Origin: Anaerolineales bacterium UBA2181 | GTDB lineage: Bacteria; Chloroflexota; Anaerolineae; Promineifilales; UBA4811 | Reading direction: 5' to 3' | DNA length: 64,000 bases | Assembly (NCBI GenBank): GCA_002328075.1 | Contig: DCVT01000015.1 | Coordinates: forward strand, 75,971-139,970 | Part shown: positions 1 to 64,000 of the stretch, piece by piece | Layout: each line of letters starts with the position of its first letter | Position numbering within the stretch: the stretch's first letter is position 1 | The notes under the pieces: generated by a model | Told to the model about the DNA's origin: nothing | Databases searched by the model: none | What the model saw: the letters and a program-made list of their open reading frames with translations, nothing else | Translations under genes and position numbers: made by a program

Positions 1-1295
1 GCGGTGGAGTCAGTGGAATGACGGCTGCCTTGACATTGGCCGACGCGGGGCAGGATGTAACGCTGGTGGAAATGTCGGATGCGTTGGGCGGAAATCTGCG
101 GTACATCTACTACCTGGCAGAGGGCCTAAATCCACATCGCTTGCTGCGTGACCTGGTCAATCGCATACGGGGAAACCACCGAATAGATGTCCTCCTGCGC
201 AGCCAGCTGAAATCGATGAGTGGGTCTATTGGGCGGTTCAGGAGCGTGATCGAGACTTGGCCAACATCGGACACGCCGACGACAACTGAGGTGGAACATG
301 GCGCGATCGTCGTGGCCACCGGCGGTCGGGAGGGAACTACGCGGAAATACCTCTATGGCCAGGATCCCCGCGTTGTGACGCAACTCCAATTGGAGGACTG
401 GATAGCCCATCAACCAGAAAAGGTGGCCAACCTAAGGCACCTGGTGATGGTGCAATGCGTTGAATCGGACGAAGTCGGTTACTTTTACTGCTCGCGCACC
501 TGCTGCACCAGCACCATGAAGAACGCCATTCGGGTAAAGATGCTCAACCCCGATTGCCAGGTGACCGTGCTGTACAAGGATATCATCACCTACGGTTTTC
601 GAGAGCAGTACTACACGGAGGCTCGTAGGCGTGGGGTGCTGTTTATCCGCTATGCCGATGAACGGCTGCCACTGGTGGATCTGGTCGACGGCGAGCTTGA
701 GGTCAGCGTCACTGATCCCAGCCTGGACCTTCGGCCCTACAAATTGAAACCGGATCTGATTTCTTTGAGCATGCCGGTGGTACCGTCTGATCTGACGGCC
801 CAACTCGCCGGGAAACTGAAGCTTCCGCTCTCGAGCGAAGGCTTTTTCCTGGAGGCGGATCTCAAGATGCGGCCGATGGATTTTGTGGCCGAGGGAATCT
901 ACCTGTGTGGTATGGCCCACTACCCGCGTTTCATCGAGGAATCGATCTCCAGCGCACAGGCCGCAGCCGGCCGCGCATTGACTATCCTTAGCCAGAGCCC
1001 GCTATACGTCGGCGGTGTGATAGCCGAGGTTGATCCGGAAAAGTGCGTCGGTTGTCTTACCTGTGTCCGCACCTGTCCCTTTAGCATACCGCATCTGCTG
1101 TATGACCGGGCCGGGGTGGGCGACTTGGGTGGCCATGCGTGGATCGATCCGGCCATTTGCCAGGGTTGCGGAACTTGCACCGGCGAATGCCCCGCAGCCG
1201 CCATCGAACTGGTGAACTATCGGGATGCGGATGTGTTCCTGGGCGGCAACTGGCTGGGCGCGTGGCTTCCCCAGGCCGCGACGGAAGAACGGTGA
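1..1295 (+). CDS. hdrA: HdrA-like FAD/FeS oxidoreductase, C-terminal module; 5' end cut by window edge
   Basis: The frame is open from nt 3 (GGVSGMTAALTLADAG is a GxGxxG dinucleotide fold). It has a YCSRTCC motif and a C-terminal pair of CxxCxxCxxxCP ferredoxin motifs. It is colinear with residues ~1130-1523 of the ORF at 1952..6523. Confidence 0.8.
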   Translation, partial: GGVSGMTAALTLADAGQDVTLVEMSDALGGNLRYIYYLAEGLNPHRLLRDLVNRIRGNHRIDVLLRSQLKSMSGSIGRFRSVIETWPTSDTPTTTEVEHGAIVVATGGREGTTRKYLYGQDPRVVTQLQLEDWIAHQPEKVANLRHLVMVQCVESDEVGYFYCSRTCCTSTMKNAIRVKMLNPDCQVTVLYKDIITYGFREQYYTEARRRGVLFIRYADERLPLVDLVDGELEVSVTDPSLDLRPYKLKPDLISLSMPVVPSDLTAQLAGKLKLPLSSEGFFLEADLKMRPMDFVAEGIYLCGMAHYPRFIEESISSAQAAAGRALTILSQSPLYVGGVIAEVDPEKCVGCLTCVRTCPFSIPHLLYDRAGVGDLGGHAWIDPAICQGCGTCTGECPAAAIELVNYRDADVFLGGNWLGAWLPQAATEER

Positions 1296-1300
1296 AACCC

Positions 1301-1780
1301 ATGGCCACTGATCAGGGACCAATCCAGATTTCGTCCGACAACATGTTTGAACCAGACCTGACGCTGTTCACCTGCAACTATTGCGCCTACATGGCCGGTG
1401 ACACAGCCGGTGCGCTGCGTCTACAATACCCGGCCAATGTCAAAATGGTCCGGCTTCCCTGCACGGGCAAGATCGATGTGCGTTATATCCTGGCTGCATT
1501 CGAGCAAGGGGCCGATGGCGTGTATATCGTCGCCTGCCCGATCGGTACTTGCCACCATGTTCGGGGTAACGAGCGGGCCCGTTCGCGGGTGGCTTTGGCG
1601 AAGAAGGTGCTGGACCAGATTGGCCTGGGCAGTGATCGGCTGGAGATCCATTTCCTGTCCGCCGGTCAAGGCACCACCTATGCTGCGGTGGCCAGGGATA
1701 TGGTGGAGAAAATCCGCCGTTTAGGTCCGAACCCGCTGCGCGCAAACCGTCTGGAGGCGTATCGACCAGGGAACGGCTGA
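1301..1780 (+). CDS. mvhD: MvhD-like (methyl-viologen-reducing hydrogenase delta subunit family) protein, Cys form
   Basis: Motifs FTCNYCAY, LPCTGK, GADGVYIVACPIGTCHH. I take ATG 1301 as the start, because the track ORF start at 1139 would overlap the upstream gene. The gene lies 5 nt after the upstream stop. Confidence 0.85.
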   Translation: MATDQGPIQISSDNMFEPDLTLFTCNYCAYMAGDTAGALRLQYPANVKMVRLPCTGKIDVRYILAAFEQGADGVYIVACPIGTCHHVRGNERARSRVALAKKVLDQIGLGSDRLEIHFLSAGQGTTYAAVARDMVEKIRRLGPNPLRANRLEAYRPGNG

Positions 1781-1869
1781 GCGTTGACGACGCAGACCGC
1801 TCGAACCTCCTGGTTATTAATTACTACTCGACACAGATGCAGGTAGTGCTTAACGGCCAGTTCGGACTA

Positions 1870-1898
1870 TGGACGCGCATTGTGGCTAACCCTATAAT
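1870..1898 (+). promoter_or_regulatory. Possible sigma70-type promoter for the hdrA fusion gene
   Basis: TGGACG (1870-1875), a 17-nt spacer, then TATAAT (1893-1898), about 55 nt upstream of ATG 1952 in a 170-nt intergenic gap. Confidence 0.3.
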
Positions 1899-1951
1899 GT
1901 GAGCGTGGCCTGGAGAACCACTGCCTGTGGCGCCAACGTACGGGAGAACCT

Positions 1952-4900
1952 ATGGATAGCAATTCACCTGATGGAAAGCCCCTGGTAGGGGCCGTCATGG
2001 TGGTGGGGGGCGGTATCGCGGGGATGCAGGCGTCGCTGGACCTCGGCGAACAGGGGTTCAGGGTCTATTTGGTGGAGTCGGAGTCGGCGATTGGCGGCCA
2101 CATGGCCCAATTGGACAAGACGTTTCCCACCAATGACTGCTCCATGTGTACCATCAGCCCGAAATTGGTGGACGTCGGCCGGCACATCAACATCGAATTG
2201 CTGACCGACACAGACGTGCTGGACATGGCGGGCGCGCCGGGCGACCTCACCGTCCGAGTCAGACGCCGGCCGCGGTACATTGACTTGACCAAATGTGTGG
2301 GTTGTGGAGACTGCGCCAACGTCTGTCCGGTCATTCTGCCGGACCATTTTAACGAGCAATTGACGGATCGGCGCGCTGCGTTCAAGCTGTACCCTCAGGC
2401 CGTGCCCAACGCCTATGCCCTCGAGAAACGGGGTATTGCACCTTGCCGCGATGCCTGTCCGGCCGGGCAACGCGCGCAGGGGTATATCGCGCTGATCCGG
2501 GATGGCCGTCCCGAGGACGCCCTCCGCGTCATCAAGGAGGATAATCCCTTCCCCGGGATCTGCGGTCGGATCTGCAATCATCGCTGCGAGACTGCCTGCA
2601 ACCGGGGCAAGGTGGACGAAGCCATCAATATCCGCGCGCTCAAGCGCTACGTCACCGACACAGTGTACGCTCAGCCACGGGTGCCGGTCCCGCCGGCGGA
2701 GCGCCAATACGAACAGCGAGTGGCCATCATCGGCGCCGGGCCGTGCGGCCTTACGGCCGCCAAGGATCTCTGCCATGAAGGGTACGGCGTGACCGTCATC
2801 GAGGCGTTGCCGGTCGCCGGTGGCATGTTACGGGTCGGGGTACCCGAGTACCGGCTACCTACTGCCATCATTGACCGGGAGGTGCAGGACATTATTGACC
2901 TGGGTGTCGAACTGCGCCTGAACACGGTGGTGGAGAATCTGGACGACCTTTTTGCTGAGGGGTTCGACGCTGTGCTCATTGCGGTAGGAGCACACGAGGG
3001 GATACGGCTCCCCATTCCTGGGGCACAACTGGATGGCGTGTTGGTCAATACGCACTTTTTGCGCGACGTCCGACTGGGCAAGCACAACGGCAACAGCCGG
3101 TTAGGACGGGTTCTGGTTCTGGGTGGCGGGAACGTGGCGATGGACTGCGCGCGTACCGCTGTCCGACTGGGCGCGGACTCGGTGAGCATGGCCTGTCTCG
3201 AGCCGCGCGACGGTCTTCCGTGCCATGTGTGGGAAGCCCAGGCGGCCGAGGAAGAGGGAGTCACAATTTTCCCCAGCCGCACCTTTCTGCGAATACTGGA
3301 TGATGGCTTGGGTCGGGCGCGCGGGGTAGAGTGCAACCGGGTGACTTCGTTCTCGTTCGATCCCACCGGCCGGCTGGAGTTGGAGACTGAACCGCTCTCC
3401 AATCATGTGTTGGACTGCGACACGGTGATCTTTTCTGTGGGTCAGCGCGCCGGTCTTGCTTTCATCCCGGATGATGCCGGCGTTGGCCTGACCTCCAAAC
3501 GGACCGTCGCCATCAACCCGAATACGATGGCTGCCACCCGACCGGGCGTGTTCGCCGCCGGCGACAGCGTCAGCGGCACCGCTTTTGTGATCGAGGCGGT
3601 CGCCAGCGGCCATACCGCAGCTCGTTCGATTCACCGCTACCTTCGGGGCATGTACCTTGAGGCGCCGCACAAGCCTGAACTGCCGGTCGTTCAGATTACC
3701 GAGGCAGAGATAGAGCACCGCAAGCAGATCGGTGATATCCACATCCAGCGCCGGGTTCCAATGCAGGAATTGCCCGCTGAGAGACGCAGAGCGAGCTTTG
3801 ACGAGGTGGAGCAGGGGTACGATGACGTGTCGGCGCAGGCTGAGGCGGCTCGCTGCCTGGCGTGCGGATTGTGCTCCGAGTGCCTGAGCTGTGTTTACGA
3901 GTGCAAGGCAAATGCCATCGTCCACGACATGGTTGCTCAGACCGAGACGATTCGGGTGGGCGCTCTCATCCTCGCGCCGGGTTTCAAACCCTATCCGGCT
4001 GAGTTGTCGCAGGAGTATGGTTTTGGGCGTTACCCGAACGTGGTAACCGCGCTTCAGTTCGAGCGTTTGCTTTCCGCATCCGGACCTACCCAGGGCCACG
4101 TGGTCCGACCATCAAACCACAAGCCGGCGAAGAAGATTGCCTTCCTTCAGTGCATCGGCTCGCGGGATCGCATGCATGACTATTGTTCGTCGGTTTGCTG
4201 CATGTATGCCACCAAGCAAGCCATCATGGCCAAAGAGCACGAGCCGGACACCGAGATCCAGGTCTTTATGATGGACATGCGCTCCTTCAGCAAGGGCTAC
4301 GAGGAGTACTTTCATCGAGCGCGTGACAAATACGGTGTCAAGTACACCCGCTGCCGGGTATCGGCCGTGCGGCGCAACCCGCTGACCGAGAATCTGCTGG
4401 TGCGTTATGTTGTGGACGGTCCTGGCGCCCGACTACCAAAGGAGGAGGAGTTCGATCTGGTTGTCCTTTCGGTGGGCATGGAGATCGGCGAATCGACGCG
4501 GAACCTGGCGCGACAACTTGGCATCCAGTTGGATTCGTACGGGTTTGCCCGGACCGATAGCTTTCATCCGCTCCAGACCAGCCGGCCAGGGGTTTTCGCC
4601 ATTGGCCCTCTGCGGGAGCCCAAAGACATCCCCGAATCCGTGGTTGAGGCCAGCGGCGGCGCGGCGGCTGCGGCTGAGCTGTTGGCGCCGGTTCGGGGCA
4701 CAATGGCCACCCGCAAAGAGTACCCGCCGGAGCGGGATGTGTCGACCGAAGATCCCAAAGTCGGCGTCTTTGTGTGCCATTGTGGATCCAACATCGGCGG
4801 CTTTCTGGACGTTCCCGACGTGGCCGAGTATGCTCGGAGTCTTCCGGGCGTGGTTCACGCTGAGCACAACCTCTACACCTGTTCGCAGGATTCCATCGTG

Positions 4901-6523
4901 CACATAACGGAACAGGTGAAGGAATTGGGGTTGAACCGGGTGGTGGTTGCGTCCTGCACCCCGATCACGCATGAGCCGCTTTTCCGCGATAGCATTCGCG
5001 CCGCTGGCTTAAACCCGTTCTTGTTTGAGATGGCCAACATTCGGAATCACTGCTCCTGGGTCCACTCGGGCCAATGGGACGTGGCGACCGAAAAGGCAAA
5101 AGCGCTGGTGCGCATGGCGGTGGCCAAAGCCACCCGGATCCAGCCGCAGTACACCCAGGAGATGAAGGTAGAAAAGACCGTGCTGGTGATAGGCGGCGGT
5201 CCGGCCGGGTTGAACGCAGCACTTTCGCTGGCAAAGCAAGGCTTCCCGGTCGAGTTGGTGGAACGGACCGGGGAGTTGGGTGGCAACATACGGCATCTTT
5301 ACTATCTGGCGGACAGCGGGAACCTCCTGGCATCGGCGAAAACCGATCCGCAGGCATATCTGGTGGATCTGGTGGACCAGGTAACGCGCCATCCGCAGAT
5401 CACGGTTCACCTGAACACGGAATACGACCGGCTGGGCGGGTTCTCCGGCCAGTTTGTCAGCCGGTTCAACAAGCGCAACGGCAACGGAACGGAACCGGTG
5501 GAGGTGCGCCATGGCGCCATCATCGTCGCCACTGGCGGAAGGGAATACCGCGGCTCGGATTATGGCTTTGGGTCACATCACAACGTGATCACCCAGCAAG
5601 ACCTGGAGGAGCGTCTGTGGCGCTGGGAGAACCGGGAAGCCTCGGATCTGCCGCAATCGGTGGTCATGATTCAGTGCATCGGTCCGGCCGAGCAATATTG
5701 CTCGCGCATCTGCTGCACGGTGGCGCTCAAAAACGCCATCAAGCTCAAGGAGCTCGCTCCGAATACTCAGGTGACGGTCATTTACAAGGATATCAGAACC
5801 TTCGGCTTCAAAGAACGGTTATATTCGGCCGCTCGCGCCCGCGGAGTGCTATTCGTACGTTACAGCGATTCCCAACGGCCTGACGTCACGTGGTCCGACA
5901 GCGATGTGACCGGCACCCCGCCGCCCCTCAAGGTTGACGTGCATGACCCGGTTCTGGACCTGCCGTTGGAGTTGCGCCCAGACCTCGTGGTGCTTTCCAT
6001 GCCGCTGGTGCCGGCCGAAGGTGCTGAGGAGATGGTTAGCAAGCTGCGGGTTTCGGCCGACCTTGACGGCTGGTTCATGGAAGCACACGTCAAACTGCGG
6101 CCCGTCGACTTTAGCTCGGCCGGCATTTTCATGGCCGGCACGGCGCATTACCCCAAGTTTCTGGACGAGGCGATTGTGCAGGCCAACGCAGCGGCGGCGC
6201 GGGCCGCCAACCTTCTGGCATCCGACACCATGTTAGTGGGTGGGCAAGTGGCAGTGGTGGATGCTGAAAAGTGCGTGGGTTGCCTCACGTGCGTCCGCAT
6301 TTGCCCGTACCAAGTGCCAGAAATCCGATCCAGTTTGGGCGGCGTGGGCGAGATCGCTGGTGCTGCTTACGTGGAGCCGGCGGTCTGCCAAGGCTGTGGG
6401 TCGTGCGCTGCTGAATGCCCGGCGAAGGCGATACAATTGATGCATTACACAGACGCGCAACTGCTCTCCAAGGTTGACGCTCTGTTCGAGGTGTTTCCGG
6501 CCGACCGTATCCCGGTATTGTGA
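1952..6523 (+). CDS. hdrA: Giant HdrA-GltD-HdrA fusion flavoprotein (1523 aa)
   Basis: The N-terminus is HdrA-like (VVGGGIAGMQASLDL, FPTNDCSMC, CVGCGDCANVCP). An inserted glutamate-synthase-small-subunit/NfnB-like NAD(P)H module follows (GICGRICNHRCETACNRG, VAIIGAGPCGLTAAKDL, VLGGGNVAMDCART, GVFAAGD). The rest of HdrA then resumes (FLQCIGSRD..YCSSVCCMY, VFVCHCGSNIGG). A second HdrA-like module comes next (VIGGGPAGLNAAL, YCSRICCT), ending in a 2x[4Fe-4S] ferredoxin motif. Confidence 0.85.
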   Translation: MDSNSPDGKPLVGAVMVVGGGIAGMQASLDLGEQGFRVYLVESESAIGGHMAQLDKTFPTNDCSMCTISPKLVDVGRHINIELLTDTDVLDMAGAPGDLTVRVRRRPRYIDLTKCVGCGDCANVCPVILPDHFNEQLTDRRAAFKLYPQAVPNAYALEKRGIAPCRDACPAGQRAQGYIALIRDGRPEDALRVIKEDNPFPGICGRICNHRCETACNRGKVDEAINIRALKRYVTDTVYAQPRVPVPPAERQYEQRVAIIGAGPCGLTAAKDLCHEGYGVTVIEALPVAGGMLRVGVPEYRLPTAIIDREVQDIIDLGVELRLNTVVENLDDLFAEGFDAVLIAVGAHEGIRLPIPGAQLDGVLVNTHFLRDVRLGKHNGNSRLGRVLVLGGGNVAMDCARTAVRLGADSVSMACLEPRDGLPCHVWEAQAAEEEGVTIFPSRTFLRILDDGLGRARGVECNRVTSFSFDPTGRLELETEPLSNHVLDCDTVIFSVGQRAGLAFIPDDAGVGLTSKRTVAINPNTMAATRPGVFAAGDSVSGTAFVIEAVASGHTAARSIHRYLRGMYLEAPHKPELPVVQITEAEIEHRKQIGDIHIQRRVPMQELPAERRRASFDEVEQGYDDVSAQAEAARCLACGLCSECLSCVYECKANAIVHDMVAQTETIRVGALILAPGFKPYPAELSQEYGFGRYPNVVTALQFERLLSASGPTQGHVVRPSNHKPAKKIAFLQCIGSRDRMHDYCSSVCCMYATKQAIMAKEHEPDTEIQVFMMDMRSFSKGYEEYFHRARDKYGVKYTRCRVSAVRRNPLTENLLVRYVVDGPGARLPKEEEFDLVVLSVGMEIGESTRNLARQLGIQLDSYGFARTDSFHPLQTSRPGVFAIGPLREPKDIPESVVEASGGAAAAAELLAPVRGTMATRKEYPPERDVSTEDPKVGVFVCHCGSNIGGFLDVPDVAEYARSLPGVVHAEHNLYTCSQDSIVHITEQVKELGLNRVVVASCTPITHEPLFRDSIRAAGLNPFLFEMANIRNHCSWVHSGQWDVATEKAKALVRMAVAKATRIQPQYTQEMKVEKTVLVIGGGPAGLNAALSLAKQGFPVELVERTGELGGNIRHLYYLADSGNLLASAKTDPQAYLVDLVDQVTRHPQITVHLNTEYDRLGGFSGQFVSRFNKRNGNGTEPVEVRHGAIIVATGGREYRGSDYGFGSHHNVITQQDLEERLWRWENREASDLPQSVVMIQCIGPAEQYCSRICCTVALKNAIKLKELAPNTQVTVIYKDIRTFGFKERLYSAARARGVLFVRYSDSQRPDVTWSDSDVTGTPPPLKVDVHDPVLDLPLELRPDLVVLSMPLVPAEGAEEMVSKLRVSADLDGWFMEAHVKLRPVDFSSAGIFMAGTAHYPKFLDEAIVQANAAAARAANLLASDTMLVGGQVAVVDAEKCVGCLTCVRICPYQVPEIRSSLGGVGEIAGAAYVEPAVCQGCGSCAAECPAKAIQLMHYTDAQLLSKVDALFEVFPADRIPVL

Positions 6524-6533
6524 GGATTGGACT

Positions 6534-6956
6534 ATGGACGACCCGAGCTTTGAACCCCAGATCGTGACCTTTGCCTGCCACTACTGCGCCTATGCGGCGG
6601 CCGACCTGGCGGGCGGGCTGCGGCTCAAGTACCCGGCCGCTATCAAGATCATCGAATTGCCGTGCAGCGGCAAGCTTGACGTGATGCATGCATTGCGCGC
6701 CTTTGAAGACGGTGCGGATGGGGTACTGGTGGCAGGTTGACTGGAGGGCGATTGTCATTACCGGGACGGTAATATCAACGCCAGAAGACGAGTAGAACAC
6801 GTGCGCAAATTGCTCGACCAGATCGGACTGAGCGGTCGTCGCGTCCAGATGATCAATGTGTCTTCAGCCATGGGCGGGCAGTTTGCCTACCTGGCGGCCG
6901 AGATGACGTCAGAGATCGAAAAACTGGGCCCGAACCCGTTGCGAGGCGCAAAATGA
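6534..6956 (+). CDS. mvhD: MvhD-like protein with in-frame UGA (putative selenocysteine) at 6738..6740
   Basis: ATG 6534 is preceded by GAGGA. The N-terminal half (FACHYCAY..LPCSGK..GADGVLVAG) stops at TGA 6738. The same frame continues as LEGDCHYRDGN..GPNPLRGAK to TGA 6954-6956. The TGA aligns with the Cys of VACPIGTCHH in the paralog at 1301..1780. Confidence 0.75.
6756..6774 (+). promoter_or_regulatory. Putative bacterial SECIS hairpin
   Basis: ATTACCG-GGA-CGGTAAT forms a 6-7 bp stem with a G-rich apical loop, starting about 16 nt after UGA 6738. The identical core is found after the second in-frame UGA at 13700. Confidence 0.55.
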
Positions 6957-8140
6957 ACGCAACCACGGCCGAGACGTTGAAACGTTTCGGACCCTTTGCC
7001 GGGTTCGACGACCAGGAGATCGAGGAGATAGCCCAGCTCTGCCAGGAGCGTAACTACGGCGAGGGCGATGTGCTCTTTGTGGAGGATGAGCCGGCTGAAT
7101 GGCTCTTCCTTGTCCTGGAGGGTAGGCTCTCGCTGGAAAAGACGGTTCAACTCGGCCGCAGCGGTTCGTCGCGACGGGCTACCATCGACGTGGTGGGCCC
7201 GTATCAGGTTGGAGGCTGGTCCAGCGTCATTGCTCCCCACACCTACACATCCACCGGGGTCTGTCAAGAGCCGGCGCGAGTGTTGCTGCTGGACGGCCGG
7301 GCACTTCACGCCCTGATTGCGCGGTACCCAACGACCGGCCCGGTCTTTATGGATGCTATTGCCGCGATCATTTCTTCGCGGTTGCGCCAGACCACCACCA
7401 CATTGACGTATTTCCTCTCCATCATATCTCACGAGCTGAAATCGCCCCTGGCGGCAATTGAGAACTACTTACAGGTGATGCTGGGAGGATTCACCGGCGA
7501 ACTCAGCGAAAAGCAGCGGAGAATGTTGGAGCGGAGTGTGCTCCGTGTGACCGATTTGCGTGGCATGATCAACGACATTCTGGACCTGGCACGCATGAGG
7601 CCCGAGCAGGTGCAGGCGGATTTTGAGTGGGTTGATCCTTCGGTGCCGGGCAACCAGGCCATCGAAGATGTGCGGCTCGCGGCTCAGCAAAAGGACGTCA
7701 CCGTTCGGGTCGAAGCTCCGGCCGAGTTCAAGAAAATCGTTGCCGCACCGCGGCGGTTGCGCCAAGTGTACTCTAACTTGCTGTCCAATGCCGTCAAGTT
7801 TTCCCCCGATGGGGGCGAAGTAACGCTGATCGCCCGTGACGAGCCGGATGGTCTGGTGGTCGAGATACTGGATGAGGGCCCCGGTATTCCGGCCGACGAA
7901 CAGGTATACGTGTTCGAGGATTTCTACCGCGGCCGGAATGCCGGGGCGGTAGCCGGCTCAGGCCTGGGGCTTTCGATTGTGAAAAAGGTCGTTGAGGCTC
8001 ACGGGGGCTCAATCCGTGTGGAAAGCCCGTATCAGGAAGGCAAAACGGGTACCAAGGTTACGGTGAGGATTCCACGTAACCTGACTACTCCGGAGATGAG
8101 ACGTCGTCAGTGGTCTTTGCGCCAGGAGGACAAAGGATGA
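6953..8140 (+). CDS. Sensor histidine kinase with N-terminal cyclic-nucleotide-binding-like domain
   Basis: The N-terminal fold is cNMP/Crp-like (GDVLFVEDEPAEWLFLVLEGRLSL). It has an H-box SHELKSPL and N/G boxes (LLSNAVKFSP, DEGPGIP, GSGLGLSIV). The ATG overlaps the upstream stop as ATGA at 6953-6956. Confidence 0.85.
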   Translation: MNATTAETLKRFGPFAGFDDQEIEEIAQLCQERNYGEGDVLFVEDEPAEWLFLVLEGRLSLEKTVQLGRSGSSRRATIDVVGPYQVGGWSSVIAPHTYTSTGVCQEPARVLLLDGRALHALIARYPTTGPVFMDAIAAIISSRLRQTTTTLTYFLSIISHELKSPLAAIENYLQVMLGGFTGELSEKQRRMLERSVLRVTDLRGMINDILDLARMRPEQVQADFEWVDPSVPGNQAIEDVRLAAQQKDVTVRVEAPAEFKKIVAAPRRLRQVYSNLLSNAVKFSPDGGEVTLIARDEPDGLVVEILDEGPGIPADEQVYVFEDFYRGRNAGAVAGSGLGLSIVKKVVEAHGGSIRVESPYQEGKTGTKVTVRIPRNLTTPEMRRRQWSLRQEDKG

Positions 8141-8919
8141 TGCCGCAGCAACAGCCGTACATTCTGTTGGTGGATGATGACCCCGATATCTTGGAGGGTC
8201 TGGTTGCGGTCTTGGAGACTCAACCTTATCGGTTGGAGACCGCACGCGATGGCGTAGAATGCCTGGAGGCGATCGCTCGCGAGGTACCCGACCTGGTGAT
8301 CGTGGACCTGCTCATGCCACGCAAGGATGGGTTTGCCACCATCCGCGAGATTCGCAGCAGTCCAGGTCATTCCACGCTGTCTATCATGGTCCTGACCACC
8401 GTCGTTGAGGACGCCAGCCGGCGCCGCTATGAACTGGAGACCGGGCTGGACATGGATGTTCAGGACTATATGGAAAAACCCGTCGCTCCGGTCGAGCTGC
8501 TGAGGCGGGTTGCCAACATCTTGGAGCAGCCTTCCATACTGGTGGCGGACGACGATCCGGATATCCTGGAGGGTATCGTGACGGTGCTCAAGAGCCAACC
8601 CTATCGCTTGCGGGCAGCCAGAGACGGTCGGGAATGTCTGGACCTCATATACCGCAAACGTCCCGACCTGCTCATCCTGGACCTGCTCATGCCCAAGATG
8701 GATGGTTTTGCCGTCATCCGAGAACTCCGCCGGGAACCGGCGTTTGCTGACCTGCCTATCATGGTTTTGACCGCCGTGTTGGAGGATGCCAGCCACCGCC
8801 GGTACGAACTGGAGACGGGCCGGCAGATGCGGGTGAACACCTACATAGAAAAGCCGGTGGCCCCGGCCGAGCTGCTGGCTCGGGTGGACCAGCTGCTCAA
8901 GGCCAGATTCGGGTCATGA
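8137..8919 (+). CDS. Tandem-receiver response regulator (REC-REC, no output domain)
   Basis: There are two ~125-aa internal repeats. Each has DDDPDILEG, the phospho-acceptor context DL(V/L)I(V/L)DLLMP(R/K)(K/M)DGF, and (M/I)EKPV. An AGGAGG RBS lies 7 nt upstream of ATG 8137. The start overlaps the kinase stop as ATGA. Confidence 0.85.
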   Translation: MMPQQQPYILLVDDDPDILEGLVAVLETQPYRLETARDGVECLEAIAREVPDLVIVDLLMPRKDGFATIREIRSSPGHSTLSIMVLTTVVEDASRRRYELETGLDMDVQDYMEKPVAPVELLRRVANILEQPSILVADDDPDILEGIVTVLKSQPYRLRAARDGRECLDLIYRKRPDLLILDLLMPKMDGFAVIRELRREPAFADLPIMVLTAVLEDASHRRYELETGRQMRVNTYIEKPVAPAELLARVDQLLKARFGS

Positions 8920-11900
8920 TGGATCACCCAGATCGCGTGATCGAACCGGCAGCGCAACCGCAGCCTGTAGGAGCTGTCATGGTTGTGGGTGCGGGTATTG
9001 GTGGCATCCAGGCCTCGCTGGACCTGGCAGAAACCGGCTACAAGGTCTATCTGGTGGAGAGCCGGTCTGCCATCGGCGGGCGAATGGCGCAGTTGGATAA
9101 GACGTTTCCCACCAACGATTGTGCGATGTGCATTGTCAGCCCCAAGTTGGTGGATGCCGGTCGTCACCTCAACATTGAGTTGATGACCGATACGGACGTG
9201 ATGGATGTGTCCGGACCCCCGGGCGATATGTCCGTACGGTTGGTCCGAAAACCCCGGTATGTGGACCTGACCAAGTGCGTCGGCTGCGGCGATTGTGCGG
9301 ACGTGTGTCCGGTGGTCTTGCCCGACAAGTTCAACGAGGGCCTTGCCCTGCGTCGCGCTGCATTCAGGCTCTATCCGCAGGCCGTGCCCAACGCCTATGC
9401 CGTTGAGAAGCTGGGCATTGCCCCCTGCCGTGATGCCTGCCCCACCGGTCAACGCGCGCAGGGCTATATCGCGCTGATCCGCGAGGGCCGCTTTCATGAT
9501 GCGTTGCGCGTGATCAAAGAGGACAACCCGTTCCCCGGGATCTGCGGGCGAATCTGCAACCACCGATGTGAGACCGCCTGCAACCGCGGTAAACTGGACG
9601 AGCCCGTCAATATCCGGGCGCTCAAGCGGTTCGTGACCGACAAGGTGTATGCCGAACCGCGCGCTCCCGTGGCGCCGGCTGAGGTCAAATACGCGGAGCG
9701 GGTGGCGATCATCGGCGCCGGACCATGTGGACTCACCGCGGCACAGGACCTGGCCAAGACCGGATACCTAGTCACGGTCGTGGAGGCCCTGCCGGTAGCC
9801 GGCGGCATGCTGCGGGTCGGGGTGCCCGAGTATCGCCTGCCGACCGCCATTATCGAACGTGAGGTTCAGGATGTACTGGATCTGGGGGTCAAGCTGCGCC
9901 TGAACACCACGGTGGAGAACCTGGACGATCTCTTTGCCGAGGGGTTCCAGGCAGTCCTCATTGCCGTGGGTGCCCACGAGGGTATTCGCCTCGCTGTGCC
10001 TGGGGCTAACCTCGATGGCGTTCTGATCAACACCAGTTTCCTGCGCGACGTCCGGTTGGGTAATCCGCCGAAATTGGGAAAACGAACGGCGGTCATTGGT
10101 GCAGGCGATGTCGCCATGGACGTAGCCCGCACAGCCCTCCGGCTGGGCGCGCAGGTGGATCTCTACTATCGCCGCCTGCGCGAGGAAGCCACTGCCGACG
10201 ACGAAGAGATGACGCACGCCGAGGAAGAAGGCGCTGCATTCCACTGGCAGACCACGCCGATTGAGGTCATGGGTGAGGCGGGCCGCGTGGTCGGGCTCAA
10301 GATGGTGCGCACCGAACAGGGCTTACCCGACGAGACCGGCCGGCGGCGACCGGTGCTGGTCCCGGGATCCGAGCGCGTCGTACCCTGCGAGAATGTCATC
10401 TTTTCGGTCGGGCAGCGGGCCGGCCTGGCATTCATCCCCGAGAGCGTCGGCGTGGGGGTCACTAACCAGGCCACTGTGGCTGTCAATCCCCATACGCTGG
10501 CGGCCAGCCGACCCGGTGTCTTTGCTGCCGGTGACGTCACCACCGGCACCGCCTTTGTCATTGAGGCAGTGCAGGCGGGTCATCAGGCGGCCGAATCCAT
10601 ACATCGTTACATCCGTGGCAAGGAATTAGAGTCGCCACCCAAGCCCAAACTGCCGGTGGTGGAACTGGTCCGGGCAGACATCGACGAACGCGTGGCGCGT
10701 GGCGAGGTCAAACCCCAGCCGCGAGTGCCGATGGACCGGCTGCCGCCCACTGATCGCCGCGGGTCGTTTGACGAGGTGGTGGCAGGTTACACGGATGAGA
10801 AGGCACAGGCCGAAGCCGCGCGGTGTCTGGCCTGTGGGGTCTGTTCTGAATGCCTGAGTTGCCAGTACACCTGCCAGGCAGACGCCATCGTGCACGATGC
10901 GACGGCACGCACCGAGTCCGTCCAGGTTGGCGCGATGATTTTGGCACCCGGATTCGAGCCATTTGCGGCTAACCGGTTGCAGGAGTATGGGTTTGGTCGC
11001 TACCACAACGTCGTGACATCGCTCCAGTTTGAGCGGTTGCTCAGCGCTTCCGGGCCCACCTTCGGTCACGTCAATCGGCCAGGCGACGGCCAGCCGGCCA
11101 AGAGGATTGCCTTTCTGCAGTGCATCGGATCTCGCGATGCGGACCACGATTACTGTTCCTCGGTTTGCTGCATGTATGCAACCAAAGAGGCGATCATGGC
11201 TATCGAACATGATCGCGAGACCGAGGCGCACATCTTTATGATGGATATGCGCTCCTTTAGCAAGGGGTATGACGAGTACTATCGCCGGGCCCGGGACAAA
11301 TGCGGGGTGCGCTATACACGGTGCCGCGTATCAGCCGTACGCGAGAACCGCGCGAATGGCAACCTTATCATCCGGTACGTTTCAGAGGACGCACCCGAGC
11401 CGGAGCGGCTCTCTTTGGTCAGCGAAAAGGAGTTCGACCTGGTGGTGCTCTCGGTGGGCATGGAGGTCGCCGCGAGCGCCCGAGAACTGACCCGCCGGCT
11501 TGGAGTTGACCTGGACCGATCCGGGTTCTGTCGAACAGAGATGTTGGAGCCGTTGCAGACCTCGCATCCGGGCGTGTTTGTTGTCGGTCCATTCCGCGAA
11601 CCCAAGGATATTCCAGAGACGGTGGTCGAAGCCAGCGGAGCTGCAGGCGCGGTTGCCGGTTTGCTACAGGGTGGTCGTTGGACTCTCACCCGGGAAAAGG
11701 AATACCCACCGGCGCGCCGGGTGGATGATGAAGAGCCGCGAGTCGGGGTTTTTGTCTGCCACTGCGGATCTAACATAGGCGGCTATCTGGATGTTCCAGC
11801 GGTCACCGAGTACGCAGCTACCCTCCCTTCGGTGGCGCATGCAGAGAACAACCTGTATACGTGTTCGCAAGATTCGATTGCTCGTATCAGCCAACGGGTG

Positions 11901-13481
11901 CAGGAATTGGGGCTCAACCGGGTGGTCGTGGCAGCCTGCACGCCGTTGACGCACGAGCCCCTGTTCCAGGACAGCCTGCGATCGGCCGGGTTGAATCCCT
12001 ATCTGTTTGACATGGCCAACATCCGCAACCAGTGCTCCTGGGTACACGGCGATGACTGGGATGCGGGTACGGGCAAGGCCAAGGACCTGGTGCGGATGGC
12101 GGTCGCCCGGGCGTCGCTGTTGGAGCCCCTCAGCAAGACGGTCGTGCCAGTGCAGAAACGGGCGCTGGTGATCGGCGGCGGCCCGGCCGGGATGCACGCC
12201 TCCCTGGCGTTGGCCAAGCAGGGGATTGCTGTGACCCTGGTAGAGCGCGAGGCTGAGCTGGGTGGCAACCTCCGCCGACTGCGGTATCTGGCGGACGTGC
12301 AGCACAGCGAGCAGCCAGTTGCGTTGATCGACGCCCGCGCGTATCTGAACGACCTGGTCCGCGAGGTGACGACGGACCCGCTCATCGAAGTACGTGTGCA
12401 CACCCAACTGGTGAGCAGCGGCGGTTTCAAGGGCAACTTCCGATCCGTGCTGCGGTCACCAGACAGCCAGACTGAGATTGAGCACGGTGCCACGATCATC
12501 GCCACGGGTGGGCAAGAACACCGAGGGCCAGAGTATCGACACGGGGCCGATCCCAGGATCATGACCCTGTTCGATTTCGAGGCGCGTCTGGCGGATTGGG
12601 AGGATGGCCCTCTGCCGGAAAGGCCAGAGTTGCCGGGGTCGGTGGTGGTCATTCTCTGTGCAGGCAGCCCGGCTGATCGGTACTGCAGTCGTGTCTGTTG
12701 TGCTGCCGCCCTCAAGAATATTCTGGCACTGAAGCAACTGAACCCGGACGTGCAGGTAACCGTGTTCTATCGGGACATACGCACGTTTGGCTTCAAGGAG
12801 CGGCTGTACACCGAGGCGCGCCGTCAACGGGTGCTGTTTGTGCGCTATGACGATGATCGTCGGCCGGTAGTGGACCTGCCAGCGGACGGTAAGGATCTCA
12901 CCGTGACCGGTCGGGAGCCTGTACTGAAGCAGGATCTGGTTCTCTACCCCGATCTGGTGGTACTGGCTATGCCGATGGTGCCAGCAGGCGAGGCCGGCGA
13001 AATGGCACGCACCCTCAAAGCGGGGCAGGACCTGGACGGCTGGATTATGGAGGCGCACGTCAAGCTCAGGCCGGTGGATCTGGCTACCGAAGGCCTGTAT
13101 GTAGCCGGCTGCGCACATTATCCCAAGTTCGTGGAAGAGGTCATCGCCCAGGCACAAGCCGCGGCTGGTCGCGCCATGACAGTGCTCAGCCGAGATTGGC
13201 TCGAGGTCGGGGGTGTTGTCGCCAAGGTTGACTCTGCGCTTTGCGTGGGTTGCCTGACCTGTGTTCGGATCTGTCCTTTCAACGTCCCCACTATCGATCC
13301 GCACCTTGCGGGGGTCGGCGGCATCGCGGGAGCGGCGGTCATCGAGCCGGCCCTCTGCCAGGGTTGTGGAATCTGTGTGGGAGAGTGTCCTGCCAAGGCA
13401 ATCCGGCTGCAGCACTATCAGGACGAACAGCTCAGGGCCAAGATAGCAACTTTCTGGCCAGCAGAGCCAGTGCCAGCCTGA
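8916..13481 (+). CDS. hdrA: Second giant HdrA-GltD-HdrA fusion flavoprotein (1521 aa), paralog of 1952..6523
   Basis: It is colinear with the first fusion and carries the same motif series (FPTNDCAMC, GICGRICNHRCETACNRG, VAIIGAGPCGLTAAQDL, FLQCIGSRD..YCSSVCCMY, VFVCHCGSNIGG, YCSRVCCAAAL, C-terminal 2x CxxCxxCxxxCP). The start overlaps the response regulator stop as ATGA. Confidence 0.85.
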   Translation: MMDHPDRVIEPAAQPQPVGAVMVVGAGIGGIQASLDLAETGYKVYLVESRSAIGGRMAQLDKTFPTNDCAMCIVSPKLVDAGRHLNIELMTDTDVMDVSGPPGDMSVRLVRKPRYVDLTKCVGCGDCADVCPVVLPDKFNEGLALRRAAFRLYPQAVPNAYAVEKLGIAPCRDACPTGQRAQGYIALIREGRFHDALRVIKEDNPFPGICGRICNHRCETACNRGKLDEPVNIRALKRFVTDKVYAEPRAPVAPAEVKYAERVAIIGAGPCGLTAAQDLAKTGYLVTVVEALPVAGGMLRVGVPEYRLPTAIIEREVQDVLDLGVKLRLNTTVENLDDLFAEGFQAVLIAVGAHEGIRLAVPGANLDGVLINTSFLRDVRLGNPPKLGKRTAVIGAGDVAMDVARTALRLGAQVDLYYRRLREEATADDEEMTHAEEEGAAFHWQTTPIEVMGEAGRVVGLKMVRTEQGLPDETGRRRPVLVPGSERVVPCENVIFSVGQRAGLAFIPESVGVGVTNQATVAVNPHTLAASRPGVFAAGDVTTGTAFVIEAVQAGHQAAESIHRYIRGKELESPPKPKLPVVELVRADIDERVARGEVKPQPRVPMDRLPPTDRRGSFDEVVAGYTDEKAQAEAARCLACGVCSECLSCQYTCQADAIVHDATARTESVQVGAMILAPGFEPFAANRLQEYGFGRYHNVVTSLQFERLLSASGPTFGHVNRPGDGQPAKRIAFLQCIGSRDADHDYCSSVCCMYATKEAIMAIEHDRETEAHIFMMDMRSFSKGYDEYYRRARDKCGVRYTRCRVSAVRENRANGNLIIRYVSEDAPEPERLSLVSEKEFDLVVLSVGMEVAASARELTRRLGVDLDRSGFCRTEMLEPLQTSHPGVFVVGPFREPKDIPETVVEASGAAGAVAGLLQGGRWTLTREKEYPPARRVDDEEPRVGVFVCHCGSNIGGYLDVPAVTEYAATLPSVAHAENNLYTCSQDSIARISQRVQELGLNRVVVAACTPLTHEPLFQDSLRSAGLNPYLFDMANIRNQCSWVHGDDWDAGTGKAKDLVRMAVARASLLEPLSKTVVPVQKRALVIGGGPAGMHASLALAKQGIAVTLVEREAELGGNLRRLRYLADVQHSEQPVALIDARAYLNDLVREVTTDPLIEVRVHTQLVSSGGFKGNFRSVLRSPDSQTEIEHGATIIATGGQEHRGPEYRHGADPRIMTLFDFEARLADWEDGPLPERPELPGSVVVILCAGSPADRYCSRVCCAAALKNILALKQLNPDVQVTVFYRDIRTFGFKERLYTEARRQRVLFVRYDDDRRPVVDLPADGKDLTVTGREPVLKQDLVLYPDLVVLAMPMVPAGEAGEMARTLKAGQDLDGWIMEAHVKLRPVDLATEGLYVAGCAHYPKFVEEVIAQAQAAAGRAMTVLSRDWLEVGGVVAKVDSALCVGCLTCVRICPFNVPTIDPHLAGVGGIAGAAVIEPALCQGCGICVGECPAKAIRLQHYQDEQLRAKIATFWPAEPVPA

Positions 13482-13492
13482 CAGAGGAGCCA

Positions 13493-13987
13493 ATGATCAA
13501 GGACGTGTGTAACGAACCCGGGATTTTAGCCTTTTGTTGTCGGCATTGTGCCTACGTGGCGGCTGACCTGGCTGGTTCAATGAGACTGAGATATCCGGCC
13601 AGCCTGCGGGTGGTCGAGATTCCCTGCTCGGGCAAGTTTGAGGTGATTCAGGCGCTCTATGCCTTCGAGCGGGGAGTAGATGGCGTCATGGTGGCGGGTT
13701 GACTGGAAGGCGACTGTCATTACCGGGACGGTAATGTAAAAGCCAAGCGACGAGTGGAGTATGCGAACAGGCTGCTGGAGCAGATCGGTCTTTCTGGCGG
13801 TCGGATACGGATGGTTAACGTCTCTTCTGCCATGGGAGCTCGGTTTGCGGAGCAAGCCACTCAGATGACTGAGCATCTGCGACAGCTTGGGCCAAGTCCG
13901 CTTCGGCGTCTGAGCAGCTCCGCGTCAGTTCAGGACGCGCATGCCGACCGGCCGCAGGCTCCGGACGCCAGCGATATTGTTATGTGA
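13493..13987 (+). CDS. mvhD: MvhD-like protein with in-frame UGA (putative selenocysteine) at 13700..13702
   Basis: ATG 13493 is preceded by GAGGAG. FCCRHCAY..IPCSGK..GVDGVMVAG runs to TGA 13700. The same frame (13754-13493 = 261 nt) continues as LEGDCHYRDGNVKAKRRVEYANRLLEQIGLSGGRIRMVNVSSAMG... to TGA 13985-13987. Confidence 0.75.
13718..13736 (+). promoter_or_regulatory. Putative bacterial SECIS hairpin (second copy)
   Basis: CATTACCG-GGA-CGGTAATG forms an 8-bp stem starting 15 nt after UGA 13700. The core is identical to 6756..6774, while flanking synonymous and non-synonymous positions differ. Confidence 0.55.
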
Positions 13988-14000
13988 AGGAGAGCAAAGA

Positions 14001-14567
14001 ATGACGAGTGAGCGCATAAAGACGTTCCGCAAGCTGGTGACGCTCAAGGACGGCGCGCGGGTGCTCTTTCGGGTTTTGGGTCCGTCAGATGCTGATGCAT
14101 TGGTGGCGTTTTTTCAACAGGTGTTACCAGACGATCTGGCGTACATACGGAGCAACGTACGCGATGCCACGCTGGTTGCTGGCTGGGCGCAGAATCCGAA
14201 TTACGACCGTGTTCTGCCCATTGTGGCCTTGGTGCAGGACCGCATTGTCGGCGAGGCAACGCTGCACTTTATGACCGGGCCGCACGCGCATGTGGCCGAG
14301 GTCCGCATCTTTCTGGCAGCGGATTTTCGGCGCCGTGGCCTGGGTGTGCAGATGCTAGAGACCCTGTTTGAGCTGGCTCGCTGGCGCGATATGCACCTGC
14401 TGGAGGCGCAGATCGTGGCGGACCAGACCAAGGTGATCAAGGCTTTCAAGCGATTGGGTTTCGAACAGCAAGGCACTTTGGAGGATTACTATATGACGCC
14501 GGGACGCGGAACGCGGGATGTTGTGGTCTTGATCAAACGCTTGCTGGCGCCTCAAGACGAGTTCTAG
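14001..14567 (+). CDS. GNAT-family N-acetyltransferase
   Basis: Acetyl-CoA binding signature FRRRGLGVQMLETLFELAR. ATG 14001 is preceded by GAAGGAGAG. Confidence 0.75.
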   Translation: MTSERIKTFRKLVTLKDGARVLFRVLGPSDADALVAFFQQVLPDDLAYIRSNVRDATLVAGWAQNPNYDRVLPIVALVQDRIVGEATLHFMTGPHAHVAEVRIFLAADFRRRGLGVQMLETLFELARWRDMHLLEAQIVADQTKVIKAFKRLGFEQQGTLEDYYMTPGRGTRDVVVLIKRLLAPQDEF

Positions 14568-14622
14568 AGGAGCATGCTGCCTCGATTTGGCACTCTGCCT
14601 TTTTCAAGAGAGAGGTTTCAAT

Positions 14623-15372
14623 ATGATCGTAGGGGAACAAAAACCGCTGGAAGAGATAAAGGGGTTTCTGGATGGCAGTCAAAAAGTGCTGGTCGTTGGT
14701 TGCGGCACCTGTGTGACTGTCTGTTTTGCCGGAGGCGAAAAGGAGGCACAGATCTTGGCGGCCTCGCTCCGGATGAGCACTGCCCTCACTGGTGCACCCA
14801 AGGAGGTCACCGATGTCACCGTGCAGCGCCAGTGCGAATGGGAATACCTGGACCTGATAAAAAACGAGGTTCAGGAGGCAGACATCATCGTGTCCATCGC
14901 TTGCGGAATCGGCGTGCAGGCAATGGCCAAGCACTTTCCGGACAAATGGGTGGTGCCAGGGCTGAACACGACGTTTCTGGGGCTGCCCGAGGAACAGGGT
15001 ATTTGGACCGAGCAATGCCAGGCATGCGGAAACTGCATTCTGGCCCTCACTGGCGGGATCTGTCCCATAGCTCGATGCTCGAAGCAGCTGCTCAATGGAC
15101 CCTGCGGCGGTTCGGAGAAGGGGCTTTGCGAGGTCAAGCGAATAAAGCGGGAGCACGGGCTGCCCGTCATGCAGACAGATGCTCGCGGCCGAAAAACCCC
15201 CGTGATCGAGGATGTGGACTGTGCCTGGCACCTGATCCACGAGCGCCTAAAGGCGTTGGGCAAGCTGGATATGCTCACGCAAATACAACCACCCAAAGAT
15301 TGGTCTACGGCAAGGGATGGCGGTCCTCGGCGGATTGTCCGTGAGGACCTCATGTTGTTGGATGAGGGATAA
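14623..15372 (+). CDS. metV: MetV-type methylene-THF reductase accessory subunit (MTHFR C-terminal-like, Cys-rich)
   Basis: Cys clusters VVGCGTCVTVCFAGG, CQACGNCIL, GICPIARCSK..NGPCGG. It lies immediately upstream of metF, the arrangement seen in acetogen metVF clusters. ATG 14623 has an upstream AGAGAGG. Confidence 0.75.
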   Translation: MIVGEQKPLEEIKGFLDGSQKVLVVGCGTCVTVCFAGGEKEAQILAASLRMSTALTGAPKEVTDVTVQRQCEWEYLDLIKNEVQEADIIVSIACGIGVQAMAKHFPDKWVVPGLNTTFLGLPEEQGIWTEQCQACGNCILALTGGICPIARCSKQLLNGPCGGSEKGLCEVKRIKREHGLPVMQTDARGRKTPVIEDVDCAWHLIHERLKALGKLDMLTQIQPPKDWSTARDGGPRRIVREDLMLLDEG

Positions 15373-15373
15373 C

Positions 15374-16360
15374 ATGTCGGCACAGGATTCAAATGGCTAC
15401 AAATCTGGCGGGAATCTGGAAAAGGTACTGCGGGGAGGTTACTTTGCGGTAACCGGGGAGCTGGGTCCGCCGCAGAACGCCGACGGCGACCACATTCGGA
15501 AGAAGGCATCCCACCTGCGCGGAGTGGTGGATGCGGTCAACATCACGGACAACCAGACTGCGGTCGTGCGCATGTCCTCTCTGGGAGCGGCATTCGTGGC
15601 GATCCAGGAGGGCCTAGAACCGGTCATGCAGATGACCTGTCGTGACCGGAACCGGCTGGCTATGCAGGCCGATTTCCTGAGTGCGTACGCATCTGGTGTG
15701 CGCAACATGCTGGCGTTGACGGGTGACCATCAATCGTTTGGAAACCACCCTACGGCCAAGAACGTTCATGACATTGACTCGCTCCAACTGATTCGCATGC
15801 TGCGGGATCTCCGGGATGAGAAAAAGTTCGAGTGTGGTGAGGCGATCAAAGGACAAGAACCCCGGTTTTTCATCGGCGCGGCTGCCGCTCCAGAAGCGGG
15901 TCCGACCGAATACCGACCATACCGCCTGGCAAAGAAGGTGGAGGCTGGGGCGGACTTTGTGCAGACCCAACTGGTGTACAATGTGGAGGCATTTAAAAAG
16001 TTCATGGAGGTGGTCCGGCAACTCGGGCTGCACGAGAAGCTATTCATCTTGGTCGGTGTCGGGCCACTCAAGGGCCCGGCCATGGCACGGTACATGCGCG
16101 ATTTCGTGCCGGGAATCACCATGCCGGACCACATCATTGAGCGGATGGAGAACGCAGCGGCGAATATTCCCAAGGAAGAAAAGAACGCCCGTAACCAGGC
16201 CTGGCGAGACGAGGGGATCAAGGTCTGCATCGAGATCATCCAGCAGGTGCGTGATATTGAGGGCGTGGCCGGCGTGCACGTGATGGCCATCGAGTGGGAA
16301 GAGGCGGTAAGGCCGATTGTGGATGGAGCTGGCCTGTTGCCCCGGCCGGCGGTGGACTAG
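15374..16360 (+). CDS. metF: 5,10-methylenetetrahydrofolate reductase
   Basis: MetF motifs are present (AVNITDN, MQMTCRDRNR, NMLALTGD, FFIGAAAAPE, GADFVQTQLVYN). It starts 1 nt after the metV stop. Confidence 0.85.
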   Translation: MSAQDSNGYKSGGNLEKVLRGGYFAVTGELGPPQNADGDHIRKKASHLRGVVDAVNITDNQTAVVRMSSLGAAFVAIQEGLEPVMQMTCRDRNRLAMQADFLSAYASGVRNMLALTGDHQSFGNHPTAKNVHDIDSLQLIRMLRDLRDEKKFECGEAIKGQEPRFFIGAAAAPEAGPTEYRPYRLAKKVEAGADFVQTQLVYNVEAFKKFMEVVRQLGLHEKLFILVGVGPLKGPAMARYMRDFVPGITMPDHIIERMENAAANIPKEEKNARNQAWRDEGIKVCIEIIQQVRDIEGVAGVHVMAIEWEEAVRPIVDGAGLLPRPAVD

Positions 16361-16431
16361 ATGACGAGCATCCAGTGGATGAGGGCTTGCCCCTCAAGCG
16401 CTGCACTCGTCGCTACCAGTGAGGCGACGCA

Positions 16432-17847
16432 ATGACTGTTGAGATCAAAGCAGATCTGGCCCGGATCATCGAAAAGAAAACCGGGCAGAACGCGTTTCTT
16501 TGTTACCAGTGCATCCGCTGTACCAGCGGTTGTCCGCTGACCGATTTTTTTGACTATACTCCGAACGAGATCATGCGCCTGGTGCAGATCGGGGACGAGG
16601 AAACGGTCCTCAACGCCAAGACACCCTGGCTTTGTGCTGCCTGCCTGACCTGTTCGACCCGTTGCCCTCAGGGGCTAGACATTGCGCGCATCATGGAGGC
16701 TCTGACTCAGGTGGCACTGGAGCGGGGCATCAAACCCAAGGTGCCCGAGGTGGCGCTCTTTAACAAGGTGTTCCTCGCCGATGCCAACATCTTTGGCCGG
16801 GTCTACGAGCTGGGCCTCATGGGTTCCATGAATGTCCTCAACACAGTGAGGACGATGGAGCCCAAACGGATGCTCGCCGACATGGACCTGGGTCTGGAGA
16901 TGTTCAAACGAGCCAAGATCCCGGTGATTCCGGGCTTTGTGCGAACCCGTCTGGACAAGGTGGAGGTTCGGCACCCAACGGAAAGGCAGGTGGGCTACTT
17001 TCCCGGCTGTTCGTTGCATGCCATGGCCAGGGAGTTTGACCTTTCCTTTAAAGCGGTTGCCGAGGTGCTGGACGTGGAACCGGTCGAACCGGAGGGATGG
17101 ACCTGTTGCGGCTCCAGCCCGGCTCACCACGTTGACCATTACTTGGGCGTCAGATCGCCCATGCTGAACCTCGCGCTGATTGAAAAGAGCGGGTTTCATG
17201 AGGTTGTTGCGCCCTGTGCGGCCTGTTTCAATCGCTTTCGCACCGCGCTCCATGAGATACGAGAGGATGATGCGCTGCGGTCGCGCGTCGATAATGATCT
17301 CGGCTACCGTTACCAGGACAAGGTTGACGTCCGCTCGATCTCGGAATGGTTGGCGAACGAGATCGGCGTCGAGGCCGTCAAGGCCAAGGTCACCAAACCG
17401 TTACAAGGGCTCAAGGTGGTTAGCTACTATGGCTGTCTGTTGACTCGGCCGCCGCACATCACCGGCCATCCCAACCACGAATACCCGATGGACCTTGACC
17501 TGGTTTGCGGAGCGTTGGGCGCCGAGAGCTTGGACTGGGACGACAAAACCATCTGTTGCGGTGGCAGCCTGGCAGTCCCTGCCAAAGAAGTCATGCTCAA
17601 GCTTAGCCAAGACATCGTTGAGCAGGCACAGGCCGTGGGTGCAGATGCTATTGTGGTTGCCTGTCCCCTGTGCCAATCCAACCTGGACGGCCGCCAGATT
17701 CAAATGACTACGCTGGAGCGCCGAACACCGATAATCTACGTCACCCAGTTGATGGCGCTGGCCTTTGGATTGGGCGAAAAGGGCACGGTGTTCAAACGAA
17801 ATGTGGTTGATCCGCGGCCTCTGTTGCAGGAAAAGGGGTTACTTTAG
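16432..17847 (+). CDS. hdrCB: Fused HdrC/HdrB-like heterodisulfide reductase subunit
   Basis: The N-terminus has 2x[4Fe-4S] motifs (CYQCIRCTSGCP, CAACLTCSTRCP). Two CCG domains follow (GCSLH..WTCCGSS..PCAACFN and YYGCLL..ICCGGSL..ACPLCQSN). Confidence 0.8.
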   Translation: MTVEIKADLARIIEKKTGQNAFLCYQCIRCTSGCPLTDFFDYTPNEIMRLVQIGDEETVLNAKTPWLCAACLTCSTRCPQGLDIARIMEALTQVALERGIKPKVPEVALFNKVFLADANIFGRVYELGLMGSMNVLNTVRTMEPKRMLADMDLGLEMFKRAKIPVIPGFVRTRLDKVEVRHPTERQVGYFPGCSLHAMAREFDLSFKAVAEVLDVEPVEPEGWTCCGSSPAHHVDHYLGVRSPMLNLALIEKSGFHEVVAPCAACFNRFRTALHEIREDDALRSRVDNDLGYRYQDKVDVRSISEWLANEIGVEAVKAKVTKPLQGLKVVSYYGCLLTRPPHITGHPNHEYPMDLDLVCGALGAESLDWDDKTICCGGSLAVPAKEVMLKLSQDIVEQAQAVGADAIVVACPLCQSNLDGRQIQMTTLERRTPIIYVTQLMALAFGLGEKGTVFKRNVVDPRPLLQEKGLL

Positions 17848-17915
17848 GGTGTGATGCCTGGGTGACCTGCTCACCGAAGGGCAGGTCTCCCTGTTTGCTC
17901 TGATCCCAGTTCTGG

Positions 17916-18701
17916 ATGAAAATCCTGATATTCTCGGACCTCCATGCTCATTGGGAGGCGCTGTTTTGGATGCAGCGGGTGGAGTCCAAACCCGATGCGG
18001 TCCTGTTTGTGGGCGACATTGTGGGTTTTGGGCCGGATCCGGTGCTGTGCACCCAATGGATCCGCGCCAATTCCACTGCGGCGGTTCAGGGAAACCATGA
18101 TTATGGGGTGGCCAACAACGTCTGCGGCGGGATCCCAATTGAGGTCCATGACCTGGCTCTGGCAACCCATTCTCATGCCTGGAAGGTCCTTCCCAAAGCG
18201 GAGATGGACTATCTGCGGAACATGCCGCAGCAGGCAACCGTCACCCTGGGCGGGGCGCGATTTCACCTGGTTCACGGAACCCCGGTGGAGCCCATGTATG
18301 GCGTAGCGAATCTACTTTTCTCGCGTCAGGATCACCTCCGGTCACTTTTGGCGGACACGCCGGCCGAGACGGCTGACGTGGTGCTGATGGCCAATACCCA
18401 TGTTCCGGCGATACGACAGCTAGATCGAAAACTATTGGTCAACCCGGGCAGTCTGGGCCAGCCGCGGTACGGCGTGCCAGATCCGACCTACGCTATCTGG
18501 GAGGACGGCAATGTGCGTATCCGGCACTTGCACATCTCTCACGATCAGACCATCGCCAAGATTGGTCTCTTGCCGTTGGAACCTTCCATCATCCAACGGC
18601 TGCAGGAGATCTTGATGACGGGACATCTGGTATTGCCAAAGGGGATGACAGTCGAGGAACTCAAGCGCAAACACGAGATGGCACACGGCGCGTATTGGTA
18701 G
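17916..18701 (+). CDS. Calcineurin-like metallophosphoesterase
   Basis: Motifs SDLHAH, VGDIVGFGPDP, GNHD and the HLVHGTP..NTH series. Confidence 0.75.
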   Translation: MKILIFSDLHAHWEALFWMQRVESKPDAVLFVGDIVGFGPDPVLCTQWIRANSTAAVQGNHDYGVANNVCGGIPIEVHDLALATHSHAWKVLPKAEMDYLRNMPQQATVTLGGARFHLVHGTPVEPMYGVANLLFSRQDHLRSLLADTPAETADVVLMANTHVPAIRQLDRKLLVNPGSLGQPRYGVPDPTYAIWEDGNVRIRHLHISHDQTIAKIGLLPLEPSIIQRLQEILMTGHLVLPKGMTVEELKRKHEMAHGAYW

Positions 18702-18723
18702 ACACAAGTGTGGAGGCTAAACC

Positions 18724-19404
18724 ATGTTGGTTAGTGACCTGATGACACCCAATCCTGTAACAGTCCTACCCGGGGTTTCGGTGGCAGCAGCGGCGGAAAC
18801 GATGGAGAAGCGTGGGATCCGGCACCTTCCGGTGGTGGATGAGCGTGGTGCGCTTGTTGGCCTGGTGACCAGGCCGACGCTTGCCCGGGCTTTGCCGGGT
18901 ACTGGAACCCATCTGACCCGGTTCGAGTACAATTACTTGATGGCATCGACGCAAGTGGGCGAGGTCATGATATCTGAGCCGGCCTGCATCGCGCCGGATT
19001 CAGCCGCCGAGGAGGCGGCGCGCATCATGAACGCCAAACGGATCAGCAGCCTGCTGGTGGTGCACGAAGGACAGCTTAATGGGATCATTACCGACACGGA
19101 TATCTTTGGCGCCCTGTTGGTTCTCATGGGTGCCCGCCGGCCGGGGGTCCGGTTGACCGTTCATATCCTGGACCGTGCCGGACAAATGGCCAAGGTCACG
19201 TCCGCTATCGCAGAACGGGGCGGTAATCTATCCGCGGTAGGCGGCTGGTATCTGAAAGACCGGCCGGAGATTTACGGTGCGATCCTCAAGGTGGAGAATC
19301 TCACCAAGGAGCAGGCAGTGGCTGCCATAAGTAACCTGGCCGATGTGAGGGTGGTGGATGTTCGTGGAGAGGAGGTTTTCCACCAACAGAACGTGGCCAG
19401 GTAA
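18724..19404 (+). CDS. CBS-pair plus ACT domain protein (AcuB-like)
   Basis: There are two CBS repeats (MTPNPVTV..GIRHLPVVDERGALVGLVT; MISEPACI..RISSLLVVHEGQLNGIITDTD). The C-terminus is an ACT-like segment. Confidence 0.7.
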   Translation: MLVSDLMTPNPVTVLPGVSVAAAAETMEKRGIRHLPVVDERGALVGLVTRPTLARALPGTGTHLTRFEYNYLMASTQVGEVMISEPACIAPDSAAEEAARIMNAKRISSLLVVHEGQLNGIITDTDIFGALLVLMGARRPGVRLTVHILDRAGQMAKVTSAIAERGGNLSAVGGWYLKDRPEIYGAILKVENLTKEQAVAAISNLADVRVVDVRGEEVFHQQNVAR

Positions 19405-19465
19405 TTGCCGGTGCGTACAAGGCTCTGATCGGGCCGGCACCGTCGGGTCCAAGACGCAAGGAGGT

Positions 19466-20902
19466 ATGATGCCCGTCAAGGTACCTTGGATGAAAGGGGT
19501 TTTTCCAGCGCTGGTGACTCCCTTTTTCCGCAAAACGGAAGAGGTGGACGAAGCAGCCTACCGGAGACTCATTCGGCATTGTCTGCCGCAGGTCAACGGT
19601 TTGGTGACCAGCGGCACGACCGGTGAGTTCAACTATCTCTCAAGGCAGGAACAGCAGCGATTGGTGGAGATCGCCGTGGAAGAGGCCAACGGGAAGCCGG
19701 TAGTCGCTGGGTGTGGCGCCGAGGGCACAGCCGGGGCTATTGCGCTGGCCAAGGATGCTGCGCAAGCGGGTGCAACCGGAATTCTGGTGGTCACTCCCTA
19801 TTTCATGCACCCCTCGGACAAGGGCGTCTTTCAGCATTTCCACGACATTGCTCGGGCGGTGGACATCCCGATGATTCTCTACAACATACCCCAGGTGGTA
19901 GACCGATACCTGCCCCGCCCGGTGGTGGAGGATTTGGCGGATCTGCCTACCGTGGTTGGCATCAAGGATTCGTCAGGCGATCTGACCTACACCATGGAGC
20001 TGCTGGAGTATGTTGGCGACCGAATCGACGTGTTCGTGGGACATGATGAGGTAGTGCTGCCCGCCCTGGCAGGCGGCGTCAGCGGAATGATCTTGGCCAG
20101 CGCCCAGGTTTTTCCAGAAGTCTGGCAGGCAGTGCTGCGCCTGGCCGCGGAGGGGAACTTGGCCGCTGCTCGGCGGGCGCAGATGCAGGTGCAAAAACTC
20201 TCGCGCATCTTCTGCCGGCATGGAGGGGGCGTCGCCGTCAAAGCAGCGCTCAAGATGATGGAATTGGACATGGGGCCACCCCGCCGTCCGCTCAAGGATG
20301 CTGGCGGTGCGCTGCTGCACGAGACACGGGCAGAGATCCAGCTAGAGCTGGAAAGGTTGGGCAAGATCGCATCGGGCGTATCGGCGGTGACCTACCCAAC
20401 CGGGCCGCTTGTTGACCGTTTCGCTGATCTGGAAATCACGGCCGAGATCATCGCAACGCACGAATTGCGCACCGGCAGCGGTAGTGCAGGCGACGGACTG
20501 CACCAAGTGCAAATTGACCTTGTCGCTGGACGGAAAAGCGGTCCGTTGGGAGATGCGTACGCGCTGCAGTTGACCTATCCGCTGCACGGCCGCGAAGCAC
20601 TGACCGCCATCCTGGAACCTAACCTCACGGTTCGGCCATCGACGCTGATCCTTCCGACACTGCCGCAAAAGAACCTGCGGCAGGCGAACATGATTTACGG
20701 CCCGACCCAACTGGGGGTGGCTCGCGCTATCGTGGATTTGCTGCAGTTGGGGTTGATTGGACCAGACTCGGTGCAGAATGACGTTATGGTGGCCTTGGCT
20801 ACGCTTCATCCCAAGGCGCTGGACCGGCGTGCTCTGTACCATGCCGCCTATCAGGCAGCGCGTGGCGCGGTGCAGCAGGCCTTCACCCAGGAGGTGAGAT
20901 AA
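19466..20902 (+). CDS. DHDPS/NAL-family class I aldolase fused to a formaldehyde-activating-enzyme (Fae)-like C-terminal domain
   Basis: The N-terminal ~300 aa have GTTGEF, LYNIPQ and a Schiff-base Lys context GIKDSSGD. The C-terminal ~150 aa resemble Fae (GDGLHQVQIDLVAGRKSGP, LEPNL..RPSTLILP, MIYGPTQLGVARAIVDL). An AAGGAGG RBS sits just upstream, and ATG 19469 is an alternative start. Confidence 0.65.
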   Translation: MMPVKVPWMKGVFPALVTPFFRKTEEVDEAAYRRLIRHCLPQVNGLVTSGTTGEFNYLSRQEQQRLVEIAVEEANGKPVVAGCGAEGTAGAIALAKDAAQAGATGILVVTPYFMHPSDKGVFQHFHDIARAVDIPMILYNIPQVVDRYLPRPVVEDLADLPTVVGIKDSSGDLTYTMELLEYVGDRIDVFVGHDEVVLPALAGGVSGMILASAQVFPEVWQAVLRLAAEGNLAAARRAQMQVQKLSRIFCRHGGGVAVKAALKMMELDMGPPRRPLKDAGGALLHETRAEIQLELERLGKIASGVSAVTYPTGPLVDRFADLEITAEIIATHELRTGSGSAGDGLHQVQIDLVAGRKSGPLGDAYALQLTYPLHGREALTAILEPNLTVRPSTLILPTLPQKNLRQANMIYGPTQLGVARAIVDLLQLGLIGPDSVQNDVMVALATLHPKALDRRALYHAAYQAARGAVQQAFTQEVR

Positions 20903-22380
20903 TGGGGTACAAAACCGAATGGCTGCAAGGCATCTTTCCGGCCCTGGTGACCCCGTTTGACCATCATGACCGTTTTGATGAGGAGGCATACCGTCGACTC
21001 ATCCGCTGGGTGCTGCCCTATGTGAATGGCGTGGTGCCGGCAGGTACGACCGGTGAGTTTTGTTATCTCACGCCGGCCGAACGGCTGCGAGTCATAGAGG
21101 TGGCAGTCGATGAGGTAGGCGGTCAGGTGCCGGTAGTCGCCGGTACCGGGGCTGCTTCTACGCGTCAAACGGTAGAGCTCACGCGTCAGGCACAACTGGC
21201 AGGGGCTGCTGCAGCTCTGGTGGTTGCGCCGTACTATCTGAAACCTTCGTTCAACGAGGTGTACGACCATTTCCGACAGGTCGATGCTGTTGGTTTGCCC
21301 TTAGTCCTCTACAACCTGCCCCAGTGCGCCGGAACGCATTTTCGCTGGTGGACGGCAGAGGGAATGTTATTGGACCTGGAAAACGTGATCGGTATCAAGG
21401 ATACGTCCGGTGACATGTCGTTCATGGCCGCTCTGTTTGAGAAGGTGCGGGGCAAGGTGAGCATCTTTACCGGGCATGACGAGGTGGCGCTGGCAGCGTT
21501 TGCCAGCGGCGCCGATGGCGCCATTCTGGCCAGCGCCAACCTGATTCCAGACGTCTGGCAACGCATCTTGCAGGCGGTGCGATCGGGTGATCTGGCCGCT
21601 GCTCAGGCTGATCAGGAGCGCATTCAGAAACTGGTGCGGATCGTCACCCAAACCGCCGGGTCGCAGGCCGTCAAGGAGGCGCTCACGGCGATGGGTCTGC
21701 CCATGGGAGAATCGCGCCATCCGATTGTTCGCGGAGATGCGTTCAAGCGCGAAGATTATGAAGAACTCCGGCTTCAGTTGGAGGTGCCTGGGATAGACAA
21801 GATCATCCGTCAACCCGTCACCTATGACCTCAGCTCAAGAACGGTGCGCACGGCCGTATTCTCGACGCCGCAGACGCCCAACTTGGTGGACGGCTGGGAG
21901 ATGAAGGTGGGCGAAGGATTTGCCGGGCCGCCCTTCCAGGAGTTGGCTCACGTGGACCTTTTGATCGGCCGGAAGGACGGGCCAGTTGGCCGGGCTGTGG
22001 AGCGCTCATTGGCCGGGTGGGGTGAGGCCCGGGGTCTGAGAATCATCAATGACCGGCCGCGCACGCTGCTGGTCCCAACTGTCACCCTGCGGTCTGCTCG
22101 AAGCAGAGAACTATTCTACGATCATGCGGCTCGGGGAGTGAATTTGGCCATCAACCTGAGCCAGCAGGATGGCTTTCTGCCGGAGGAACTGCTGGACGAT
22201 ATTGTGATAATCGCCAACGTTTTTGTCCATCCATCGGCCTGCATTGCCATGAGGGTCTTTGGCAACAATTACAAGGCCACCCGGCATGCTATCCGCAAGG
22301 CCATCGAGGGCCGGCCGACGACTGAGGAACTGATAGCCGAAAAGGATGCGGCGCGGCACCCATTTCGGTACGCACCGTAG
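20902..22380 (+). CDS. Second DHDPS-family::Fae-like fusion protein (tandem paralog)
   Basis: It has GTTGEF, LYNLPQ and GIKDTSGD. The C-terminus is Fae-like (ELAHVDLLIGRKDGPVG, RPRTLLVPTV, IIANVFVHPSA). It overlaps the upstream gene as TAATG. Confidence 0.65.
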   Translation: MGYKTEWLQGIFPALVTPFDHHDRFDEEAYRRLIRWVLPYVNGVVPAGTTGEFCYLTPAERLRVIEVAVDEVGGQVPVVAGTGAASTRQTVELTRQAQLAGAAAALVVAPYYLKPSFNEVYDHFRQVDAVGLPLVLYNLPQCAGTHFRWWTAEGMLLDLENVIGIKDTSGDMSFMAALFEKVRGKVSIFTGHDEVALAAFASGADGAILASANLIPDVWQRILQAVRSGDLAAAQADQERIQKLVRIVTQTAGSQAVKEALTAMGLPMGESRHPIVRGDAFKREDYEELRLQLEVPGIDKIIRQPVTYDLSSRTVRTAVFSTPQTPNLVDGWEMKVGEGFAGPPFQELAHVDLLIGRKDGPVGRAVERSLAGWGEARGLRIINDRPRTLLVPTVTLRSARSRELFYDHAARGVNLAINLSQQDGFLPEELLDDIVIIANVFVHPSACIAMRVFGNNYKATRHAIRKAIEGRPTTEELIAEKDAARHPFRYAP

Positions 22381-22404
22381 TCTGGTTCTCTCGCATGGGG
22401 CACA

Positions 22405-22433
22405 CCTGGACCCAGGTCAAACCTGGGTCCAGG
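22405..22433. terminator. Bidirectional hairpin between convergent genes
   Basis: CCTGGACCCAGGT-caa-ACCTGGGTCCAGG forms a perfect 13-bp stem lying exactly between stop codons 22378-22380 (+) and 22434-22436 (-). There is no clear U tract. Confidence 0.5.
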
Positions 22434-23744
22434 CTATTGGCTGGCCAGAAGCGCCTCGAGATCGGCATAACTCTTTAACGCGGCCACGCTCTCCAGGAAC
22501 GCCTGCAGCGATGGGCTCTTTTGGCGCAAGGCGACCACCGCTGGACCAACTGGGTCCTCACCCTGTTCGCCAGGCTCGTCCGCATATGCACCGTAGAATG
22601 CAAAGTAGGCTTGATTGAGTTTGCGGATCTGGTAACCGTTCGCCCAAAATACCTGGCGCCGGGCTTCCATGTGACTTTCTGCCTCGGCAATACGACCCTC
22701 TTCCAGCAGTGCGTCCACCGTCAGGCGGGTCTGGCGCATCTCGGCTCGGAAATCAAAGGCCGGCGGAGCGGCGTTGAGGTTTGACGCCGCGGCTCCGGTC
22801 TGCGTGAGCGGCGGAATTCGCTCGGGGTAGAACCGGAGCAGAGCTTGGGCACCGATCTCATTACCGACGATACTGGCAGTTGTCTCATTCATGGTGCGCA
22901 ACTCGGGGTTGGCATCGTATCGAATTCCAAGCGGCCGGAGGGTGAGGTAGTGGTGCGTCCACTCATGAGCCGCGGTGTTCAAGACCCAATCCAGCGCAGT
23001 CGATTCGAACAACATGGCAGGGTAGGCTCCCAGACCGCCGATGTTGACGACCAGCGACGAGACCCCCAATTGCTGATCTACTGCGGTTTCTATAGCCAGT
23101 CGATCGGCCTCATCCAGCCCATGCACCAAAGGCACGAAGCGGACGGCCTCTATTCGGTCGCGCGGGGAGACAACCAGCATGGCGGGCAACGGGGTGAAGT
23201 GCAGCTGCACCGGCGGGAAGACCCGGCCGGCCCACGTCAGACCGGTATCCGCCAGAACGGCTGCGACCTGCTCCTGAATGATGCCCTCGGCCATGGGCTG
23301 CACAGCGGCCAAACCACGGCGCGCCTCTTGTAGAATGAGCACCATGTCCGCTGCTGCGCGTTCGGGCGCGCCCACCGATGGGTCCGCATACACGGCAGCC
23401 ACCTGCGCCTCTAGCCTTTGCACGGAGCTCAACTGCTCCGTCCAATCCACGACGATCCGTTTCTGCAGTTCCGTATCCACATAGGTATGAGGTGGTGCAA
23501 GGGCGTATCGCGCCTTGGAGGAAAGCGTCAACAGCTCCCAACTCACAAAGTCAAAGCGGCGGTTGCGGAAAATAGAATCATAGACCGCATCGTCTCCGAC
23601 CCGGCCCGATCGCTCGCCCGGAAGGGCGATGACAAACGCGCAGACCAAGGCTAACCAGAGAATTCGGACCGATGATCGGCCCAGGTCTCCGGAGCGGCCG
23701 GCGGCACGCAGCATCGTCGTGCCGGCTGACACCCCGAGGATCAC
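22434..23744 (-). CDS. Membrane-anchored hypothetical protein with HExxH motif (putative Zn metalloprotease)
   Basis: It has an N-terminal hydrophobic anchor (ILWLALVCAFVIAL) and AAHEWTHHY. I recognise no further family. Confidence 0.4.
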   Translation of the reverse strand: MILGVSAGTTMLRAAGRSGDLGRSSVRILWLALVCAFVIALPGERSGRVGDDAVYDSIFRNRRFDFVSWELLTLSSKARYALAPPHTYVDTELQKRIVVDWTEQLSSVQRLEAQVAAVYADPSVGAPERAAADMVLILQEARRGLAAVQPMAEGIIQEQVAAVLADTGLTWAGRVFPPVQLHFTPLPAMLVVSPRDRIEAVRFVPLVHGLDEADRLAIETAVDQQLGVSSLVVNIGGLGAYPAMLFESTALDWVLNTAAHEWTHHYLTLRPLGIRYDANPELRTMNETTASIVGNEIGAQALLRFYPERIPPLTQTGAAASNLNAAPPAFDFRAEMRQTRLTVDALLEEGRIAEAESHMEARRQVFWANGYQIRKLNQAYFAFYGAYADEPGEQGEDPVGPAVVALRQKSPSLQAFLESVAALKSYADLEALLASQ

Positions 23745-24577
23745 GGCTGCGCTCCCAAAACCAGGGCCCGGTAATCGGTCAATTGGATGCCCAGTTCAGC
23801 GATACGCAAGCGGACCTGGGGATCAAGGAGCGCTGCATAGTCTCCCATGCGCCAGCCCTCCGTTCCCGGATGGCACAAAAGCTCGGTGGTCCCTTCGCCC
23901 AGGTTGTCCAGAATGCGCAACAGGTGCGGCACGGTCCTGCTTCCCTCCTGGGAAAAAGATGACTCCCAGTAATTGGTGCGGGCAAGACCGTGTTCCGCCA
24001 CTATCTGGCGATATCGGCGGCCCATCCGCATGATGAGCCGGCGTGGGAATCCTCCATAAGCGGTGGAGAGTGCGCCTGCCTTGTCTTCCAGCGCGTCGTC
24101 AAACGGGAGGCGGACGGCGACGCGGCCGAAATCGACTGCCAGTTGGACGCTTAACCTGAACCAGGCCGGAAACACATAGGGGTAATGGCAATGCAGGTCC
24201 AGGTGAGAAGGGTTGCGTCCGGTGTCGGCGATGAAACGTTCGATTTGTGCTCTCCATTCGTCCATCAGTTGGTTGCGGGAGATGAGAGGGTAGCGGAGCA
24301 GGAGCCCGGTGCCGTCGCGCATGATGCCGAAATCGTTGACCAGGCTACCGACCCTTTCCACCGGAAGGACCGGCCGCCCGTCGTTCATCACCAGGTGCAC
24401 GCCGGCGTCCCATTCAGGATGGGCCCGAAGAAGAGCCGCCGCCCGAGGCCAATCGGGTTGGTTTACCATCGCGCTGGTGCTGGTCAAAATGCCGACCTGG
24501 AAAAGCTCGGAAATGGCATCTACCGTCCCCTCCGGGCTTCCCAGATCATCAGCGTGGACTATCAGATGGCGGGTCAT
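23741..24577 (-). CDS. YdjC/ChbG-family carbohydrate deacetylase
   Basis: The N-terminal LIVHADDLGSPEG and the HLDLHCHYP-type His cluster are typical of the YdjC family. Its stop overlaps the start of the downstream gene. Confidence 0.7.
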   Translation of the reverse strand: MTRHLIVHADDLGSPEGTVDAISELFQVGILTSTSAMVNQPDWPRAAALLRAHPEWDAGVHLVMNDGRPVLPVERVGSLVNDFGIMRDGTGLLLRYPLISRNQLMDEWRAQIERFIADTGRNPSHLDLHCHYPYVFPAWFRLSVQLAVDFGRVAVRLPFDDALEDKAGALSTAYGGFPRRLIMRMGRRYRQIVAEHGLARTNYWESSFSQEGSRTVPHLLRILDNLGEGTTELLCHPGTEGWRMGDYAALLDPQVRLRIAELGIQLTDYRALVLGAQP

Positions 24578-24651
24578 TCGATTTCTCCTATGCTCATCCG
24601 GCGGAGCTATTTGTACCCCACATTTGCCGCCGGGTCAATTGGTTGGCCTCC

Positions 24652-24681
24652 CTTGGCGCGAGGCGCCACCGGCAGTATAAT
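24652..24681 (+). promoter_or_regulatory. Possible sigma70-type promoter for the epimerase gene
   Basis: TTGGCG (24652-24657), an 18-nt spacer, then TATAAT (24676-24681). GTGAGGAG serves as the RBS before ATG 24705. Confidence 0.35.
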
Positions 24682-24704
24682 GCGGGAAAAGTGAGGAGCG
24701 CGGA

Positions 24705-25646
24705 ATGCGGTTCTTGGTGACCGGGGGAGCAGGATTCATCGGCCGGGCGTTATGCGGCCGACTGGTGCAACAAGGGCACGAGGTGCGGGTGATCGATGAC
24801 CTCAGTGCGGGGGACGAGAGCGCGTTGGACGCCAGGGTGTTGTTCACTCGCGGCGACGTAAACGACGTTCCCAAGTTGTGGATGTTGCTGCAGGACGTGG
24901 ATTGTGTCTTTCATCTGGCAGCCAGGGTATCGGTTCCGCAGTCCATCTTGTACCCGCGCGAGTATAACGCTGCCAATGTGGGTGGGACGGTCAGCGTGAT
25001 GGAAGCCATGCGCGATGCCGGCGTGGGCAGAGTGATCTTTGCGTCCTCTGGCGCTGTGTATGGAGAACACGCTGCTCAGCCTGTCAGTGAGCGAGTGTCA
25101 GCACGGCCGGATACTCCCTATGCCGTCAGCAAGCTGGCGGCCGAGCATTACGTGCACACCATCGGCGCGCTGGGGGGCATCGAGACTGTCTGTCTCCGGG
25201 TATTCAACGCCTACGGTCCGGGCCAGCAGCTGCCCGCGTCGCACTGGCCCGTGGTAGCGCGATTCATGAGCCAGACGCTGGGTGGGGGCTCGGTAGTCGT
25301 GTACGGCACAGGTGAACAGACTCGCGATTATGTCTTTATCGATGACGTGGTGGAGGCTCTGCTTTCGGCAGCCACGGCAAGGCGAGTCGAACGTTGGACG
25401 CTGAACATCGGCAGCGGAGTAGAGACCACCGTGTTGGGGCTGGTGCGGGCGGTGGAAAGGGCCACTGGACGAGAGGCGCATGTCCTGTACAACCCGCAAG
25501 AGGGTGCGGGTGTGTCACGACTCTGCGCGGACATTTCGCTGGCCCGCGAGCGGCTGGATTACCGCCCGTCGGTTGGCCTGGATGAAGGCCTGCGGCTCAC
25601 ATTGGAGCGAGACCCACGCTTTTCCGGACGCCACAAACGCCGGTAA
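24705..25646 (+). CDS. NAD-dependent epimerase/dehydratase (UDP-sugar 4-epimerase-like SDR)
   Basis: VTGGAGFIGRAL Rossmann motif, SSGAVYG, and the catalytic YAVSK (YxxxK). Confidence 0.85.
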   Translation: MRFLVTGGAGFIGRALCGRLVQQGHEVRVIDDLSAGDESALDARVLFTRGDVNDVPKLWMLLQDVDCVFHLAARVSVPQSILYPREYNAANVGGTVSVMEAMRDAGVGRVIFASSGAVYGEHAAQPVSERVSARPDTPYAVSKLAAEHYVHTIGALGGIETVCLRVFNAYGPGQQLPASHWPVVARFMSQTLGGGSVVVYGTGEQTRDYVFIDDVVEALLSAATARRVERWTLNIGSGVETTVLGLVRAVERATGREAHVLYNPQEGAGVSRLCADISLARERLDYRPSVGLDEGLRLTLERDPRFSGRHKRR

Positions 25647-25675
25647 GTAGATCCTGGTCACCGCAAAGACGCTGC

Positions 25676-25703
25676 TTGACATGTGGGGTCGATTTGCTAG
25701 TAT
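25676..25703 (+). promoter_or_regulatory. Possible promoter for trxA
   Basis: TTGACA (25676-25681), a 16-nt spacer, then TAGTAT (25698-25703). Confidence 0.4.
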
Positions 25704-25738
25704 TGCCGGGCTTGAACCAGGGTAAGAGGAGTTTATGT

Positions 25739-26080
25739 ATGTCAAATCTACTCGAGATCACCGATCAGAATTTCCAGCACGAAGTTCTCGAGTCGCAGGT
25801 GCCGGTCTTGGTTGACCTTTGGGCAGTCTGGTGTGGACCATGCCGAATGGTTGGGCCGATCATTGAGCAACTGGCAGACGAATACGCCGGCAGGCTTAAG
25901 GTCGGGAAGGTGGACGTGGACACCAACCCCGTGACCCCGCAGGAATACGGGGTGCAGGGAATACCGACGGTCATTCTGTTCAAACAGGGAGAAGAGGTGG
26001 CGCGGGTGGTTGGTTCCCGGCCCAAACCTCAGTTTGTCTCGATGATTGAGCCGTACCTGGATTCGGTTGCTCAGGATTGA
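25739..26080 (+). CDS. trxA: Thioredoxin
   Basis: WAVWCGPCR active site and GIPTVILFKQGE. ATG 25739 is preceded by AAGAGGAG. Confidence 0.9.
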   Translation: MSNLLEITDQNFQHEVLESQVPVLVDLWAVWCGPCRMVGPIIEQLADEYAGRLKVGKVDVDTNPVTPQEYGVQGIPTVILFKQGEEVARVVGSRPKPQFVSMIEPYLDSVAQD

Positions 26081-26105
26081 CACGGCTCGCGGCTGCTGGT
26101 ATAGT
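26077..26105 (+). promoter_or_regulatory. Consensus sigma70 promoter driving the T-box leader
   Basis: TTGACA (26077-26082), an exact 17-nt spacer, then TATAGT (26100-26105). It overlaps the trxA stop codon. Confidence 0.55.
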
Positions 26106-26111
26106 ATCGCA

Positions 26112-26455
26112 CAATCGAATAAGCAAAGACGTAGATCAGGAATAGTAAGCGTTCAAACGGGGTCACAGAGAGCCGGCGCAGGTGAGAGGTCGGTACCCAC
26201 GAGGATGCTGAATGGGCCTGGGAGTTGCGCAGCCGAAGCCGAGTAGGTTGCGCCGGAGGCACCACCGTTATCATGGTGAGGGTATCGCTCCGAATTCTTC
26301 CGGAGCTTGTACCTCACAAGTGGGGCTGGCTATCCACAACGCGCCGTCACTGACGGCGTTTTTTGTTTCTGGATGGCTGCCCAAGCAGGGTGGCACCGCG
26401 GGTGTTGTCGAATCACAGCGCTCGTCCTTGATCGGACGAGCGCTGTTTCTTTTGC
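26112..26455 (+). promoter_or_regulatory. T-box leader RNA, tryptophan specifier (UGG)
   Basis: Stem I elements occur in canonical order: AGUA (26144-47), CAGAGAG (26166-72), GGUGAGAG distal loop (26181-88), and the helix AGCGUUC/GGAUGCU. The specifier loop GAA-UGG-G has its codon at 26213-26215. The T-box sequence AGCAGGGUGGCACCGCGGG is at 26384-26402, and its UGGC bulge fits a G73 tRNA such as tRNA-Trp. The terminator has a 13-bp perfect stem at 26415-26446 followed by UUCUUUUG. Confidence 0.8.
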
Positions 26456-26566
26456 CGCAGTGCCGGTTTGAGCAAGCATACGAGGTGAACCTGTTTTGAT
26501 AGGCGTGTCTTTTGTCGAGGACAAGCTGCACCCGCATCAGTCAGTTCAAAAAAGGAGCAGAGCAAC

Positions 26567-27931
26567 ATGACGCAACAGCGATTCTTATTGCACGAACACG
26601 AGCTGCCCACGCACTGGTACAACATCATTGCGGACATGACCAACCCGCCGCCGCCATACCTGCACCCGGCCACCCTCCAACCATTGAGCCCGGAGGACCT
26701 GGCGCCGATCTTCCCGGCTGAGCTTATCCGACAGGAAGGAAGCAGCGAAAGATGGATCGAGATTCCGGATGAGGTGCGCCATCTCCTTCAGATGTGGAGG
26801 CCAACTCCTCTTTGCCGAGCGCTCCGCTGGGAAAAGGCGCTGGATACGCCGGCCCGAATCTATTACAAATGGGAGGGCGCTTCGCCTCCCGGTAGCCACA
26901 AACCCAATACCGCCGTAGCCCAGTGTTACTACGCGCGGAAGGAGGGGTTGCGCGGGTTCGCCACGGAGACAGGCGCGGGCCAATGGGGGAGTGCCCTCTG
27001 TTTCGCTGCCCAGTTCTTTGGCCTAGAGTGCCGCGTTTTCATGGTTACCAGCAGCTATCACCAGAAACCATACCGGCGGGTGGCCATGGAGACCTGGGGC
27101 GGCTCTGTAGTCCCGAGCCCGAGCAGCATGACCCAGGCTGGACGGGCGATCCTGGCGCGTGATCCCGAGACCAGCGGCAGCCTGGGAATGGCCATAAGTG
27201 AGGCCATCGAATACGCGGTCACCCACGAGGGGTTCAAGTACTCGTTGGGCAGCGTGGTCAACTTTGTTCTGTTGCATCAGACGGTCATTGGGTTGGAAGC
27301 TCAGAAACAGCTAGAGATGGCTGGGGACTATCCGGATATCGTGATTGCGTGCGCGGGCGGCGGTAGCAATGCGGCCGGCCTGATGTTTCCTTTCCTTAAG
27401 GAAAAGCTCAACGGCTCCCGGCCGAACCTGCGGGCGCTCTTTGTGGAATCGACTGCCTGCCCCAGCATGACGCGCGGGCTGTATGCCTACGATTGGGGCG
27501 ATACGGCCAAGACGGGGCCTGTGGCCAAAATGCGGACGGTAGGTCACGGGTTTGTCCCAGCGCCGGTGCACGCCGGCGGCCTTCGGTACCACGGGATGGC
27601 TCCCAGCATCTGCACCCTGTTGGAGCAGGGTTTTGCCGAAGCCCGTGCTTACCAGCAGAACGGCTGCTTTGACGTGGCGGTTGGATTTGCCCGCGCCGAA
27701 GGGCTCATTGTGGCGCCCGAGACTGCCCATGCGCTGCGCGCAGCATACGACGAGGCGCTAGCCTGCCGGGAGTCGGGTGAATCCAAGGTGATCCTGCTGA
27801 ACGCAAGCGGACATGGGCATTTTGACCTGGCAGCATACGACTCGTACCTACAGGGGGCTCTGCCCGACCATGACCTGGAGGAGGACCAGATTCGGCGGGC
27901 TTTGCTGGAACTGCCAACGGTTGCGGGTTAG
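26567..27931 (+). CDS. trpB: TrpB2-type tryptophan synthase beta-like PLP enzyme
   Basis: It has the long TrpB2 form (454 aa), the PLP-lysine context [10 protein letters not shown], and [16 protein letters not shown] serves as the RBS. Confidence 0.85.
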
Positions 27932-27946
27932 AACCTGTCTCACGTG

Positions 27947-27976
27947 GGATCAGGCCGCGCGCTGGCGGCCTGATCC
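27947..27976. terminator. Hairpin between convergent genes
   Basis: GGATCAGGCCGC-gcgctg-GCGGCCTGATCC forms a 12-bp perfect stem between trpB2 (+) and the gene at 27980 (-). There is no strong U tract. Confidence 0.45.
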
Positions 27977-27979
27977 ACT

Positions 27980-28645
27980 CTACGGTTTTGTGATGGTCAG
28001 GTTGTCAAACGACACCATGACACCTGGTTCGTCGAACGAGCCTGCATTCAGGCCAATGGCGCCTCGGGAATAGGTCTTGTCGTCCGCCTCAGTCAACTGC
28101 TCACCGTTTACCCAGAAAACAAAGTGGCTCCCCTGGGCCAGGACGCGAATTCGGTTTGTGCTTGCTCCCTGATGGATGGCCGTTGAGGGAACCCAATCTC
28201 CGGTCAACCAAGTCCATCTGCCTCCACCGGTGGGGTCTCGCCGTGTCACCGCATAGTACCCGTCACCGCTGATGTCAAAACGGTAGTAGGCTGTTGGGTC
28301 CTGGACCCGGAAAAGCACACCATAGCTGTTGTTATTCGGCCCTGAAACCTGGGTAGCTTCCACCTCCAAAACAAAGTCCCCAAACGTCCGGTCTGTGAGT
28401 TGTGCCCAGGTCACCAGGTTGGGCTCAAGGACGTTAAGCAGGAGCTGGCCATCCGCAATTCGGGCGCTTGCCTCCAGGTCAGCCTCCAGCACCCACTGAG
28501 ATTGGCTATCGTCAAAGCCGTCCCGGTAGAGGGCACCATTGGCGCCGGTGGCCAGCGGCAAGACGGAGCACTGCGCCATGCCTAGCAGGCTGGTCGTGAA
28601 CACCAAGAACCACACTAAGCGCAGACTCACTCGACTATGCGCCAT
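27980..28645 (-). CDS. Secreted hypothetical protein, concanavalin/LamG-like (DUF1080-like) fold suspected
   Basis: It has a signal peptide MAHSRVSLRLVWFLVFTTSLLGMAQC. Motifs NNNSYGVLFRV..YYRFDISGDGYYAV..FVFWVNGEQL are present. I take ATG 28645 as the start, 1 nt after the upstream stop, rather than the track start at 28699. Confidence 0.4.
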   Translation of the reverse strand: MAHSRVSLRLVWFLVFTTSLLGMAQCSVLPLATGANGALYRDGFDDSQSQWVLEADLEASARIADGQLLLNVLEPNLVTWAQLTDRTFGDFVLEVEATQVSGPNNNSYGVLFRVQDPTAYYRFDISGDGYYAVTRRDPTGGGRWTWLTGDWVPSTAIHQGASTNRIRVLAQGSHFVFWVNGEQLTEADDKTYSRGAIGLNAGSFDEPGVMVSFDNLTITKP

Positions 28646-28646
28646 T

Positions 28647-29333
28647 TTACTTGGCCTCCTGGCCGGGCCCGGAAACCTCCCAGGCCAGCAGATTGTCAAA
28701 ACGAATCTCTGTCGCGCCGTCCGAGTATGTGCTTACCAGGAAACCGACGTCGCCAGAGGTCAAATCGGTGTCCGAGACGCTGGCCAGTTGCTGTCCATTG
28801 ACGTAAAGCGCCAACTGGTCACCGTCGCACAGCGCCCGGATTTCGTTCACGGCATCGGGGCCGGTCTGAATTGCCTCACTGGGGAGAAGGTAGGTGCCAT
28901 CGCCCGACAGCACCAAGAACGGCGATGCGCCGATCACCTTGACAATGGCGTAATAGCCGTCGCTGCTGACCAGAAATGCGTAAAAATGGTTCAGGTCCCG
29001 GTAGCGGCAGAGCAACCCATGATTGTTATCCGATGATCCATCTGCCAACCGGGCATCGACCTGCAATAGCACGTTATCCCATTCGGCGCCGACGACTGAA
29101 ACCGCCGACGTATTGATCTGATGTACCACCATGGAATACTCGCTGCCGGAATAACCAGCCGAAGCGTCTTTGCGGTCGTACTGATCCCAACCGCACGCGG
29201 TATCATTGAAATTGTCTTCCAACAGAGCCTTGTCCGTGCGGCACCGTTGGACATTGCTGCTGCAAGTTGAGGCAACCAGGAGCAAGACTAACAGAAAGAG
29301 ATGGTGACTGCGGATCATGGGTGCGACTCTCAA
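28647..29333 (-). CDS. Secreted/lipoprotein paralog of 27980..28645
   Basis: It has a signal peptide with a Cys (LLLVASTCSS) and the same motif series (DNNHGLLCRY..FYAFLVSSDGYYAI..LALYVNGQQL). Confidence 0.4.
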   Translation of the reverse strand: MRVAPMIRSHHLFLLVLLLVASTCSSNVQRCRTDKALLEDNFNDTACGWDQYDRKDASAGYSGSEYSMVVHQINTSAVSVVGAEWDNVLLQVDARLADGSSDNNHGLLCRYRDLNHFYAFLVSSDGYYAIVKVIGASPFLVLSGDGTYLLPSEAIQTGPDAVNEIRALCDGDQLALYVNGQQLASVSDTDLTSGDVGFLVSTYSDGATEIRFDNLLAWEVSGPGQEAK

Positions 29334-29466
29334 TGTAATCAGTCGTCAAGCGGGTCGATGTACCCAACCGATACCGGAATTATGGCCATCTTGATCGCCT
29401 TGTCAAGCGATGGGACAAACGGGGGTGTCAGCCAATCTCAGATTCAGAATCTGTGATACGCAGGCC

Positions 29467-29513
29467 TTGACATGTCGCCCAAAAAGGCGTATACTATACC
29501 CTAGTATAGTATA
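29467..29513 (+). promoter_or_regulatory. Consensus promoter with overlapping perfect palindromic operator
   Basis: TTGACA (29467-72), a 17-nt spacer, then TATACT (29490-95). The inverted repeat TATACTATAC-ccta-GTATAGTATA spans 29490-29513, overlapping the -10 element and the likely transcription start. Confidence 0.55.
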
Positions 29514-29531
29514 AAGGCAGAAAGAAACACA

Positions 29532-29801
29532 GTGCAAGTAATCGCCGATGAAGTCAAAACCGACTTGCGAACGCGCCTGCGACGTATCGAGGGTCAGATG
29601 CGAGGCGTACAAAAGATGCTGGACGAGAACCGAGACTGCCAGGAGGTTCTGCAGCAACTGGCGGCAGCGCGCGCGGCGTTTCAGAACGCAAGCCTGATTT
29701 TCGCGCGCAATTATGCACTGCAGTGTCTGCACGATCCGCAGGCCAAGCTGACCGACGAGGAGATGGTCGAGCAGTTGGTGTCGGTTCTATCCAAAGCGTA
29801 A
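29532..29801 (+). CDS. CsoR/RcnR/CstR-family (DUF156) metal- or thiol-sensing repressor
   Basis: LRRIEGQMRGVQKML..C..LQQL..is the family core. It has a GTG start at 29532. The two Cys (DCQEV, LQCLH) have Tyr at the position of the CsoR copper-ligand His. Confidence 0.8.
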   Translation: MQVIADEVKTDLRTRLRRIEGQMRGVQKMLDENRDCQEVLQQLAAARAAFQNASLIFARNYALQCLHDPQAKLTDEEMVEQLVSVLSKA

Positions 29802-29821
29802 ATCAATCCAGGAGGTGTATC

Positions 29822-30472
29822 ATGCCCATGCTAGACGAAAAGATCCGGCAGGAAGTCCAAAACGCGCTGGGTGAATTGGCGGACCCCGTTCGGCTGGTTG
29901 TTTTTACTCAGGAGTTCGAATGCCAGTTCTGCCGCGAGAATCGGCAATTGGCCGAGGAGGTAGCAGCGCTGAATCCCCAGATCAGCACCGAGGTGTACAA
30001 TTATGTCTTGGACAGGGTACAGGTGGAGCAGTATGGAATCGATCAGATTCCGGCCATCGCCGTGATCGGTGAGAAGGATTACGGAATACGGTTCTATGGC
30101 ATCCCATCCGGTTACGAGTTTGGCTCCTTGATCCAGGCGATCCAGTTGGTGAGCGCTGGCCAACCGCTGCTGACTGATGAGGGTCTCAAGTTCATCGAGA
30201 GTGTTGAGCAGCCGTTGAACCTGCAGGTGTTTGTCACACCGACGTGTCCCTACTGCCCTCAGGCAGTGCTGCTGGCTTTCAACCTGGCGCTGGCTAACGA
30301 TCAGGTACGGGCGTCGATGGTTGAGGCCAGCGAGTTTCCTCATCTGGCCATCAAGTACCAGGTGATGGGGGTGCCGCGCACTGTCATCAACGAAGACTAT
30401 CACATCGAGGGAGCGGCGCCAGAGCCGATGGTATTGGACAAGATTCGCGAAGCATTGGACGAAAGCGAGTAG
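29822..30472 (+). CDS. Glutaredoxin-like protein disulfide oxidoreductase (two thioredoxin folds)
   Basis: It carries two CxxC sites (CQFC and CPYC) in two thioredoxin-like halves. AGGAGG serves as the RBS. Confidence 0.7.
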   Translation: MPMLDEKIRQEVQNALGELADPVRLVVFTQEFECQFCRENRQLAEEVAALNPQISTEVYNYVLDRVQVEQYGIDQIPAIAVIGEKDYGIRFYGIPSGYEFGSLIQAIQLVSAGQPLLTDEGLKFIESVEQPLNLQVFVTPTCPYCPQAVLLAFNLALANDQVRASMVEASEFPHLAIKYQVMGVPRTVINEDYHIEGAAPEPMVLDKIREALDESE

Positions 30473-30477
30473 AACAA

Positions 30478-30912
30478 GTGGCTGGAAAAAAGCAGGTCCG
30501 TGTGAACACTGTTTGGCAAGGTGGGTTCGCCTTTTCGGGCTCAAATGAGGCCGGTCAGACCGTCCTTATGGACTCTCCACTGGCCGAGACGGGACCCAAG
30601 GGCCCCTCGCCCATGCAGTTGTTGCTGATCAGCCTGGCAGGCTGCACCGCGATGGACGTCATCGGCATTTTGGAGAAAAAGCGACAGCGGGTGACCGGTT
30701 TTGAGGTCAACGTGGTGGGGGATCGAGTTCCAGATCCTCCTCAGCGTTTCGAAAACATCGAAATGGAGTTCGTCGTGCGCGGCCATCAAATAGATGCGGT
30801 TGCGGTGGAGCGAGCGATTGAACTCTCTGAAAACAAGTATTGCTCAGTTTCAGCCAATCTGCGTCCGTCGGCTCGAATATCATCGCGGTATCGCATCGTA
30901 GAGGAGAACTGA
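30478..30912 (+). CDS. OsmC-family peroxiredoxin-like protein
   Basis: The two OsmC Cys contexts are present (LAGCTAMDV and NKYCSVSANL). It has a GTG start. Confidence 0.8.
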   Translation: MAGKKQVRVNTVWQGGFAFSGSNEAGQTVLMDSPLAETGPKGPSPMQLLLISLAGCTAMDVIGILEKKRQRVTGFEVNVVGDRVPDPPQRFENIEMEFVVRGHQIDAVAVERAIELSENKYCSVSANLRPSARISSRYRIVEEN

Positions 30913-30914
30913 CC

Positions 30915-31313
30915 ATGGCGGTGACGGTCAAGTGGTTGGAGAGCCGGCAGTTTGTCGGTACTGACAGCACGGGTCATTCGGTGGTGCTGTCGTCACCGGC
31001 CGATGGGGTAGGGGTGAAACCTTCGGATCTGCTGCTGTTAGCGCTCGCCGGATGCACTGCTTACGACGTGGTGGACATACTGGAAAAGAAGCGGAAAAAA
31101 CTGCGAAAACTTGCCATTGAGGTGAGTGCTGAACAGGAAAAAGAGCCACCCTGGACCTTCCGTCGCATCCATGCGGTGTACCGGCTGACCGGTGACCTGG
31201 ACGAGCGCGCGGTTCGTCAAGCCATCCAACTCTCCGAGGAAAAGTACTGCGCGGTTGCTGCAACGCTGCGTGGTGCAGCCCAACTCACCTCCGAGTACAC
31301 CATCGATCGTTAG
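30915..31313 (+). CDS. OsmC-family protein (second copy)
   Basis: LAGCTAYDV and EKYCAVAATL. ATG 30915 is preceded by GAGGAG. Confidence 0.8.
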   Translation: MAVTVKWLESRQFVGTDSTGHSVVLSSPADGVGVKPSDLLLLALAGCTAYDVVDILEKKRKKLRKLAIEVSAEQEKEPPWTFRRIHAVYRLTGDLDERAVRQAIQLSEEKYCAVAATLRGAAQLTSEYTIDR

Positions 31314-31458
31314 TCGCACCGGTTTGTCGGGCTGCTTGGCGCGACATGCCGGCTGCTGAACTGGGACGCTCGATCGATTCGTGACCGGTTCCGGTGTTGG
31401 TGGTCCGCAAGTGGTCTGACATTGGCGCTACCGAGCCTAGGCTGTACAGGGTTAGCAA

Positions 31459-32157
31459 ATGACTGATGATACCGGCCGATACGATGTCACGCGGTACCAG
31501 CGCCCGTCGGTGACTGTTGACGTAGTCATATTCACGCTCTGTAACCAGGAGCTGCAAGTGCTGCTCATTCAACGGGCGCGGTGGCCATATGAAGGTTGCT
31601 GGGCGCTTCCTGGTGGTTTTGTTGAGATAGATGAGCCGCTGGAGAGGGCAGCTGTCCGTGAGCTGGAAGAGGAAACCGGCGTGACCGACGTCTATCTGGA
31701 ACAGCTATTCACGTTTGGCCGGACGGATCGGGACCCGCGCAGCCGCGTCATCACGGTGGCGTACCTGGCTTTGGTGGCAGCCGAGCGCATCCGGCCGCGT
31801 GCTGGTGATGATGCAACCGATGCCCGTTGGTGGTCGACGTACGCCTTGCCCGCGCTGGCGTTCGACCACAGGCAGATTCTGGATTATGCGCTTACCCGTC
31901 TGCGCTACAAATTGGAATACACGGCGGTCGGTTTTGAATTGTTGCCCCAAGAGTTCACCCTGGCTGAGCTGCAGGGGACGTATGAGATCATCGTGGGGGA
32001 GACACTGGACAAGGCCAACTTTCGGAAGAAGCTTACCCGGGCCAATGTGATCGAGCCCACAGGTCAATTTCGCCAAACCGCCGGCCGGCCTGCGCGCCTT
32101 TACCGCTATCGCGAAGATGCTGTGGCGGAGGTCAAAGCACGCCGACTTTTTCCTTGA
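31459..32157 (+). CDS. nrtR: Nudix-domain transcriptional regulator, NrtR-like
   Basis: It has a Nudix box (GGFVEIDEPLERAAVRELEEETGV) plus a C-terminal winged-helix-like segment (FTLAELQGTYEIIVGETLDKANFRKKL). It lies directly upstream of NAD salvage genes. Confidence 0.65.
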   Translation: MTDDTGRYDVTRYQRPSVTVDVVIFTLCNQELQVLLIQRARWPYEGCWALPGGFVEIDEPLERAAVRELEEETGVTDVYLEQLFTFGRTDRDPRSRVITVAYLALVAAERIRPRAGDDATDARWWSTYALPALAFDHRQILDYALTRLRYKLEYTAVGFELLPQEFTLAELQGTYEIIVGETLDKANFRKKLTRANVIEPTGQFRQTAGRPARLYRYREDAVAEVKARRLFP

Positions 32158-32179
32158 GCTGACCCCACCAGGCAGATCG

Positions 32180-32207
32180 TTGACAACCCGAATCCGGGCG
32201 TTATACT
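32180..32207 (+). promoter_or_regulatory. Possible promoter for the NAD salvage genes
   Basis: TTGACA (32180-85), a 16-nt spacer, then TATACT (32202-07). Confidence 0.4.
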
Positions 32208-32277
32208 TTTGGTAGTTGGTACATTAAATACTGCCGGGATAGCACAGCGCCAACAGCGCCTAATTGAGGAGCCAAGG

Positions 32278-32991
32278 ATGGATACGGTGACGCTGATCAA
32301 CAAGAGCCGACCGTTCCTGGAGTGGGTGGTGGGCTGGTACAACGGATTGGTTCGCCTGCCACTGACAGAAGTAGTGGTTAAACCAGAGCGGACGGTGGTA
32401 CTTGCGGTTGATGTGTTGCGTGGTTTCTGTTATGAGGGTCCGCTCTCCAGCCCGCGTGTCGCGGCAATTGTGCCTCCCATTGTGCGCCTGTTCCGGGCGG
32501 CGTATGACCTGGGTGTTCGGTCGTTTGTTCTGCCGCAGGAAGCGCATCCGGCCGATGCCATCGAATTTGATAGCTATGGGCCCCATTGTATTGCTGGCAC
32601 GCGAGAGGCCGAGACCGTACCCGAATTGTTGGAGCTGAGTTTTGCCGACCTGTTTGTGGTGGTGCCCAAGAACTCGGTGAACCCGTTTATGGAGACCGGT
32701 TTGGGTGACTGGCTGGATGCTCACCCGGAACTCGACACCTATATTGTTGTCGGTGATTGCACCGACATCTGCACCTATCAACTGGCCATCAACCTGCGGC
32801 TGCGAGCCAATGCCAGGCAGCGAGCCGGGGTGCGGGTCATCGTGCCGGCGGACGCAGCGGACACGTACGACCTGCCGGTTCCCGTGGCGGCGCAACTCGG
32901 TGCGGTGCCGCATGACGGTGATCTCTTGCATCTGCTCTTTATGTATCATCTCATGCTGAATGGCGTACAGGTGGTGGCCGGGTTTGAATAG
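32278..32991 (+). CDS. pncA: Isochorismatase-family cysteine hydrolase, candidate nicotinamidase
   Basis: LAVDVLRGF and IVVGDCTDICT are isochorismatase-like motifs. It sits between nrtR and nadE/pncB. ATG 32278 is preceded by GAGGAG. Confidence 0.6.
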   Translation: MDTVTLINKSRPFLEWVVGWYNGLVRLPLTEVVVKPERTVVLAVDVLRGFCYEGPLSSPRVAAIVPPIVRLFRAAYDLGVRSFVLPQEAHPADAIEFDSYGPHCIAGTREAETVPELLELSFADLFVVVPKNSVNPFMETGLGDWLDAHPELDTYIVVGDCTDICTYQLAINLRLRANARQRAGVRVIVPADAADTYDLPVPVAAQLGAVPHDGDLLHLLFMYHLMLNGVQVVAGFE

Positions 32992-33004
32992 GCCTTGCCA
33001 TATT

Positions 33005-33796
33005 ATGTCGTCAGATCGTGCTGACATGGAGGCAAAGATGGAACGCGTTGCAGTGCAGATCGCCGATTGGATGCGTGCATATGCGGCCTCGGCTGGTGCC
33101 TATGGATTTGTGGTCGGCCTGAGCGGCGGGGTGGATTCGGCCTGCACCGCCGCCCTTGCCCAGAGAGCAATGGGGAGCGCGGTGTTGGGTGTCGTGATGC
33201 CGTGCCACTCTGACCGGTTGGACAGCGAGTTCGCCGAGATGGTGGCTATCGCCCTGGGGCTGGAAACGGTCCATGTGGACTTGAGCCCGGTGTTTGACCA
33301 GATGCAGCAAGTGCTATCGCTGGCCAAGACCGAGGCAGGCGGCTCTGGTGAGCGCTCGATGGCACAGGCCAATATCAAACCGCGGTTGCGCATGCTGACA
33401 CTGTATTACTATGCTGCAGAGCGTGGCTACCTGGTGGCGGGAACGGGCAACAAGTCCGAGATCATGATCGGTTACTTTACCAAATATGGTGACGGCGGCG
33501 TCGACCTGGAGCCCTTGGGGGACTTGTACAAGGGTCAAGTGCGAGCGCTGGCTGCTGTCCTGGGAGTCCCGACCGCGGTCATCGACCGAGCGCCTTCGGC
33601 CGGATTGTGGCCCGGTCAGACCGACGAGGGCGAAATGGGGATTCGCTATGACCAGCTGGATGCGGCCCTGGCTGCTATCGAATCCGGCTACAAGGGTTCG
33701 GTTCCGCCCGACCTGCTGGCGCGTGTCCAGGATATGATCGATGGTTCGGAGCACAAGCGCCGTGTACCGCCAATCTGCCGGCTGGGGCTGCGATAA
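33005..33796 (+). CDS. nadE: NH3-dependent NAD+ synthetase
   Basis: SGGVDSA P-loop, GTGNKSE and YFTKYGDGG. The start is ambiguous (ATG 33005 or 33026). Confidence 0.85.
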   Translation: MSSDRADMEAKMERVAVQIADWMRAYAASAGAYGFVVGLSGGVDSACTAALAQRAMGSAVLGVVMPCHSDRLDSEFAEMVAIALGLETVHVDLSPVFDQMQQVLSLAKTEAGGSGERSMAQANIKPRLRMLTLYYYAAERGYLVAGTGNKSEIMIGYFTKYGDGGVDLEPLGDLYKGQVRALAAVLGVPTAVIDRAPSAGLWPGQTDEGEMGIRYDQLDAALAAIESGYKGSVPPDLLARVQDMIDGSEHKRRVPPICRLGLR

Positions 33797-33940
33797 CACG
33801 GAAACCGGCGGGTCCGCGCATCAGGCGGCGAGTATCATGGAATTGGTCTGGCCTGGAGCCACCGGCGAAAAGCGCCTGGTGCGCTGAGGGCAGACGCGGC
33901 ACTGGATCCGTGGCCAAAGAAGAAATCTGATGGGAGTGGA

Positions 33941-35305
33941 ATGATGACTCTGTTCAACCGGAGTCGGCTGAGCAATGCCACGTTCAAACTGGACGTAGAA
34001 CGAATGCGTCGTGGTTGGTACTCGGACAAGTATTTTGCCAACGTTATTGCCATGTTGGAGGGGGTGGCGGATGCCGGACAGTGGCCTGTTCCGCGATATG
34101 CTCGACCCCTGGGCCTTTGTCTGGATGACCTCAAGTTGGGCGATATCGAGGTGGAGATGCAGTTCTTCACCCGCCGGCGGCCAAACACGGTGGTCGTGGG
34201 CGTTGACAAGGCACTGGCGATGTTACGCCACTGCACTGGGTTTGTGGACCCAGACGGGCGTTTTGTGGAGACCTGGCAAAACCTCAGGGTGGAGGCCGTG
34301 CACGATGGTGCCACGGTGTTGTACGACGGAGATCCCTCTCGCATCCAGCCGGTCATCAAGGTTCGCGGCCGGTATCGAGATTTCGCCCTGTTAGAGACCC
34401 CGATCCTTGGGATCCTCGGGCGCGCCAGCCGGATCGCCACGAATGTCTACCGAACGCTGGTGGCAGCCCGGGGAAAGCCGGTTCTGTTCTTTCCGGCCCG
34501 CTTCGACGTGCACGAGGTCCAGGCGGCCGATGGATATGCCTATAGCGTGGCGGTGCAACGCTTCGCGTATGACCGTGGGGCGCAGCCCCAGTCCTATGTC
34601 AGCACCGATGCCCAGGGCGAGTGGTGGGGAGGGCATGGAGGCGGGACGGTGGCGCATGCAGCCATTGCCTGTTTTCTGGGTGACATTTCCGCAGCTATGC
34701 TGGCCTTTGCCCGTTTCAGGCCGCCCGAGGTTCCGCGCATTGCTCTGGTCGATTTCGAAAACGATTCGGTAACCGACTCGCTTCGGACGTTGGAGGCGAT
34801 GTTCAACGAACATCGCCGATGGACTGACGCAGGACAACCAGAACAAGCCCGCAAGTACGTGCTGTATGGCGTCCGATTGGACACCAGCGGCGCAGTCCGT
34901 GATGTGAATGTCCCACCTCTGGGTTTGGCCCAACTGGACCTGGGCGTGGTGCCGCGGCTAGTTTTCGCCGTGCGCGAAGCGCTGGACGGCGCGTGGCTGG
35001 CGTGGGACCTGCCGGCCGAGTGGGTGGACCGGGCGAAATCCTATTGCCGAGATGTCAGGATCGTGGTCACGGGCGGATTTGACCCAGAAAAAATCGACTG
35101 GTTTGAGACCCTGGGTGTGCCGGCGGATATCTATGGTGTCGGTTCCTCGCTCATGTCCAACGATGCCAGCCTGGGCACCAACACTGATTTCACCGCCGAT
35201 GTGGTACGGGTGCGCGTGAACGGCGAATGGGTGGAGATGGGCAAGGTCGGTCGGACGCCGTGCCACAATCCGGAGCTTGAGCCGGTCGACCTGGCAGGGC
35301 TGTGA
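33941..35305 (+). CDS. pncB: Nicotinate phosphoribosyltransferase family protein
   Basis: DKYF near the N-terminus, LLETPILG, GVRLDTSG and a C-terminal GVGS are typical of the NAPRTase family. Confidence 0.75.
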   Translation: MMTLFNRSRLSNATFKLDVERMRRGWYSDKYFANVIAMLEGVADAGQWPVPRYARPLGLCLDDLKLGDIEVEMQFFTRRRPNTVVVGVDKALAMLRHCTGFVDPDGRFVETWQNLRVEAVHDGATVLYDGDPSRIQPVIKVRGRYRDFALLETPILGILGRASRIATNVYRTLVAARGKPVLFFPARFDVHEVQAADGYAYSVAVQRFAYDRGAQPQSYVSTDAQGEWWGGHGGGTVAHAAIACFLGDISAAMLAFARFRPPEVPRIALVDFENDSVTDSLRTLEAMFNEHRRWTDAGQPEQARKYVLYGVRLDTSGAVRDVNVPPLGLAQLDLGVVPRLVFAVREALDGAWLAWDLPAEWVDRAKSYCRDVRIVVTGGFDPEKIDWFETLGVPADIYGVGSSLMSNDASLGTNTDFTADVVRVRVNGEWVEMGKVGRTPCHNPELEPVDLAGL

Positions 35306-35381
35306 TGGCAGCCTAAATGCCGTCCCACCGTCAGATCGGTGGGTGCCAATGCGTGTGGCTCATGGCGTTGCCGCAAGCAAC

Positions 35382-35669
35382 TCAACTGCGAATGAACCCA
35401 CGAAGGAGTCCCAGCAACCCTGCGCCAATGAGCCCCACCCCGATAATGATGGGCCATTCGATCCCAAGCGTGATTACCAGCGTCAGACCTCCGAAAAAGA
35501 GCAGTGATCCGAGACCGTTGATCCAGCGACCCCTGACGGCCTGGTTGGCCAGACTGGCCACGCCGATGACCAACAGGATGCCAGGGAAGAACCACTTGAA
35601 CAGAAAGATCATGCCTAAACCGACCAAGAACACGCCGGCTCCCACGGCGTCCGCGTTTTCCGGTTTCAT
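35382..35669 (-). CDS. Small integral membrane protein (3 predicted TM helices)
   Basis: The 95-aa ORF is almost entirely hydrophobic/Gly-rich segments. I recognise no family. Confidence 0.4.
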   Translation of the reverse strand: MKPENADAVGAGVFLVGLGMIFLFKWFFPGILLVIGVASLANQAVRGRWINGLGSLLFFGGLTLVITLGIEWPIIIGVGLIGAGLLGLLRGFIRS

Positions 35670-35955
35670 ACCAACCTCCTTCTACACCCAAGTCCCTATG
35701 TTAGTACGCCGCAGCGATCAATCAGTTGCAGCGCTATTCTGGAAGGATCATGTCATTTTGTTGTGTGGCTCCAAACCCTATGGGTTCACTGATTCGGCCT
35801 GAGCACGTAGGCTTGCCCGGCCTTCCCAACCGAGCCCGCATGGCTCGTTCTGCCTGCAACCGGCCGCGGGCAGTAGCCTGAGCGTGTTCCGACTCCATCG
35901 GGAAGGATGCCAGCCACCCCCTGAGGTGCCACTCCGGCCCGCCACCCCAAATGCC

Positions 35956-35990
35956 AAGAGGACCCGTGAGCCAAGCTCACGGGTCCTCTT
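35956..35990 (-). terminator. Terminator hairpin downstream of tRNA-Asn
   Basis: AAGAGGACCCGTGAGC-caa-GCTCACGGGTCCTCTT forms a 16-bp perfect stem 35 nt past the tRNA 3' end on the minus strand. Confidence 0.55.
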
Positions 35991-36025
35991 GCGCACTGTG
36001 TCGCCACGGTAGGTCGGCGATCCCT

Positions 36026-36101
36026 TGGCTCCTCGGGCAGGACTTGAACCTACAACCAACCGGTTAACAGCCGGCCGCTCTGCCGATTGAGCTACCGAGG
36101 A
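36026..36101 (-). tRNA. tRNA-Asn (GTT anticodon), CCA encoded
   Basis: The minus-strand sequence is TCCTCGG-TA-GCTC-AATCGGCA-GAGC-G-GCCGG-CTGTTAA-CCGGT-TGGTT-GTAGG-TTCAAGT-CCTGC-CCGAGGA-G-CCA. It folds as a canonical 76-nt cloverleaf. Confidence 0.95.
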
Positions 36102-36141
36102 ACATCAACCTGGCGGTATTATACCAGCATGACCTGCTCCG

Positions 36142-36579
36142 TCAAGGAGAGGCTCCTTCACCCAGCAGCTGTATGATCACCTTTCGTTGGCGAGGGTGCG
36201 TATCCAGGTCCACCAGAATGATCTGCTGCCAGGTTCCCAGCGTAAGCCTCCCGTCGACCACAGGCACAGTCAGGCTGGGTCCTAGCACGGCCGCTCGGAC
36301 GTGGCTGTGGCCGTTTCCGTCTCCCCAGCGACGGTTATGAGCATAATCGCGATCGGGCGGCGCCATCTCGTCCAACAGCCGGCGCAGGTCGGCCAGCGCG
36401 CCGTCCTCGTACTCGATGGTTGTCACCGCTGCCGTCGAACCGGGGCAGAAAACGGTGACGATGCCGTTCTGGAGTTGGCTGTTCTTGACGGCCGCCGACA
36501 CCGCCGGGGTCAGGTCTCGGATGTCTGCATTGCCCCGCGTGTACAACTCGAGAGTCTCTGCTGTCGCTGTCATCGGCAT
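36142..36579 (-). CDS. yjbQ: YjbQ/UPF0047-family protein (secondary thiamine-phosphate synthase family)
   Basis: FCPGSTAAVTTIEYE, HSHVRAA and LTLGTWQQIILVDLD motifs. I use the internal ATG at 36579, because the longer track ORF would overlap fabI. Confidence 0.8.
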   Translation of the reverse strand: MPMTATAETLELYTRGNADIRDLTPAVSAAVKNSQLQNGIVTVFCPGSTAAVTTIEYEDGALADLRRLLDEMAPPDRDYAHNRRWGDGNGHSHVRAAVLGPSLTVPVVDGRLTLGTWQQIILVDLDTHPRQRKVIIQLLGEGASP

Positions 36580-36623
36580 CTCCAAAGGTTGCTCTGCGCG
36601 AGAGGCTGATGGGTGGGGCTGGA

Positions 36624-37406
36624 TCAGCCGGTTGGTCGGGTGAGTCCCAGAATGTGGTAACCGGCGTCCACGTGCAGTGTCTCGCCCGTCACGCCGCTGC
36701 CCAGGTCGCTGAGAAGGTAGAGCGCGCTTTTTCCCACCTCGGTTGCGCTGATGCTTCGCCGCAAGGGAGCGCACTCTCCGACGTGGTGCAGCATATCACG
36801 AAAGCCCATAAAAGCCCCCGCTGAAAGCGTCTTGACTGGCCCGGCGCTAATGGCGTTCACCCGGATGCCGTCCGGGCCCAGGTCGGCCGCCAGGTACCGC
36901 ACGCTGGCTTCCAGTGCCGCTTTGGCGGCACCCATCACGTTGTAATGCGGTATCACCTTTTCTGCTCCATAGTAGGTCAGGGTGAGGATGGCGCCGCCGC
37001 GGCTCATGAGCGGCCGGGCAGCGCGGGACAGCGCCACCAGCGAATAGACGCTGATGTCCATGGCCGTGTGAAAGCCTGCCCGCGAGGTGTCCAGATAGAG
37101 GCCGTTCAAGTCATCTCGTTCGGCGTAGGCAATGGCGTGAACCAGGATATCCAGGTGACCGAAAACCTGGGCTGCCCGGTCGAACACCACCTCAATCTGG
37201 CCGTCGTCGGTCACGTCGCAGGGTTCCACGAATCGCGCGCCGAGCTCGTCCGCCAGCGGCCGAACGCGGCGCTCCAACTTGTCGCCGGCATAACTCAGAC
37301 CCACGTCCGCGCCGGCTTCCCAAAGGCACTGGGCAATAGCCCAGGCCAGCGAGTGTTTGTTGGCGACCCCAAAGACCAATGCTGTTTTCCCTTCCAGTAA
37401 CCTCAT
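36624..37406 (-). CDS. fabI: Enoyl-[acyl-carrier-protein] reductase (NADH)
   Basis: GKTALVFGVANKHSLAWAIA, LTYYGAEKVIPHYNVMGAAKAALE and ISAGPVKTL. Confidence 0.9.
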   Translation of the reverse strand: MRLLEGKTALVFGVANKHSLAWAIAQCLWEAGADVGLSYAGDKLERRVRPLADELGARFVEPCDVTDDGQIEVVFDRAAQVFGHLDILVHAIAYAERDDLNGLYLDTSRAGFHTAMDISVYSLVALSRAARPLMSRGGAILTLTYYGAEKVIPHYNVMGAAKAALEASVRYLAADLGPDGIRVNAISAGPVKTLSAGAFMGFRDMLHHVGECAPLRRSISATEVGKSALYLLSDLGSGVTGETLHVDAGYHILGLTRPTG

Positions 37407-37494
37407 TTGCCGAACCTTCCTTCAGCATGGACGGCCCGACCACGGGCAAGCCGCTGTCGGCCGGTCGGCGGCGCGGGCAGGCCGCCACCGCTAT

Positions 37495-38133
37495 TCATGT
37501 GTCCCGATCCGACGTCTGTCTGCCGACAGACCGGCGAGCGGTCGAGACCGTCGGTTCGTCGCGTAACCAGAACCGTAGCGGGTGACTGCGCCAGGGCTCG
37601 TGAGCATACGCGACGCCAACGCGTGGGCCGGTTGCAACCCGTTCGGGTGCCACCGGCTCACCCGCGGCTACCAGGATTTGGCCGCGGGGATTGCACACGT
37701 CCTCGCCGTTCAGGCTGCCGTCGACCGCCAGGGCCTGGCACAACCGCGCCGGGCCGTTGGTCAACTGGGCGTCCGGCCGGTGGTTGCGCCGAGAGCGCAT
37801 GGATGGCAGACCGCGCAGAGGAGTGAGGGCTCGTAGCAGGACCGCCCCGGCTTCCTGGCTCTCGCGGCCGACCAGGTTGAGCATCCAGTGCATCCCGTAG
37901 GTGAAGTAGACATAGGCGTGTCCCGGCTCGCCGAACATGACCCCGTTCCGGGCGGTTCGACCGCTGCGAGCGTGCGATGCTCCATCGGTCGGGCCAGAAT
38001 ATGCCTCTGTCTCCACGATGCGTCCGACCAGTAGGAGACCATCTGCAAGCTGGCGCACCAACAAGGCGCCCAGCAAGCCAAGCGCCACCCGGTCGGTCTC
38101 CTGCGCGTAAAACGAACGGGGCAGAGGGTCCAC
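37495..38133 (-). CDS. mpg: DNA-3-methyladenine glycosylase (Mpg/AAG family)
   Basis: VETEAY, AYVYFTYGMHWMLN and NGPARLCQAL motifs. Confidence 0.85.
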   Translation of the reverse strand: MDPLPRSFYAQETDRVALGLLGALLVRQLADGLLLVGRIVETEAYSGPTDGASHARSGRTARNGVMFGEPGHAYVYFTYGMHWMLNLVGRESQEAGAVLLRALTPLRGLPSMRSRRNHRPDAQLTNGPARLCQALAVDGSLNGEDVCNPRGQILVAAGEPVAPERVATGPRVGVAYAHEPWRSHPLRFWLRDEPTVSTARRSVGRQTSDRDT

Positions 38134-38169
38134 ACGTCAATTCTAACACAACGGACGGCGCCTGCCATT

Positions 38170-38197
38170 TTGGTCTACCGGAGGCATACAGTATAAT
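38170..38197 (+). promoter_or_regulatory. Possible promoter for the M23 peptidase gene
   Basis: TTGGTC (38170-75), a 16-nt spacer, then TATAAT (38192-97) in the divergent intergenic region. Confidence 0.35.
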
Positions 38198-38212
38198 ATC
38201 GTTTGCCCCCAC

Positions 38213-39433
38213 ATGGGCACGGAGGCATTCAATTGCAGCGTTGTGGTCGCAAACCGGGTCGCCGAGACCGCCAGCGCGGTGGTTATGGTGGTCTGGGATA
38301 ACCTGGTGAATCGAGAGCGATATCGCCTCCGCCCAGTGACGCGGTTGGCTTGGCTGATCCTCATCGTGTGCTGCCTGGGTGCCTGCGGTCCTAACCAGGC
38401 CCTGGATGGTGTTGCTTTGGCGCCAGTGGTGGTTCACACCGCGGTGATTGGCACGCCGACCGCGGCTGTGCCATCCACCACCCGCTACCTGACCTGGACG
38501 CCAACTCAGACCGGTGCCATAGCCAGCCCGATTCCCACCTGGACCCCGTCGGTGACGCCGGCGGTGCCCACCTTGGTGGCCACCAGGATAGCCACCTTCA
38601 CCCCCCCACGGTTGCCGGCTGACATGAGGGATGGGCGAGATCATTACTGGTTCGACCGGCCGATACCGGCCGATCAGGTTAACTGGACTGACCGCATTTA
38701 TCCCTACGGGTCCACCCGCGGCGGCCTCTTGCCCACGCACCGTGGAGTCGAATTCATCAACCCGGAGGGGGTGCCAGTCCTGGCGGCGGGAGACGGAACG
38801 GTGGTTACGGCCGGCGCAGACGACCAGGTGCTCTTTGGGCCGCAACCAGATTACTATGGCCTGCTGGTGGTGATCCGTCATGAGCAGTTGTTCCATGAGC
38901 GCCGGGTATACACGCTTTATGGCCACCTGTCCCAGGTCCTGGTGACCGAGGGGCAGGTGGTGGCTTCGGGCGACACGGTTGGGCTGGTGGGAGGGACCGG
39001 CGTGGCTAACGGAGGCGCGCATCTGCATTTCGAAATTCGCATAGGCCACAATGGCTACGAAGAGACCCGCAACCCGGATCTCTGGCTTCGGCCTTTCCCC
39101 AACCGGGGAACGCTGGCCGGCCGGTTGCTGTGGGCGGACGGGAGCTATGTGTACGGAGCTCCTCTGTTGGTTCAACGGTTGGACGACCCCACCCGATTCG
39201 TCAACCGCACCATCTACACCTACGCCGATACCACTGTAAACCCGGATGACGGATGGCAGGAAAACTTTGCCGCGCCGGATGTGGAGGCTGGCCCGTACCT
39301 GGTGACGTTTCGCCATTCGGAATGGGGTCAGGTGCTCCAGGAGGCGGTCTGGGTGTATCCCGGTGAGACGACGTTGGTGACGCTCCAATTACGCCCGCTG
39401 GCAACGCCCGAGCCCTCCGGTACACCTCAGTGA
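38213..39433 (+). CDS. M23-family metallopeptidase
   Basis: HRGVEF, GDGTVV and GAHLHFEIR motifs. It has an N-terminal hydrophobic/lipobox-like segment LILIVCCLGACG and a PT-rich linker. The start is uncertain (38213 or ATG 38285). Confidence 0.8.
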   Translation: MGTEAFNCSVVVANRVAETASAVVMVVWDNLVNRERYRLRPVTRLAWLILIVCCLGACGPNQALDGVALAPVVVHTAVIGTPTAAVPSTTRYLTWTPTQTGAIASPIPTWTPSVTPAVPTLVATRIATFTPPRLPADMRDGRDHYWFDRPIPADQVNWTDRIYPYGSTRGGLLPTHRGVEFINPEGVPVLAAGDGTVVTAGADDQVLFGPQPDYYGLLVVIRHEQLFHERRVYTLYGHLSQVLVTEGQVVASGDTVGLVGGTGVANGGAHLHFEIRIGHNGYEETRNPDLWLRPFPNRGTLAGRLLWADGSYVYGAPLLVQRLDDPTRFVNRTIYTYADTTVNPDDGWQENFAAPDVEAGPYLVTFRHSEWGQVLQEAVWVYPGETTLVTLQLRPLATPEPSGTPQ

Positions 39434-39434
39434 T

Positions 39435-39463
39435 TTGACATCGCCCGGGGGCTCTGTTATGCT
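39435..39463 (+). promoter_or_regulatory. Promoter of rnpB
   Basis: TTGACA (39435-40), a 17-nt spacer, then TATGCT (39458-63). The predicted start near 39470 coincides with the 5' strand of helix P1. Confidence 0.55.
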
Positions 39464-39469
39464 CTAAAT

Positions 39470-39843
39470 GGTGTCCGAGGCGGCCAGGCGGTCGCGCCCC
39501 CTTGCGGGGTGAGGAAAGTCCGGGCTCCACAGAGCGCGGTGCTGGCTAACTGCCAGGCGGAGTGATCCGGCGGTAAAGGGCAACAGAGAGGTAGATTGCC
39601 GGTCGGTCGGCAACGACTGATCAGCGAGGGTGAAACGGTGTGGCAAGAGCACACCGGCGGCTGTGGCAACATAGCCGGCCAGGCATCCCCCACCGGGAGC
39701 AAGGCCAAACAGGAGGGAATCCATCTGGACGGGGGCTGCTCGTCCCCGTTGACTTTCGGGTAGGCCGCGTAGATAGATGATCGCCACCCCGGCAATCGAC
39801 CGGGGGACAGAACCCGGCTTATCGGCCGGCTCGGACGCCAGCC
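39470..39843 (+). ncRNA. rnpB: RNase P RNA, bacterial type A
   Basis: Universal blocks GAGGAAAGTCCGGGCTCCACAGAGC, AGGGTGAAACGGTG, GGAGCAAGGCCAAA and ACAGAACCCGGCTTATCGG are present. The 5' GGTGTCCGAGGCGG pairs with the 3' CCGGCTCGGACGCC to form P1. Confidence 0.9.
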
Positions 39844-39988
39844 AACAACCATGGGAACGCGGGCTCTGGCAGGTGGGTTTGCCAGCGAGCGGGCGCCATG
39901 ATAGCATTCGTTTGTGCCCGGAGGCCGAGTCTATCAACAGGACCATTCGGGCCGCTGTTCTCCCGGGGAACGGAGTGATGTGTCCGGC

Positions 39989-40170
39989 AAGACGCCGAGT
40001 AACGTATTGGTGATGGAAGGCGGCCATCGCGTGCAGCTGGCGATTGCACTCATGCTGCGGCGCTGGGACTGCCGAGCGGTGACAGCGCGGGACGGTATGC
40101 ACGGTCTGGTAGATTGCTGCCAGAGCGGGTGGAGCCGGTGCTGACGGACGTCATGATGGTGATGCTGACC
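39989..40170 (+). pseudogene. Frameshifted receiver (REC)-domain relic running into the start of the next gene
   Basis: Frame A reads KTPSNVLVMEGGHRVQLAIALMLRRWDCRAVTARDGMHGLVD and then stops at 40142-44. Frame +1 continues as LLPERVEPVLTDVMMV. Together these give the beta1-alpha1-beta2-alpha2-beta3 pattern of a response-regulator N-terminus up to the phospho-acceptor Asp. The usual acidic DD pair is replaced by EG. Confidence 0.35.
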
Positions 40171-42537
40171 CGAACCAGACGGGTGCAGTCAGCCGGTCTC
40201 CCGCTCCTATTGGGGCTGGCGGCGTTGGGCGCGATATTGACGCTCTTGGCGGGTTGGCCGGCGCGCGCGGCGGCCGAAATCCTCTATGTGGCGCCGGGCG
40301 GAGACTGCGGGGAAGCTGTTCCATGTTTTGCGTCCGTCCAGGCAGCGGTGGATGCCGCGCCTGATTACGCTACCGTCAAGGTGGCGCAAGGCGTGTACAC
40401 GGGCGATGGATCCCAGGTGGTGCTGGTCTCCCGGCCGATCACGCTGACCGGTGGTTATTCCATCTCTGACTGGAACCTATCCAACCCAACACACCACCCA
40501 ACTGTGGTGGATGCCGAAAACGCAACCAACCGGCGCGGCGTGGTCATTCATGGTGCGGACGGGGCGCCCATCAGGCTGTCTGGCCTGACGGTCCGGAGTG
40601 GCCGGGCGCTCTATTCCAAGGGGGGAGGAGTATACGTGCATTCCGGCGTGGTGGAGATGCGGCAGGTTGTGTTGGAGGACTGCGTCGCGGACACTGGCGG
40701 GGGACTCTATCAGGCGGGAGGAAGCCTTACGCTAGCTGAGAGCTGGATAAAGGGCAATCTGGCGCATTGGGATGGCGGTGGACTGGCTTTGGGCAACGGC
40801 ACCCTCCTCCTGCAAGGCAATCGAGTGCAGGGCAATACCGCAACTCGGCATGGGGGTGGGCTGTCGGTAGCTGCCGGGGTGGTCGAGCTGAGTGGCAACA
40901 TCATTGCGGGCAACCAGGCCAACAGCGGCAGTGGTCTGGCGGTGGGCGGCGGACAGGTCACCGGAGTCAACGACGTGATTGCCCGCAACGTTTCCCCATG
41001 GGACGGGGTGTATGTAGCCGGCAGCGGGTCGGTTCACGCTCGTCATTGGACGTTGGTGAGCAACAGCGGGTACGCACTGACGACGTACGGCGGGCAGGCC
41101 CTGCTCACCAACACCCTCGTCGTGTCCCACGCGCTGGTGGGGTTGTGGGGGCTGGATATCACCGCCGACCACACGCTGTTTTACGGAAACGGCGAGCAGT
41201 GCGGGGGCGGTGCAATCTGCACCGGAAGTGTGGAGGGGGACCCCGGGTTCTTTAGCCCGGTTGGGTGGAACTATCATATCCGGCCGGGTTCGGCCGCGGT
41301 GGATGCGGGGGTCGACGCAGGAGTCTCCTGGGACATGGACGGCGAACCCAGGCCGGCGGGGCAAGGGGTTGACATTGGTGCCGATGAATTGTGGCCCTAC
41401 CAGTTGACCTTTCTGCCCTTGGTCTGGCGCCTGCCAGCGGTGAATATGCCGGATCCCCTTCCTCCACCGGTTCCGATGACGGGAACAACGCCGTTGAACT
41501 GGCCGGCCATCCGTGCGGGGTTGCAGGCGCAGGGCCAGGACCTGGCATTCGTCAAGATTGGGTTTCACCTGGGTGTTGGCGGCAATGCCGTCGGATTTGG
41601 CGCTTACCTGGATACGCTGGCGCTTGACGGTGTGCCGGTCATGGTCAAGAGCGTGGACAATTTTGGTGTCTGTGCCGATGCCCTGGCGGCTAATCCAGAC
41701 AACGTGGTGGTTTTCCGCAAGACCGGTGCCCTAGAACTGCCGAATTATGACCTTCCGCCGGAGCAGTCGGCAGTTCAACACTGGTCCAATATCAAGGCAG
41801 CGCTTCCGACCGAGTTTGACAAGCGGACCTGGCTGGAAGTTATGAATGAACCCGACAAAGACCGATCCGATTGGCTGGGCACGTTTGCCTACCACATTGG
41901 TCAACAGATGCTCAGCGAAGGGTATCGCTTTGCGGCTTTTGGTTGGTCCTCGGGCGAGCCGGAACCCGAGCACTGGACAACCCCCGGCATGCTGCAGTTC
42001 CTCCATCTGGCGGCCGCCAACCCGGACCGGATCGCGGTGGCGGTGCACGAGTACAGCTACACCGTCAATGACATTGCTGAAGGTTATCCGTACCTGGTCG
42101 GCCGCTTCCAGGATCTGTTCCGCATCTGCGACGAACACGGCATCCCCCGCCCAACGGTGCTCATCACCGAATGGGGCTGGGAGTACAACCACGTGCCGGC
42201 CGTGGTGGACGATGCCATGGACGACATCGCCTGGGCTTCCTGGCTTTATGCCGCCTATCCGCAGGTCAAGGGTGCCGCCATCTGGTATTTGGGCGGCGGT
42301 TTTGGCGGAATTGCCGACGAGGCGCAACGGCTCATCGCGCCGGTGCTGGATTATGCTCAAACCAGCTACTTTGTCATCGAACCTGGCCAGGGGCGGGTCG
42401 CCCCCGAGCTGTTCCAACCGGGTGCAGCCAGATCGCCCGAGCCGGTTGACCTGCCGGGGAAAACCTGGTTGCCGCAAAAGCCCGGGTGGCTAACGGGCCG
42501 CCAACCCTACAGGCAACAAGAACTGCCCGCCGATTAG
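40153..42537 (+). CDS. Secreted right-handed beta-helix protein with C-terminal clan GH-A-like TIM-barrel domain
   Basis: It has a signal peptide MMVMLTRTRRVQSAGLPLLLGLAALGAILTLLAGWPARAAA. The Gly/Asn-rich beta-helix repeats include GGGLY, GGGLAL, GGGLSV and NSGSGLAV. The C-terminus has WLEVMNEPD and VLITEWGWE (NEP acid/base and E nucleophile pattern). I prefer ATG 40153 over TTG 40114. Confidence 0.6.
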   Translation: MMVMLTRTRRVQSAGLPLLLGLAALGAILTLLAGWPARAAAEILYVAPGGDCGEAVPCFASVQAAVDAAPDYATVKVAQGVYTGDGSQVVLVSRPITLTGGYSISDWNLSNPTHHPTVVDAENATNRRGVVIHGADGAPIRLSGLTVRSGRALYSKGGGVYVHSGVVEMRQVVLEDCVADTGGGLYQAGGSLTLAESWIKGNLAHWDGGGLALGNGTLLLQGNRVQGNTATRHGGGLSVAAGVVELSGNIIAGNQANSGSGLAVGGGQVTGVNDVIARNVSPWDGVYVAGSGSVHARHWTLVSNSGYALTTYGGQALLTNTLVVSHALVGLWGLDITADHTLFYGNGEQCGGGAICTGSVEGDPGFFSPVGWNYHIRPGSAAVDAGVDAGVSWDMDGEPRPAGQGVDIGADELWPYQLTFLPLVWRLPAVNMPDPLPPPVPMTGTTPLNWPAIRAGLQAQGQDLAFVKIGFHLGVGGNAVGFGAYLDTLALDGVPVMVKSVDNFGVCADALAANPDNVVVFRKTGALELPNYDLPPEQSAVQHWSNIKAALPTEFDKRTWLEVMNEPDKDRSDWLGTFAYHIGQQMLSEGYRFAAFGWSSGEPEPEHWTTPGMLQFLHLAAANPDRIAVAVHEYSYTVNDIAEGYPYLVGRFQDLFRICDEHGIPRPTVLITEWGWEYNHVPAVVDDAMDDIAWASWLYAAYPQVKGAAIWYLGGGFGGIADEAQRLIAPVLDYAQTSYFVIEPGQGRVAPELFQPGAARSPEPVDLPGKTWLPQKPGWLTGRQPYRQQELPAD

Positions 42538-42710
42538 GTCCACCCCCAGTGCGCGGTCAAATCGGTGGGCCCAACGCCTGGCTGGAAGCAGAACGCCAAA
42601 CCGCCGGGAAAAGGTAGCAGTGCGTTGGCGGGCGCAATGCTCAGCCCAGCGGTTTATCGGCTATTCTGGGTCCGGACCTCTAGGCCGGAAACCGTGTGAT
42701 CCCCGCGTGG

Positions 42711-45302
42711 TCAGGGAACAAACTGAATGTCGTCCACGTAGGTCCAGGTGTTGTACCAACGGTCAAAAGCGCTCCAATTCTCCAGCCGCAGTGTGATATT
42801 GCGCCCTGCGTACGGAGCTACATTGACATCAAAATACTCCCACCCCTGCGACTGGGCCGGGTTCGTGCATCCATAGACGACCGTCTGGTTGCCGTCCATC
42901 TTGACTACACTTCCGTTGACGACAATCTGGAAGCGGTCATAGTTCTCGTCCACGAATTTGTCCTGACTGAAGATCCGGTACCAGACGCGCAGCTTGGTAT
43001 AACCGCTGGCCGGCACGCTGATGGTGCGCTGGGCCCAGGCAGAACCGAGGGGAACACCATCGTTGCAGGGGTAGGCCGGGTTGCCGAGCAATGCAGCCGA
43101 GGTTCCGGAGTGGCGATCCGCAGTGGTTACGGACTGGGACAGCTCGCCCCCATGCGACCATCCGGCCCAGCCATCCTCAAAGCCGCCGTTGTCCAAGGGA
43201 TAGTACCTCCCTACCACGATCGGTAGGTAGACTTGGCTCTTCTCCACAACGGTCGTGGCTACGGTGCTGGTCCCGCCGATGTTGCCTGCCAAATCGGTTG
43301 CCCTCACGCGGAAGGAGTAATTGTGATCGAACTGCACTGCCACCGGCGTGGATGGCCCAAACTGATCAGACGAGAGGGAGGTGTTAGCATGCCAGGTCTG
43401 CCAGGGGTTGTTATCCACCCTGTACTCGACCTGGTACGTCGCGATTCCTGAGCCGGGCGCAGGGTCAGCGCCTGACCACGTGACGGTCCACGAGCGCTGC
43501 CAGACCTTGACCGGCGAGCTGACGCTCGCCGAGGGCGCGACCGTGTCGCGGACCGTATTTCCGTCACCGCTGCTCGAGGCGGCCGCCTCCGAGTTGCCGG
43601 CGTTGTCCGTGGCTACGGTTTGAAAGTAGTAGGTTCCATCGCCACTCGTTGGGCTGAAACTAAAGGTGCCGCTGGTTCCGGTTGAGCACTGCCCGCTGGC
43701 GGTCCAGGTGCCACCGGAGCCGAACTTGTACCAGAGGCAGGTCTGGTTGGGGCCGGAGGCAGCGTCGCTGACCGTCCAGGCCACCGGAATCGGGCCCCCG
43801 TTGTCGTAGGCGGGCGGATTGGCCTGGGACGCCGGGGGCAAGGTGTCACGAACCGTGTTGTCGTCACCGCCGCCGGCAGCGGCGGCCTCCGAGTTGCCGG
43901 CGTTGTCGGTGGCGACGGTCTGAAAATAGTAGGTTCCGTCGCCCCCGGTCGGGTTAAATTCCCAGGTGCCGCTGGTTCCGCTTGAGCACTGCCCGCTGGC
44001 GGTCCACGTGCCACCAGAGCCGAATTTGTACCAGAGGCAGGTCTGGTTGGGGCCGGAGGTGGAGTCGCTGGTGGTCCAACCGACGGGGATCGTTTCGCCG
44101 TTGTCGTAGGTGGGCGAACTGGCGGTGGATGACGGGGGCACGGTATCGCGAATCGTGTTTGTGTCACCGCTGCCAGAGGCGGCCGCCTCCGAGTTTCCGG
44201 CGACATCGGTGGCAACGGTCTGAAAGTAGTAGGTGCCGTCGCCACTGGTTGGATCAAAGTTAAAGGTGCCACTGGTTCCAGCTGAACACAACCCGCTGGC
44301 CGTCCAGGTGCCGCCGGAACCGAACTTGTACCAGAGGCAGGTCTGGTTGGGGCCGGAGGTGGCGTCGCTGGCGACCCATATCACCGGAATGGTCCCACCC
44401 GTGTCGTAGGTGGGCGAATTGGCCGAGGACGCCGGGGGGACTGAATCCCGCAATGTCTGCCCATCACCGCTGCCGGAGGCAGCCGCCTCCGAGTTGCCGG
44501 CGTTATCGGTGGCCACCGTCTGAAAGTAGTAGGTTCCATCGTCACTGGTTGGTGGGTTGAAATTGAAGGTGCCGCTGGTACCACCTGAACACAGCCCGCT
44601 GGCGGTCCAGGTGCCGCCGGAACCGAACTTGTACCACAAGCAGGTCTGGCCAGGGCCGGAGGTAGCGTCGCTGGCGGTCCAACCCACCGGAATCAGCCCG
44701 CCGGTGTCGTATGCTGGCGGGCTGGCCGACGACGTCGGCGCTACCGTGTCATACATCGTGTTGGTGTCGCCGTTCCCAGCAGGGCCATCCTCCACGTTAT
44801 TGGCGTTGTCGGTGGCAACGGTCTGAAAATAGTAGGTCCCGTCTCCGTTAGCGGCGACAAAGTAAAAGGTGGCGGATTCCGCCGTGTTGGTATAGCTGGT
44901 GGTGATCCAGTCGCCCGTGCCGAACTTGAAATGCAGGCGCACCAACTTGATCCCGCTGCCGGCATGGCCGTCAGACGCTGTATAGCTCACCGGAATGGTG
45001 GCTACCAGAGAATAGTTGGGTGAGACTGCGGTGGAGGTGGGGGGTTGATTGTCGGCGAGAGGAGTCCTGGGGGTCAACGCGTTGGCTGCGGGGTTGTTTG
45101 GTGCAACCACGGGCAGTGTAACAACCTGACGCGTCAGGTCTCCGGCAGCCTGGGCTGCGGCGGCTACCGCCGTCAGCAAGAGCAGTAGAGTTACCAGGAC
45201 GGCTACTACTATCACCGAGGTGCGCCTGATTAGCTGCGCTCGACATCGTGTCGATTGATCAGTCTGGTTCCTCATCGCATTTTCTCCTCGAATCGTCTGC
45301 AT
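42711..45302 (-). CDS. Secreted/anchored protein with five ~100-aa Ig-like tandem repeats and C-terminal CBM-like jelly-roll
   Basis: It has an N-terminal TM/signal segment (VIVVAVLVTLLLLLTAVAAAAQA). The repeat unit is GPNQTCLWYKFGSGGTWTASG.CS.GTSGTF.F.P..GDGTYYFQTVATDNAGNSEAAA. A further ATDLAGN Ig-like domain follows. The C-terminus reads NGGFEDGW...YVDDIQFVP. Confidence 0.6.
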   Translation of the reverse strand: MQTIRGENAMRNQTDQSTRCRAQLIRRTSVIVVAVLVTLLLLLTAVAAAAQAAGDLTRQVVTLPVVAPNNPAANALTPRTPLADNQPPTSTAVSPNYSLVATIPVSYTASDGHAGSGIKLVRLHFKFGTGDWITTSYTNTAESATFYFVAANGDGTYYFQTVATDNANNVEDGPAGNGDTNTMYDTVAPTSSASPPAYDTGGLIPVGWTASDATSGPGQTCLWYKFGSGGTWTASGLCSGGTSGTFNFNPPTSDDGTYYFQTVATDNAGNSEAAASGSGDGQTLRDSVPPASSANSPTYDTGGTIPVIWVASDATSGPNQTCLWYKFGSGGTWTASGLCSAGTSGTFNFDPTSGDGTYYFQTVATDVAGNSEAAASGSGDTNTIRDTVPPSSTASSPTYDNGETIPVGWTTSDSTSGPNQTCLWYKFGSGGTWTASGQCSSGTSGTWEFNPTGGDGTYYFQTVATDNAGNSEAAAAGGGDDNTVRDTLPPASQANPPAYDNGGPIPVAWTVSDAASGPNQTCLWYKFGSGGTWTASGQCSTGTSGTFSFSPTSGDGTYYFQTVATDNAGNSEAAASSSGDGNTVRDTVAPSASVSSPVKVWQRSWTVTWSGADPAPGSGIATYQVEYRVDNNPWQTWHANTSLSSDQFGPSTPVAVQFDHNYSFRVRATDLAGNIGGTSTVATTVVEKSQVYLPIVVGRYYPLDNGGFEDGWAGWSHGGELSQSVTTADRHSGTSAALLGNPAYPCNDGVPLGSAWAQRTISVPASGYTKLRVWYRIFSQDKFVDENYDRFQIVVNGSVVKMDGNQTVVYGCTNPAQSQGWEYFDVNVAPYAGRNITLRLENWSAFDRWYNTWTYVDDIQFVP
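43540..45030 (-). repeat. Five tandem ~300-bp coding repeats
   Basis: The anchor GGTCTGAAA(G/A)TAGTAGGT recurs at 43617, 43918, 44218, 44518 and 44819, a period of 300-301 bp. The four central and 3' units are highly similar and the 5'-most unit is divergent. Confidence 0.85.
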
Positions 45303-45346
45303 CGTTCATGTCATCCAGCGTTCAATGACGCGCCACCGCACCGGGC

Positions 45347-46651
45347 TCACGGGCGTGGTGGAGGTTCAGCGGTCTTGGGTTCGGGCGGCGAAGCGGTTGG
45401 GGGGGAACCGCTGTCAGGCGTGTCCGTGATTTGTACCGTAGGCACCGGCGTCCGTGTGCGGGTGCTGGTAGGTCGCGGCGTGGGTGTGTTAGTCAGGGTA
45501 AACGTGGGCAGGCGGGTGGGTGTTGCCAGCTCGCCCCCCTCGTCGGTGGGCGCGGCGGTGGGCGATGGCGTGCGCGATGGCGGCGGGGTCTCGGTAGCGA
45601 GTGGGGTGGTGGTGAACGTCGGGGACACTGCCAGCGCGGTCGTTTCCATGGAGGGGGCGCTGGTCACGGCGGCAGCCGTCGCCAACACAGTGGGCGTGGC
45701 CTTTGATTTGAACGGACCGGCCGTGAACGCCCAAACCCCGCCGACCGCTGCCAGCCCCAGGACGGCCAGAGCGGCGATGCCCACCCAAAGCCCAGCGGAA
45801 CCGCCACGGTGCGCAACTGCAGAGGGCTTTTTCCCGGGGATCTGCATCAACACCACCGTGATGTTGTCATAACCGCCGCGCTTGCGTGCCAGCAGAACCA
45901 GTTCCTCGGCCGCCCTTTGTGGCGTTCGATTCTTCACCATGGTATCCAGAATGTCCGGGTCGGATACCATATCCGAGAGACCGTCCGAGCAGAGCAGCAC
46001 TGTGTCCCCGGGCTCGAGCAGCAGACCTTGGTTCTGCTCGGACGGTGGAGCTGCCCCATTCCCCGGGAGACGAAGCCTAAGATCTACCTCCATTTCGGAC
46101 TGGATGCCCATGTACCGTTTGATGACGTTGCGGTTTGGGTGTGACCGGGCTTGCTGGGGGGTCAATCGGCCGGCGTCAATGGCTTCCTGGGCCCAGGTAT
46201 GGTCAATGGTCAGCTGAAATAGCTGGTCGTTTCGCATCAGATAGGCCCGGCTGTCCCCCACGTTCGCCAAATAGAGACGCTGGTTCATAATCACCGCCGA
46301 CGTCATGGTCGTGCCCATGCCGCGAAAGCGAGCGTCCTGCTGGCCTTCCCGCACCACCTCGGCGTTGGCGGTCAGGTAAGCCTCCTTGAGATGACGCTGG
46401 AAATTGGGAGTGGTCACGGTGAGCAGGTATCCCTTGACCACGTCGACCGCCATACGACTGGCGCGTTCCCCGGCCTGATGACCGCCAATTCCATCAGCCA
46501 CAATCCCCACGAACACCTCGGTCCCGTCCTTTTCGGACAGGGTGTAGGCCGAGAAATCAGACCAATCCTCGTTGTTCTTGCCGGTCTCTCCCTGGTGGGT
46601 ATCCATCCCGATTAGGATTGCTTTGAGGTCGTTGCTGGCTATCGGCTTCAT
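45347..46651 (-). CDS. PP2C-family Ser/Thr phosphatase with TM helix and PT-rich tail
   Basis: NEDW, VADGIGGHQAGERAS, GTTMT, ANVGDSRAY, CSDGLSD and GGYDNITVV motifs. The TM is LWVGIAALAVLGLAAVGGVWAF. Confidence 0.85.
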   Translation of the reverse strand: MKPIASNDLKAILIGMDTHQGETGKNNEDWSDFSAYTLSEKDGTEVFVGIVADGIGGHQAGERASRMAVDVVKGYLLTVTTPNFQRHLKEAYLTANAEVVREGQQDARFRGMGTTMTSAVIMNQRLYLANVGDSRAYLMRNDQLFQLTIDHTWAQEAIDAGRLTPQQARSHPNRNVIKRYMGIQSEMEVDLRLRLPGNGAAPPSEQNQGLLLEPGDTVLLCSDGLSDMVSDPDILDTMVKNRTPQRAAEELVLLARKRGGYDNITVVLMQIPGKKPSAVAHRGGSAGLWVGIAALAVLGLAAVGGVWAFTAGPFKSKATPTVLATAAAVTSAPSMETTALAVSPTFTTTPLATETPPPSRTPSPTAAPTDEGGELATPTRLPTFTLTNTPTPRPTSTRTRTPVPTVQITDTPDSGSPPTASPPEPKTAEPPPRP

Positions 46652-46687
46652 ACTTTGCTCCTGCGTTGGTCTGATCTTTATGCCGTG

Positions 46688-48004
46688 TTAGCTGGTAGGT
46701 GTGGCGGTCGGCAGCGGCCGGGGTGTTGGGCTGGGCTTGGTGGGCACCGGTGTTGGTGTCCAAGGGCGCGGCGTGGCGGTGGCTGTGGCCCGCCACGTTG
46801 GCGATGCCATGCGGGTGGGTTCCGGTGGTTGTGTCATTTGCGTGTGGGTCGGGGGCAAGGTCCAGGGCGTTGTTGGGTTGGGGGCCGACTCGGTAGCGGT
46901 AACGACCCGCGTGACAACGACCTCTGGTGCAGGATCGCCGACTCCGGGTAGTGAACCGGTCGCCAGGTTCCAACCCAGCAATCCCAGGAAACCCAAGGTG
47001 GTAAACGCGCTGATTGCCCACGGGACGGCACTCCCGCCCCTTTTACTAGTTTTCTCCAGGGTCGCGGGAGTAAAAATCCGTGGGGCCGGCACCAACTGCT
47101 CCAACCGAAAGACAAACTCCTCAGCTGACGGGCGTCGAATCGGCGCCTTGCTCAGCGCGTCCATGATCAGTTGCTCGACCTCGGGTGGGATTTCCGGGTT
47201 GTGCTTGCGCGGCAAGGTGGGTTCGCTGTTCAGGATGGCGGTGGTGATGTGGTCCTGAGATTTCCCCTCGAATGGGCGCCGCCCGGTGAGCATCTGGTAC
47301 AGCACGGCCGCCAGGCCGTAGACGTCTCCGGCCGATTGATCCGTGACTCGCTCTGGCGGCAGCTGTCCGCGCACGAGCAGCAGCCGCTCGGGCGACATGT
47401 AATAGATGGAGCCTGCTTGCAAACCGATCCGCTCCAATTTGGCCGCAATGCCGAAATCCACCAGGACCGGTTCGATTCGCTGGTTGGCCTGAACCGCAGA
47501 GCGAAACAGCACGTTATCCGGCTTGACATCTCGATGGGCAATTCCTTTGCCGTGCATGTGAGCCAGCGCCAATCCCATTTGACAGGCGATTTCCGCGGCC
47601 TCGTCAACGGATAGCCGACCGTTCTTCCGGAGCAAAGACTGCAATGATCCGCCTTCCAGGTACTCCATGACAAAGAACCAAGGCGAACCAGGCAAGCTGG
47701 TATCGCGCGCGATGACCGGATTGGCCCGCCGACCGCCCATGGGTATGGGATAAATGCGGACAATGTTGGGGTGGAGCAGCTGTTTGAGAACCTGCACCTC
47801 ATTGTTGATGGCGTCGCTGAAGAAACGCTCTTCTTCGGGATTGCGGGCACCAGCGCGCATTACCTTCAGCGCCATGTAGACTAAGGGTCGGTTAGGCAGC
47901 TGGACGGCGGCTTTGCACACCACTGCCATGCCCCCTTGGCCGGTCGGAAAGGTCTCGACTACTGTGTAGGGACCTACCTGGCTACCGGGCGTCAAGTCGG
48001 TCAA
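46688..48004 (-). CDS. Hanks-type Ser/Thr protein kinase (catalytically competent), membrane-anchored
   Basis: GQGGMAVV, ALKVM, HRDVKPDN, DFGIA and SPE. It has a TM helix then a PT-rich extracytoplasmic tail. A TTG start follows GGAGGAGGTG. Confidence 0.85.
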   Translation of the reverse strand: MTDLTPGSQVGPYTVVETFPTGQGGMAVVCKAAVQLPNRPLVYMALKVMRAGARNPEEERFFSDAINNEVQVLKQLLHPNIVRIYPIPMGGRRANPVIARDTSLPGSPWFFVMEYLEGGSLQSLLRKNGRLSVDEAAEIACQMGLALAHMHGKGIAHRDVKPDNVLFRSAVQANQRIEPVLVDFGIAAKLERIGLQAGSIYYMSPERLLLVRGQLPPERVTDQSAGDVYGLAAVLYQMLTGRRPFEGKSQDHITTAILNSEPTLPRKHNPEIPPEVEQLIMDALSKAPIRRPSAEEFVFRLEQLVPAPRIFTPATLEKTSKRGGSAVPWAISAFTTLGFLGLLGWNLATGSLPGVGDPAPEVVVTRVVTATESAPNPTTPWTLPPTHTQMTQPPEPTRMASPTWRATATATPRPWTPTPVPTKPSPTPRPLPTATPTS

Positions 48005-48045
48005 AATGCCACCTCCTCCAGCAGCGTCGTACGCGGAATCGGCAC

Positions 48046-50337
48046 CTAGTCAAAGTCCATTGGCACATAGGGCTGCGTGCTGATCTCGCCTCCGGCATCC
48101 TGGTCATCGATGGGCGGGGGTGGCGGGGGCGCCGTCGGCCGCACAGAACCTGGCGACACCATCGGTTGGGTCGACTCGAGATCAGGTTCAGGCTCAGCCG
48201 GTTCGTATGCCTCGGTGGCAAAGGGATCCACCGGTCGTTCTGCCGGCGCCGGTGTTGGCGTAGGTACACTCCGCGAGCCGGCAATGACGGTGGCCGTAGA
48301 GTCCTCCTGTTTGGTTTTTCCCGGAAAGATGGCCTGCATGGGAATCGTCTGGTCCAGGACCGATCCCTTGCCTTTGGCGGCCGGCATCGAGGATTTCAGC
48401 TTGAACTGCAGCCGGACCCGTCCCAAGTTGATGATGTCATCATGCTGCAGCCACTGTCCGTTGATCCCCACCTGTTCATAATTCACGTACGAGCCGCTGG
48501 TGCTCCCTTCGTCGTACATCATGAAACGCTCTCCCCCCTTGCGGTCCATCTCGTTGCTAATGCGGGCGTGGAGTCGCGAGACCGACCGATCGTTCAGCAC
48601 CACCTGGGCCAACTGCTCGTCTCGACCGAGCCGTATGTTTTCACCAACCAGTTCGATGGGCGGTCTGGTCGGATCGTCCCCTTCCAGGACGACCAGATAT
48701 GCCTTGACATCCTGTGTCGCCCGGGCTTTGTCCCGATCCACGAAAAACGGCTCGGTGATCTCTTTGACCTTGTTTACTACCGAGCTAATTACCTTGGGAG
48801 GGCGGCGTACCAGGATGACCACCAAGACAAGCGCCAGCAGCGACACAACCAGGGCCCCTAGCGACCATACCTCTGGGTTGCAGCGCACAATTCCCGTGAT
48901 ACCACTGTATTGGTCTTCACACGCTACCACCACCACGGGCGTGGGGGTGGGCATGGGGGTGGGGGTCGGGGTGGGAACCGGGGTCGGTGTGATGACGGTG
49001 ATGCTCAACCGGAGTTCGTCGCTCTCCGATTGCATTCCCTGAACGTCCCGTACCCGGACACGGATCGAATGGGACCCGGCCTGCAGCGAGGTCAGGTTCC
49101 AGATAATCTGGCTGCAGGGTGGGACGCAGCTTTCGCTAGCCACCACTCCGTCCACCAGGAGATCCACCTTGTCCACCTGCCGTGGATAGCCGTCGGGCCA
49201 ATTCACCTCGAAATCAACCACCTGCGTTCGCGGTTCTATGTCCTGGACCGGCATCCTGGGATCATCGGTCCGACGGGTGATTTGGGTGCCCGGTGTCGGC
49301 TGGAGGATGATCACCTGCGGTGGCCTGACGTTGATGCTGAAACCAACCCGCGCCGACTTGCCCCCGGTTTCGAGGAGCAACTCGTGGCTGCCGGCGGAAT
49401 AGAGCTTGGAAGTGTAAGTGAGTTGGTACTGCTCGCGCTGGCTGGTGAGCCTTGCGTACAGCGGTTCCAGCGAAACGCCTATCAGCTCGTCGAGGGGGGT
49501 GGGTTTGCGGCCCTCGGACGCCAACCGGTAGTGGTCTCCGTACGTGTCCAGCGACAGCCGTTTCATGTTGGACTCTGCCTGACCGCCCCAATTGTTGGCA
49601 GGACCAAAGATGATCGTATAGATCGGCACGTTCTGCGTGTTGGCAGTCCGGACAATGTCGGCTACCTCGCGGTCGCTGATCACGTCGATGCCGTCCGAGA
49701 TGACGATCACAGCCTGGAAGAGTGTGGACCGGGCCGCCTGCAGCTGGGCCAGTGCCCGCGAGACCAGGTCGTTCAGCGGCGTAGCACTGATACCCTGAGG
49801 TATCTCGTATAAATAGGTGCCGTCGCGCACCGTATTCCTGAACGGCGTAAAGGCGGCCGTATCCTCAGGAAGCGGAGCCACCTTCTGAATCTCGGTGCTG
49901 GAAAGTGGCGCCAAAACGGCGACCTGATCCATACCTTCGGCCATGTAGGATTCGGCAAAGGTGTAGACAACCTGTTTGGCTTCCTCCAACCGTGTATAGC
50001 CCGTGGCTCCGTTCTGGCGAGTGTCAAGACTGGCGTCCAAGACGAACACCAGTTGGACGCCCACCTGCACATCGTCCACGGTGACCGGTAGGGCATCGCC
50101 ATCCTCGCTCAACGCGAAATCCGCGGCGGTGAGCCCTGGCACGCGGCCGCGAGCGTCATCCGACACAATGGCGCGGACCGCAACGGTTGGGAAGGCAGAG
50201 TAATCCACCTTGCCTTGAGGCACGGCCACTTCAAAGACCTGCCCCTGAGCGCCCAACCATGTGGCGGGCGCTGCTCCAAGCAACAGGGCGATAACAAGCA
50301 CAATGCGCCAGGAAGTGATCACCGATTGTCTGTTCAT
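48046..50337 (-). CDS. Signal peptide - VWA - Ig-like - TM - FHA protein
   Basis: The N-terminal signal is followed by a VWA-like core (VFVLDASLDT ... VIVISDGID). The TM is VWSLGALVVSLLALVLVVILV. The C-terminal FHA reads IRLGRD..VSRLHARIS..GSTSGSYVN. Confidence 0.7.
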   Translation of the reverse strand: MNRQSVITSWRIVLVIALLLGAAPATWLGAQGQVFEVAVPQGKVDYSAFPTVAVRAIVSDDARGRVPGLTAADFALSEDGDALPVTVDDVQVGVQLVFVLDASLDTRQNGATGYTRLEEAKQVVYTFAESYMAEGMDQVAVLAPLSSTEIQKVAPLPEDTAAFTPFRNTVRDGTYLYEIPQGISATPLNDLVSRALAQLQAARSTLFQAVIVISDGIDVISDREVADIVRTANTQNVPIYTIIFGPANNWGGQAESNMKRLSLDTYGDHYRLASEGRKPTPLDELIGVSLEPLYARLTSQREQYQLTYTSKLYSAGSHELLLETGGKSARVGFSINVRPPQVIILQPTPGTQITRRTDDPRMPVQDIEPRTQVVDFEVNWPDGYPRQVDKVDLLVDGVVASESCVPPCSQIIWNLTSLQAGSHSIRVRVRDVQGMQSESDELRLSITVITPTPVPTPTPTPMPTPTPVVVVACEDQYSGITGIVRCNPEVWSLGALVVSLLALVLVVILVRRPPKVISSVVNKVKEITEPFFVDRDKARATQDVKAYLVVLEGDDPTRPPIELVGENIRLGRDEQLAQVVLNDRSVSRLHARISNEMDRKGGERFMMYDEGSTSGSYVNYEQVGINGQWLQHDDIINLGRVRLQFKLKSSMPAAKGKGSVLDQTIPMQAIFPGKTKQEDSTATVIAGSRSVPTPTPAPAERPVDPFATEAYEPAEPEPDLESTQPMVSPGSVRPTAPPPPPPIDDQDAGGEISTQPYVPMDFD

Positions 50338-50348
50338 GCGTTTGCCCT

Positions 50349-51347
50349 CTATTGGTTCACTTTCGTATCATATGATACAGCCATCTGACCCAGATAACCC
50401 CAGGCCTTTTCGAATACGGGCCAGGCAAAATGGCGCGCCTGGCCGTACCACGGGTCGTGGACGTAGACTCCCTGCTCGTCGTAGCCAAAGACCGTGAAGG
50501 TGTGTTCACCCCGAACGGCGTTCACCCAGGTTCGGCCATCATCGGTGTACCAGCCGGTCAGCTCAACCGGTTCCATGTCAAACGGTGCCCAGACAATGAC
50601 CGGATGATCTGCCTGAATCTGTCGCCGTAACCATGCTGCGCCTTGTCCATTGAATGCCCGAACGTGGAGCCCCAGTCTTTGGAGGCCGGCCGCCACAGGC
50701 TGGGCGTACACACCGTACCCCCGGGGATAGAGCTGGCGCGGCGGGTCGTCAAAACTCGTACCGACAAAACCGACATTGGGGTTGCCATTGGGGTCGTGAC
50801 CGACGGCCAGGAACACCGTTTGCCAGGACAGGTTGAGCCCGTAGAACTGGGCAAGGTCAGCGGCCGACGTGAACTCGCAGTTAAGGTTTCGCTCCTGTTT
50901 GCTGAAAGGCACGCCGATGATCTGGTGCACACCGGCCGTTCGCGCAATTGGGGTGGGCGTTTTCAGGTCCTCGAGTGTGGATTGGTTGCTCGAGCCCGGT
51001 GCGGCACTCGTGGCCGGCGACGGCAGATCCGTGGGCGCAACCGCCGGCGGCAACGCGACCGATTCAGGTTCGGGCAGTAAAGGCACAACGAGGTTGGTTG
51101 ATGACCCCGATTGGTTGTCTGACCCGGTACGGTGGACCACCGTTCCAGCATTTCGTGCAAGACTGCCTTCCCTGGAGATCCATCGCTCACCCAGGTAAGC
51201 AAAGAGCAAAAGACAGGCGGCTATCAGAGCGGCCAGCAGCAGTCTATATGTCAGGTTGAGCATATCTGGCTGCCGGACGGCGGATAACAGCGGGGGCAGC
51301 CTTGCCGGGCGTGGTGACGAGCCCGAATTGCCGGCCACCTGCCTCAC
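50349..51347 (-). CDS. Membrane-anchored papain-fold C39-like peptidase domain protein
   Basis: An N-terminal TM is followed by QERNLNCEFTSAADLAQFYG (Cys) and GEHTFTVFGYD (His) contexts. The GTG start at 51347 overlaps the upstream stop as GTGA, and ATG 51263 is an alternative. Confidence 0.5.
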   Translation of the reverse strand: MRQVAGNSGSSPRPARLPPLLSAVRQPDMLNLTYRLLLAALIAACLLLFAYLGERWISREGSLARNAGTVVHRTGSDNQSGSSTNLVVPLLPEPESVALPPAVAPTDLPSPATSAAPGSSNQSTLEDLKTPTPIARTAGVHQIIGVPFSKQERNLNCEFTSAADLAQFYGLNLSWQTVFLAVGHDPNGNPNVGFVGTSFDDPPRQLYPRGYGVYAQPVAAGLQRLGLHVRAFNGQGAAWLRRQIQADHPVIVWAPFDMEPVELTGWYTDDGRTWVNAVRGEHTFTVFGYDEQGVYVHDPWYGQARHFAWPVFEKAWGYLGQMAVSYDTKVNQ

Positions 51348-52300
51348 GGTGCCACCTCTAGGCGGGCGTCATCCCAGTACGTATCCTGGTTCCGGCGCGG
51401 TTGATTGGGAGAGGACCAGGCGAAAACGGTCACATAGTCGCTCTCAGAAGTGGCTTCCACGCTAAAGGCCGACCAGCCAGAGGTGGGACTTTGGCGAGCT
51501 GACCACACGATGGAGTCAGCCTTGGGGTTACTTCCGCCCAACGGGTCGATTCCGATACGCATGCCCATATCGGCCGGGTTACACGACTGGTCACTCGGGC
51601 AATCGCCAGAACCGTCGTGTGACCAGGCCTGGCCGTAGATGGTGAACCGTAACTTGACCCCCGGGGCCACCTGTACTCGCTGCATGACGCCGGCGGTGTA
51701 GGTGCCAAAGGTCTTGAAATACTGCTGGGCGCGCTCGCCGCTGTGCACCCGGCTCAGATGGGGCGCCTCGGCCGGCTTGAACTCGGGGGCAAAGTCCGCG
51801 TCCGACCACTGGACATACCATGGAATCCAGCCTTCGGGCACATTGAACTCGGTTCGGCCGGCATAGGGCCCGTATTGGCCTTCGAAACCTGGGTTGGTGA
51901 GCAGATTGACGCCGACTGGAACCACCGAGCCGGGCTTTTGCGTTGCAGCCGGCGGGCCGGTCGGCGAGGGCGATGGCGGACTGGTTGGAATCACTGCCCG
52001 ACGGGTGGGAGTGATCTTGGGGGTGGGTACCGCAGTGGGCGTGGGCGGTCTGGTGGGCAGCGTGGTGGCGGTTGGAAGCGGTGGTGGTGTCTCTGAAGGC
52101 AATGCCGCCGTCACCAGTGGCTCGGCTGTCGGCGGATCGCCCGACACCAGGCAGCCGACACTAGAGATCACCAGGAGCGCGCACAACCCGAGCCACGAGC
52201 GTACGTGCCCACGAGTGCGGCGGGTCCTGTCCAGTGTTCCTGGTACCGATCGATCAGCGATCCTACGCGTCGGACACGACATGCGCCAAGCTCCGCTCAT
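51344..52300 (-). CDS. Secreted protein with PT-rich linker and CBM4/9-like domain
   Basis: It has a TM/signal segment (LGLCALLVISSVGCLV), a PT-rich region and NLLTNPGFEGQY...VHSGERAQQYF, typical of carbohydrate-binding jelly-rolls. Confidence 0.4.
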   Translation of the reverse strand: MSGAWRMSCPTRRIADRSVPGTLDRTRRTRGHVRSWLGLCALLVISSVGCLVSGDPPTAEPLVTAALPSETPPPLPTATTLPTRPPTPTAVPTPKITPTRRAVIPTSPPSPSPTGPPAATQKPGSVVPVGVNLLTNPGFEGQYGPYAGRTEFNVPEGWIPWYVQWSDADFAPEFKPAEAPHLSRVHSGERAQQYFKTFGTYTAGVMQRVQVAPGVKLRFTIYGQAWSHDGSGDCPSDQSCNPADMGMRIGIDPLGGSNPKADSIVWSARQSPTSGWSAFSVEATSESDYVTVFAWSSPNQPRRNQDTYWDDARLEVAP

Positions 52301-52350
52301 TCACCTGTATTTTCCCCGTTTTGTCTGCTGTGTCAAGCAAAGTCCGATCC

Positions 52351-55300
52351 CTATGGGTTCCTGGGCACTGATGCTTTGAGAATCGCGCACGCCGGGCAAC
52401 TCCCGTCCTTACGGATGATGGCATACCCTGCTTGTGGGTCATCGCCAAAGACCTCAAAGTCCACGTTCCAAATGATGGCCATCCTGACTTTGCCGCTGGC
52501 CGCTGCCAGGCTCACTGCCTGTCCTAACCATTCGGCTTGTTCATAGACGCTGGTGTCCTGGGCCCAGGCAAAATTCGAGGGTAGCTGGCCGTATCCCTCT
52601 GGACTGAGATAACCCAACTCGGTAAGACAGAGGGGTTTCTTACCGCCAAATGCGTTCCAGTAGGTGTCAACCATGCCCCAGAAATAACGGGTATAGTGCT
52701 CGCTGCGCGGGTCTCCGCTGGTCTCATCCGGCGGGATGATCCCCTCGTTGTAGTGGATGCCGACGCAATCGATGAATCGATCGGCGCCTGCACTGGCCAT
52801 TCCCTCCACGTAGCGCTTGTCGCTCCAGACCTGCACTCCATCGTCAACACCGGTTGGAGCCGGAGCCCCGCTGATCACCAGCGTCCCGACCCCGCGTGAC
52901 CGAATTTGGCTTGAGGCCTTGGCCAGCAGATCGACATACTGGTTGGGGCTGATCTGACCGGTGGGCCATTCGCGGTCAATGTTCATCTCGTTCCAGACCT
53001 CAATTGCTTCCACCTGCAATTCTGCCAGACCACCCACGAAAGCTGCATATTGGTCAAAGTACCCGGATCCGCCGGCCAAGTCTTCTCGGTGACCGACCAC
53101 GCTCAGCAGCACTTTGAATCCCTGCGTGTGCCAGGTGTTGATGTCCTCTGCCAGGTTCAGCGCGCTGTCACCCGGCCCGTATCGGATCTGCTTCTTGACC
53201 CAGGTCATGCCGGCCTGGCGCATTTCGCCCAGGTGATCGTTGCCGCGTATCTGCCCGCCTAACCCAAAGTTGGGAACCGGGGTCGTGGTGGGCGTTACAC
53301 TGGGTGTAGCGGTCGGCAGGTTGCACGGGTCTGGATCCAGACGGTCCACTATGCCGTCGAAATCGCTATCTGGATTGTTCGGGTTGGGGCAGAGAATCGG
53401 ACCCTCACCGAACAGCTGCAAGGAGAGCGCCACCTCTTCGCCATCCAGCCAGGTGTCGTTATCCGTGTCGTTGTCGAGCGGGTCGGTTTTGTACTTATAG
53501 ACCTCGTCGCCGTCGGACAACCCATCGGCATCGGTATCATATTTGTAGGGATCGGTGCGGTAGATGTTGATCTCGTCCGCGTTCGACAGCCCATCGCCGT
53601 CGCTGTCGAGCGCTCCCCAGGTGGCAGTGGCGTTAGGTGTGCTGGTGGGAGTCAGCGACGGCGTCGGTGTAGCGGTGGAGACGGGTGTCTGGGATGGGGT
53701 CCCACTGGCAGTCGGAGTGGGAGATGGGAAAGCTCGGTCGTAAAGCCCAGGGCCAACGGCGGCCGCCAGGCCCGCCAGGGCACAACAGAGGACCATGAGC
53801 AATACCGGTAGCCAGGAGGGAAGCCAAGCCCGCAGCCGGAATTGGGCGGGAAGCACCCGTGGCGGCGCCGTCGAGGATGTGACAGTCACGATCAACGGCA
53901 TCATCTTGGTGCCGCCTAGCCAATTGAGCTTGCGCGGCGCTACCCGCAGTTTCACCGCCTGACTGGCAGCCGGGGCAAGCTCTACTCTCTCGGGTTCAAC
54001 CTGGCACATCAGCGCCTGGGCGCTATCTTTGGCGGCCACCGTATACTCGGAAGGGGCATTGCCCTGGTTAGTGATGGTCACCTCGAGTGCACCTCGCGTG
54101 CGGGTTTCGACATCGGCCGGAGCTAGTTCGGCGTCGAACCGGGCAAAGGGCTCCACTACCAGGACGGCGTCCACTTTCTCCACAACGTCCTTGCGCTCCC
54201 GCGAGTGGATCAGAAGCTGGATCGGATGGGGTCCCGCGGTCGTCGTGGGTTCGGGCGGCGGATGAAAGGTCAGTGTGATGGGCGCCTGTTGACGCGGATT
54301 AAGCTGAACCGGTCGCACCGGGCAGGTCACCCAGTCTGGAGGAACTCCGAAAACCCGCACGGAAAAGTGGTCCACAATTGAGGTCATGTTTTGCAGGTTG
54401 ACCTGGAGCACCCCGGGTGTGCTGCCTGGAGTGGCCCGGACTCGGCCGTCTTCCATCCGGACGTTGACGGTGGATGCTGGACCGGGGGAGGCGACTGCCG
54501 CCTGCTCCGCGGCCGCAGCCGGAACAGGCTCCGGTTGGCCCACCGATTCCAATCGTAGTTCAAATGGGGGGATTCGAATGGCGGATCCGGGCGAGAGTGT
54601 CTCCGGTTGTCGAGGAAGGAGCCGAGCATCGCCGATGAATGTCCCGTTTGCACTGCCCAGGTCCTGGATCACGACATCCGACGGTTGCACTAGCAGCTCT
54701 GCATGGTGCCGCGAGACCCGGCTGTCGGGCAGCGGCAAGTCACACTTGGCATCCCGTCCGATGACCAGGCGCTGCGGAATCTGGAGCGGCACAATGCGCG
54801 TGGATTCGCCTGGCCGGCTGATGTGGAGTTCCAGAGTGCCGGTGGGACGACGGGACAGATCGGGGCTGGACAGCGCAGCATCGGACTTGTCGGCCTGTGG
54901 CTGGGCTAACGATACGGCACCTGCCAACGCTTCCCACCCGCTGCCGTGAGGCAACTTGAGCTGTCGGCGGAGGTTCTGCAACTGCTCGGCAACCTCCTCT
55001 ACGCTGGGCCGTTTTCGCGGGTCTTTGGCGATCATCGCCAACACCAGGTTCGCCAACTCGGCGGGCGTGTCAATGCGGTGCTGGCTTGGATTCTTGGGAA
55101 CAGCCTTGGTGTGCATGGCGACCGCCTGTTCCACCGACGACACCTGAAACGGCGGTTGACCGGTACTCAATTCGTACAACACGACCCCCGCCGAATAGAC
55201 GTCGGTTTTGACGGTGGCGGGCGATGCGACGCACTGCTCGGGTGAGAGAAAAGTCAATGCTTCCCTCGTCTGCAGGTCAGAGTTGGCCTGGAAAGAGGAT

Positions 55301-55794
55301 TCCAGCAGCCGGCCGATGCCGACCTCCTTGAGGGTGGCCTGGTAAGCCTGGTCATGGCGGACAAGCTGCACGTTCTTTGGGCGCATCGCAAGGTGCAACA
55401 ATTGATGACCATGAACGTACTGCAGAGCATCGGCGATCTGGCGCCCCAATTGGACGACGTCAGCCCAGGGCAGTGGACCGTCGGTGTGTTCCAGCACCTG
55501 TCTTAACGTGGGACCAGAGGCATAGGCCATCATGAGAAAGAGCTGACCGTGCCATGTTCCCTGGCCGATGGTTCGGACAATCCCCGGATGGTCGAGCTTG
55601 GTCAACCGCGTGGCCAGTTCCTGAAATTGAGCCAGGAACTCCTTCTGCTGGCTCAGAGTGTTGGCAAACACCCGGAAAGCTACGTCAGTGCGCTCCACAG
55701 GATGGAAGGCACGATAGACGACCCCCAGGTTGTCTTCGTCAAGCCGCTCGCGGATGCGGTATCCCTCGATGAGTTGGCCTCTCCAATCCTCCAT
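52351..55794 (-). CDS. Pseudokinase - FHA - Ig-like - TM - TSP3-type Ca-binding repeats - GH-A-like barrel (1147 aa)
   Basis: It has a kinase fold with degenerate catalytic motifs (VAFRVF for VAIK, HLAMRPKN for HRDLKPxN, EVG for DFG). The FHA reads LVIGRD..VSRHHAEL..GSANGTF. The TM is WLPVLLMVLCCALAGLAAAV. Asp-rich repeats follow (DSDGDGLSNADE, DTDADGLSDGDE, DNDTDNDT). The C-terminus has VWNEMN and LTELGY. Confidence 0.7.
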   Translation of the reverse strand: MEDWRGQLIEGYRIRERLDEDNLGVVYRAFHPVERTDVAFRVFANTLSQQKEFLAQFQELATRLTKLDHPGIVRTIGQGTWHGQLFLMMAYASGPTLRQVLEHTDGPLPWADVVQLGRQIADALQYVHGHQLLHLAMRPKNVQLVRHDQAYQATLKEVGIGRLLESSFQANSDLQTREALTFLSPEQCVASPATVKTDVYSAGVVLYELSTGQPPFQVSSVEQAVAMHTKAVPKNPSQHRIDTPAELANLVLAMIAKDPRKRPSVEEVAEQLQNLRRQLKLPHGSGWEALAGAVSLAQPQADKSDAALSSPDLSRRPTGTLELHISRPGESTRIVPLQIPQRLVIGRDAKCDLPLPDSRVSRHHAELLVQPSDVVIQDLGSANGTFIGDARLLPRQPETLSPGSAIRIPPFELRLESVGQPEPVPAAAAEQAAVASPGPASTVNVRMEDGRVRATPGSTPGVLQVNLQNMTSIVDHFSVRVFGVPPDWVTCPVRPVQLNPRQQAPITLTFHPPPEPTTTAGPHPIQLLIHSRERKDVVEKVDAVLVVEPFARFDAELAPADVETRTRGALEVTITNQGNAPSEYTVAAKDSAQALMCQVEPERVELAPAASQAVKLRVAPRKLNWLGGTKMMPLIVTVTSSTAPPRVLPAQFRLRAWLPSWLPVLLMVLCCALAGLAAAVGPGLYDRAFPSPTPTASGTPSQTPVSTATPTPSLTPTSTPNATATWGALDSDGDGLSNADEINIYRTDPYKYDTDADGLSDGDEVYKYKTDPLDNDTDNDTWLDGEEVALSLQLFGEGPILCPNPNNPDSDFDGIVDRLDPDPCNLPTATPSVTPTTTPVPNFGLGGQIRGNDHLGEMRQAGMTWVKKQIRYGPGDSALNLAEDINTWHTQGFKVLLSVVGHREDLAGGSGYFDQYAAFVGGLAELQVEAIEVWNEMNIDREWPTGQISPNQYVDLLAKASSQIRSRGVGTLVISGAPAPTGVDDGVQVWSDKRYVEGMASAGADRFIDCVGIHYNEGIIPPDETSGDPRSEHYTRYFWGMVDTYWNAFGGKKPLCLTELGYLSPEGYGQLPSNFAWAQDTSVYEQAEWLGQAVSLAAASGKVRMAIIWNVDFEVFGDDPQAGYAIIRKDGSCPACAILKASVPRNP

Positions 55795-55806
55795 GCAACC
55801 TGCCTT

Positions 55807-58281
55807 TCACTGACCGAATGTGAACCGCTGAAAGCTAGCCGGTTGCTCCCAGTTCTGGGACCAGTCCACGGCGGCAGCCAGTATCACATACTCATTGGGC
55901 TGCAAACCCCACTCGTCACCCTTTTGATCGGTTTCATTGCTGCTGCACCGCACCATATCGCTTTCGGTGAGTCGAAGCGACAGGTCTCCGTACACGTTCC
56001 AGGTCTGTCCGCAGTCCAGGCTGTAATGGATCTCGCGAACTCCTTGTCGGCTTTCGTCCTGGCCCTGCAACTCCACGGTGACGGTCCCGATGTATACGCC
56101 GGTCGTCTGTACGCCGAACAGACGGATGGTCGTCTTGGGTGGGATGATGTCTTCAATCGGCCGGCCTGTGACGGTGTATTTGCCGGGCAGGTTCAGGAAC
56201 ACTTCGACGTATGGCCGGCCGCTCTGGTCAGCCAAAACGCGCGATTCGGGCACCACGACCCAGTTTCCTAACCCCGTGGCCGAATCGATCTCGTATCGGT
56301 GCACCTTGATCGATGCCAAATCCACCTTGCTGACATTCGCCCGGGTCAACCACACGGGAACCCGAGTGGGATTGGCGGGATCGGCAGTGGTAAAGATAAA
56401 GGTGGCCAGGCTGACAAGGCCCTGGAACGGAGTCGGGTCCAACTGGCGGCGGCTCTGGACCTGAGTGCACCCACCTCCTTCTTCAGCCGGGTCCCACGTG
56501 TGTATCCACAGGTATTCACTGCCGCCGCACCCTATTGCGTCCATGGGATCAACCTGCATCTCGAGGCTGGGGCTAAAACCGTAGGGGTCGATGGCTTCGG
56601 CCAATTCGAACCGCCCGTTGTTGTTGCAGTCACGCCGGACCTCGAAATGGAGGTGGTGCCCTGTGCTATTCCCGGTGTTTCCCATGGTGCCGATGCGTTC
56701 TCCCTGCTGGATCCTGGTTCCGGGTGCCAGGGCGAGCATCCGGTCAAAGTGGGCATCCGGCTCCAGGTGTAGATAGCTGGTCTGGTATTTGCCGCGGTCG
56801 ACGCGGTCGTGGGTGAGCAGCACATAGTTGTTGCCCAGACTGTCAGTTCCGGCCCCGGCAAAAACGGCGTCGGCCACCGCCAAGAGGGCTGTCTCGATGG
56901 GCGTGTTGACCCTTTGCCAACCATAGACGGAAAAGTCATACCCTGGATGACCGCTGTAGAAATCGCCGCTCTGGCCCGGGTTGGACGTCCGATCCAGGCT
57001 GATGGAGCCGTCAAAGAGGACCATGGTGTCGCGGGCCTGAAGCGAGTCGATGACGTCAGCCTCGCCGCGGTAGAGGGGGAACTGGTGGTCAAAAAAGCTG
57101 TTGATGCGCCCGCCAGCTGCCGTCCTTTGGGATGCAGCGCGGAACTGCTCGGCCGTGCCGAATCCCTGGTTCTTGCCGTCGTAAGGAAAGGGCAACTCCA
57201 TCCAACCGCCCGACTGCGGGGTGCAACCGGGCAGCGGCGCGTAGGTAGGGGTGGGTGAGGGCAGCATGACGCCAGTGCTGGTAGAGACAGTCGGGCGCGG
57301 GGTCTGAGTGGCCACGTCAACGGCAGTCGGAGGAACCGGAGTCATGGTGGCCTCCACGGGTTCGGTGGGCGAGATCTGCAGCTCGGCCACCGGCGTCGGC
57401 GTGGGCCGCAAGAATACCTGATACAGGCCGGCGCTGATGCCCACCAATAAACAAAGACCTCCAAATACCATGGAGACCGGCAGCCACGGAAGGTGGCGCA
57501 GCCATTCGAGCCAGACCGCGCCGCCCGGCACCGAAGTTTTCTCGCCGGTCTCTGCCGTGACGACCTGGTCGCCCAAAGGCGCTGGTGCTGCCTCTGCCCA
57601 CTGGATCAGCGCGAACGGCCCCAGCTGAAGGTGGGTACCTTCCGGCCAAACCTGTGCCGTGTTGGCCGGCAGCGCCTCGTTGCCTATTCGGGTTGTATCG
57701 CGCTGGCTCAGGTCGGTTACCCACAACTGGTTTCCCTTCTGGTGTACGCGACACTGCTGGAGCGACACACCAGGATCGTCCAGCACCATATCGCATTTCG
57801 AATCCCGGCCTATCAGGATCGGTTGGTCACCTACCTTCACCGTCGAGGGCCGCCCGTGACCACAGGCAATCCTCCATGTGCGACTGGCGGTGAGAGGATG
57901 ACGTTCCACAACCTCCGGCTTGGCGGCAGAAGCGGCCACCGGTGGCTCAGGGCGGCGCTGCCGCGAAGCGGATTCCTCCAACTGGAGGGAAAACGGGCCA
58001 ATTCGCAGCTCCTGGTCTGGCATCCACCGGGCGCGCTGTCCCGGCTCCAACCGGTTGGAACCTAGGTAGGTGCCGTTGTGGCTTCCCAAGTCGGTCACCG
58101 TCACACGGCCGTCCGCGGTTTCCATCTGGCAGTGGCGTCGAGAGACCTTGGGGTCGTCAAGCTGAAGGTCGCACGACGGGTCGCGCCCAATTACCTGGAC
58201 ACTGACCTCCAGATTCACCCTGCGTTCGGGTTGGTCGTTATGGCGGACCTTGAGAGCTACTTGACGTGAGGACGCATCCAT
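55807..58281 (-). CDS. FHA - FHA(degenerate) - TM - M23 peptidase - Ig-like protein
   Basis: FHA1 reads VIGRD..VSRRHCQM..GSHNGTY. FHA2 reads LIGRD..VSLQQCRV..SQRDTT. The TM is WLPVSMVFGGLCLLVGISAGL. The M23 motifs are HPGYDF, TGNSTGHHLHFEV. Confidence 0.75.
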   Translation of the reverse strand: MDASSRQVALKVRHNDQPERRVNLEVSVQVIGRDPSCDLQLDDPKVSRRHCQMETADGRVTVTDLGSHNGTYLGSNRLEPGQRARWMPDQELRIGPFSLQLEESASRQRRPEPPVAASAAKPEVVERHPLTASRTWRIACGHGRPSTVKVGDQPILIGRDSKCDMVLDDPGVSLQQCRVHQKGNQLWVTDLSQRDTTRIGNEALPANTAQVWPEGTHLQLGPFALIQWAEAAPAPLGDQVVTAETGEKTSVPGGAVWLEWLRHLPWLPVSMVFGGLCLLVGISAGLYQVFLRPTPTPVAELQISPTEPVEATMTPVPPTAVDVATQTPRPTVSTSTGVMLPSPTPTYAPLPGCTPQSGGWMELPFPYDGKNQGFGTAEQFRAASQRTAAGGRINSFFDHQFPLYRGEADVIDSLQARDTMVLFDGSISLDRTSNPGQSGDFYSGHPGYDFSVYGWQRVNTPIETALLAVADAVFAGAGTDSLGNNYVLLTHDRVDRGKYQTSYLHLEPDAHFDRMLALAPGTRIQQGERIGTMGNTGNSTGHHLHFEVRRDCNNNGRFELAEAIDPYGFSPSLEMQVDPMDAIGCGGSEYLWIHTWDPAEEGGGCTQVQSRRQLDPTPFQGLVSLATFIFTTADPANPTRVPVWLTRANVSKVDLASIKVHRYEIDSATGLGNWVVVPESRVLADQSGRPYVEVFLNLPGKYTVTGRPIEDIIPPKTTIRLFGVQTTGVYIGTVTVELQGQDESRQGVREIHYSLDCGQTWNVYGDLSLRLTESDMVRCSSNETDQKGDEWGLQPNEYVILAAAVDWSQNWEQPASFQRFTFGQ

Positions 58282-58363
58282 TGTATTGTTCTACTATCAT
58301 CTAGTTCGCGCGTCATATCTTTATCAGTTCCACTTTTGCGGAACTATGGGAGACGAGGTGATC

Positions 58364-60295
58364 ATGAAGCGCATCTGCACACACTATTATATTCCCTTTT
58401 TGCTTCTCGCGCTGCTATTAGCCCCAGTTTCGGCCGGTGCTCAGGATTCACCGTCGCGAATCCAGATCTCGTGGTTGGATACCAGTCATTTTCCGCAGAT
58501 CGAAGTCCATCTGATCGCTTCCAAACCCACGGGTGGCCGATTCCAGGGTTTGTTTGTCAACTCGCTTCAGGTCACCGAAAACGGAACTGCACGCGATCCA
58601 TCCATGTACGATGCTCCTCGGGGCACCGCGATTACCTTTCTCATTGACGCGGATCAGAAGGCCCAAGCAGAATGGGACCAGATTCGGCAGGGAATCGAGA
58701 GTTACGTCTCGGCTACCGAGAGCTGGATGGATGAGGATTTGGATGTGACCACCCTTATTGTGGCTAACGGCGGCGATTGGCGCGTCCTTGTGCAGGACAC
58801 ACCTTTTCGGAACGATGTGCTGAATGCCTTCATCACTGACACCGGTGCGTATTATCAGCCAACTTTCCATCCCGTTACTCCGCTCTATGACCTGGCATAC
58901 CAGGCGCTACAGGGGATGCCTGCCAAGACCCCGACTCCGGGCATGTACCGGGCGCTCGTGCTGCTGTCCAGCGGGGATCCCGGCGCCAGCACGTCCAGCC
59001 CGGAAGCGGTGGTGTCACTGGCCAAGGAGATGGGCGTTCCGCTGTTCGCGGTGCTTGTCGGCGACAGTGCGGCTGGCGAGACCATCATGCAGCAGTTGGC
59101 CAGCAACAGCGGAGGTCAGTTCCTGCGACTTGATCCGTCCCAAACCCTGGTTCCGCTCTGGCAAGCGCTGAGCAGCCATCACGAGCAGTATGTGATCAGC
59201 TATCGCTCGGGAATCGTGTCCTCCGGAGCGCACAATGTCAAGGTTCTGGTGAGCGAAGGAGTCCAGGACACTCAGGCATTCGACATTACCATTCTCAACC
59301 CGGGTGTGGAGATCACGTTGCCCGAAGCCAACGCCACCATCCTGCGCAAACCGACTGAGTCCAGCGCCGACGTGAGCGGCTTTGAACCAAGTATCCAGGC
59401 GGTAAAATACCTGTGGACCTGGCCGGATGGTTTCGAGCGCAAGGTAAACCAGGTTCAGCTGCGCGTCAATGGCGCTGTCCAACTACAACTCGACCTCACC
59501 GCGACCGATGACCGTAGCCTGACGTGGGACATTTCGACGCTCCCATCGGGTCGGTATTCTATCCGGGTAGAGGTGACCGACGAACTGGGTCTCACCGGTG
59601 TGAGTGCCGAGATACCGGTGACGATACAACTGCAAACATCGGAACCTACGGTGGCACCAGAGCCGACCGCCCAACCTACTCCCGGGCCAAGCTTCGTGGA
59701 CAATGCCCTCAAGACTGCCAAGAAGAACCTGCCCTGGATTGGTGCCGGTGGTCTGTCCCTGTCGGCTCTCTTGGTCACCTTTTTCATGTTCAAGCGGCGG
59801 CTGGCCTTCGCGGGAAAGACCCCAGTGGGTTTCCTTAGGAGCCTGCCCTTTCTCAGGCCGCTGGACCGCGCACTCCGGACGATCGAGCGGGTAACGGGAC
59901 CCATTGGCGTACCCAAACCCAAGAAACCTGATGTCAAGGCACCCGCACGCGCCAAATCGAGCGGTGCGGCGGTTGAGAAAACGCCAGCGGCACCGGCCGC
60001 GCGCGTGGAAGTGACGCAAGGGCCCTCGCTGCCGGGTCCGGTGGAGATCATCGAGGAGACCAGCTTCGGACGTTCGGCCGAGCAAGCCGGAGTGGCGCTG
60101 GTGGACGCGACGGTCTCCCGGCGTCATGCGAGCATCCTTCCCGAATTCGGCGGCAAATACCGGATTTACAATCATAGTCCTCAGCAGACCTGGGTTAACG
60201 AACAACGAGTTCCGGAACACGGGCTGTTGCTGGAGGACGGCGACGAAATCCGGATGGGCAAGGTCAAGATGAAGTTTGTTCATCGGCGAAGGTAG
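58364..60295 (+). CDS. Signal peptide - VWA-like - Ig-like - TM - FHA protein (paralogous architecture to 48046..50337)
   Basis: The signal is MKRICTHYYIPFLLLALLLAPVSAGA. The VWA-like core has a degenerate MIDAS (ITFLIDADQK ... LVLLSSGD). The TM is GAGGLSLSALLVTFFMF. The C-terminal FHA reads SFGRS..VSRRHASI. A GAGGTG RBS precedes ATG 58364. Confidence 0.65.
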   Translation: MKRICTHYYIPFLLLALLLAPVSAGAQDSPSRIQISWLDTSHFPQIEVHLIASKPTGGRFQGLFVNSLQVTENGTARDPSMYDAPRGTAITFLIDADQKAQAEWDQIRQGIESYVSATESWMDEDLDVTTLIVANGGDWRVLVQDTPFRNDVLNAFITDTGAYYQPTFHPVTPLYDLAYQALQGMPAKTPTPGMYRALVLLSSGDPGASTSSPEAVVSLAKEMGVPLFAVLVGDSAAGETIMQQLASNSGGQFLRLDPSQTLVPLWQALSSHHEQYVISYRSGIVSSGAHNVKVLVSEGVQDTQAFDITILNPGVEITLPEANATILRKPTESSADVSGFEPSIQAVKYLWTWPDGFERKVNQVQLRVNGAVQLQLDLTATDDRSLTWDISTLPSGRYSIRVEVTDELGLTGVSAEIPVTIQLQTSEPTVAPEPTAQPTPGPSFVDNALKTAKKNLPWIGAGGLSLSALLVTFFMFKRRLAFAGKTPVGFLRSLPFLRPLDRALRTIERVTGPIGVPKPKKPDVKAPARAKSSGAAVEKTPAAPAARVEVTQGPSLPGPVEIIEETSFGRSAEQAGVALVDATVSRRHASILPEFGGKYRIYNHSPQQTWVNEQRVPEHGLLLEDGDEIRMGKVKMKFVHRRR

Positions 60296-60324
60296 CCAAC
60301 CAAAGCCGGCGGCCCCCGAGCTAC

Positions 60325-61941
60325 CTATTCGCTCAACGAGATGATGTAGGGCCCGATTCTGATGTCAGTGCCCGCAGCCCATGGCTCCAATTGCTGGGCT
60401 TCCAGGCGTCGGTCCTCCATTACCGTGCCATTGGTGGTGCCCAGATCTTTGACTTTGACCTGTTTACCGTCCCAAAAGATGGCGCAGTGTCGTTTGGAGA
60501 CCCCCGGATCGGCGATGACCATGTCGCAATCGGGCAGCCGGCCGATGTAGACCGGTTTTGCACCGAGGGCGACGACGGACGGCTTTCCGTCATCACAGCG
60601 GATGGTCGGAACCTGGAGATCTGGCTCCGGTTCAGGAGGCGGAGCGGTCGGCGATGGTTGGGCAGGCATTTGCCCCCAGTACAGCGTAAACAATCCCAAA
60701 CGCAAGGGGACACCCTTGGGCCAGGTCGTTGGGACGTCGGGCCCCAATTCCTCCTCGGCCAGGAAGGTCTTGTTGGTGCTGTGCAGGTCCCGCACTTTCA
60801 TCTCAGAGTTTATCCGCCGAATCTCGCAGTGGCGTTTGGAGATTTGGCGGTCTTCTGAATCAAGCAACAGGTCGGCCGGCGGCAGACGACCGGCGACGAC
60901 CACATCGCTTTTCATGGCAAAGTGGTCGACCGGCCGATCCTGATAAAAAACCTGAATCAGGACTGATGCCTGCTCGGATGACCATCCCTCCGCTTCTGAA
61001 GGGGTCACCACGGCGCCGGCTTGCACCTGGAAACCCTCCCCGGTCGGCACCGGGGTAAGGGTTGGTGACAGTTTGGCCAATTGGTCGGCAACAGCGCCAG
61101 CAGATGGTGGCCGTTGGGTTCGATCCTTGGCCAACATGGCCAGAACAAGTCTGTCGATGCTGGCAGGAAGGCCAGCCAGGTGAGAGCTGGGCGGCGGCGG
61201 CGATTGGCTCCCATGGTAGTAGACGGCTTGAGCCAACGTAGATACCGGAAAAGGACGTTGGCCGGTGAGTACCTCGTACAGCATGACACCCAGCGAATAG
61301 ATGTCCGAGGACTCGTTGAGCGACTCACCACGGCACTGCTCCGGCGACATGTAGTGCGGGGTACCGATCCTTTGCGTCGTGTGCACCGAGACGCCGGGAG
61401 CCACGCGCAGACGCGCCAGGCCGAAATCGCTGATCACAGGATGATAAGGGCATCCGAATTCGCCGGTCCCAGGGGTCGTGCCGGTTTCCAGGAGAATGTT
61501 GTCTGGTTTGAGGTCCAGATGAAGCACTCCCTGTGAATGTGCATAGTCCAGCGCCCGGCATACCTGTTCCATGATGGCCACCCCGATGGATGTTGGTAGG
61601 CCAAACGGCGAATCACGCAATAGGGTGCGCATGGTGGGCCCGGTGACCAGGTCCATCATCAAGAAGGTAACGCCGGTAGCGTCGTGGCGACCAAAATTGC
61701 GGACGCGCACGATATTGGGATGCTTCAGCCGGGCTACTGTCTGTGCTTCGCGTTTGAACTGCGCGTAGAAACCCTCCCGCTCCGCCAGCTCTGGACGCAT
61801 CACCTTGACGGCCACGGTCAACTCGAGATCCGGATGCTGGGCCCGGTAGACCATGCCCATGCCACCCTCTCCCAGCTTTTCCTGGATGACGTAGTTGAGA
61901 AAGTTGGCGCCGATCAGCGCGTCCCTGTTGGAAGGGGGCAT
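60325..61941 (-). CDS. Cytoplasmic non-RD Ser/Thr kinase with two C-terminal FHA domains
   Basis: GEGGMGMV, VAVKVM, HLDLKPDN (Leu in place of the RD Arg), DFGLA and SPEQ. FHA1 reads VAGRL..ISKRHCEI..HSTNKTF. FHA2 reads YIGRL..VSKRHCAI..GTTNGTV. It starts 10 nt after the stop of the FHA::gpI gene. Confidence 0.8.
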   Translation of the reverse strand: MPPSNRDALIGANFLNYVIQEKLGEGGMGMVYRAQHPDLELTVAVKVMRPELAEREGFYAQFKREAQTVARLKHPNIVRVRNFGRHDATGVTFLMMDLVTGPTMRTLLRDSPFGLPTSIGVAIMEQVCRALDYAHSQGVLHLDLKPDNILLETGTTPGTGEFGCPYHPVISDFGLARLRVAPGVSVHTTQRIGTPHYMSPEQCRGESLNESSDIYSLGVMLYEVLTGQRPFPVSTLAQAVYYHGSQSPPPPSSHLAGLPASIDRLVLAMLAKDRTQRPPSAGAVADQLAKLSPTLTPVPTGEGFQVQAGAVVTPSEAEGWSSEQASVLIQVFYQDRPVDHFAMKSDVVVAGRLPPADLLLDSEDRQISKRHCEIRRINSEMKVRDLHSTNKTFLAEEELGPDVPTTWPKGVPLRLGLFTLYWGQMPAQPSPTAPPPEPEPDLQVPTIRCDDGKPSVVALGAKPVYIGRLPDCDMVIADPGVSKRHCAIFWDGKQVKVKDLGTTNGTVMEDRRLEAQQLEPWAAGTDIRIGPYIISLSE

Positions 61942-61951
61942 ACAAGAGCTT

Positions 61952-63121
61952 TCAGGCTGTGGGTGGTTTATCTTTGTCTGCTGGTGGCTGGTCGGCCGTC
62001 GGATCCACGGGTTGGCTGGACACGTCTGGAGGCGGCGCAGCTACCTCGGCAGCCGCGTCCGGCGCGGGTTTATCACCTGCAGCTGGAGCGGTTCCCTTTT
62101 CTGGTTTGGGTTTCTTGGGTTTGGCGGCGGGTGGGGGGACCGGCGGCGGCTCTGGCGGTTCCGCGTGCTCGATCACCAATTCATAGGCTGTCTGCGCTGG
62201 CTTTTCGTTCTGGATGATCTGGTGCACCAGCTCTTCGTCTACCTGTTGTTCTGATGGAACCCGGAGGGTGACACGGAAGGTGTGTGGACGCTCCAACACG
62301 TCTTCGATCACCGGTGTCACGGCGGCGTATATCTCCAAATAGCGGCTCAAACCATGACGGGTGCCTCGCCAGCGATAGAGCTCACTGGCACTGCGAATCA
62401 GGTCCCTCCGATGTGCCTCTGGCCAGTTTTCGTTCAAGGTAAGGTCCAGCCAGGCGGCAAACCAGGGCAGTGTGTCGGCCGGTTGCGTGCGGGGATCCAA
62501 TATCAGAGGAAGGTGGTCAGCAATTTGCTCGATCGGCGCCAGGATGGACTCGAAGATGAGTAGGAAGCGATCCATCAGGCTGTCCTGAGAGAAGAACGAG
62601 GGCAAATGCTGCAGGTAACTACTGCGCGGGGGCAGACTCCAGCCGGTTACCGCACCCTCCGCAACGGGTCGAACCGGCTCAGCAAAGGTGAGGACGAACT
62701 CGTCATCCTCCGCAGGTGCCACGGGCTGGGGACCATAGTACACCAGGAGGTACTCCCCAATCCGGATGGTATCGCCCTCAATCAGCTGCCGCGGTTCGTT
62801 TGGCGCCAGTCTCTCATCGTTCAGGAAGGTGCCATTCTGGCTCCTCAAGTCCTCTATCCAGCAGCCCTCCAACCTACACAAGAGCCGACAGTGCCTCCGC
62901 GAGATGCCCTGGTCGGGAAGGACCAGCTCGTTGCCCATCTCCCGTCCAAACCGGAACTCCTCGCGGTTGAGCCGTACGGTCCGGACTGCCTGCCCAGTCT
63001 TTCGTCGCAGGGCCAGAGAACCAAAATCCTGCGGGAAGGCTGGCAAAGAACTCTCCCCCGACGCTGGGGATGCCATCCACCCTTCCTGACCAACAGGTGC
63101 CCTGGGATTGTGATCGCTCAT
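61952..63121 (-). CDS. FHA domain fused to phage P2 gpI / Afp12-like baseplate wedge protein, with Pro/Ala/Lys-rich C-terminal tail
   Basis: The N-terminal FHA reads FRFGRE..ISRRHCRL..LRSQNGTF. The central part is gpI-like (DPRTQPADTLPWFAAWLDLTLNENWPEAHRRDLIRSASELYRWRGTRHGLSRYLE). It overlaps the baseplate J gene as ATGA at 63118-63121. Confidence 0.7.
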   Translation of the reverse strand: MSDHNPRAPVGQEGWMASPASGESSLPAFPQDFGSLALRRKTGQAVRTVRLNREEFRFGREMGNELVLPDQGISRRHCRLLCRLEGCWIEDLRSQNGTFLNDERLAPNEPRQLIEGDTIRIGEYLLVYYGPQPVAPAEDDEFVLTFAEPVRPVAEGAVTGWSLPPRSSYLQHLPSFFSQDSLMDRFLLIFESILAPIEQIADHLPLILDPRTQPADTLPWFAAWLDLTLNENWPEAHRRDLIRSASELYRWRGTRHGLSRYLEIYAAVTPVIEDVLERPHTFRVTLRVPSEQQVDEELVHQIIQNEKPAQTAYELVIEHAEPPEPPPVPPPAAKPKKPKPEKGTAPAAGDKPAPDAAAEVAAPPPDVSSQPVDPTADQPPADKDKPPTA

Positions 63122-64000
63122 GTTACCGTCACCTGGTGTCCGTACGAGACCAGCAAGCTATTGGCCGGAAGCGTGATGCGCTCGGTCCGTTGCTTTCTCG
63201 CTTTTTCCTTGCCGCTCCGTATTACCTCAAACACATCCAGCGCTTCGACATAAGCCACCCCGCCCACCTGCTGGACACACGAATAAACGTCCGAGAGATA
63301 AAGGTCGCGGCCGAACGGCCATCCCTCATTATCTTCACCCCCGGAAAATGGGTTTAGATACGCATACAGGCGGTCGGTCACCAGCTTTTCCACCCGCTTG
63401 GGCGCCAGATGCGGCTGCGCCTTGACCTTGGTTTCGATTGACACGACGACGTACTCCGGTTCGCGGATCTCAAGCCGGACGGTGAGAAGACGTCGCGAGT
63501 CGAGATAGTCCAAGATCTGCTGTTTGAGGGGTTGAGGCAGCTTTAGGTCGTCGGGATTCACCTCCTGGCCCAATGCCTCTACCCGCGGGACCACCAACAG
63601 ATAGACTGTTCCCGGGCTGGGGTCGCCCTCACGGCCGGCGGGCTGGATACACCTTACCCGGGCCACCTCGCGGGCGGCCTCCTTGGCCAGGAACTCGTAA
63701 TCGTCGGCCGTAACCGCCCGGCTGCGTGCCCGGATGATACTCGGGGCGCGCACCTTGGCCAGATCAATGCTTTCGGCGTCGGTGCCACCCAGCGCAGGAA
63801 ATCTGTTCTGCACCCGCGCGATGTAGGGAATGGAGGTCTTGAGCACCCGCAGTTTGCCCGACTGCACGTTTCCGATCACGCCGCCGCCGTAGCGGTATCC
63901 GGCGAACCGGACTTGCTTTCCCCGCGGCGGAATCGCCCCATACACGCGCATGTCGCCATCGGGCTGCCGGAGACTGGGACCAAAGCGAATCTCACCGGTC
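63118..64000 (-). CDS. Baseplate J (gpJ/gp6/Afp11)-like protein; 5' part lies beyond the window end
   Basis: Motifs typical of the baseplate J C-terminal half are present (YRYGGGVIGNV, RAVTADDYEFLAKEA). The reading frame stays open upstream of the first Met (..TGEIRFGPSLRQPDGD-MRVYG) to nt 64000. Confidence 0.7.
   Translation of the reverse strand, partial: TGEIRFGPSLRQPDGDMRVYGAIPPRGKQVRFAGYRYGGGVIGNVQSGKLRVLKTSIPYIARVQNRFPALGGTDAESIDLAKVRAPSIIRARSRAVTADDYEFLAKEAAREVARVRCIQPAGREGDPSPGTVYLLVVPRVEALGQEVNPDDLKLPQPLKQQILDYLDSRRLLTVRLEIREPEYVVVSIETKVKAQPHLAPKRVEKLVTDRLYAYLNPFSGGEDNEGWPFGRDLYLSDVYSCVQQVGGVAYVEALDVFEVIRSGKEKARKQRTERITLPANSLLVSYGHQVTVT

Follow-up and report, generated by a model that had tools for sequence, protein, structure and literature searches.

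The membrane proteins, kinases and phosphatase encoded next to a contractile injection system (CIS) in this Anaerolineales genome probably dock the CIS and switch it by protein phosphorylation. In its specific form, namely that phosphothreonine recognition allows an accessory module to dock the type IId CIS at the membrane and to control firing, the proposal has in our judgement a slightly better than even chance. Within the window (the whole 64-kb stretch of DNA that was analysed), the nine genes at 45347-61941 together with the FHA-gpI gene encode, according to Pfam, eight FHA domains, three Hanks kinase domains and one PP2C, which reproduces the count of an earlier note on this DNA (seven FHA domains plus one on gpI, three kinase domains, one PP2C). 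Further modules are two VWA, M23, C39-like and TSP3. With the FHA model, all eight matches in the window fall in 48400-62980 and none elsewhere. The locus is composite, with a CIS-specific half (52351-63121) and a portable half (42711-52300), and comprises the following features:

42711-45302, minus strand: protein, anchored or secreted, composed of five to six Ig-like repeats of 100 aa and a C-terminal domain (Big_13, E 4.7e-18)
45347-46651, minus strand: PP2C phosphatase, TM, Pro/Thr-rich tail (PP2C, E 1.5e-19)
46688-48004, minus strand: Ser/Thr kinase of 438 aa, RD type, active as judged from its motifs, with Pro/Thr-rich tail (Pkinase, E 1.3e-41)
48046-50337, minus strand: signal peptide, VWA, Ig, TM, cytoplasmic FHA; core of the portable cassette (Pfam VWA, Ig, FHA)
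50349-51347, minus strand: N-terminally anchored C39-like cysteine peptidase (Peptidase_C39_2, E 3.6e-20)
51344-52300, minus strand: extracytoplasmic protein with an N-terminal anchor, a Pro/Thr linker and a 190-aa domain outside known families (TM 36-54)
52309-52336, minus strand: promoter-like site, TTGACA-16-GAAAAT (10/12 consensus matches only)
52351-55794, minus strand: predicted pseudokinase, FHA, two ASH-type Ig, TM, TSP3 repeats, possible GH-A-like barrel, 1147 aa (Pfam Pkinase, FHA, TSP3_bac)
55807-58281, minus strand: FHA, FHA, TM, M23 peptidase and C-terminal domain (Pfam 2 FHA, Peptidase_M23)
58364-60295, plus strand: signal peptide, VWA, Ig, TM, cytoplasmic FHA, 643 aa (Pfam VWA, Ig, FHA)
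60325-61941, minus strand: cytoplasmic Ser/Thr kinase with two FHA domains (Pkinase, E 2.2e-46; 2 FHA)
61952-63121, minus strand: FHA-Cis12 (gpI) fusion, wedge protein with N-terminal FHA (FHA, E 6.8e-19; Tail_P2_I, E 7e-18)
63118-64000, minus strand: 3' part of the baseplate J / Cis11 gene (Pfam Baseplate_J)

By sequence, and as known here from its baseplate and spike genes, the neighbouring apparatus is a type IId (cytoplasmic-type) CIS, and its closest relative among solved structures is the cytoplasmic Streptomyces CIS. The full baseplate J / Cis11 gene (655 aa) extends past the window end; the full-length protein of locus L001 matched the baseplate J-like chain of PDB 9gtp over residues 1-654 with E 2.1e-153, and AlgoCIS-, tCIS- and PVC-type chains much more weakly (1e-8 for 7aeb, 7e-8 for 7b5h, 6e-3 for Pvc11), and the gpI part of FHA-Cis12 matched Streptomyces Cis12 (9gtp_E) with E 5.6e-13. 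One operon in L001 encodes Cis7 (LysM tube initiator), Cis8 (VgrG), Cis9 (gp25), Cis11 (gpJ) and Cis12 (gpI); in the Pfam gene table of this locus, tube, DUF6760, CIS_tube/LysM, VgrG, gp25, gpJ and gpI lie upstream of the cluster on the same strand, and the same baseplate/spike gene set was found in 80 related loci. The families of the apparatus are of the eCIS type (DUF6760, CIS_tube, Tail_P2_I). Pfam returned no Tss family for any scanned protein, no TssJ/L/M-like ring proteins were seen, and no tail-fibre family was detected, the genes after gpI being those of kinase, FHA and membrane proteins. The IId members that have been studied lie free in the cytoplasm, and they kill their producer (PMC12237407, PMC12998442). 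The Roseiflexus CIS of the same lineage floats freely in the cytoplasm and was seen unanchored (PMC12998442), an observation that speaks against docking.

The earlier claim that the cluster is wired to the CIS is borne out by the FHA-wedge fusion, the kinase behind gpI, a family of membrane proteins described below and the conserved gene order. FHA-Cis12 fusions, for which the public gene call in the window is 61952-63046 (364 aa), form about 75 protein clusters, all named ones being from Chloroflexota. As read from the alignment, the Cis12 FHA keeps intact pThr-binding residues, with G59, R60, S74, H77, N96 and T98 (GR, SxxH, N-G-T) conserved in 12-14 of 14 sequences of the family. The CIS operon closes, 10 nt after gpI, with the kinase at 60325-61941, which belongs to this operon and lies outside the unit running from 58281 to 42711. 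It is a non-RD kinase with intact catalytic residues (motifs VAVK, HLD, DFG), and topology analysis gave no TM. A kinase stands directly behind gpI in the window and in L002, L011, L024, L041, L085 and L088.

Judged from their intact catalytic motifs, the kinases at 60325-61941 and 46688-48004 (ALK, HRD, DFG) are both active. The kinase domain of the 1147-aa protein is, by the same reasoning, a conserved pseudokinase: it has Arg in place of Lys, HLA for HRD and EVG for DFG, its Gly loop is degenerate, and the HRD Asp is missing in 4/4 orthologues. The tandem Ig unit of the protein (AF2 model, pLDDT 86) matched ASH/SPD-2/Hydin domains in Foldseek and FixG_C, Cep192_D3 and ASH in Pfam. For the C-terminal part, the label 'GH-A-like barrel' finds weak matches (Pfam GH113, E 0.006; GH5 in the paralogue, E 1.5e-4; NE and TELG motifs; best Foldseek hits GH1/GH5/GH79, E about 2e-3). 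Beta and alpha elements alternate in the model (pLDDT 46). Such a barrel is weakly suggested.

The 1147-aa protein is a candidate membrane receptor for the baseplate. It falls into a family defined here by the architecture [FHA]n, two ASH/PapD-like Ig domains and a single TM (Ig2-TM), with a median Ig-to-TM gap of 31 aa and FHA in 31/59 members. Of the 57 Chloroflexota CIS loci in which 3 kb or more follow gpI, 44 encode Ig2-TM proteins downstream of it, at a median distance of 1.7 kb from gpI (6 kb in the window); there were no matches upstream of gpI and none in 709 kb of control DNA, the CIS models being built from single sequences, so that very distant CIS in control loci could escape. As K+R concentrate on the flank of the TM that faces the Ig unit (44 vs 4 proteins, p 7e-8), this unit is predicted to be cytoplasmic. 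Kinase, FHA and Ig2-TM form one protein in the window and in L041 but are split in L011 and L085 (in the latter as kinase-FHA plus Ig2-TM). Of three actinobacterial relatives examined, only one has CIS genes within 10 kb; two are without. A kinase lies within 10 kb in 3/57 and a PP2C in 0/57 of the Chloroflexota CIS loci, and phospho-control by locus-encoded enzymes therefore appears special to this clade.

The protein at 55807-58281 carries the M23 motifs HxxxD and HxH and a TM at 264-282; its second FHA is degenerate, with SxxH lost. Divergent from this gene, which starts at 58281, a cassette-type VWA-FHA gene is inserted between the CIS operon and the gene of the 1147-aa protein. This gene, whose paralogue is 48046-50337, has its true start at 58364 (ATG, GAGG 7 nt upstream), not 58286. 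In both VWA proteins the N-terminus resembles a signal segment, and a K/R-rich stretch comes after the TM (TM 484-502 then KRR at 58364-60295; TM 492-510 then RRPPK, with 5 K+R after the TM, at 48046-50337), which places their FHA inside, and the FHA- or kinase-first proteins have one TM and no signal peptide, which places M23 and TSP3/barrel outside. Predicted topology is in line with the arrangement first proposed, with FHA and kinase inside, enzymes outside and a single TM between them.

The predicted outer modules (M23, TSP3 with GH-A-like barrel, VWA) are wall- or glycan-directed. They had been read as parts of a fixed trans-envelope complex by which the wall is opened and the CIS fires outward: in a T6SS-like manner, the CIS would assemble on a permanent FHA membrane complex, M23, C39 and the GH-like barrel would breach the wall, and the tube would fire through this opening into neighbours. 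We consider this unlikely. The proteins that carry FHA also bear wall-active ectodomains, five other loci (L018, L025, L031, L032, L076) encode M23 with this C-terminal domain behind gpI, and T6SS has both a dedicated wall remodeller and a phospho-regulated membrane complex (PMC13584744); however, M23 and barrel both have free-standing secreted paralogues nearby, ring proteins of the TssJ/L/M kind were not seen, and outward firing through such a complex is unsupported because the CIS is of type IId, whose studied members kill their producer and lie unattached in the cytoplasm, and Roseiflexus relatives float free (PMC12237407, PMC12998442). The ectodomains of the Ig2-TM family, which include wall-binding SH3_3 and thus could serve a trans-envelope complex, differ greatly between loci, and such variety is more readily understood for sensors or anchors than for a conserved conduit.

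At the cassette end of the run, the 438-aa kinase and the PP2C both combine a single TM with a tail rich in Pro/Thr; the TM of the kinase (326-344) is weak (KD 1.53; N-flank K+R 3 vs 0), that of the PP2C, the sole phosphatase of the locus, lies at 288-306. A PP2C behind the kinase is also found in L082, L084, L087 and CIS-free cassettes. The C39-like gene is missing from L082 and L087 and present in the CIS-free cassette L093. The 51344-52300 protein, with 5 K+R before TM 36-54 and orthologues in L082 and L087, had been called 'CBM-like', a label we drop since neither Pfam nor PDB gave a match. The gene at 42711-45302 is the final one of the minus-strand run, and its C-terminal domain is conserved after PP2C in L082. 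The GTGA overlap at 51344-51347, where the start of the C39-like gene runs into the stop of the gene upstream, was read in the sequence and the spacing is tight (gaps of 11-50 nt), as expected if 58281 to 42711 were one operon, but the promoter-like site at 52336-52309 lies inside this unit, where 50 nt separate the portable cassette from the CIS-specific half.

The 48046-50337 protein has 29 homologues, of which the distant ones are in CIS-free loci. About 30 distant VWA-FHA/kinase/PP2C copies were found in loci without CIS genes within 10 kb (L084, L089-L127), one of them adjoining Tad-pilus-like genes, and homologous cassettes in metagenomes have 23-38% identity; this recurrence marks half of the cluster as a portable signalling cassette that was recruited to the locus. 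At least three other contigs, at 55-68% identity, show the whole arrangement in synteny with a CIS, and the full gene order is kept in L002 (65%), L082 (56%) and L087/L088. The earlier note would have taken widespread clusters of this kind without CIS genes nearby as refuting the link, and this applies in part: gene order is kept with the CIS in these contigs, and the cassette as such also recurs without it. Against docking it may be held that most of the Chloroflexota CIS loci lack a nearby kinase and PP2C, that two of the three actinobacterial relatives lie away from CIS genes, that the cassette half occurs CIS-free and that adjacency could be inherited synteny in one clade.

Signalling cassettes of vWA, Ser/Thr kinase and PP2C, some with FHA, reportedly include the 'TerY-P triad' type of Anantharaman et al. 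2012. The possibility that the cluster is an independent envelope-signalling system beside the CIS, serving wall growth, adhesion or filament development, with only FHA-gpI and perhaps the first kinase CIS-related, appears quite improbable to us; as an alternative it survives for the ancestry of the cassette only. It draws on the CIS-free copies, on the promoter-like site that splits the cassette from the CIS-specific genes, on PADLOC, which returned only generic kinase-domain matches (PD-T4-6, mad6) and none for the FHA, VWA, M23, C39 and PP2C proteins, and on the Deinococcus radiodurans operon DRA0331-0334 (bioRxiv 10.64898/2026.01.23.701218), a vWA/kinase/PP2C triad with FHA like genes 45347-50337. 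Yet the run has at its centre the 1147-aa protein, which is a member of the CIS-linked Ig2-TM family, a VWA-FHA paralogue is inserted on its CIS-operon side, gene order is kept with the CIS as given above, all homologues of at least 52% identity with retrieved context are CIS-linked, and the PP2C is the only phosphatase able to reverse the CIS-operon kinase. Unlike in known cassettes of this type, the vWA here is predicted to be extracellular, on a bitopic protein with inner FHA, the cassette is conserved beside a CIS, and a second vWA-FHA copy occurs among the CIS-specific genes.

It is very improbable that the FHA domains are phospho-independent structural modules in the style of the YscD-type T3SS inner ring, with the kinases hitting other targets: Pfam Yop-YscD_cpl also overlaps every FHA here, a nearby kinase is missing from most FHA-bearing CIS loci, and one FHA is degenerate and two lack Asn, but the overlap stems from the shared FHA fold only, GR is present in 8/8, SxxH in 7/8 and S-x-N in 5/8 domains, the pThr-binding residues are conserved in the FHA-gpI family, and the same run encodes two kinases judged active, one pseudokinase and one PP2C. 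Proteins of the locus resemble T3SS YscD/PrgH in their layout, in which one TM joins an FHA fold in the cytoplasm to an outer domain; unlike there, the FHA domains keep pThr-binding residues, and T3SS genes are absent here.

In the docking mechanism that we favour, the ectodomains would sense something in the envelope, and the membrane kinase and the operon kinase would phosphorylate Thr on cytoplasmic tails or linkers of the membrane proteins, or each other. FHA domains would cross-link the phosphorylated proteins into a patch, to which the Cis12 FHA and the Ig2 unit would recruit the baseplate of a pre-assembled cytoplasmic CIS, thereby licensing firing; the PP2C would undo this phosphorylation-driven recruitment. 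By analogy, the module may unite the role of CisA, the bitopic protein on which firing depends in Streptomyces, with the PpkA/PppA/Fha logic of T6SS.

CisA is a bitopic membrane protein that is encoded downstream of baseplate genes and required for firing (PMC12237407); close cisA homologues were reported absent from Chloroflexota IId CIS (PMC12998442). As in S. coelicolor CIS-Sc, baseplate homologues are present (Cis11 E 2e-153, Cis12 E 6e-13 vs 9gtp), tail-fibre genes are absent, and bitopic N-in/C-out proteins follow the baseplate genes in the position of CisA (52351-55794, 55807-58281 and the family of 44/57 loci). Compared by described architecture, CisA (SCO4242) has a mostly unstructured cytoplasmic part and a substrate-binding-like outer domain (PMC12237407), unlike the pseudokinase, FHA and two Ig inside and the TSP3 and GH-like barrel outside in the protein here. 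Streptomyces Cis12 (190 aa) is without FHA, unlike Cis12 here, and kinases or PP2C are not described for Streptomyces CIS, whereas both are encoded here.

With the T6SS threonine phosphorylation pathway (PpkA/TagE, PppA/TagG, Fha1/TagH) the locus shares a TM Hanks kinase, a PP2C antagonist and FHA beside a contractile apparatus, as well as an associated wall-remodelling enzyme (PMC13584744), and the analogy drawn in the earlier note is apt. In that pathway, FHA binding to a phosphorylated membrane component triggers assembly or firing, Fha binding phospho-TssL in Agrobacterium (PMC13584744), and a counterpart of this step is proposed here by analogy. Unlike T6SS, the locus is an eCIS-type IId locus in which no TssJLM was seen; in place of one soluble FHA scaffold, FHA resides on the wedge protein and four different membrane proteins, and there are eight FHA domains and a pseudokinase.

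More generally, and more tentatively, at somewhat less than an even chance, Chloroflexota IId CIS may have a membrane receptor of their own, not described before, a bitopic protein whose FHA and tandem ASH-Ig domains lie in the cytoplasm, with Ser/Thr phosphorylation gating firing; Cis12 would then be FHA-tagged in many lineages, and envelope-facing sensor or enzyme domains would relay the signal. If this is true, the window would hold the most elaborate form, with its own kinases, pseudokinase and phosphatase. The receptor would be a functional counterpart of CisA, and a T6SS-like threonine-phosphorylation control would have been invented independently, phosphorylation control of contractile injection having so far been described only for type VI secretion systems.

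The cluster was annotated from six-frame open reading frames and Pfam matches, which bore out the domain inventory of the earlier note. Listed leftwards from the right end of the window, the genes are:

63118 to window end, minus strand: baseplate J (Cis11)
61952-63121, minus strand: FHA + Tail_P2_I (gpI; Cis12, the baseplate wedge)
60325-61941, minus strand: kinase + 2 FHA
58364-60295, plus strand: VWA + Ig + FHA, start preceded by GAGG
55807-58281, minus strand: 2 FHA + M23
52351-55794, minus strand: kinase + FHA + TSP3 repeats + C-terminal barrel
51344-52300, minus strand: no known family
50349-51347, minus strand: C39-like peptidase
48046-50337, minus strand: VWA + Ig + FHA
46688-48004, minus strand: kinase
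45347-46651, minus strand: PP2C
42711-45302, minus strand: Ig repeats

The FHA-gpI reading frame comprises 389 aa, with the public gene call beginning 25 codons further in. The 64-kb window contains 8 FHA matches, every one between 48400 and 62980. Hydropathy and flanking charges gave one TM helix for each membrane protein, with FHA, kinase and PP2C domains predicted to be cytoplasmic and VWA, M23, TSP3/barrel and C39 modules outside. The GTGA overlap at 51347-51344 was confirmed in the sequence. A promoter-like site (52336-52309, consensus match only) is located at the boundary of the left half of the cluster (42711-52300), referred to here as the cassette. The scan for terminator-like sites yielded 16, against 15.4 expected by chance, all of them within genes; the operon structure is therefore read solely from gene spacing. 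On the plus strand beyond the cassette, the window encodes a free-standing anchored M23 peptidase (38213-39433) and a beta-helix protein (40114-42537), whose C-terminal barrel is paralogous to that of the 1147-aa protein encoded at 52351-55794; the adjacency of neither gene to the cluster is conserved in the related locus L082.

Catalytic residues were assessed in a kinase-domain alignment with a PknB reference sequence. Of the three kinase domains claimed previously, two retain these residues, 46688-48004 (ALK, HRD, DFG) and 60325-61941 (VAVK, HLD, DFG). In the third, 52351-55794, Lys is replaced by Arg, HRD by HLA and DFG by EVG, and the Gly loop is degenerate; since the HRD Asp is lost in all four orthologues (4/4), this domain is, judged by its residues, a conserved pseudokinase. 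Among the 8 FHA domains, Gly-Arg is kept in 8, Ser-x-x-His in 7 and Ser-x-Asn in 5, and the second FHA of 55807-58281 is degenerate.

Two domain labels were less robust. The label "CBM-like" for 51344-52300 found neither a Pfam nor a PDB match and was abandoned; the pooled CBM-like model is weak because its two domains show no significant mutual similarity (E 0.013, for a segment out of register). Support for the "GH-A-like barrel" of the 1147-aa protein was weak but consistent across Pfam (GH113, E 0.006; GH5, E 1.5e-4 for the paralogous barrel of 40114-42537), motifs (NE and TELG) and fold pattern (eight alternating strand/helix units). The best Foldseek matches were GH1/GH5/GH79 (E about 2e-3), which is only a hint, as the confidence of the model is low (pLDDT 46).

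Elsewhere on the plus strand, the window encodes two paralogous flavin/iron-sulfur oxidoreductases of about 1520 aa (1952-6523 and 8916-13481; Pyr_redox_2, Fer4_20, FAD-binding, Fer4), between which lie a cyclic-nucleotide-binding histidine kinase and a double-receiver response regulator (6953-8140 and 8110-8919). Also on the plus strand, an unusual, C1-metabolism-looking block (15317-22380) holds genes for MTHFR, for a CCG/Fer4 protein resembling HdrD, for a metallophosphoesterase and a CBS-ACT protein, and for two fusions of DHDPS with Fae (formaldehyde-activating enzyme) in tandem. A further plus-strand stretch, 31459-35305, is devoted to NAD salvage and regulation: it encodes NrtR (NUDIX and winged helix), NAD synthase, a member of the isochorismatase family and a 454-aa protein whose N-terminal domain is a QRPTase.

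For the neighbouring contractile injection system (CIS), the 10 kb beyond the window end were read on JGI contig 3300001580 Draft_10000082, which includes the window sequence. A single strand carries two gp19-type tube genes, DUF6760, a 1100-aa protein, CIS_tube/LysM, VgrG and gp25, and continues with the 655-aa baseplate J, FHA-gpI and, 10 nt after gpI, the kinase-FHA-FHA gene. In the syntenic locus L088, a PAAR gene (7276-7569) lies between VgrG and gp25; it is absent there from the window's contig (7509-7555 in L001, the DNA at the window's right end). Along its whole length, baseplate J matched the 12-copy chain of PDB 9gtp (E 2e-153), and the gpI part matched the 190-aa chain, of which there are 6 copies; the same 2:1 ratio has been published for Cis11/Cis12 in the cytoplasmic CIS of Streptomyces coelicolor (PMC12237407). 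Against other solved CIS baseplates, baseplate J scored 1e-8 or worse. Related loci were found in Ardenticatenales, Anaerolineales, Thermoflexales, Herpetosiphonaceae and other Chloroflexota. Chloroflexota CIS have been assigned to lineage IId, and that of Roseiflexus was imaged free in the cytoplasm (PMC12998442).

The FHA-gpI fusion recurs in about 75 protein clusters, with the pThr-binding residues kept in 12-14 of 14 aligned members. In a survey of CIS loci, profile models derived from domains of the window were run over 80 gpI loci taken from species-representative genomes. A cytoplasmic segment of the 1147-aa protein (residues 420-660, from FHA to TM) was found to recur directly after gpI, in 44 of the 57 loci that extend 3 kb or more downstream past gpI, at a median distance of 1.7 kb; no match was found upstream of gpI (10 kb) or in 709 kb of unrelated control loci. 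AlphaFold models this segment (pLDDT 86) as a pair of beta-sandwiches of ASH/SPD-2/Hydin-type Ig fold, and we refer to the proteins carrying it as the Ig2-TM family. The layout is almost always 0-4 FHA domains, one or two segment copies, a TM helix about 31 residues on, and a variable C-terminus. The segment is assigned to the cytoplasm because Lys and Arg are enriched on its side of the TM helix (44 proteins vs 4, p 7e-8). Among 10 outer parts examined, three were SH3_3, one beta-helix and one Calx-beta, with none recognised in five. A kinase directly follows gpI in six loci (L002, L011, L024, L041, L085, L088). Kinase-FHA-Ig2-TM forms one polypeptide in the window and L041 and is split over two in L085 and L011. 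An M23 protein sharing the C-terminal domain of 55807-58281 comes after gpI in 5 further loci.

A homologue search with the Ig2-TM segment returned 7 matches, probably explained by Pro/Thr linker words filling the candidate list. With an E cut-off of 1e-3, an exhaustive profile search gave 8693 representatives, of which 2679 reached 1e-30 or better. The profile was dominated by proteins of the P0152 type (roughly 430 aa; P0152 is a Streptomyces relative), whose CIS link is only partly supported: the Streptomyces relative adjoins sheath, eCIS_core, AAA and Pvc16_N genes, and no CIS gene lies within 10 kb of two other actinobacterial relatives. At L086 (Streptomyces), L169 and L171, a relative of about 430 aa forms a divergent pair with a GerE/LuxR regulator; its neighbours are CIS genes in one case, an Annexin/Ntox4 toxin-like protein of more than 2900 aa in another and a Tricorn/PD40/VWA protein in the third. 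P0152 was not taken to be CisA, having structured Ig domains before the TM helix and a C-terminal domain unlike that in the published description of CisA.

The cluster as a whole is conserved together with the CIS in relatives. The shared order is gpI, kinase-FHA-FHA, VWA-FHA (opposite strand), FHA-FHA-M23, pseudokinase-FHA-Ig2-TM-barrel, an anchored protein without known family, VWA-FHA, kinase and PP2C, as found in L002 (Ardenticatenales, to the contig end), L082 (on a 148-kb contig, VWA-FHA 56% identical) and L087/L088, which are parts of one 36-kb contig with both CIS and full cluster. A fourth contig (29,394 bp) presumably holds FHA-gpI and a VWA-FHA homologue, as the contigs of the two agree in length and source. 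The C39 gene is absent from L082 and L087. In L082, an FHA-GAF-guanylate/adenylate cyclase protein (16426-17958) comes after the cluster, suggesting an additional output linked to FHA there.

For the VWA-Ig-TM-FHA protein, a word-indexed search detected 29 homologues, mostly from the syntenic clade. An alignment of both VWA-FHA paralogues with distant matches (A3) had no stretch conserved enough for a metagenome scan, which was run with alignment A4 and returned distant relatives only, not the close clade. It yielded about 30 full-length VWA-FHA relatives of 23-38% identity, in the pattern FHA, PP2C, VWA-FHA, kinase, PP2C (at L093 additionally with a C39-like gene), and within 10 kb of these relatives there was no CIS core gene or Ig2 segment. 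Pfam confirmed the gene content of one such locus. A CIS-free cassette of kinase-FHA, VWA-FHA (31% identical), kinase and PP2C also occurs at L084 (9510-16782), directly upstream of a two-component system, prepilin peptidase, T2SSE-type ATPase, VWA protein and T2SSF (Tad/type IV pilus-like). The cassette may serve different envelope machines. A vWA/kinase/FHA/PP2C operon has been described in Deinococcus radiodurans (bioRxiv 10.64898/2026.01.23.701218). As distant copies occur without CIS genes, the left half of the cluster (42711-52300) is a portable signalling cassette. Clusters without CIS genes nearby, named in the earlier note as evidence against its proposed link, exist for this half.

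The locus is therefore a composite of CIS-specific FHA components and a recruited cassette, and its link to the CIS is supported by the FHA-Cis12 fusion, the kinase in operon position after gpI, the Ig2-TM association and the conserved synteny. In the most economical mechanism, of which we infer the phosphorylation steps, their targets and the direction of firing, the baseplate would be recruited in a phosphothreonine-dependent manner to a patch that FHA-bearing bitopic proteins form in the membrane. Two kinases would write the phospho-signal and PP2C would remove it; the ectodomains, as sensors or anchors, would bind envelope polymers or cut them. CisA has been proposed to do the same job in Streptomyces (PMC12237407), and a 2026 Roseiflexus study reports Chloroflexota without a close cisA homologue, where the mechanism may differ (PMC12998442). 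The mechanism shares its logic with the PpkA/PppA/Fha pathway of the T6SS, in which Fha binds phospho-TssL (PMC13584744). The stronger picture first drawn for this cluster, a fixed wall-opening complex, is possible but less likely in view of what is known of lineage IId. An anti-phage defence reading was rejected, the PADLOC matches being generic kinase ones only.

The individual parts, a IId CIS, signalling through FHA/kinase/PP2C and bitopic accessory proteins of a CIS, belong to known kinds; what appears to be undescribed so far is their combination, together with the fusion of FHA to Cis12 and the presence of the Ig2-TM family beside gpI. In a full-text literature search of incomplete coverage, FHA domains were not found together with contractile injection systems outside the T6SS, for which alone phosphothreonine control of a contractile apparatus was described. 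How a cytoplasmic CIS finds the membrane, and what triggers its firing, is a question of the field; CisA is the one factor known for it in Streptomyces. The locus and its relatives make this trigger directly testable, offering as candidates the wedge FHA, the conserved FHA-Ig-TM family beside gpI and, within this clade, the kinases and phosphatase. If true, T6SS-like logic at work in a phage-tail-like system, in filamentous bacteria of monoderm type, would constitute convergent regulation, and would tie envelope sensing, and possibly the regulated death of cells in multicellular filaments, to CIS firing.

Follow-up and report, generated by a model that had tools for sequence, protein, structure and literature searches.

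The window, 64,000 nucleotides of DNA, belongs to an uncultured filamentous bacterium of the Chloroflexota (Anaerolineae). It encodes a 1147-residue protein (52351..55794, minus strand) that is predicted to span the membrane once, with a degenerate Hanks-type kinase domain and an FHA domain inside and a clan GH-A barrel outside. The best reading of this protein, and one to which we give about an even chance, is a scaffold that depends on phosphorylation and puts wall hydrolases in place; it may connect signalling, cell-wall cutting and a phage-tail-like injection machine. Every sequence compared is of metagenomic origin, and the orthologs referred to below are nine full-length ones.

The open reading frame starts with ATG 12 nucleotides past the stop codon of the upstream M23 peptidase gene and is preceded by a Shine-Dalgarno-like stretch, GAAAGG; its minus-strand orientation had been absent from the original prediction. 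The domain order is a Hanks-type kinase fold, FHA, two beta-sandwiches, a transmembrane helix, a PT linker, four TSP3 repeats and the GH-A barrel. This architecture, which had been read from the letters of the sequence, is borne out by Pfam, transmembrane prediction, AF2 and Foldseek, and the motifs SPEQ, DVYSAGVVLYEL, KDPRKRP, WNEMN and LTELGY are all found in the translation.

The kinase-like domain and the cytoplasmic half

The kinase-like domain occupies residues 8-280 (54955..55773; this and all other domains of the protein lie on the minus strand). The proposed Hanks fold was recovered as a Pfam Pkinase match (residues 20-270, E 3e-29) and in a phmmer alignment to PknB (E 5e-28), and a match to the NCBIfam model PknB_PASTA_kin reached E 3e-47, far under its cutoff. 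All four catalytic replacements that had been claimed are seen in the PknB alignment: the Gly-loop reads DEDNLG opposite GFGGMS, the beta3 Lys is Arg41 (VAFRVF opposite VAVKVL), HRD is H134-L-A136 (LHLAMRPKN opposite IHRDVKPAN) and DFG is E157-V-G (KEVGIGR opposite MDFGIAR). The catalytic-loop Lys is also replaced by Arg, while Asn141 and the APE/SPEQ motif are retained. No shift of register in this alignment brings back the Lys or Asp catalytic residues, and assignment of the domain as a pseudokinase is supported by these sequence comparisons.

Most of the listed changes proved not to be conserved across the nine orthologs. Only two are universal, the loss of the HRD Asp (missing in 9/9) and the change of the loop Lys to Arg. 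In five of the nine, GxGxxG persists and DFG reads D-L-G or D-L-S; four of those five also keep the beta3 Lys, and the alphaC Glu is missing where that Lys is retained. By this alignment the window's protein is the most degenerate form among the orthologs. The kinase-FHA-Ig-Ig-TM cassette is shared by numerous active receptor kinases, a large family to which the protein belongs in degenerate form; the two-Ig-domain cassette has 3761 representatives. Since 53 of 61 members of the wider family keep K-D-N-D, the catalytic loss is derived.

Conservation among the orthologs argues for continuing constraint on the pseudokinase domain: pairwise identity averages 57-58% in the kinase domain versus 26-34% in the linkers, and the invariant fraction of the C-lobe, which includes the invariant patches SPEQCVA and SQHRID, is twice that of the N-lobe. 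A conserved Thr was sought in the linkers and activation segment of the nine orthologs, and none was found, which speaks against the scaffold reading. An ortholog from Ca. Trichofilum aggregatum (L004) keeps the FHA, Ig, TM and GH parts and is wholly missing the kinase domain. The pseudokinase is therefore dispensable in at least one lineage, and the conserved core is the FHA-tethered enzyme rather than the pseudokinase.

The FHA domain (residues 319-418, 54541..54840; Pfam 344-408, E 2.8e-18) is modelled by AF2 with a pLDDT of about 80-87, and its pThr-binding residues G346-R347, S361-R362-x-H364 and N383-G384-T385 are invariant in the nine orthologs. It is followed by two Ig-like beta-sandwiches on the cytoplasmic side, both confident in the full-length AF2 model. 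The first (residues 443-547, 54154..54468) is all-beta with a pLDDT of 84-89 and has an NCBIfam choice_anch_T match at E 5.8e-6, under its cutoff; the second (residues 553-654, 53833..54138) was delimited by AF2, with weak Ig-like Pfam matches at 570-623, FixG_C and HYDIN Ig among the weak matches. A single transmembrane helix follows at about residues 661-680 (53755..53814; hydropathy 2.59 with the helix placed at 662-680, and at 661-679 in AF2). Two Arg flank it on the N-terminal side, and the predicted topology is therefore N-terminus in and C-terminus out.

The extracytoplasmic half

Beyond the membrane, residues 726-830 (53305..53619) form Asp-rich TSP3-type repeats, detected by Pfam TSP3_bac (E 1.6e-8, 34.7 bits versus a cutoff of 25) and by a motif scan that found four D-x-D-x-D motifs, at 730, 753, 774 and 809. 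Two residues of this region, C802 and C824, are invariant among the orthologs. Repeats of the TSP3 type are of a calcium-binding type.

The C-terminal domain (residues 842-1140, 52375..53271) had been proposed to have a glycosidase-like fold, and this was confirmed by structure prediction. The AF2 model of the C-terminal 310 residues is an eight-stranded beta/alpha (TIM) barrel (pLDDT 89.6, pTM 0.91) whose Foldseek matches are clan GH-A enzymes, with PslG at the top (E 1e-10, TM 0.70-0.73). A sequence profile run against the PDB likewise gave PslG as its best match (E 2.6e-9), with WNEPN aligned. The Pfam GH113 match reached only E 0.046, and there was no Pfam match of the barrel to GH39. We propose E936 (in WNEMN, after beta4) as the acid/base and E1059 (in TELGY, within beta7) as the nucleophile, the canonical positions of the Glu pair in clan GH-A. 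The NE and TE Glu pair is invariant in all orthologs; across 42 members of the barrel's family, the Asn of WNExN (N98 in domain numbering) is invariant, and the two proposed catalytic Glu (E99 and E222) are at least 90% conserved. The ectodomain is apparently an active sugar-cutting enzyme.

Most of 3399 homologs of the barrel carry it joined to LysM or SH3_3, and thousands of Anaerolineae proteins combine this same barrel with LysM or SH3 wall-binding domains. Such fusion partners suggest that the target is the wall of the cell itself and not a glycan from its surroundings. Against a wall target, PslG-type enzymes cleave exopolysaccharide and not peptidoglycan.

The gene module and its contractile neighbours

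The gene belongs to a conserved module that encodes two active kinases, a transmembrane M23 peptidase, a PP2C phosphatase and eight FHA domains spread over six proteins; in all FHA-bearing membrane proteins of the module the FHA lies on the predicted cytoplasmic side. Directly upstream, across the 12-nucleotide gap, is an 824-residue FHA-FHA-TM-Peptidase_M23 protein (55807..58281, minus strand) with intact HxxxD and HxH zinc ligands, followed by a protein with a signal/TM segment, VWA, Big_7, TM and a C-terminal FHA (58286..60295, plus strand) and by a Ser/Thr kinase with two FHA domains (STK-FHA-FHA; 60325..61941, minus strand). The downstream genes are all on the minus strand: a 318-residue membrane-anchored conserved protein (51344..52300), found directly downstream in all syntenic loci; a membrane-anchored Peptidase_C39_2 protein (50349..51347), present in the window and L003 and missing from L001 and L002; a second signal/TM, VWA, Big_7, TM and FHA protein (48046..50337); the second active Ser/Thr kinase (46688..48004); and the phosphatase, with a TM helix at residues 288-306 (45347..46651). 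The original prediction held that the other two kinases keep all of the catalytic motifs. In the kinase at 46688..48004, HRD, DFG and the Lys are present; the STK-FHA-FHA kinase has GEGGMG, AVKV and DFG, but it is a non-RD active kinase that reads HLD, the Arg of HRD being gone and the catalytic Asp retained.

The STK-FHA-FHA kinase is also the closest paralog of the pseudokinase domain (37% identity). In a sister clade, at three distant loci (L027, L039 and L020), this active kinase and the homolog of the pseudokinase protein are fused in one 2100-residue protein. The paralogy and this Rosetta-stone fusion lend indirect support to a partnership between the protein and the adjacent active kinase. 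The distant fused homologs differ in their degeneracy (HRS/DFS; VALR/EFG with YRD; HRD with a TPES loop).

The module sits directly downstream of baseplate genes of a contractile injection system (CIS). The nearest of these encodes Cis12/Tail_P2_I, a baseplate protein whose N-terminal domain is an FHA (61952..63121, minus strand; Pfam, NCBIfam CIS12_fam and tail_P2_I), a combination found in about 75 FHA+P2_I clusters, of which those with a source name are all from Chloroflexota. It is followed by the 3' part of a baseplate J-like gene (63118..64000, minus strand; TIGR02243) of 655 codons that exits the end of the window. VgrG, PAAR, gp25, baseplate J and FHA-Cis12 are followed directly by the module, with its genes in the same order, on the window's contig and in L001, L002 and L003, with PAAR missing from the window's own contig, and a reduced form of this CIS-then-module order occurs in L027. 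The gene content is of the eCIS type (Cis12 family, CIS_tube and gp19 tubes), and no T6SS core genes (TssB/C-ClpV, TssJLM) were seen in the examined parts of the locus. Two loci (L084 and L085) have an FHA-Cis12 CIS without the kinase or GH-A module. Conversely, the L004 module (M23, an unknown, FHA and PP2C as neighbours) is surrounded by housekeeping genes, with no CIS in its neighbourhood. Both observations count against the tie between module and CIS, which is one of adjacency; the two may work together.

Proposed role, alternatives and known systems

In the scaffold reading, the cytoplasmic half would be a non-catalytic, phospho-dependent docking hub made of the dead kinase, a functional FHA and Ig-like spacers, and the extracytoplasmic half would be a retaining glycanase of clan GH-A, similar to PslG and carried on a TSP3 stalk that binds calcium, with the cell's own wall-associated glycan as its most likely target. 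The protein would act jointly with the adjacent STK-FHA-FHA paralog, which we infer to phosphorylate Thr on module members. The pThr marks would be read by the FHA domains of the protein itself, of the M23 peptidase protein and of Cis12, and would be removed by the PP2C phosphatase. In this way the proteins would assemble reversibly across the membrane and position or license both wall hydrolases, the GH-A barrel and the M23 endopeptidase, at the contact site between CIS and envelope.

The presence of two types of wall hydrolase with intact active-site residues next to CIS structural genes of eCIS type (CIS_tube, Cis12 family) could also mean that the locus is a regulated autolysis or release cassette. 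The hydrolases would then be the wall-degrading arm of CIS-linked death or particle release, held off until a trigger by the STK/FHA/PP2C layer, pseudokinase included, much as in the lysis cassettes of phages and tailocins and in the cell death that stress brings about in Streptomyces and that depends on the CIS. Chloroflexota CIS have been reported as intracellular particles related to the cytoplasmic CIS of Streptomyces that lead to cell death and lysis (PMC12998442, PMC10066040). We nevertheless consider this explanation unlikely. Genes resembling those for holins or spanins were not seen, the permanent membrane tether and large cytoplasmic FHA parts suit a role in localisation more than one in bulk lysis, the barrel in its stand-alone LysM/SH3 versions makes abundant, ordinary secreted proteins, and the L004 module has no CIS neighbour.

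That same L004 module fits a general envelope-stress pathway to which the CIS is merely adjacent. The GH-A barrel would here be mainly a sensor of glycans or wall fragments, like the PASTA domains of PknB, and the dead kinase would dimerise with the STK-FHA-FHA paralog and switch it allosterically. The wider family has the pattern of sensors, one cytoplasmic cassette with highly variable ectodomains (beta-propellers, Laminin_G, FGE-sulfatase); the fusion with the active kinase recalls the JAK tandem of kinase and pseudokinase; and patches in the C-lobe and alphaG region are the most conserved within the kinase domain. An outside-in receptor is still an improbable account, as the conserved Glu pair and NE motif would be needless for pure binding and the L004 ortholog does without the kinase domain.

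Very little credence can be given to the idea that the kinase domain remains an enzyme by a non-canonical mechanism, or binds another nucleotide or ligand: its fold, Asn141 and APE-type motif persist, but four of four classic positions for ATP, Mg or catalysis are replaced in the window's protein, acidic residues fill the Gly-loop, Lys-keeping orthologs have lost the alphaC Glu, and the inactivating combinations differ by lineage, which argues for relaxed selection on catalysis. HER3-like kinases that lack the catalytic Asp keep weak activity, and by analogy the five orthologs with a Gly-loop and DFG Asp, four with the Lys as well, may bind nucleotide or be weakly active.

The favoured scaffold has a close parallel in MviN (MurJ-pseudokinase) and FhaA of M. 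tuberculosis, where the pseudokinase, phosphorylated by PknB, recruits the FHA domain of FhaA and so controls peptidoglycan synthesis (PMC12599244). MviN and the window's protein are both transmembrane envelope proteins with an intracellular Hanks-type pseudokinase and an extracytoplasmic carbohydrate-related domain. MviN, however, is an actinobacterial protein (ActPs3 family), a polytopic flippase that has a lectin-like domain and its FHA on a separate protein, whereas the Chloroflexota protein has a single TM, an FHA in the same chain, a probable hydrolase ectodomain and a CIS-associated locus. Phosphorylation and FHA reading of the pseudokinase region are reported for MviN and hypothetical for the present protein.

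The module as a whole resembles the T6SS pathway of PpkA, PppA and Fha1/TagH, where the genes of a contractile phage-tail-like machine are accompanied by those for FHA proteins, a PP2C phosphatase and a Hanks kinase. The VWA-containing transmembrane partners add to the likeness, since PpkA of the T6SS contains a VWA domain. The module differs in its eCIS-type machine, an FHA fused to a baseplate protein, a total of eight FHA domains, a pseudokinase, and wall hydrolases tethered to FHA. Fha switches the T6SS on by binding pThr on the membrane protein TssL (PMC3953482), and firing of the Streptomyces CIS needs the membrane protein CisA (PMC12237407).

PslG (GH39) of Pseudomonas aeruginosa, an envelope-located endoglycanase that acts on the cell's own polysaccharide (PMC11912335), shares with the barrel the WNEPN acid/base and TE-x-G nucleophile motif types as well as being its best structural and profile match. 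Identity is 15-16%, and the two sequences align significantly over no more than the N-terminal half of the barrel; PslG stands alone without signalling domains, while the LysM/SH3 partners of the barrel family point to the wall. The kinase domain has its best sequence matches in the PASTA-type receptor kinases (PknB, StkP, PrkC). These are built in the same way, with a kinase in the cytoplasm, one TM and an ectodomain directed at the wall, but they are catalytically active, have PASTA ectodomains and lack a same-chain FHA or Ig cassette. Finally, EssB/YukC is a bitopic membrane pseudokinase that serves as a structural hub of type VIIb secretion and contacts the FHA domains of EssC/YukB (PMC9600267). 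This Firmicutes protein has diverged strongly: no Pkinase match in Pfam can be recognised, and it has neither an FHA of its own nor an enzymatic ectodomain.

Domain layout and catalytic decay of the pseudokinase protein

The gene under study (positions 52351-55794, minus strand) is a real open reading frame of 1147 aa, beginning with an ATG that lies 12 nt after the stop codon of the upstream gene, with a GAAAGG stretch ahead of it; the N-terminus, MEDWRGQL, is common to the protein and its orthologs. Pfam matches cover a protein kinase domain (Pkinase PF00069, residues 20-270, 102.6 bits with the cutoff at 31.7, E 3e-29), an FHA domain (residues 344-408, 66.5 bits against 20.7, E 3e-18) and TSP3_bac repeats (34.7 bits against 25), the last with four DxDxDG-type motifs in a motif scan. 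Between the FHA domain and the transmembrane (TM) helix, AF2 places two beta-sandwich domains (443-547 and 553-654, pLDDT 84-92); Ig-like Pfam matches in this region are weak (residues 570-623). The protein has one hydrophobic helix (residues 662-680) with two Arg on its N-terminal side and no signal peptide, so the kinase, FHA and Ig-like domains are predicted to be cytoplasmic and the rest to lie outside, an N-in/C-out topology in which a GH-A barrel is carried on a TSP3 stalk. Six invariant Cys lie downstream of the TM helix, all within the TSP3 and GH-A regions, and further invariant Cys are found in the membrane (C670 and C671) and in the cytoplasmic part (C188). The pThr-binding loops of the FHA domain are invariant across the orthologs (G346, R347, S361, R362, H364, N383, G384 and T385), and the domain looks competent as a pThr reader.

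The kinase domain has a Hanks-type fold, with PknB-type kinases as its best PDB relatives (E 5e-28), and the full-length AF2 model gives a confident bilobal kinase fold (pLDDT 80-94) in which the activation segment is disordered. The original prediction, made from the sequence by eye, held that the catalytic residues of this domain have been replaced, and alignment with PknB bears this out for the Lys, the HRD and DFG motifs and the Gly-loop. In beta3 the protein reads VAFRVF against VAVKVL of PknB, with Arg41 opposite K40; the catalytic loop reads LHLAMRPKN against IHRDVKPAN, so that HRD has become HLA and the loop Lys an Arg, with the Asn retained; the metal-binding motif reads KEVGIGR against MDFGIAR (DFG to EVG); and the Gly-loop reads DEDNLG against GFGGMS. 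No alternative register of the alignment brings back the catalytic residues.

How widely these substitutions are conserved was judged from nine full-length orthologs (54-100% identity, all metagenomic). Loss of the HRD Asp is universal, the motif reading H-L-A, H-L-G or H-L-S in 9/9, as is the change of the loop Lys to Arg (9/9). The other lesions are not universal: the beta3 residue is Arg in four orthologs and Lys in five, and five orthologs (P0005-P0009), of which four have the Lys, retain both the canonical GEGxxG loop and the DFG Asp, the latter as D-L-G in four and D-L-S in one. The alphaC Glu is lost in three of the Lys-retaining orthologs. On this alignment the focal protein is in the sub-branch in which every catalytic position has been lost. 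In another lineage the whole domain is missing: the ortholog of Ca. Trichofilum aggregatum (locus L004, JADJUV010000052.1, 12442-14598) is a protein of 718 aa with the layout FHA-Ig-Ig-TM-TSP3-GH and no kinase domain.

Constraint on the domain was gauged by per-domain identity rather than dN/dS, since proteins that are only 55-69% identical can be expected to have saturated synonymous sites. Mean pairwise identity of the kinase domain is 57-58%, like that of the FHA and Ig domains, and the linkers stand at 26-34%. Invariant positions make up twice as large a share of the kinase C-lobe as of the N-lobe, and those of the C-lobe include the SPEQCVA and SQHRID patches. By this measure the dead kinase fold is still under purifying selection. 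An invariant Thr that could be an FHA target was sought in the linkers and activation segment and was not found among the nine orthologs; of the candidate positions only S167 is invariant.

The active paralog, fusion proteins and the wider receptor-kinase family

Outside its orthologs, the kinase domain most closely related to the focal one is that of the STK-FHA-FHA protein encoded nearby (60325-61941, minus strand), at 37% identity; identity is 25-27% both with the other kinase of the cluster and with PknB. It had been proposed that the two neighbouring kinases keep all of the catalytic motifs, and for the STK-FHA-FHA kinase this stands as regards the catalytic Asp, the Lys, DFG and the Gly-loop, but it carries HLD in place of HRD and is thus of the non-RD type. 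The Leu common to this H-L-D and to the focal H-L-A/G is consistent with the pseudokinase having arisen by duplication of the neighbouring gene.

At three distant Anaerolineae loci (L027 7270-13728, L039 4701-11114 and L020 3-5039), in a sister clade, the neighbouring kinase and the homolog of the focal protein are joined in one chain of about 2100 aa. Its active kinase is followed by three FHA domains, a second kinase that is degenerate, another FHA, Ig-Ig, TM, four TSP3 repeats, SH3_3 and the GH-A barrel, and the tandem kinase-pseudokinase layout recalls that of JAKs. The second kinase reads GQNSLT, HRS and DFS in L027; VALR, YRD with a RPES loop, and EFG in L020; and GQSDIA, HRD with a TPES loop, and DFA in L039. 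It is therefore damaged differently at each fusion locus, which is the pattern expected once catalysis is no longer selected. The fusion itself speaks for the active kinase acting jointly with the pseudokinase.

The two-beta-sandwich cassette has 3761 representatives in a library clustered at 50%, usually in the same position as in the focal protein and in host proteins of 900-1400 aa. All 44 of the cassette proteins sampled have a Pkinase domain, 43 an FHA domain and 17 TSP3 repeats, and their ectodomains vary (beta-propellers, Laminin_G, FGE-sulfatase). The Lys, HRD Asp, Asn and DFG Asp are all present in 53 of 61 sampled family members; the HRD Asp is present in 55, and four members have lost it alone. 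Given this preponderance of catalytically intact relatives, the large family to which the focal protein belongs is one of active receptor kinases, and the focal protein is a degenerate case within it.

The predicted GH-A ectodomain

The C-terminal region had been assigned to clan GH-A from two short motifs, and that assignment is upheld by its modelled fold and by a pair of Glu at the beta4 and beta7 positions. An AF2 model of the C-terminal 310 residues, built from a 42-sequence alignment, is an eight-stranded beta/alpha barrel (pLDDT 89.6, pTM 0.91) in which N935-E936 directly follows beta4 (strand 930-935) and E1059 lies within beta7 (strand 1055-1060); both Glu are invariant among the orthologs. 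A Foldseek search of the PDB with this barrel gave 212 matches at E<=1e-3, led by PslG (GH39; E 1e-10, TM 0.70-0.73, 15-16% identity) and followed by GH26, GH5, GH113 and GH53 enzymes and by the Clostridioides difficile wall protein Cwp19. At the sequence level no Pfam GH family reaches its cutoff, the GH113 match (residues 1052-1110) being sub-threshold, and a single-sequence search of the PDB gave a marginal GH5 match only (E 0.45). A 16-sequence profile was needed: it found PslG first (E 2.6e-9, over positions 15-143 only), with the focal WNE opposite WNEPN and TELG opposite TEWG, and GH39 xylosidases at about 3e-4. In its fold and in the geometry of its catalytic residues the model thus agrees with clan GH-A, and the predicted enzyme looks competent.

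There are 3399 homologs of this domain, most of them proteins of 400-540 aa in which LysM or SH3_3 wall-binding domains precede the barrel; where a source is named, this majority comes from Anaerolineae or other Chloroflexota. In a 42-member sample of the family the Asn of the WNE motif (N98) never varies, and each of the two proposed catalytic Glu is at least 90% conserved. The LysM and SH3_3 partners point to a wall-associated glycan as the candidate substrate. In other Anaerolineae, stand-alone LysM/SH3-GH-A genes (L007, L008, L009, L040, L053, L073 and L082) are found again and again with a Ser/Thr kinase gene 1-10 kb away, and these kinases are 31-39% identical to the STK-FHA-FHA kinase domain.

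Gene neighbourhood, possible mechanism and known systems

The left two-thirds of the window is devoted to housekeeping metabolism. It includes two paralogous giant Fe-S/flavin oxidoreductases with the same domain series (1952-6523 and 8916-13481, both plus strand; 1523 and 1521 aa), 2.4 kb apart with a cNMP-binding histidine kinase between them. The stretch from about 42.7 kb onward is taken up by a tight series of minus-strand genes. Taken from the right edge, it begins with a baseplate J-like gene (63118-64000) that runs beyond the edge and encodes 655 aa on the source contig; its frame is open to 64000, and the idea of a truncated gene or a pseudogene (277 aa from an internal ATG) was dropped. 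Next come a baseplate protein of the contractile injection system (CIS), Cis12/Tail_P2_I, with an N-terminal FHA domain (61952-63121); the active non-RD kinase STK-FHA-FHA; a signal/TM-VWA-Big_7-TM-FHA protein on the opposite, plus strand (58286-60295); and, immediately before the focal gene, an FHA-FHA-TM-M23 peptidase with its zinc ligands intact. The focal gene is sixth in the series, and is followed by a membrane-anchored protein of 318 aa (51344-52300) with a PT-rich linker and then about 190 aa, a membrane C39-like peptidase, a second VWA-Big_7-TM-FHA protein (48046-50337), a second active STK, a PP2C phosphatase with a TM helix (45347-46651) and finally a membrane-anchored Ig-repeat protein. 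The two VWA proteins are paralogs, with VWA and Big_7 extracytoplasmic and the C-terminal FHA cytoplasmic. The PP2C has its TM helix at residues 288-306 and ends in an extracytoplasmic tail of some 130 aa; its L027 homolog has 809 aa with TSP3-like repeats. Every syntenic locus has the 318-aa protein directly after the focal gene; it gave no Pfam, NCBIfam or PDB match, even with permissive thresholds, and a CBM4_9-like domain, guessed at from its 'NLLTNPGFEG' motif, is unsupported.

On the source contig (L083) the genes further upstream encode two gp19-type tube proteins, a CIS_tube/LysM protein, VgrG and gp25. The machine is accordingly of the eCIS type as judged from its gene families (Cis12, CIS_tube, gp19, baseplate J and VgrG). 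The same gene order surrounds the orthologs P0003, P0008 and P0002, with a reduced form in L027, so that an operon-like linkage of the focal gene to active kinases, a phosphatase, many FHA proteins and an M23 peptidase is conserved. CIS genes adjoin the module in L083, which includes the window, and in L001, L002, L003 and L027. Two observations speak against a strict tie to the CIS: the module of L004 (M23, an unknown, FHA proteins and PP2C) lies amid housekeeping genes with no CIS genes nearby, and two other FHA-Cis12 CIS loci (L084 and L085) are without the kinase and GH-A module. A few kb downstream of the FHA-Cis12 locus in L084 (15974-17498, minus strand), the opposite strand carries GHL10-family genes; a hydrolase-like domain that Cwp19 also has gave this family its name. 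The FHA-Cis12 fusion forms about 75 protein clusters, and those with a named source are all from Chloroflexota (Anaerolineales, Thermoflexales, Caldilinea); more distant P2_I homologs are without FHA.

The mechanism that we infer is drawn from sequence at every step. An active kinase would phosphorylate proteins of the module, FHA domains would gather the phosphorylated proteins into a transmembrane complex, and the pseudokinase would offer a docking or allosteric surface. The complex may then place or license the glycanase and the M23 peptidase at an envelope site used by the CIS. An autolytic role for the two wall enzymes is a less probable alternative, suggested by imaging that showed Chloroflexota CIS inside the cell as particles related to the cytoplasmic type of Streptomyces (PMC12998442). 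An unlikely extension of the phosphorylation mechanism is that the module is the membrane- and wall-crossing apparatus of an unrecognised, pThr-assembled injection system in Anaerolineae. In that case active kinases would mark transmembrane proteins with pThr, and the phage-tail-like particle would attach to the marked proteins through the FHA domain that Cis12 carries. The pseudokinase would organise the FHA-tethered GH-A glycanase, and this enzyme and the M23 peptidase would together breach the wall directly above the baseplate. A role in anti-phage defence was dropped, since PADLOC matched all three kinases only through generic kinase domains (PD-T4-6, mad6 and PglW) and left the rest of the module without a match.

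The components are all of known kinds, and their combination in one chain and one locus appears to be new as far as the literature shows. Searchable literature yielded no description of a pseudokinase, FHA domain and extracytoplasmic GH-A enzyme in one chain, of a decay, deletion and fusion series of such a pseudokinase, of a phosphorylation module, rich in FHA domains, that follows a CIS baseplate with its own FHA, or of a CIS/eCIS module with FHA and kinase in Chloroflexi/Anaerolinea. Bacterial pseudokinases are few and poorly understood. Here one dead kinase is met in three states, namely graded decay among orthologs, deletion of the domain in one lineage and fusion to the active paralog, and this series is a natural setting in which to study why bacteria retain a pseudokinase. 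The protein would also couple pThr signalling inside the cell physically to a probable glycan hydrolase outside, next to a CIS with FHA on its own baseplate. The locus thereby offers specific candidates for the regulation, anchoring and wall passage of non-T6SS contractile systems.

A published bSTK atlas recognises seven families of bacterial pseudokinases (ActPs1-3, GLW, DLHK, DYD and CP1); to go by their descriptions, none combines FHA, TM and GH, and none is centred on Chloroflexota. In mycobacterial wall synthesis the MviN pseudokinase works with FhaA (PMC12599244), and firing of the Streptomyces CIS requires the membrane protein CisA (PMC12237407). T6SS-specific families (TssB/C, TssJLM, ClpV) did not appear in Pfam and NCBIfam scans of the window's cluster ORFs, nor in the precomputed Pfam annotation of called genes in L083 and L001-L003, a set that covers the window's own locus outside its sheath-proximal part. 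In T6SS activation Fha binds phospho-TssL (PMC3953482), and the window resembles the T6SS phosphorylation pathway in its STK, PP2C and FHA, but its machine is of the eCIS type. If the injection-system reading were true, the module would be a Chloroflexota functional counterpart of the T6SS membrane complex, made from entirely different parts.

Follow-up and report, generated by a model that had tools for sequence, protein, structure and literature searches.

In the 64,000-nucleotide window analysed here, a stretch of the genome of Anaerolineales bacterium UBA2181, a single reading frame joins a forkhead-associated (FHA) domain to the wedge domain of a contractile baseplate. By homology and predicted fold, the gene (FHA::Cis12) encodes a Cis12-type wedge subunit of a contractile injection system (CIS), and we infer that its FHA domain is a working phosphothreonine (pThr) reader built into the baseplate protein, as the original prediction had proposed. 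Together, the baseplate FHA domain and the adjoining kinase gene suggest that phosphorylation positions or triggers the machine. While the CIS family concerned is otherwise known, the papers on that family mention neither the FHA domain in the Cis12 wedge nor its link to kinases, and the fusion is widespread, present but unremarked in public genomes.

At the N-terminus, where a complete FHA signature had been read from the letters, GR, SRRH and NGT form the canonical pThr-contacting set (G59-R60, S74-R75-R76-H77 and N96-G97-T98), and Pfam FHA (PF00498) matches residues 57-122 over the full length of the model (2-67/67) with E=6.8e-19 and 68.5 bits, against a cutoff of 20.7. The AF2 model of residues 33-130 is a beta-sandwich with pLDDT values of 94-98, and in Foldseek numerous solved FHA structures match the domain (E about 1e-8, probability 1.00), for example 3poa with a TM-target of 0.84 and an rmsd of 2.0. 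The P2 gpI/TIGR02242 motif predicted to follow is likewise present, as LPWFAAWLDL...YRWRGTRHGL at residues 218-258, within matches to NCBIfam TIGR02242 (residues 171-275, E=3.7e-23, 82 bits versus 51.85) and to Tail_P2_I (PF09684; residues 190-308, E=7e-18, 65.3 bits versus 20.6), and the tail_P2_I model TIGR01634 scores 44.6 bits versus 30.05. To CIS12_fam, an equivalog model of 715 positions, there is just a partial match (92 bits versus 860), so FHA::Cis12 is not that specific equivalog. In phmmer the wedge domain matches the S. coelicolor CIS baseplate protein PDB 9gtp_E (six copies) over aa 162-314 with E=5.6e-13 to 7e-14, and Foldseek also matches it to 9gtp_A.

The protein is predicted to be soluble, with no TM segment, and the window organism is nearest to an Ardenticatenales MAG (65% identity). 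Only P0003 and P0004, the nearest homologues, share the C-terminal tail (23 P, 14 A and 8 K among 69 residues). The JGI annotation starts the gene at a TTG 25 codons further 3', giving 364 aa (P0001); since close homologues share an MS[DE] N-terminus, the ATG at 63121 is favoured. Coordinates of this gene, its parts and its neighbours are collected in Table 1.

Table 1. Features of the FHA::Cis12 region, in window coordinates, with strand and basis of the assignment.
Feature	Position	Strand	Basis
Cis11 / baseplate-J gene, 3' part; full gene 655 aa, runs past window end	63118..64000	-	TIGR02243, Baseplate_J
FHA::Cis12 (gpI-type) baseplate wedge gene, 389 aa	61952..63121	-	Pfam, NCBIfam, AF2, Foldseek, phmmer
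FHA domain, aa 33-130, canonical pThr-pocket residues R60, S74, H77, N96	62732..63025	-	Pfam, AF2, Foldseek
Disordered linker, aa 131-165, motif EFVLT145FAE	62627..62731	-	pLDDT ~45
Cis12 / Tail_P2_I / TIGR02242 wedge domain, aa 166-320	62162..62626	-	profiles, phmmer, Foldseek, pLDDT 70-96
Pro/Ala/Lys-rich disordered C-terminal tail, aa 321-389	61955..62161	-	composition
K1: soluble Hanks-type Ser/Thr kinase with two FHA domains	60325..61941	-	Pkinase E=2e-46, FHA x2
Membrane protein: signal/TM, VWA, Ig-like, TM, cytoplasmic FHA	58286..60295	+	Pfam + topology
FHA-FHA (cytoplasmic), TM, M23 peptidase (outside)	55807..58281	-	Pfam + topology
K2: receptor-like predicted pseudokinase, FHA, TM, extracellular TSP3/Ig, 1147 aa	52351..55794	-	Pfam, TM aa 662-680
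318-aa membrane-anchored protein, no family match	51344..52300	-	Pfam + topology
Membrane-anchored C39-like peptidase	50349..51347	-	Peptidase_C39_2 E=3.6e-20, TM segment
Second signal peptide, VWA, Ig-like, TM, FHA protein	48046..50337	-	Pfam + topology
K3: soluble Ser/Thr kinase, intact catalytic loop	46688..48004	-	Pkinase E=1.3e-41; HRDVK, DFG, SPE
PP2C phosphatase with C-terminal TM segment (aa 288-306)	45347..46651	-	PP2C E=1.5e-19
Membrane-anchored Ig-like (Big_13) surface protein	42711..45302	-	Pfam + topology

The predicted ATGA coupling to a baseplate J gene was found as plus-strand tcat at 63118-63121, where the stop codon of Cis11 overlaps the ATG of FHA::Cis12. The part of Cis11 inside the window matches TIGR02243 with E=2.1e-68, as well as Pfam Baseplate_J, and the full-length protein (contig locus L001:7962-9929) matches TIGR02243 with E=7.4e-147; the order Cis11-then-Cis12 is kept in every fetched locus that extends far enough upstream. 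On the contig, FHA::Cis12 is preceded by genes for tube, DUF6760, tube, LysM-tube, VgrG, gp25 and Cis11, the two tube genes being gp19-type and the LysM-tube gene LysM/CIS_tube, and the cluster holds the eCIS-type markers VgrG_rel, CIS_tube and the TIGR02241/02242/02243 trio. Extending the contig, as had been suggested, recovered these genes, whereas sheath and AAA+ genes are not on it: the contig stops ~0.9 kb past the first tube gene, before the point where sheath, cap and ATPase would be visible. They are seen in relatives, with a sheath gene directly upstream of the tube gene in eight fusion-bearing relatives (tblastn, genome loci) and AAA+ ATPase, Pvc16 cap and sheath all present in one relative, L083. 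A metagenome scan for upstream regions used a conserved 145-aa protein (A2), and few of the loci so found reached Cis12. Farther from Cis12, membrane-anchored Ig-like and beta-helix proteins are encoded. Like P2 gpI, its R2-pyocin counterpart and Afp12/Pvc12, FHA::Cis12 belongs to the Tail_P2_I family, follows a gpJ-type gene and has a wedge role, but to our knowledge none of those proteins carries an FHA domain. P2, R2-pyocin and Afp/Pvc particles have tail fibres and act from outside the cell; here no tail-fibre-like gene was found after Cis12, and a kinase gene stands in its place.

The system belongs to a Chloroflexota/Deinococcota lineage that is related to the cytoplasmic CIS of Streptomyces and falls in clade IId by the published tree (PMC12998442); the placement is the one given there to Roseiflexus, Aggregatilineales and Calidithermus, in all of which the fusion is present. 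The cluster context supports the contractile injection system originally proposed, yet the lineage is probably a cytoplasmic CIS of Streptomyces-like clade IId type and not a released particle of the Afp/PVC type. Clade IId CIS of R. castenholzii and C. chliarophilus have been imaged (Gaisin et al., ISME J 2026; PMC12998442), the Roseiflexus particles being intracellular by cryoET and those of R. castenholzii lying free in the cytoplasm, without membrane anchoring (PMC12998442). Both species share lineage and gene order with our system and carry the fusion followed by kinase-FHA genes, whereas the window organism is another, uncultured member with a larger kinase/FHA module. FHA domains and kinases are not mentioned in the main text of PMC12998442, and its supplements contain no cluster-relevant mention of them; mass spectrometry of crude CIS preparations, mainly contracted sheaths, yielded sheath, tube and Cis11 and no FHA protein (PMC12998442 supplement), a result that weighs neither way. 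Our literature searches for FHA domains in contractile injection systems brought up only papers that were irrelevant or on the T6SS, and CIS are not the subject of the Aravind-lab papers that name FHA and Chloroflexi. The original prediction's remark that it was aware of no described CIS with this fusion agrees with these papers and searches, but the fusion occurs in two imaged-CIS species, so the machine lineage itself was already known.

The closest structural comparison is with the S. coelicolor baseplate (CIS-Sc, PDB 9GTP), in which each wedge consists of two Cis11 and one Cis12 (Casu et al., eLife 2025; PMC12237407). The whole wedge domain is homologous between the two (E about 1e-13), the Cis12 gene directly follows Cis11 in both, and no tail-fibre gene follows Cis12 in either. 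However, S. coelicolor Cis12 has 190 aa, with only ~15 residues ahead of the shared domain, whereas FHA and linker lengthen the window protein by 161 residues at its N-terminus, and it also has the P/A/K-rich tail. Firing in Streptomyces needs the membrane factor CisA, for which no direct interaction is confirmed (PMC12237407), and for the Streptomyces cluster neither passages of PMC12237407 nor the abstracts of PMC10066040 and PMC10020575 mention a kinase/FHA module.

In the window organism, such a module begins 10 nt past the FHA::Cis12 stop codon with K1, the kinase-FHA-FHA gene that the original prediction had placed there. K1 has the catalytic motifs VAVK, HLDLK, DFG and SPE and no TM segment; in K2, the beta3 Lys, the HRD Asp and the DFG Asp are all replaced. 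Altogether the module comprises three kinases, nine FHA domains, a PP2C, two VWA proteins, an M23 and a C39 peptidase, and by topology K1 and K3 are soluble, while the other FHA proteins of the module have a TM segment, with the FHA domain facing the cytoplasm. For the VWA/FHA membrane protein at 58286..60295 the JGI start is window position 58364, and a counterpart lies in the same orientation in locus L002. An M23 gene also occurs after FHA::Cis12 in Thermoflexales/Anaerolineales loci, a K2-like kinase-FHA-TSP3 counterpart is found in Ca. Flexifilum, and in six relatives (L023, L025, L030, L033, L048 and L049) the module ends with a PP2C gene. The Big_13 protein probably marks the outer edge of the module, its membership being uncertain. 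No promoter or terminator signal rose above background when 57900-62100 was scanned.

A survey for FHA::gpI fusions, also part of the earlier proposal, recovered about 190 protein clusters and placed the fusion in 45 of 80 sampled species genomes (Chloroflexota and some Deinococcota), Roseiflexus castenholzii and Calidithermus chliarophilus among them. Outside the window, domains were called with HMMs derived from proteins of the window itself. Of the 37 fusion loci whose sequence continues for at least 2.5 kb downstream, 22 have a kinase within that distance, as against 1 of 27 unfused loci, and the lone unfused exception (L061) is a frameshifted fusion; the Fisher p of about 3e-6 overstates the significance, as such tests do here, because the loci are phylogenetically non-independent. 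Either a kinase or an FHA gene is found within the same distance in 31 of the 37, and in 14 the kinase match starts less than 100 bp after the end of the Cis12-domain match. The kinase also follows the state of the pocket: 35 of 45 fusion loci retain the full set of pThr-pocket residues, which one subclade has lost, and a kinase is present in 23 of the 35 loci with the canonical GR/S/H/N pocket versus one of nine with a degenerate one. Twelve canonical-pocket loci have no kinase in the available sequence, which in four cases extends less than 3 kb downstream, and one Deinococcus MAG (L027) combines a kinase with a degenerate pocket. Most fusion loci have a kinase-FHA gene immediately downstream. 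In R. castenholzii DSM 13941 the fusion is accompanied by two kinase-FHA genes, in C. chliarophilus by one 1298-aa kinase-FHA gene, both at the cluster edge and adjoining ribosomal protein genes, and the Ca. Flexifilum locus encodes kinase-FHAx3, kinase-FHA-TSP3, an FHA membrane protein and PP2C. The fusion and the adjacent kinase-FHA gene travel together across Chloroflexota and into Deinococcota, and the kinases are essentially restricted to fusion loci. By neighbour joining of the 150-aa Cis12 domain the fusion falls in several clades, at a resolution too weak to tell one origin from several. The phospho-regulation originally suggested, still a proposal, gains strength from both linkages, of kinase to fusion and of kinase to pocket.

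A precedent for such control is offered by the T6SS, where membrane sensors feed the kinase of a threonine phosphorylation pathway (PMC13584744). As in the PpkA/TagE, PppA/TagG and Fha1/TagH set, a Hanks kinase, a PP2C and an FHA reader are all encoded with the contractile machine, but in the T6SS the reader is a separate accessory protein and not a baseplate subunit. FHA::Cis12 as a TagH/Fha1 orthologue was rejected, the TagH model TIGR03354 matching only its FHA region and below cutoff (49.4 bits versus 120.25). Assignment of the machine to the T6SS was likewise rejected, given its eCIS-type markers, the Pvc16 cap in a relative and the absence of any Pfam/NCBIfam match to T6SS membrane-complex (Tss) families among the cluster proteins scanned. 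The comparison with Fha1/PpkA made in the original prediction therefore holds as an analogy and not as T6SS membership, and the likeness of the two phospho-pathways is probably convergent.

If the baseplate is built like that of its S. coelicolor relative, it would carry six N-terminal FHA domains, each tethered flexibly by about 35 residues, and these would couple it to the co-encoded module, with K1 and K3 as active kinases, the receptor-like FHA pseudokinase, the membrane PP2C as eraser and three membrane proteins that combine a cytoplasmic FHA with an extracellular VWA or M23 domain. An envelope or stress signal would switch on the kinases, which would place pThr marks on a membrane-bound hub or on themselves; the six FHA domains would bind these marks with avidity and so dock the free cytoplasmic particle at the membrane and license its firing, and the PP2C would reset the system. 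Such docking would fill the role proposed for CisA in Streptomyces, and would be analogous to PpkA-Fha1 control of the T6SS. Since particles of this lineage are intracellular, a cytoplasmic kinase can reach the baseplate, and since those of R. castenholzii are free in the cytoplasm, docking would have to be conditional. We incline, if only slightly, to this reading, in which a clade IId cytoplasmic CIS with six baseplate-tethered pThr readers, coupled to a kinase/PP2C/membrane-FHA module, would be docked and licensed by phosphorylation.

Phosphorylation might instead control assembly rather than docking, with the adjacent kinase modifying the wedge itself, for example at linker residue T145 in EFVLT145FAE, or Cis11, and the FHA domain binding the mark in cis or in trans to lock or unlock wedge polymerisation in the manner of Fha1/TagH, so that particles would be built only under certain conditions. 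The solubility of K1 and its position, probably in one operon with FHA::Cis12, would suit this, as would the conserved Thr motif inside an otherwise disordered linker and the finding that TagH both binds and is phosphorylated by its kinase (PMC13584744). R. castenholzii, moreover, forms particles in aerobic but not anaerobic culture (PMC12998442), so that their production is conditional; transcription, however, would explain this equally well. The linker motif, whose reading as a phospho-site is speculation, is kept in the six closest homologues, that is, only within the subclade of the window protein, and control of assembly leaves the recurrent membrane-anchored FHA, VWA and M23 partners unexplained. 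We consider this alternative unlikely.

That the FHA domain acts as a plain interaction or structural module, binding multi-FHA proteins, effectors or the membrane while the kinases regulate something else, appears quite improbable for the window protein. The model for such a role is T3SS SctD/YscD, where an FHA fold is likewise part of a structural component of an injection apparatus. The cytoplasmic FHA-like domain of SctD is not known to have the canonical pThr-binding residues and is regarded as phospho-independent, whereas the window FHA domain keeps R60, S74, H77 and N96. The Yop-YscD_cpl model of Pfam does match FHA::Cis12 (E=5e-13, 49.5 bits), but the FHA model outscores it with 68.5. 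An entire Herpetosiphonaceae-type subclade keeps the fusion with the pocket residues lost (R60S, S74A or N96 gone) and no kinase, pairing it with FHAx3-4 proteins, which indicates that the FHA domain also has, or can have, a phospho-independent role, and unfused Dehalococcoidia Cis12 loci have convergent FHA-Ig genes and no kinases. Against this stand the full pThr-binding set in the window protein and most fusion loci, and a kinase adjacency that is specific to the fusion and follows pocket integrity.

Chloroflexota genomes hold numerous Hanks kinases and FHA proteins, and the contig stops before the sheath gene, with the full cluster unseen there; even so, the idea of a phage-tail oddity beside an unrelated envelope-signalling island is very improbable and largely refuted by the CIS markers and by a linkage preserved between classes and between phyla, with housekeeping genes at its borders. 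A conventional prophage, which the original prediction had named as a finding that would undo it, was rejected: no capsid, portal, terminase or lysis genes occur in the 21 kb around FHA::Cis12 or in relatives, and the opposite side of the window consists of ordinary chromosomal metabolism genes.

The cytoplasmic mode of action of CIS has been recognised only recently, in Streptomyces in 2023-2025 and in Chloroflexota/Deinococcota in 2026. As to the signal that would tell a free particle when and where to fire, only the membrane protein CisA is implicated in Streptomyces (PMC12237407). It is possible, though doubtful, that FHA-pThr docking is the missing trigger in filamentous Chloroflexota and Deinococcota: a phosphorylated envelope-damage hub would capture particles, which would then fire and kill single filament cells under regulation, by a logic evolved independently of T6SS PpkA-Fha1. 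The hub so imagined comprises an active kinase, a receptor pseudokinase, VWA/M23 ectodomain proteins with cytoplasmic FHA, and PP2C. A pThr reader built into the wedge beside a dedicated kinase provides a concrete hypothesis for the control of CIS firing, testable genetically and biochemically in the imaged-CIS organisms R. castenholzii and C. chliarophilus. If true, threonine phosphorylation would have evolved a second time, independently, as a means of controlling a contractile machine, which would point to a general design principle, and such a reader may offer a handle for switchable engineered CIS.

Profile searches bore out the original prediction of an N-terminal FHA signature followed by a gpI-type tail-protein domain in FHA::Cis12: Pfam recognises an entire FHA domain (aa 57-122, E=6.8e-19), with the motif residues G59-R60, S74-R-R-H77 and N96-G-T98 in place, and Tail_P2_I (aa 190-308, E=7e-18), with the wedge-domain motif LPWFAAWLDL...YRWRGTRHGL; in NCBIfam, TIGR02242 (E=3.7e-23) and tail_P2_I score over cutoff and CIS12_fam is matched in part only. 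Sequence, fold and gene order all place the protein in the FHA and Cis12/gpI families. Its linkage is operon-like, with the overlap and spacing originally noted: the ATG overlaps, as ATGA, the stop of the upstream gene for the baseplate J wedge protein Cis11 (TIGR02243), and K1 (538 aa; by Pfam, a Hanks kinase and two FHA domains) begins 10 nt past the FHA::Cis12 stop. The JGI gene call (P0001, 364 aa) uses an internal TTG; we favour the ATG because an MS[DE] N-terminus is common to close homologues.

The suggested structural comparison, using an AlphaFold2 model from a 20-sequence alignment, gave a confident FHA fold, and a Foldseek search of the PDB hit solved FHA structures, with a baseplate chain of the Streptomyces coelicolor contractile injection system (CIS; 9gtp) in third place. 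Sequence comparison aligns aa 162-314 with 9gtp_E, a 190-aa chain (E=5.6e-13 to 7e-14) of which that baseplate contains six copies; according to the paper on the structure (PMC12237407), a wedge consists of two Cis11 and one Cis12, and there are no tail fibres. Streptomyces Cis12 has ~15 residues ahead of the common domain, versus 161 here, so Cis12 is minimal here but for the FHA domain added at its N-terminus, and by homology each baseplate would bear six FHA copies. Apart from this protein, only its two closest homologues, P0003 and P0004, have the C-terminal tail.

To read past the window end we used the JGI metagenome contig of which it is part (3300001580 Draft_10000082, 98,119 bp). The contig extension that had been called for yielded tube, VgrG, gp25 and Cis11 genes; sheath and AAA+ ATPase were found only in relatives, and the sheath is not visible here because the contig ends ~0.9 kb further on. 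In relatives the sheath gene immediately precedes the first tube gene, as it does in eight fusion-bearing loci, and one relative (L083) encodes SLT, an AAA+ ATPase, an eCIS_core protein, a Pvc16-type cap, sheath and four tube genes. The cluster, of which the truncated contig shows part of the core gene set, is a CIS of the Chloroflexota/Deinococcota type. Its 1100-aa protein, a possible tape measure or cargo, occupies the place of a 929-aa eCIS_core protein in Roseiflexus castenholzii.

Downstream, from 60.3 kb to ~42.7 kb of the window, lies a module with kinases as writers, PP2C as eraser and several proteins that span the membrane and have FHA domains predicted to face the cytoplasm, nine FHA domains being spread over six proteins. 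K2 is a predicted pseudokinase: its beta3 Lys has become Arg, the HRD motif reads HLA and the DFG motif EVG, so that both motif Asp residues are lost as well. It looks like a receptor scaffold and not an enzyme. A second M23 peptidase and a beta-helix protein lie just outside this minus-strand module.

Features of FHA::Cis12, its surroundings and two relatives' loci (window positions unless a locus is named; L001 is the locus on the window's own contig)
Feature	Position	Strand	Description
FHA::Cis12 ORF	61952..63121	-	389 aa
FHA beta-sandwich	aa 33-130		AlphaFold2 pLDDT 94-98, confident
Disordered linker	aa 131-165		AlphaFold2
EFVLTFAE motif	aa 141-148; 62678-62701	-	Thr = aa 145; within disordered linker
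Wedge domain	aa 166-320		helical/beta; AlphaFold2 pLDDT 70-96
C-terminal tail	aa 321-389; 61955-62161	-	69 residues, Pro/Ala/Lys-rich, disordered (AlphaFold2)
gp19-type tube gene	past window end		upstream of FHA::Cis12
Conserved 145-aa protein, DUF6760, 67-aa protein	past window end		after first tube gene
Second tube gene (TIGR02241)	past window end		upstream of FHA::Cis12
1100-aa protein	L001 1678-4980		no Pfam/NCBIfam match; between second tube gene and LysM tube initiator
LysM/CIS_tube initiator, VgrG_rel (E=1e-121), gp25, Cis11			upstream of FHA::Cis12
K1			soluble kinase-FHA-FHA; catalytic motifs intact
VWA-Ig-TM-FHA, two copies			predicted: ectodomains outside, FHA cytoplasmic
FHA-FHA-TM-M23			predicted: FHA pair cytoplasmic, M23 peptidase outside
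K2	52351-55794	-	1147 aa; kinase-like, FHA, TM, TSP3
318-aa protein			membrane-anchored, without family match
C39-like peptidase			membrane-anchored
K3			soluble kinase; catalytic loop intact
PP2C phosphatase			membrane-anchored
Big_13 protein			Ig-like surface protein, membrane-anchored
Second M23 peptidase	38213-39433	+
Right-handed beta-helix protein	40114-42537	+	807 aa
Fe-S flavoprotein paralogues	1952-6523; 8916-13481	+	~1520 aa; HdrA/GltD-like (Pyr_redox_2, Fer4_20, Fer4)
cNMP-binding histidine kinase, double-receiver response regulator	6953-8919		between the flavoproteins
eCIS_core (DUF4157) protein	L023 10687-11739		between FHA::Cis12 and kinase-FHAx3
Methyltransferase-like gene	L162 11062-12669		R. 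castenholzii; Methyltransf + WHD_PKMT

The proposed survey for FHA::gpI fusions found the architecture to be widespread. Two protein searches gave it in 74/120 and 118/120 clusters, at least ~190 distinct clusters at 90% identity among the matches listed, from Chloroflexota (Anaerolineales, Ardenticatenales, Thermoflexales, Caldilinea, R. castenholzii, Thermogemmatispora tikiterensis) and Deinococcota (Calidithermus chliarophilus). Scanning a single genome per species gave 349 Cis12 relatives; domain HMMs on the best 80 of these found the order LysM-tube, VgrG, gp25, Cis11, Cis12 wherever sequence reaches, and the fusion in 45 (46 with a frameshifted Roseiflexus copy, L061). Where at least 2.5 kb of downstream sequence was available, a kinase lay within 2.5 kb in 22 of 37 fusion loci, versus one (a frameshifted copy) of 27 unfused loci, a conserved and specific association whose Fisher p of ~3e-6 overstates significance, since the loci are related by descent; counting kinase or FHA genes, the figures are 31 and 14. 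For 14 of the fusion loci, no more than 100 bp lie between where the Cis12-domain match ends and where the kinase match starts. A convergent FHA-Ig protein gene is present instead in thirteen unfused loci (Dehalococcoidia, Tepidiformaceae and others), so FHA association in trans may precede or substitute for the fusion; often one or two such genes, with N-terminal FHA and Ig-like domains, come right after unfused Cis12 (L041, L043, L055-L058, L063, L065, L073-L075, L078, L080, L081). In Ca. Flexifilum-type loci (L023, L025, L033) an eCIS_core protein, a marker frequently tied to CIS cargo, separates FHA::Cis12 from the kinase.

Across an alignment of FHA domains from all fusion loci, the canonical Gly-Arg/Ser/His/Asn set is kept in 35, of which 23 have a flanking kinase; Arg60, Ser74 or Asn96 is lost in nine, with a kinase in one (p=0.006). 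This is the pattern expected if a canonical FHA domain reads marks from the adjacent kinase. The degenerate loci belong mostly to a Herpetosiphonaceae-type clade (L003-L006, L008, L013, L014, L053) that keeps the fusion with R60S, S74A or loss of N96; here a protein carrying 3-4 FHA domains in tandem comes next and a kinase is missing, which suggests a phospho-independent offshoot.

Two cultured carriers have been imaged. In R. castenholzii DSM 13941 (CP000804), FHA::Cis12 (P0128, 354 aa) follows Cis11 and precedes, in order, the methyltransferase-like gene, a 1057-aa kinase-FHA, an unassigned 1034-aa protein, a 618-aa kinase-FHA and an FHA-Calx-beta protein; the methyltransferase-like gene overlaps the FHA::Cis12 end by 4 nt, and a PAAR gene comes after VgrG. 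In C. chliarophilus, of another phylum, FHA::Cis12 is followed only by a 1298-aa kinase-FHA and then ribosomal protein genes, a minimal fusion-kinase pair at the cluster edge. CryoET revealed CIS particles in cells of both, free in the cytoplasm in Roseiflexus, and in R. castenholzii present in aerobic and absent from anaerobic culture; the lineage, clade IId, adjoins the Streptomyces cytoplasmic CIS (Gaisin et al., ISME J 2026, PMC12998442). The main text of that paper mentions neither FHA nor kinases, and 'kinase' occurs in its supplements solely in an unrelated proteomics entry (phosphoglycerate kinase).

The phospho-regulation originally proposed is a prediction supported by this comparative evidence: the baseplate FHA domains would bind phosphothreonine marks, which the co-encoded kinases would write and PP2C would remove. 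We lean towards conditional membrane docking or triggering, taken to include generic phospho-coupling, because most of the partner proteins with FHA domains are anchored in the membrane and have ectodomains of a sensor-like or peptidoglycan-cutting kind, because unstressed cells contain free particles, and because the sister Streptomyces system requires a membrane protein to fire. The main rival, less probable, is that phosphorylation of Cis11, or of Cis12 at EFVLT145FAE, controls how the wedge or the particle assembles; EFVLT145FAE is a linker motif conserved in the six closest homologues and, speculatively, a phospho-acceptor or FHA ligand. Less probable again as a general account is a phospho-independent adaptor, which is likely in the degenerate subclade; those loci show that the FHA fold can be retained without phosphothreonine reading. 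A chance neighbourhood or a prophage is highly improbable. Neither the window's contig nor the relatives' loci showed capsid, portal, terminase or lysis genes, so the conventional prophage named beforehand as refuting the idea was not seen, and the rest of the window encodes chromosomal metabolism (HdrA/GltD-like flavoproteins, MTHFR, NAD synthase, enoyl-ACP reductase and others).

Within that metabolic region, MTHFR and an HdrD-like CCG protein come after the flavoprotein pair, a set that looks like the anaerobic electron-bifurcation type.

The phospho-reading baseplate proposed here would resemble in its workings the T6SS threonine phosphorylation pathway (PpkA/TagE, PppA/TagG, Fha1/TagH; PMC13584744), of which it is not a member. 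The machine itself is not a T6SS, its FHA reader is no TagH orthologue (profile match below cutoff), and that reader is fused to a structural subunit, whereas the T6SS reader is an accessory scaffold. An FHA fold also forms part of an injection-machine subunit in T3SS SctD, the closest structural precedent, whose FHA-like domain is not known to have a phosphothreonine pocket. Full-text searches found no literature tying FHA domains to any non-T6SS CIS; the machine family is already known and the fusion is present in public genomes, and a baseplate phospho-reader with a dedicated kinase module appears to be undescribed. The fusion offers a specific entry point to how cytoplasmic CIS are positioned and fired, and is open to testing in carriers whose particles can already be imaged.
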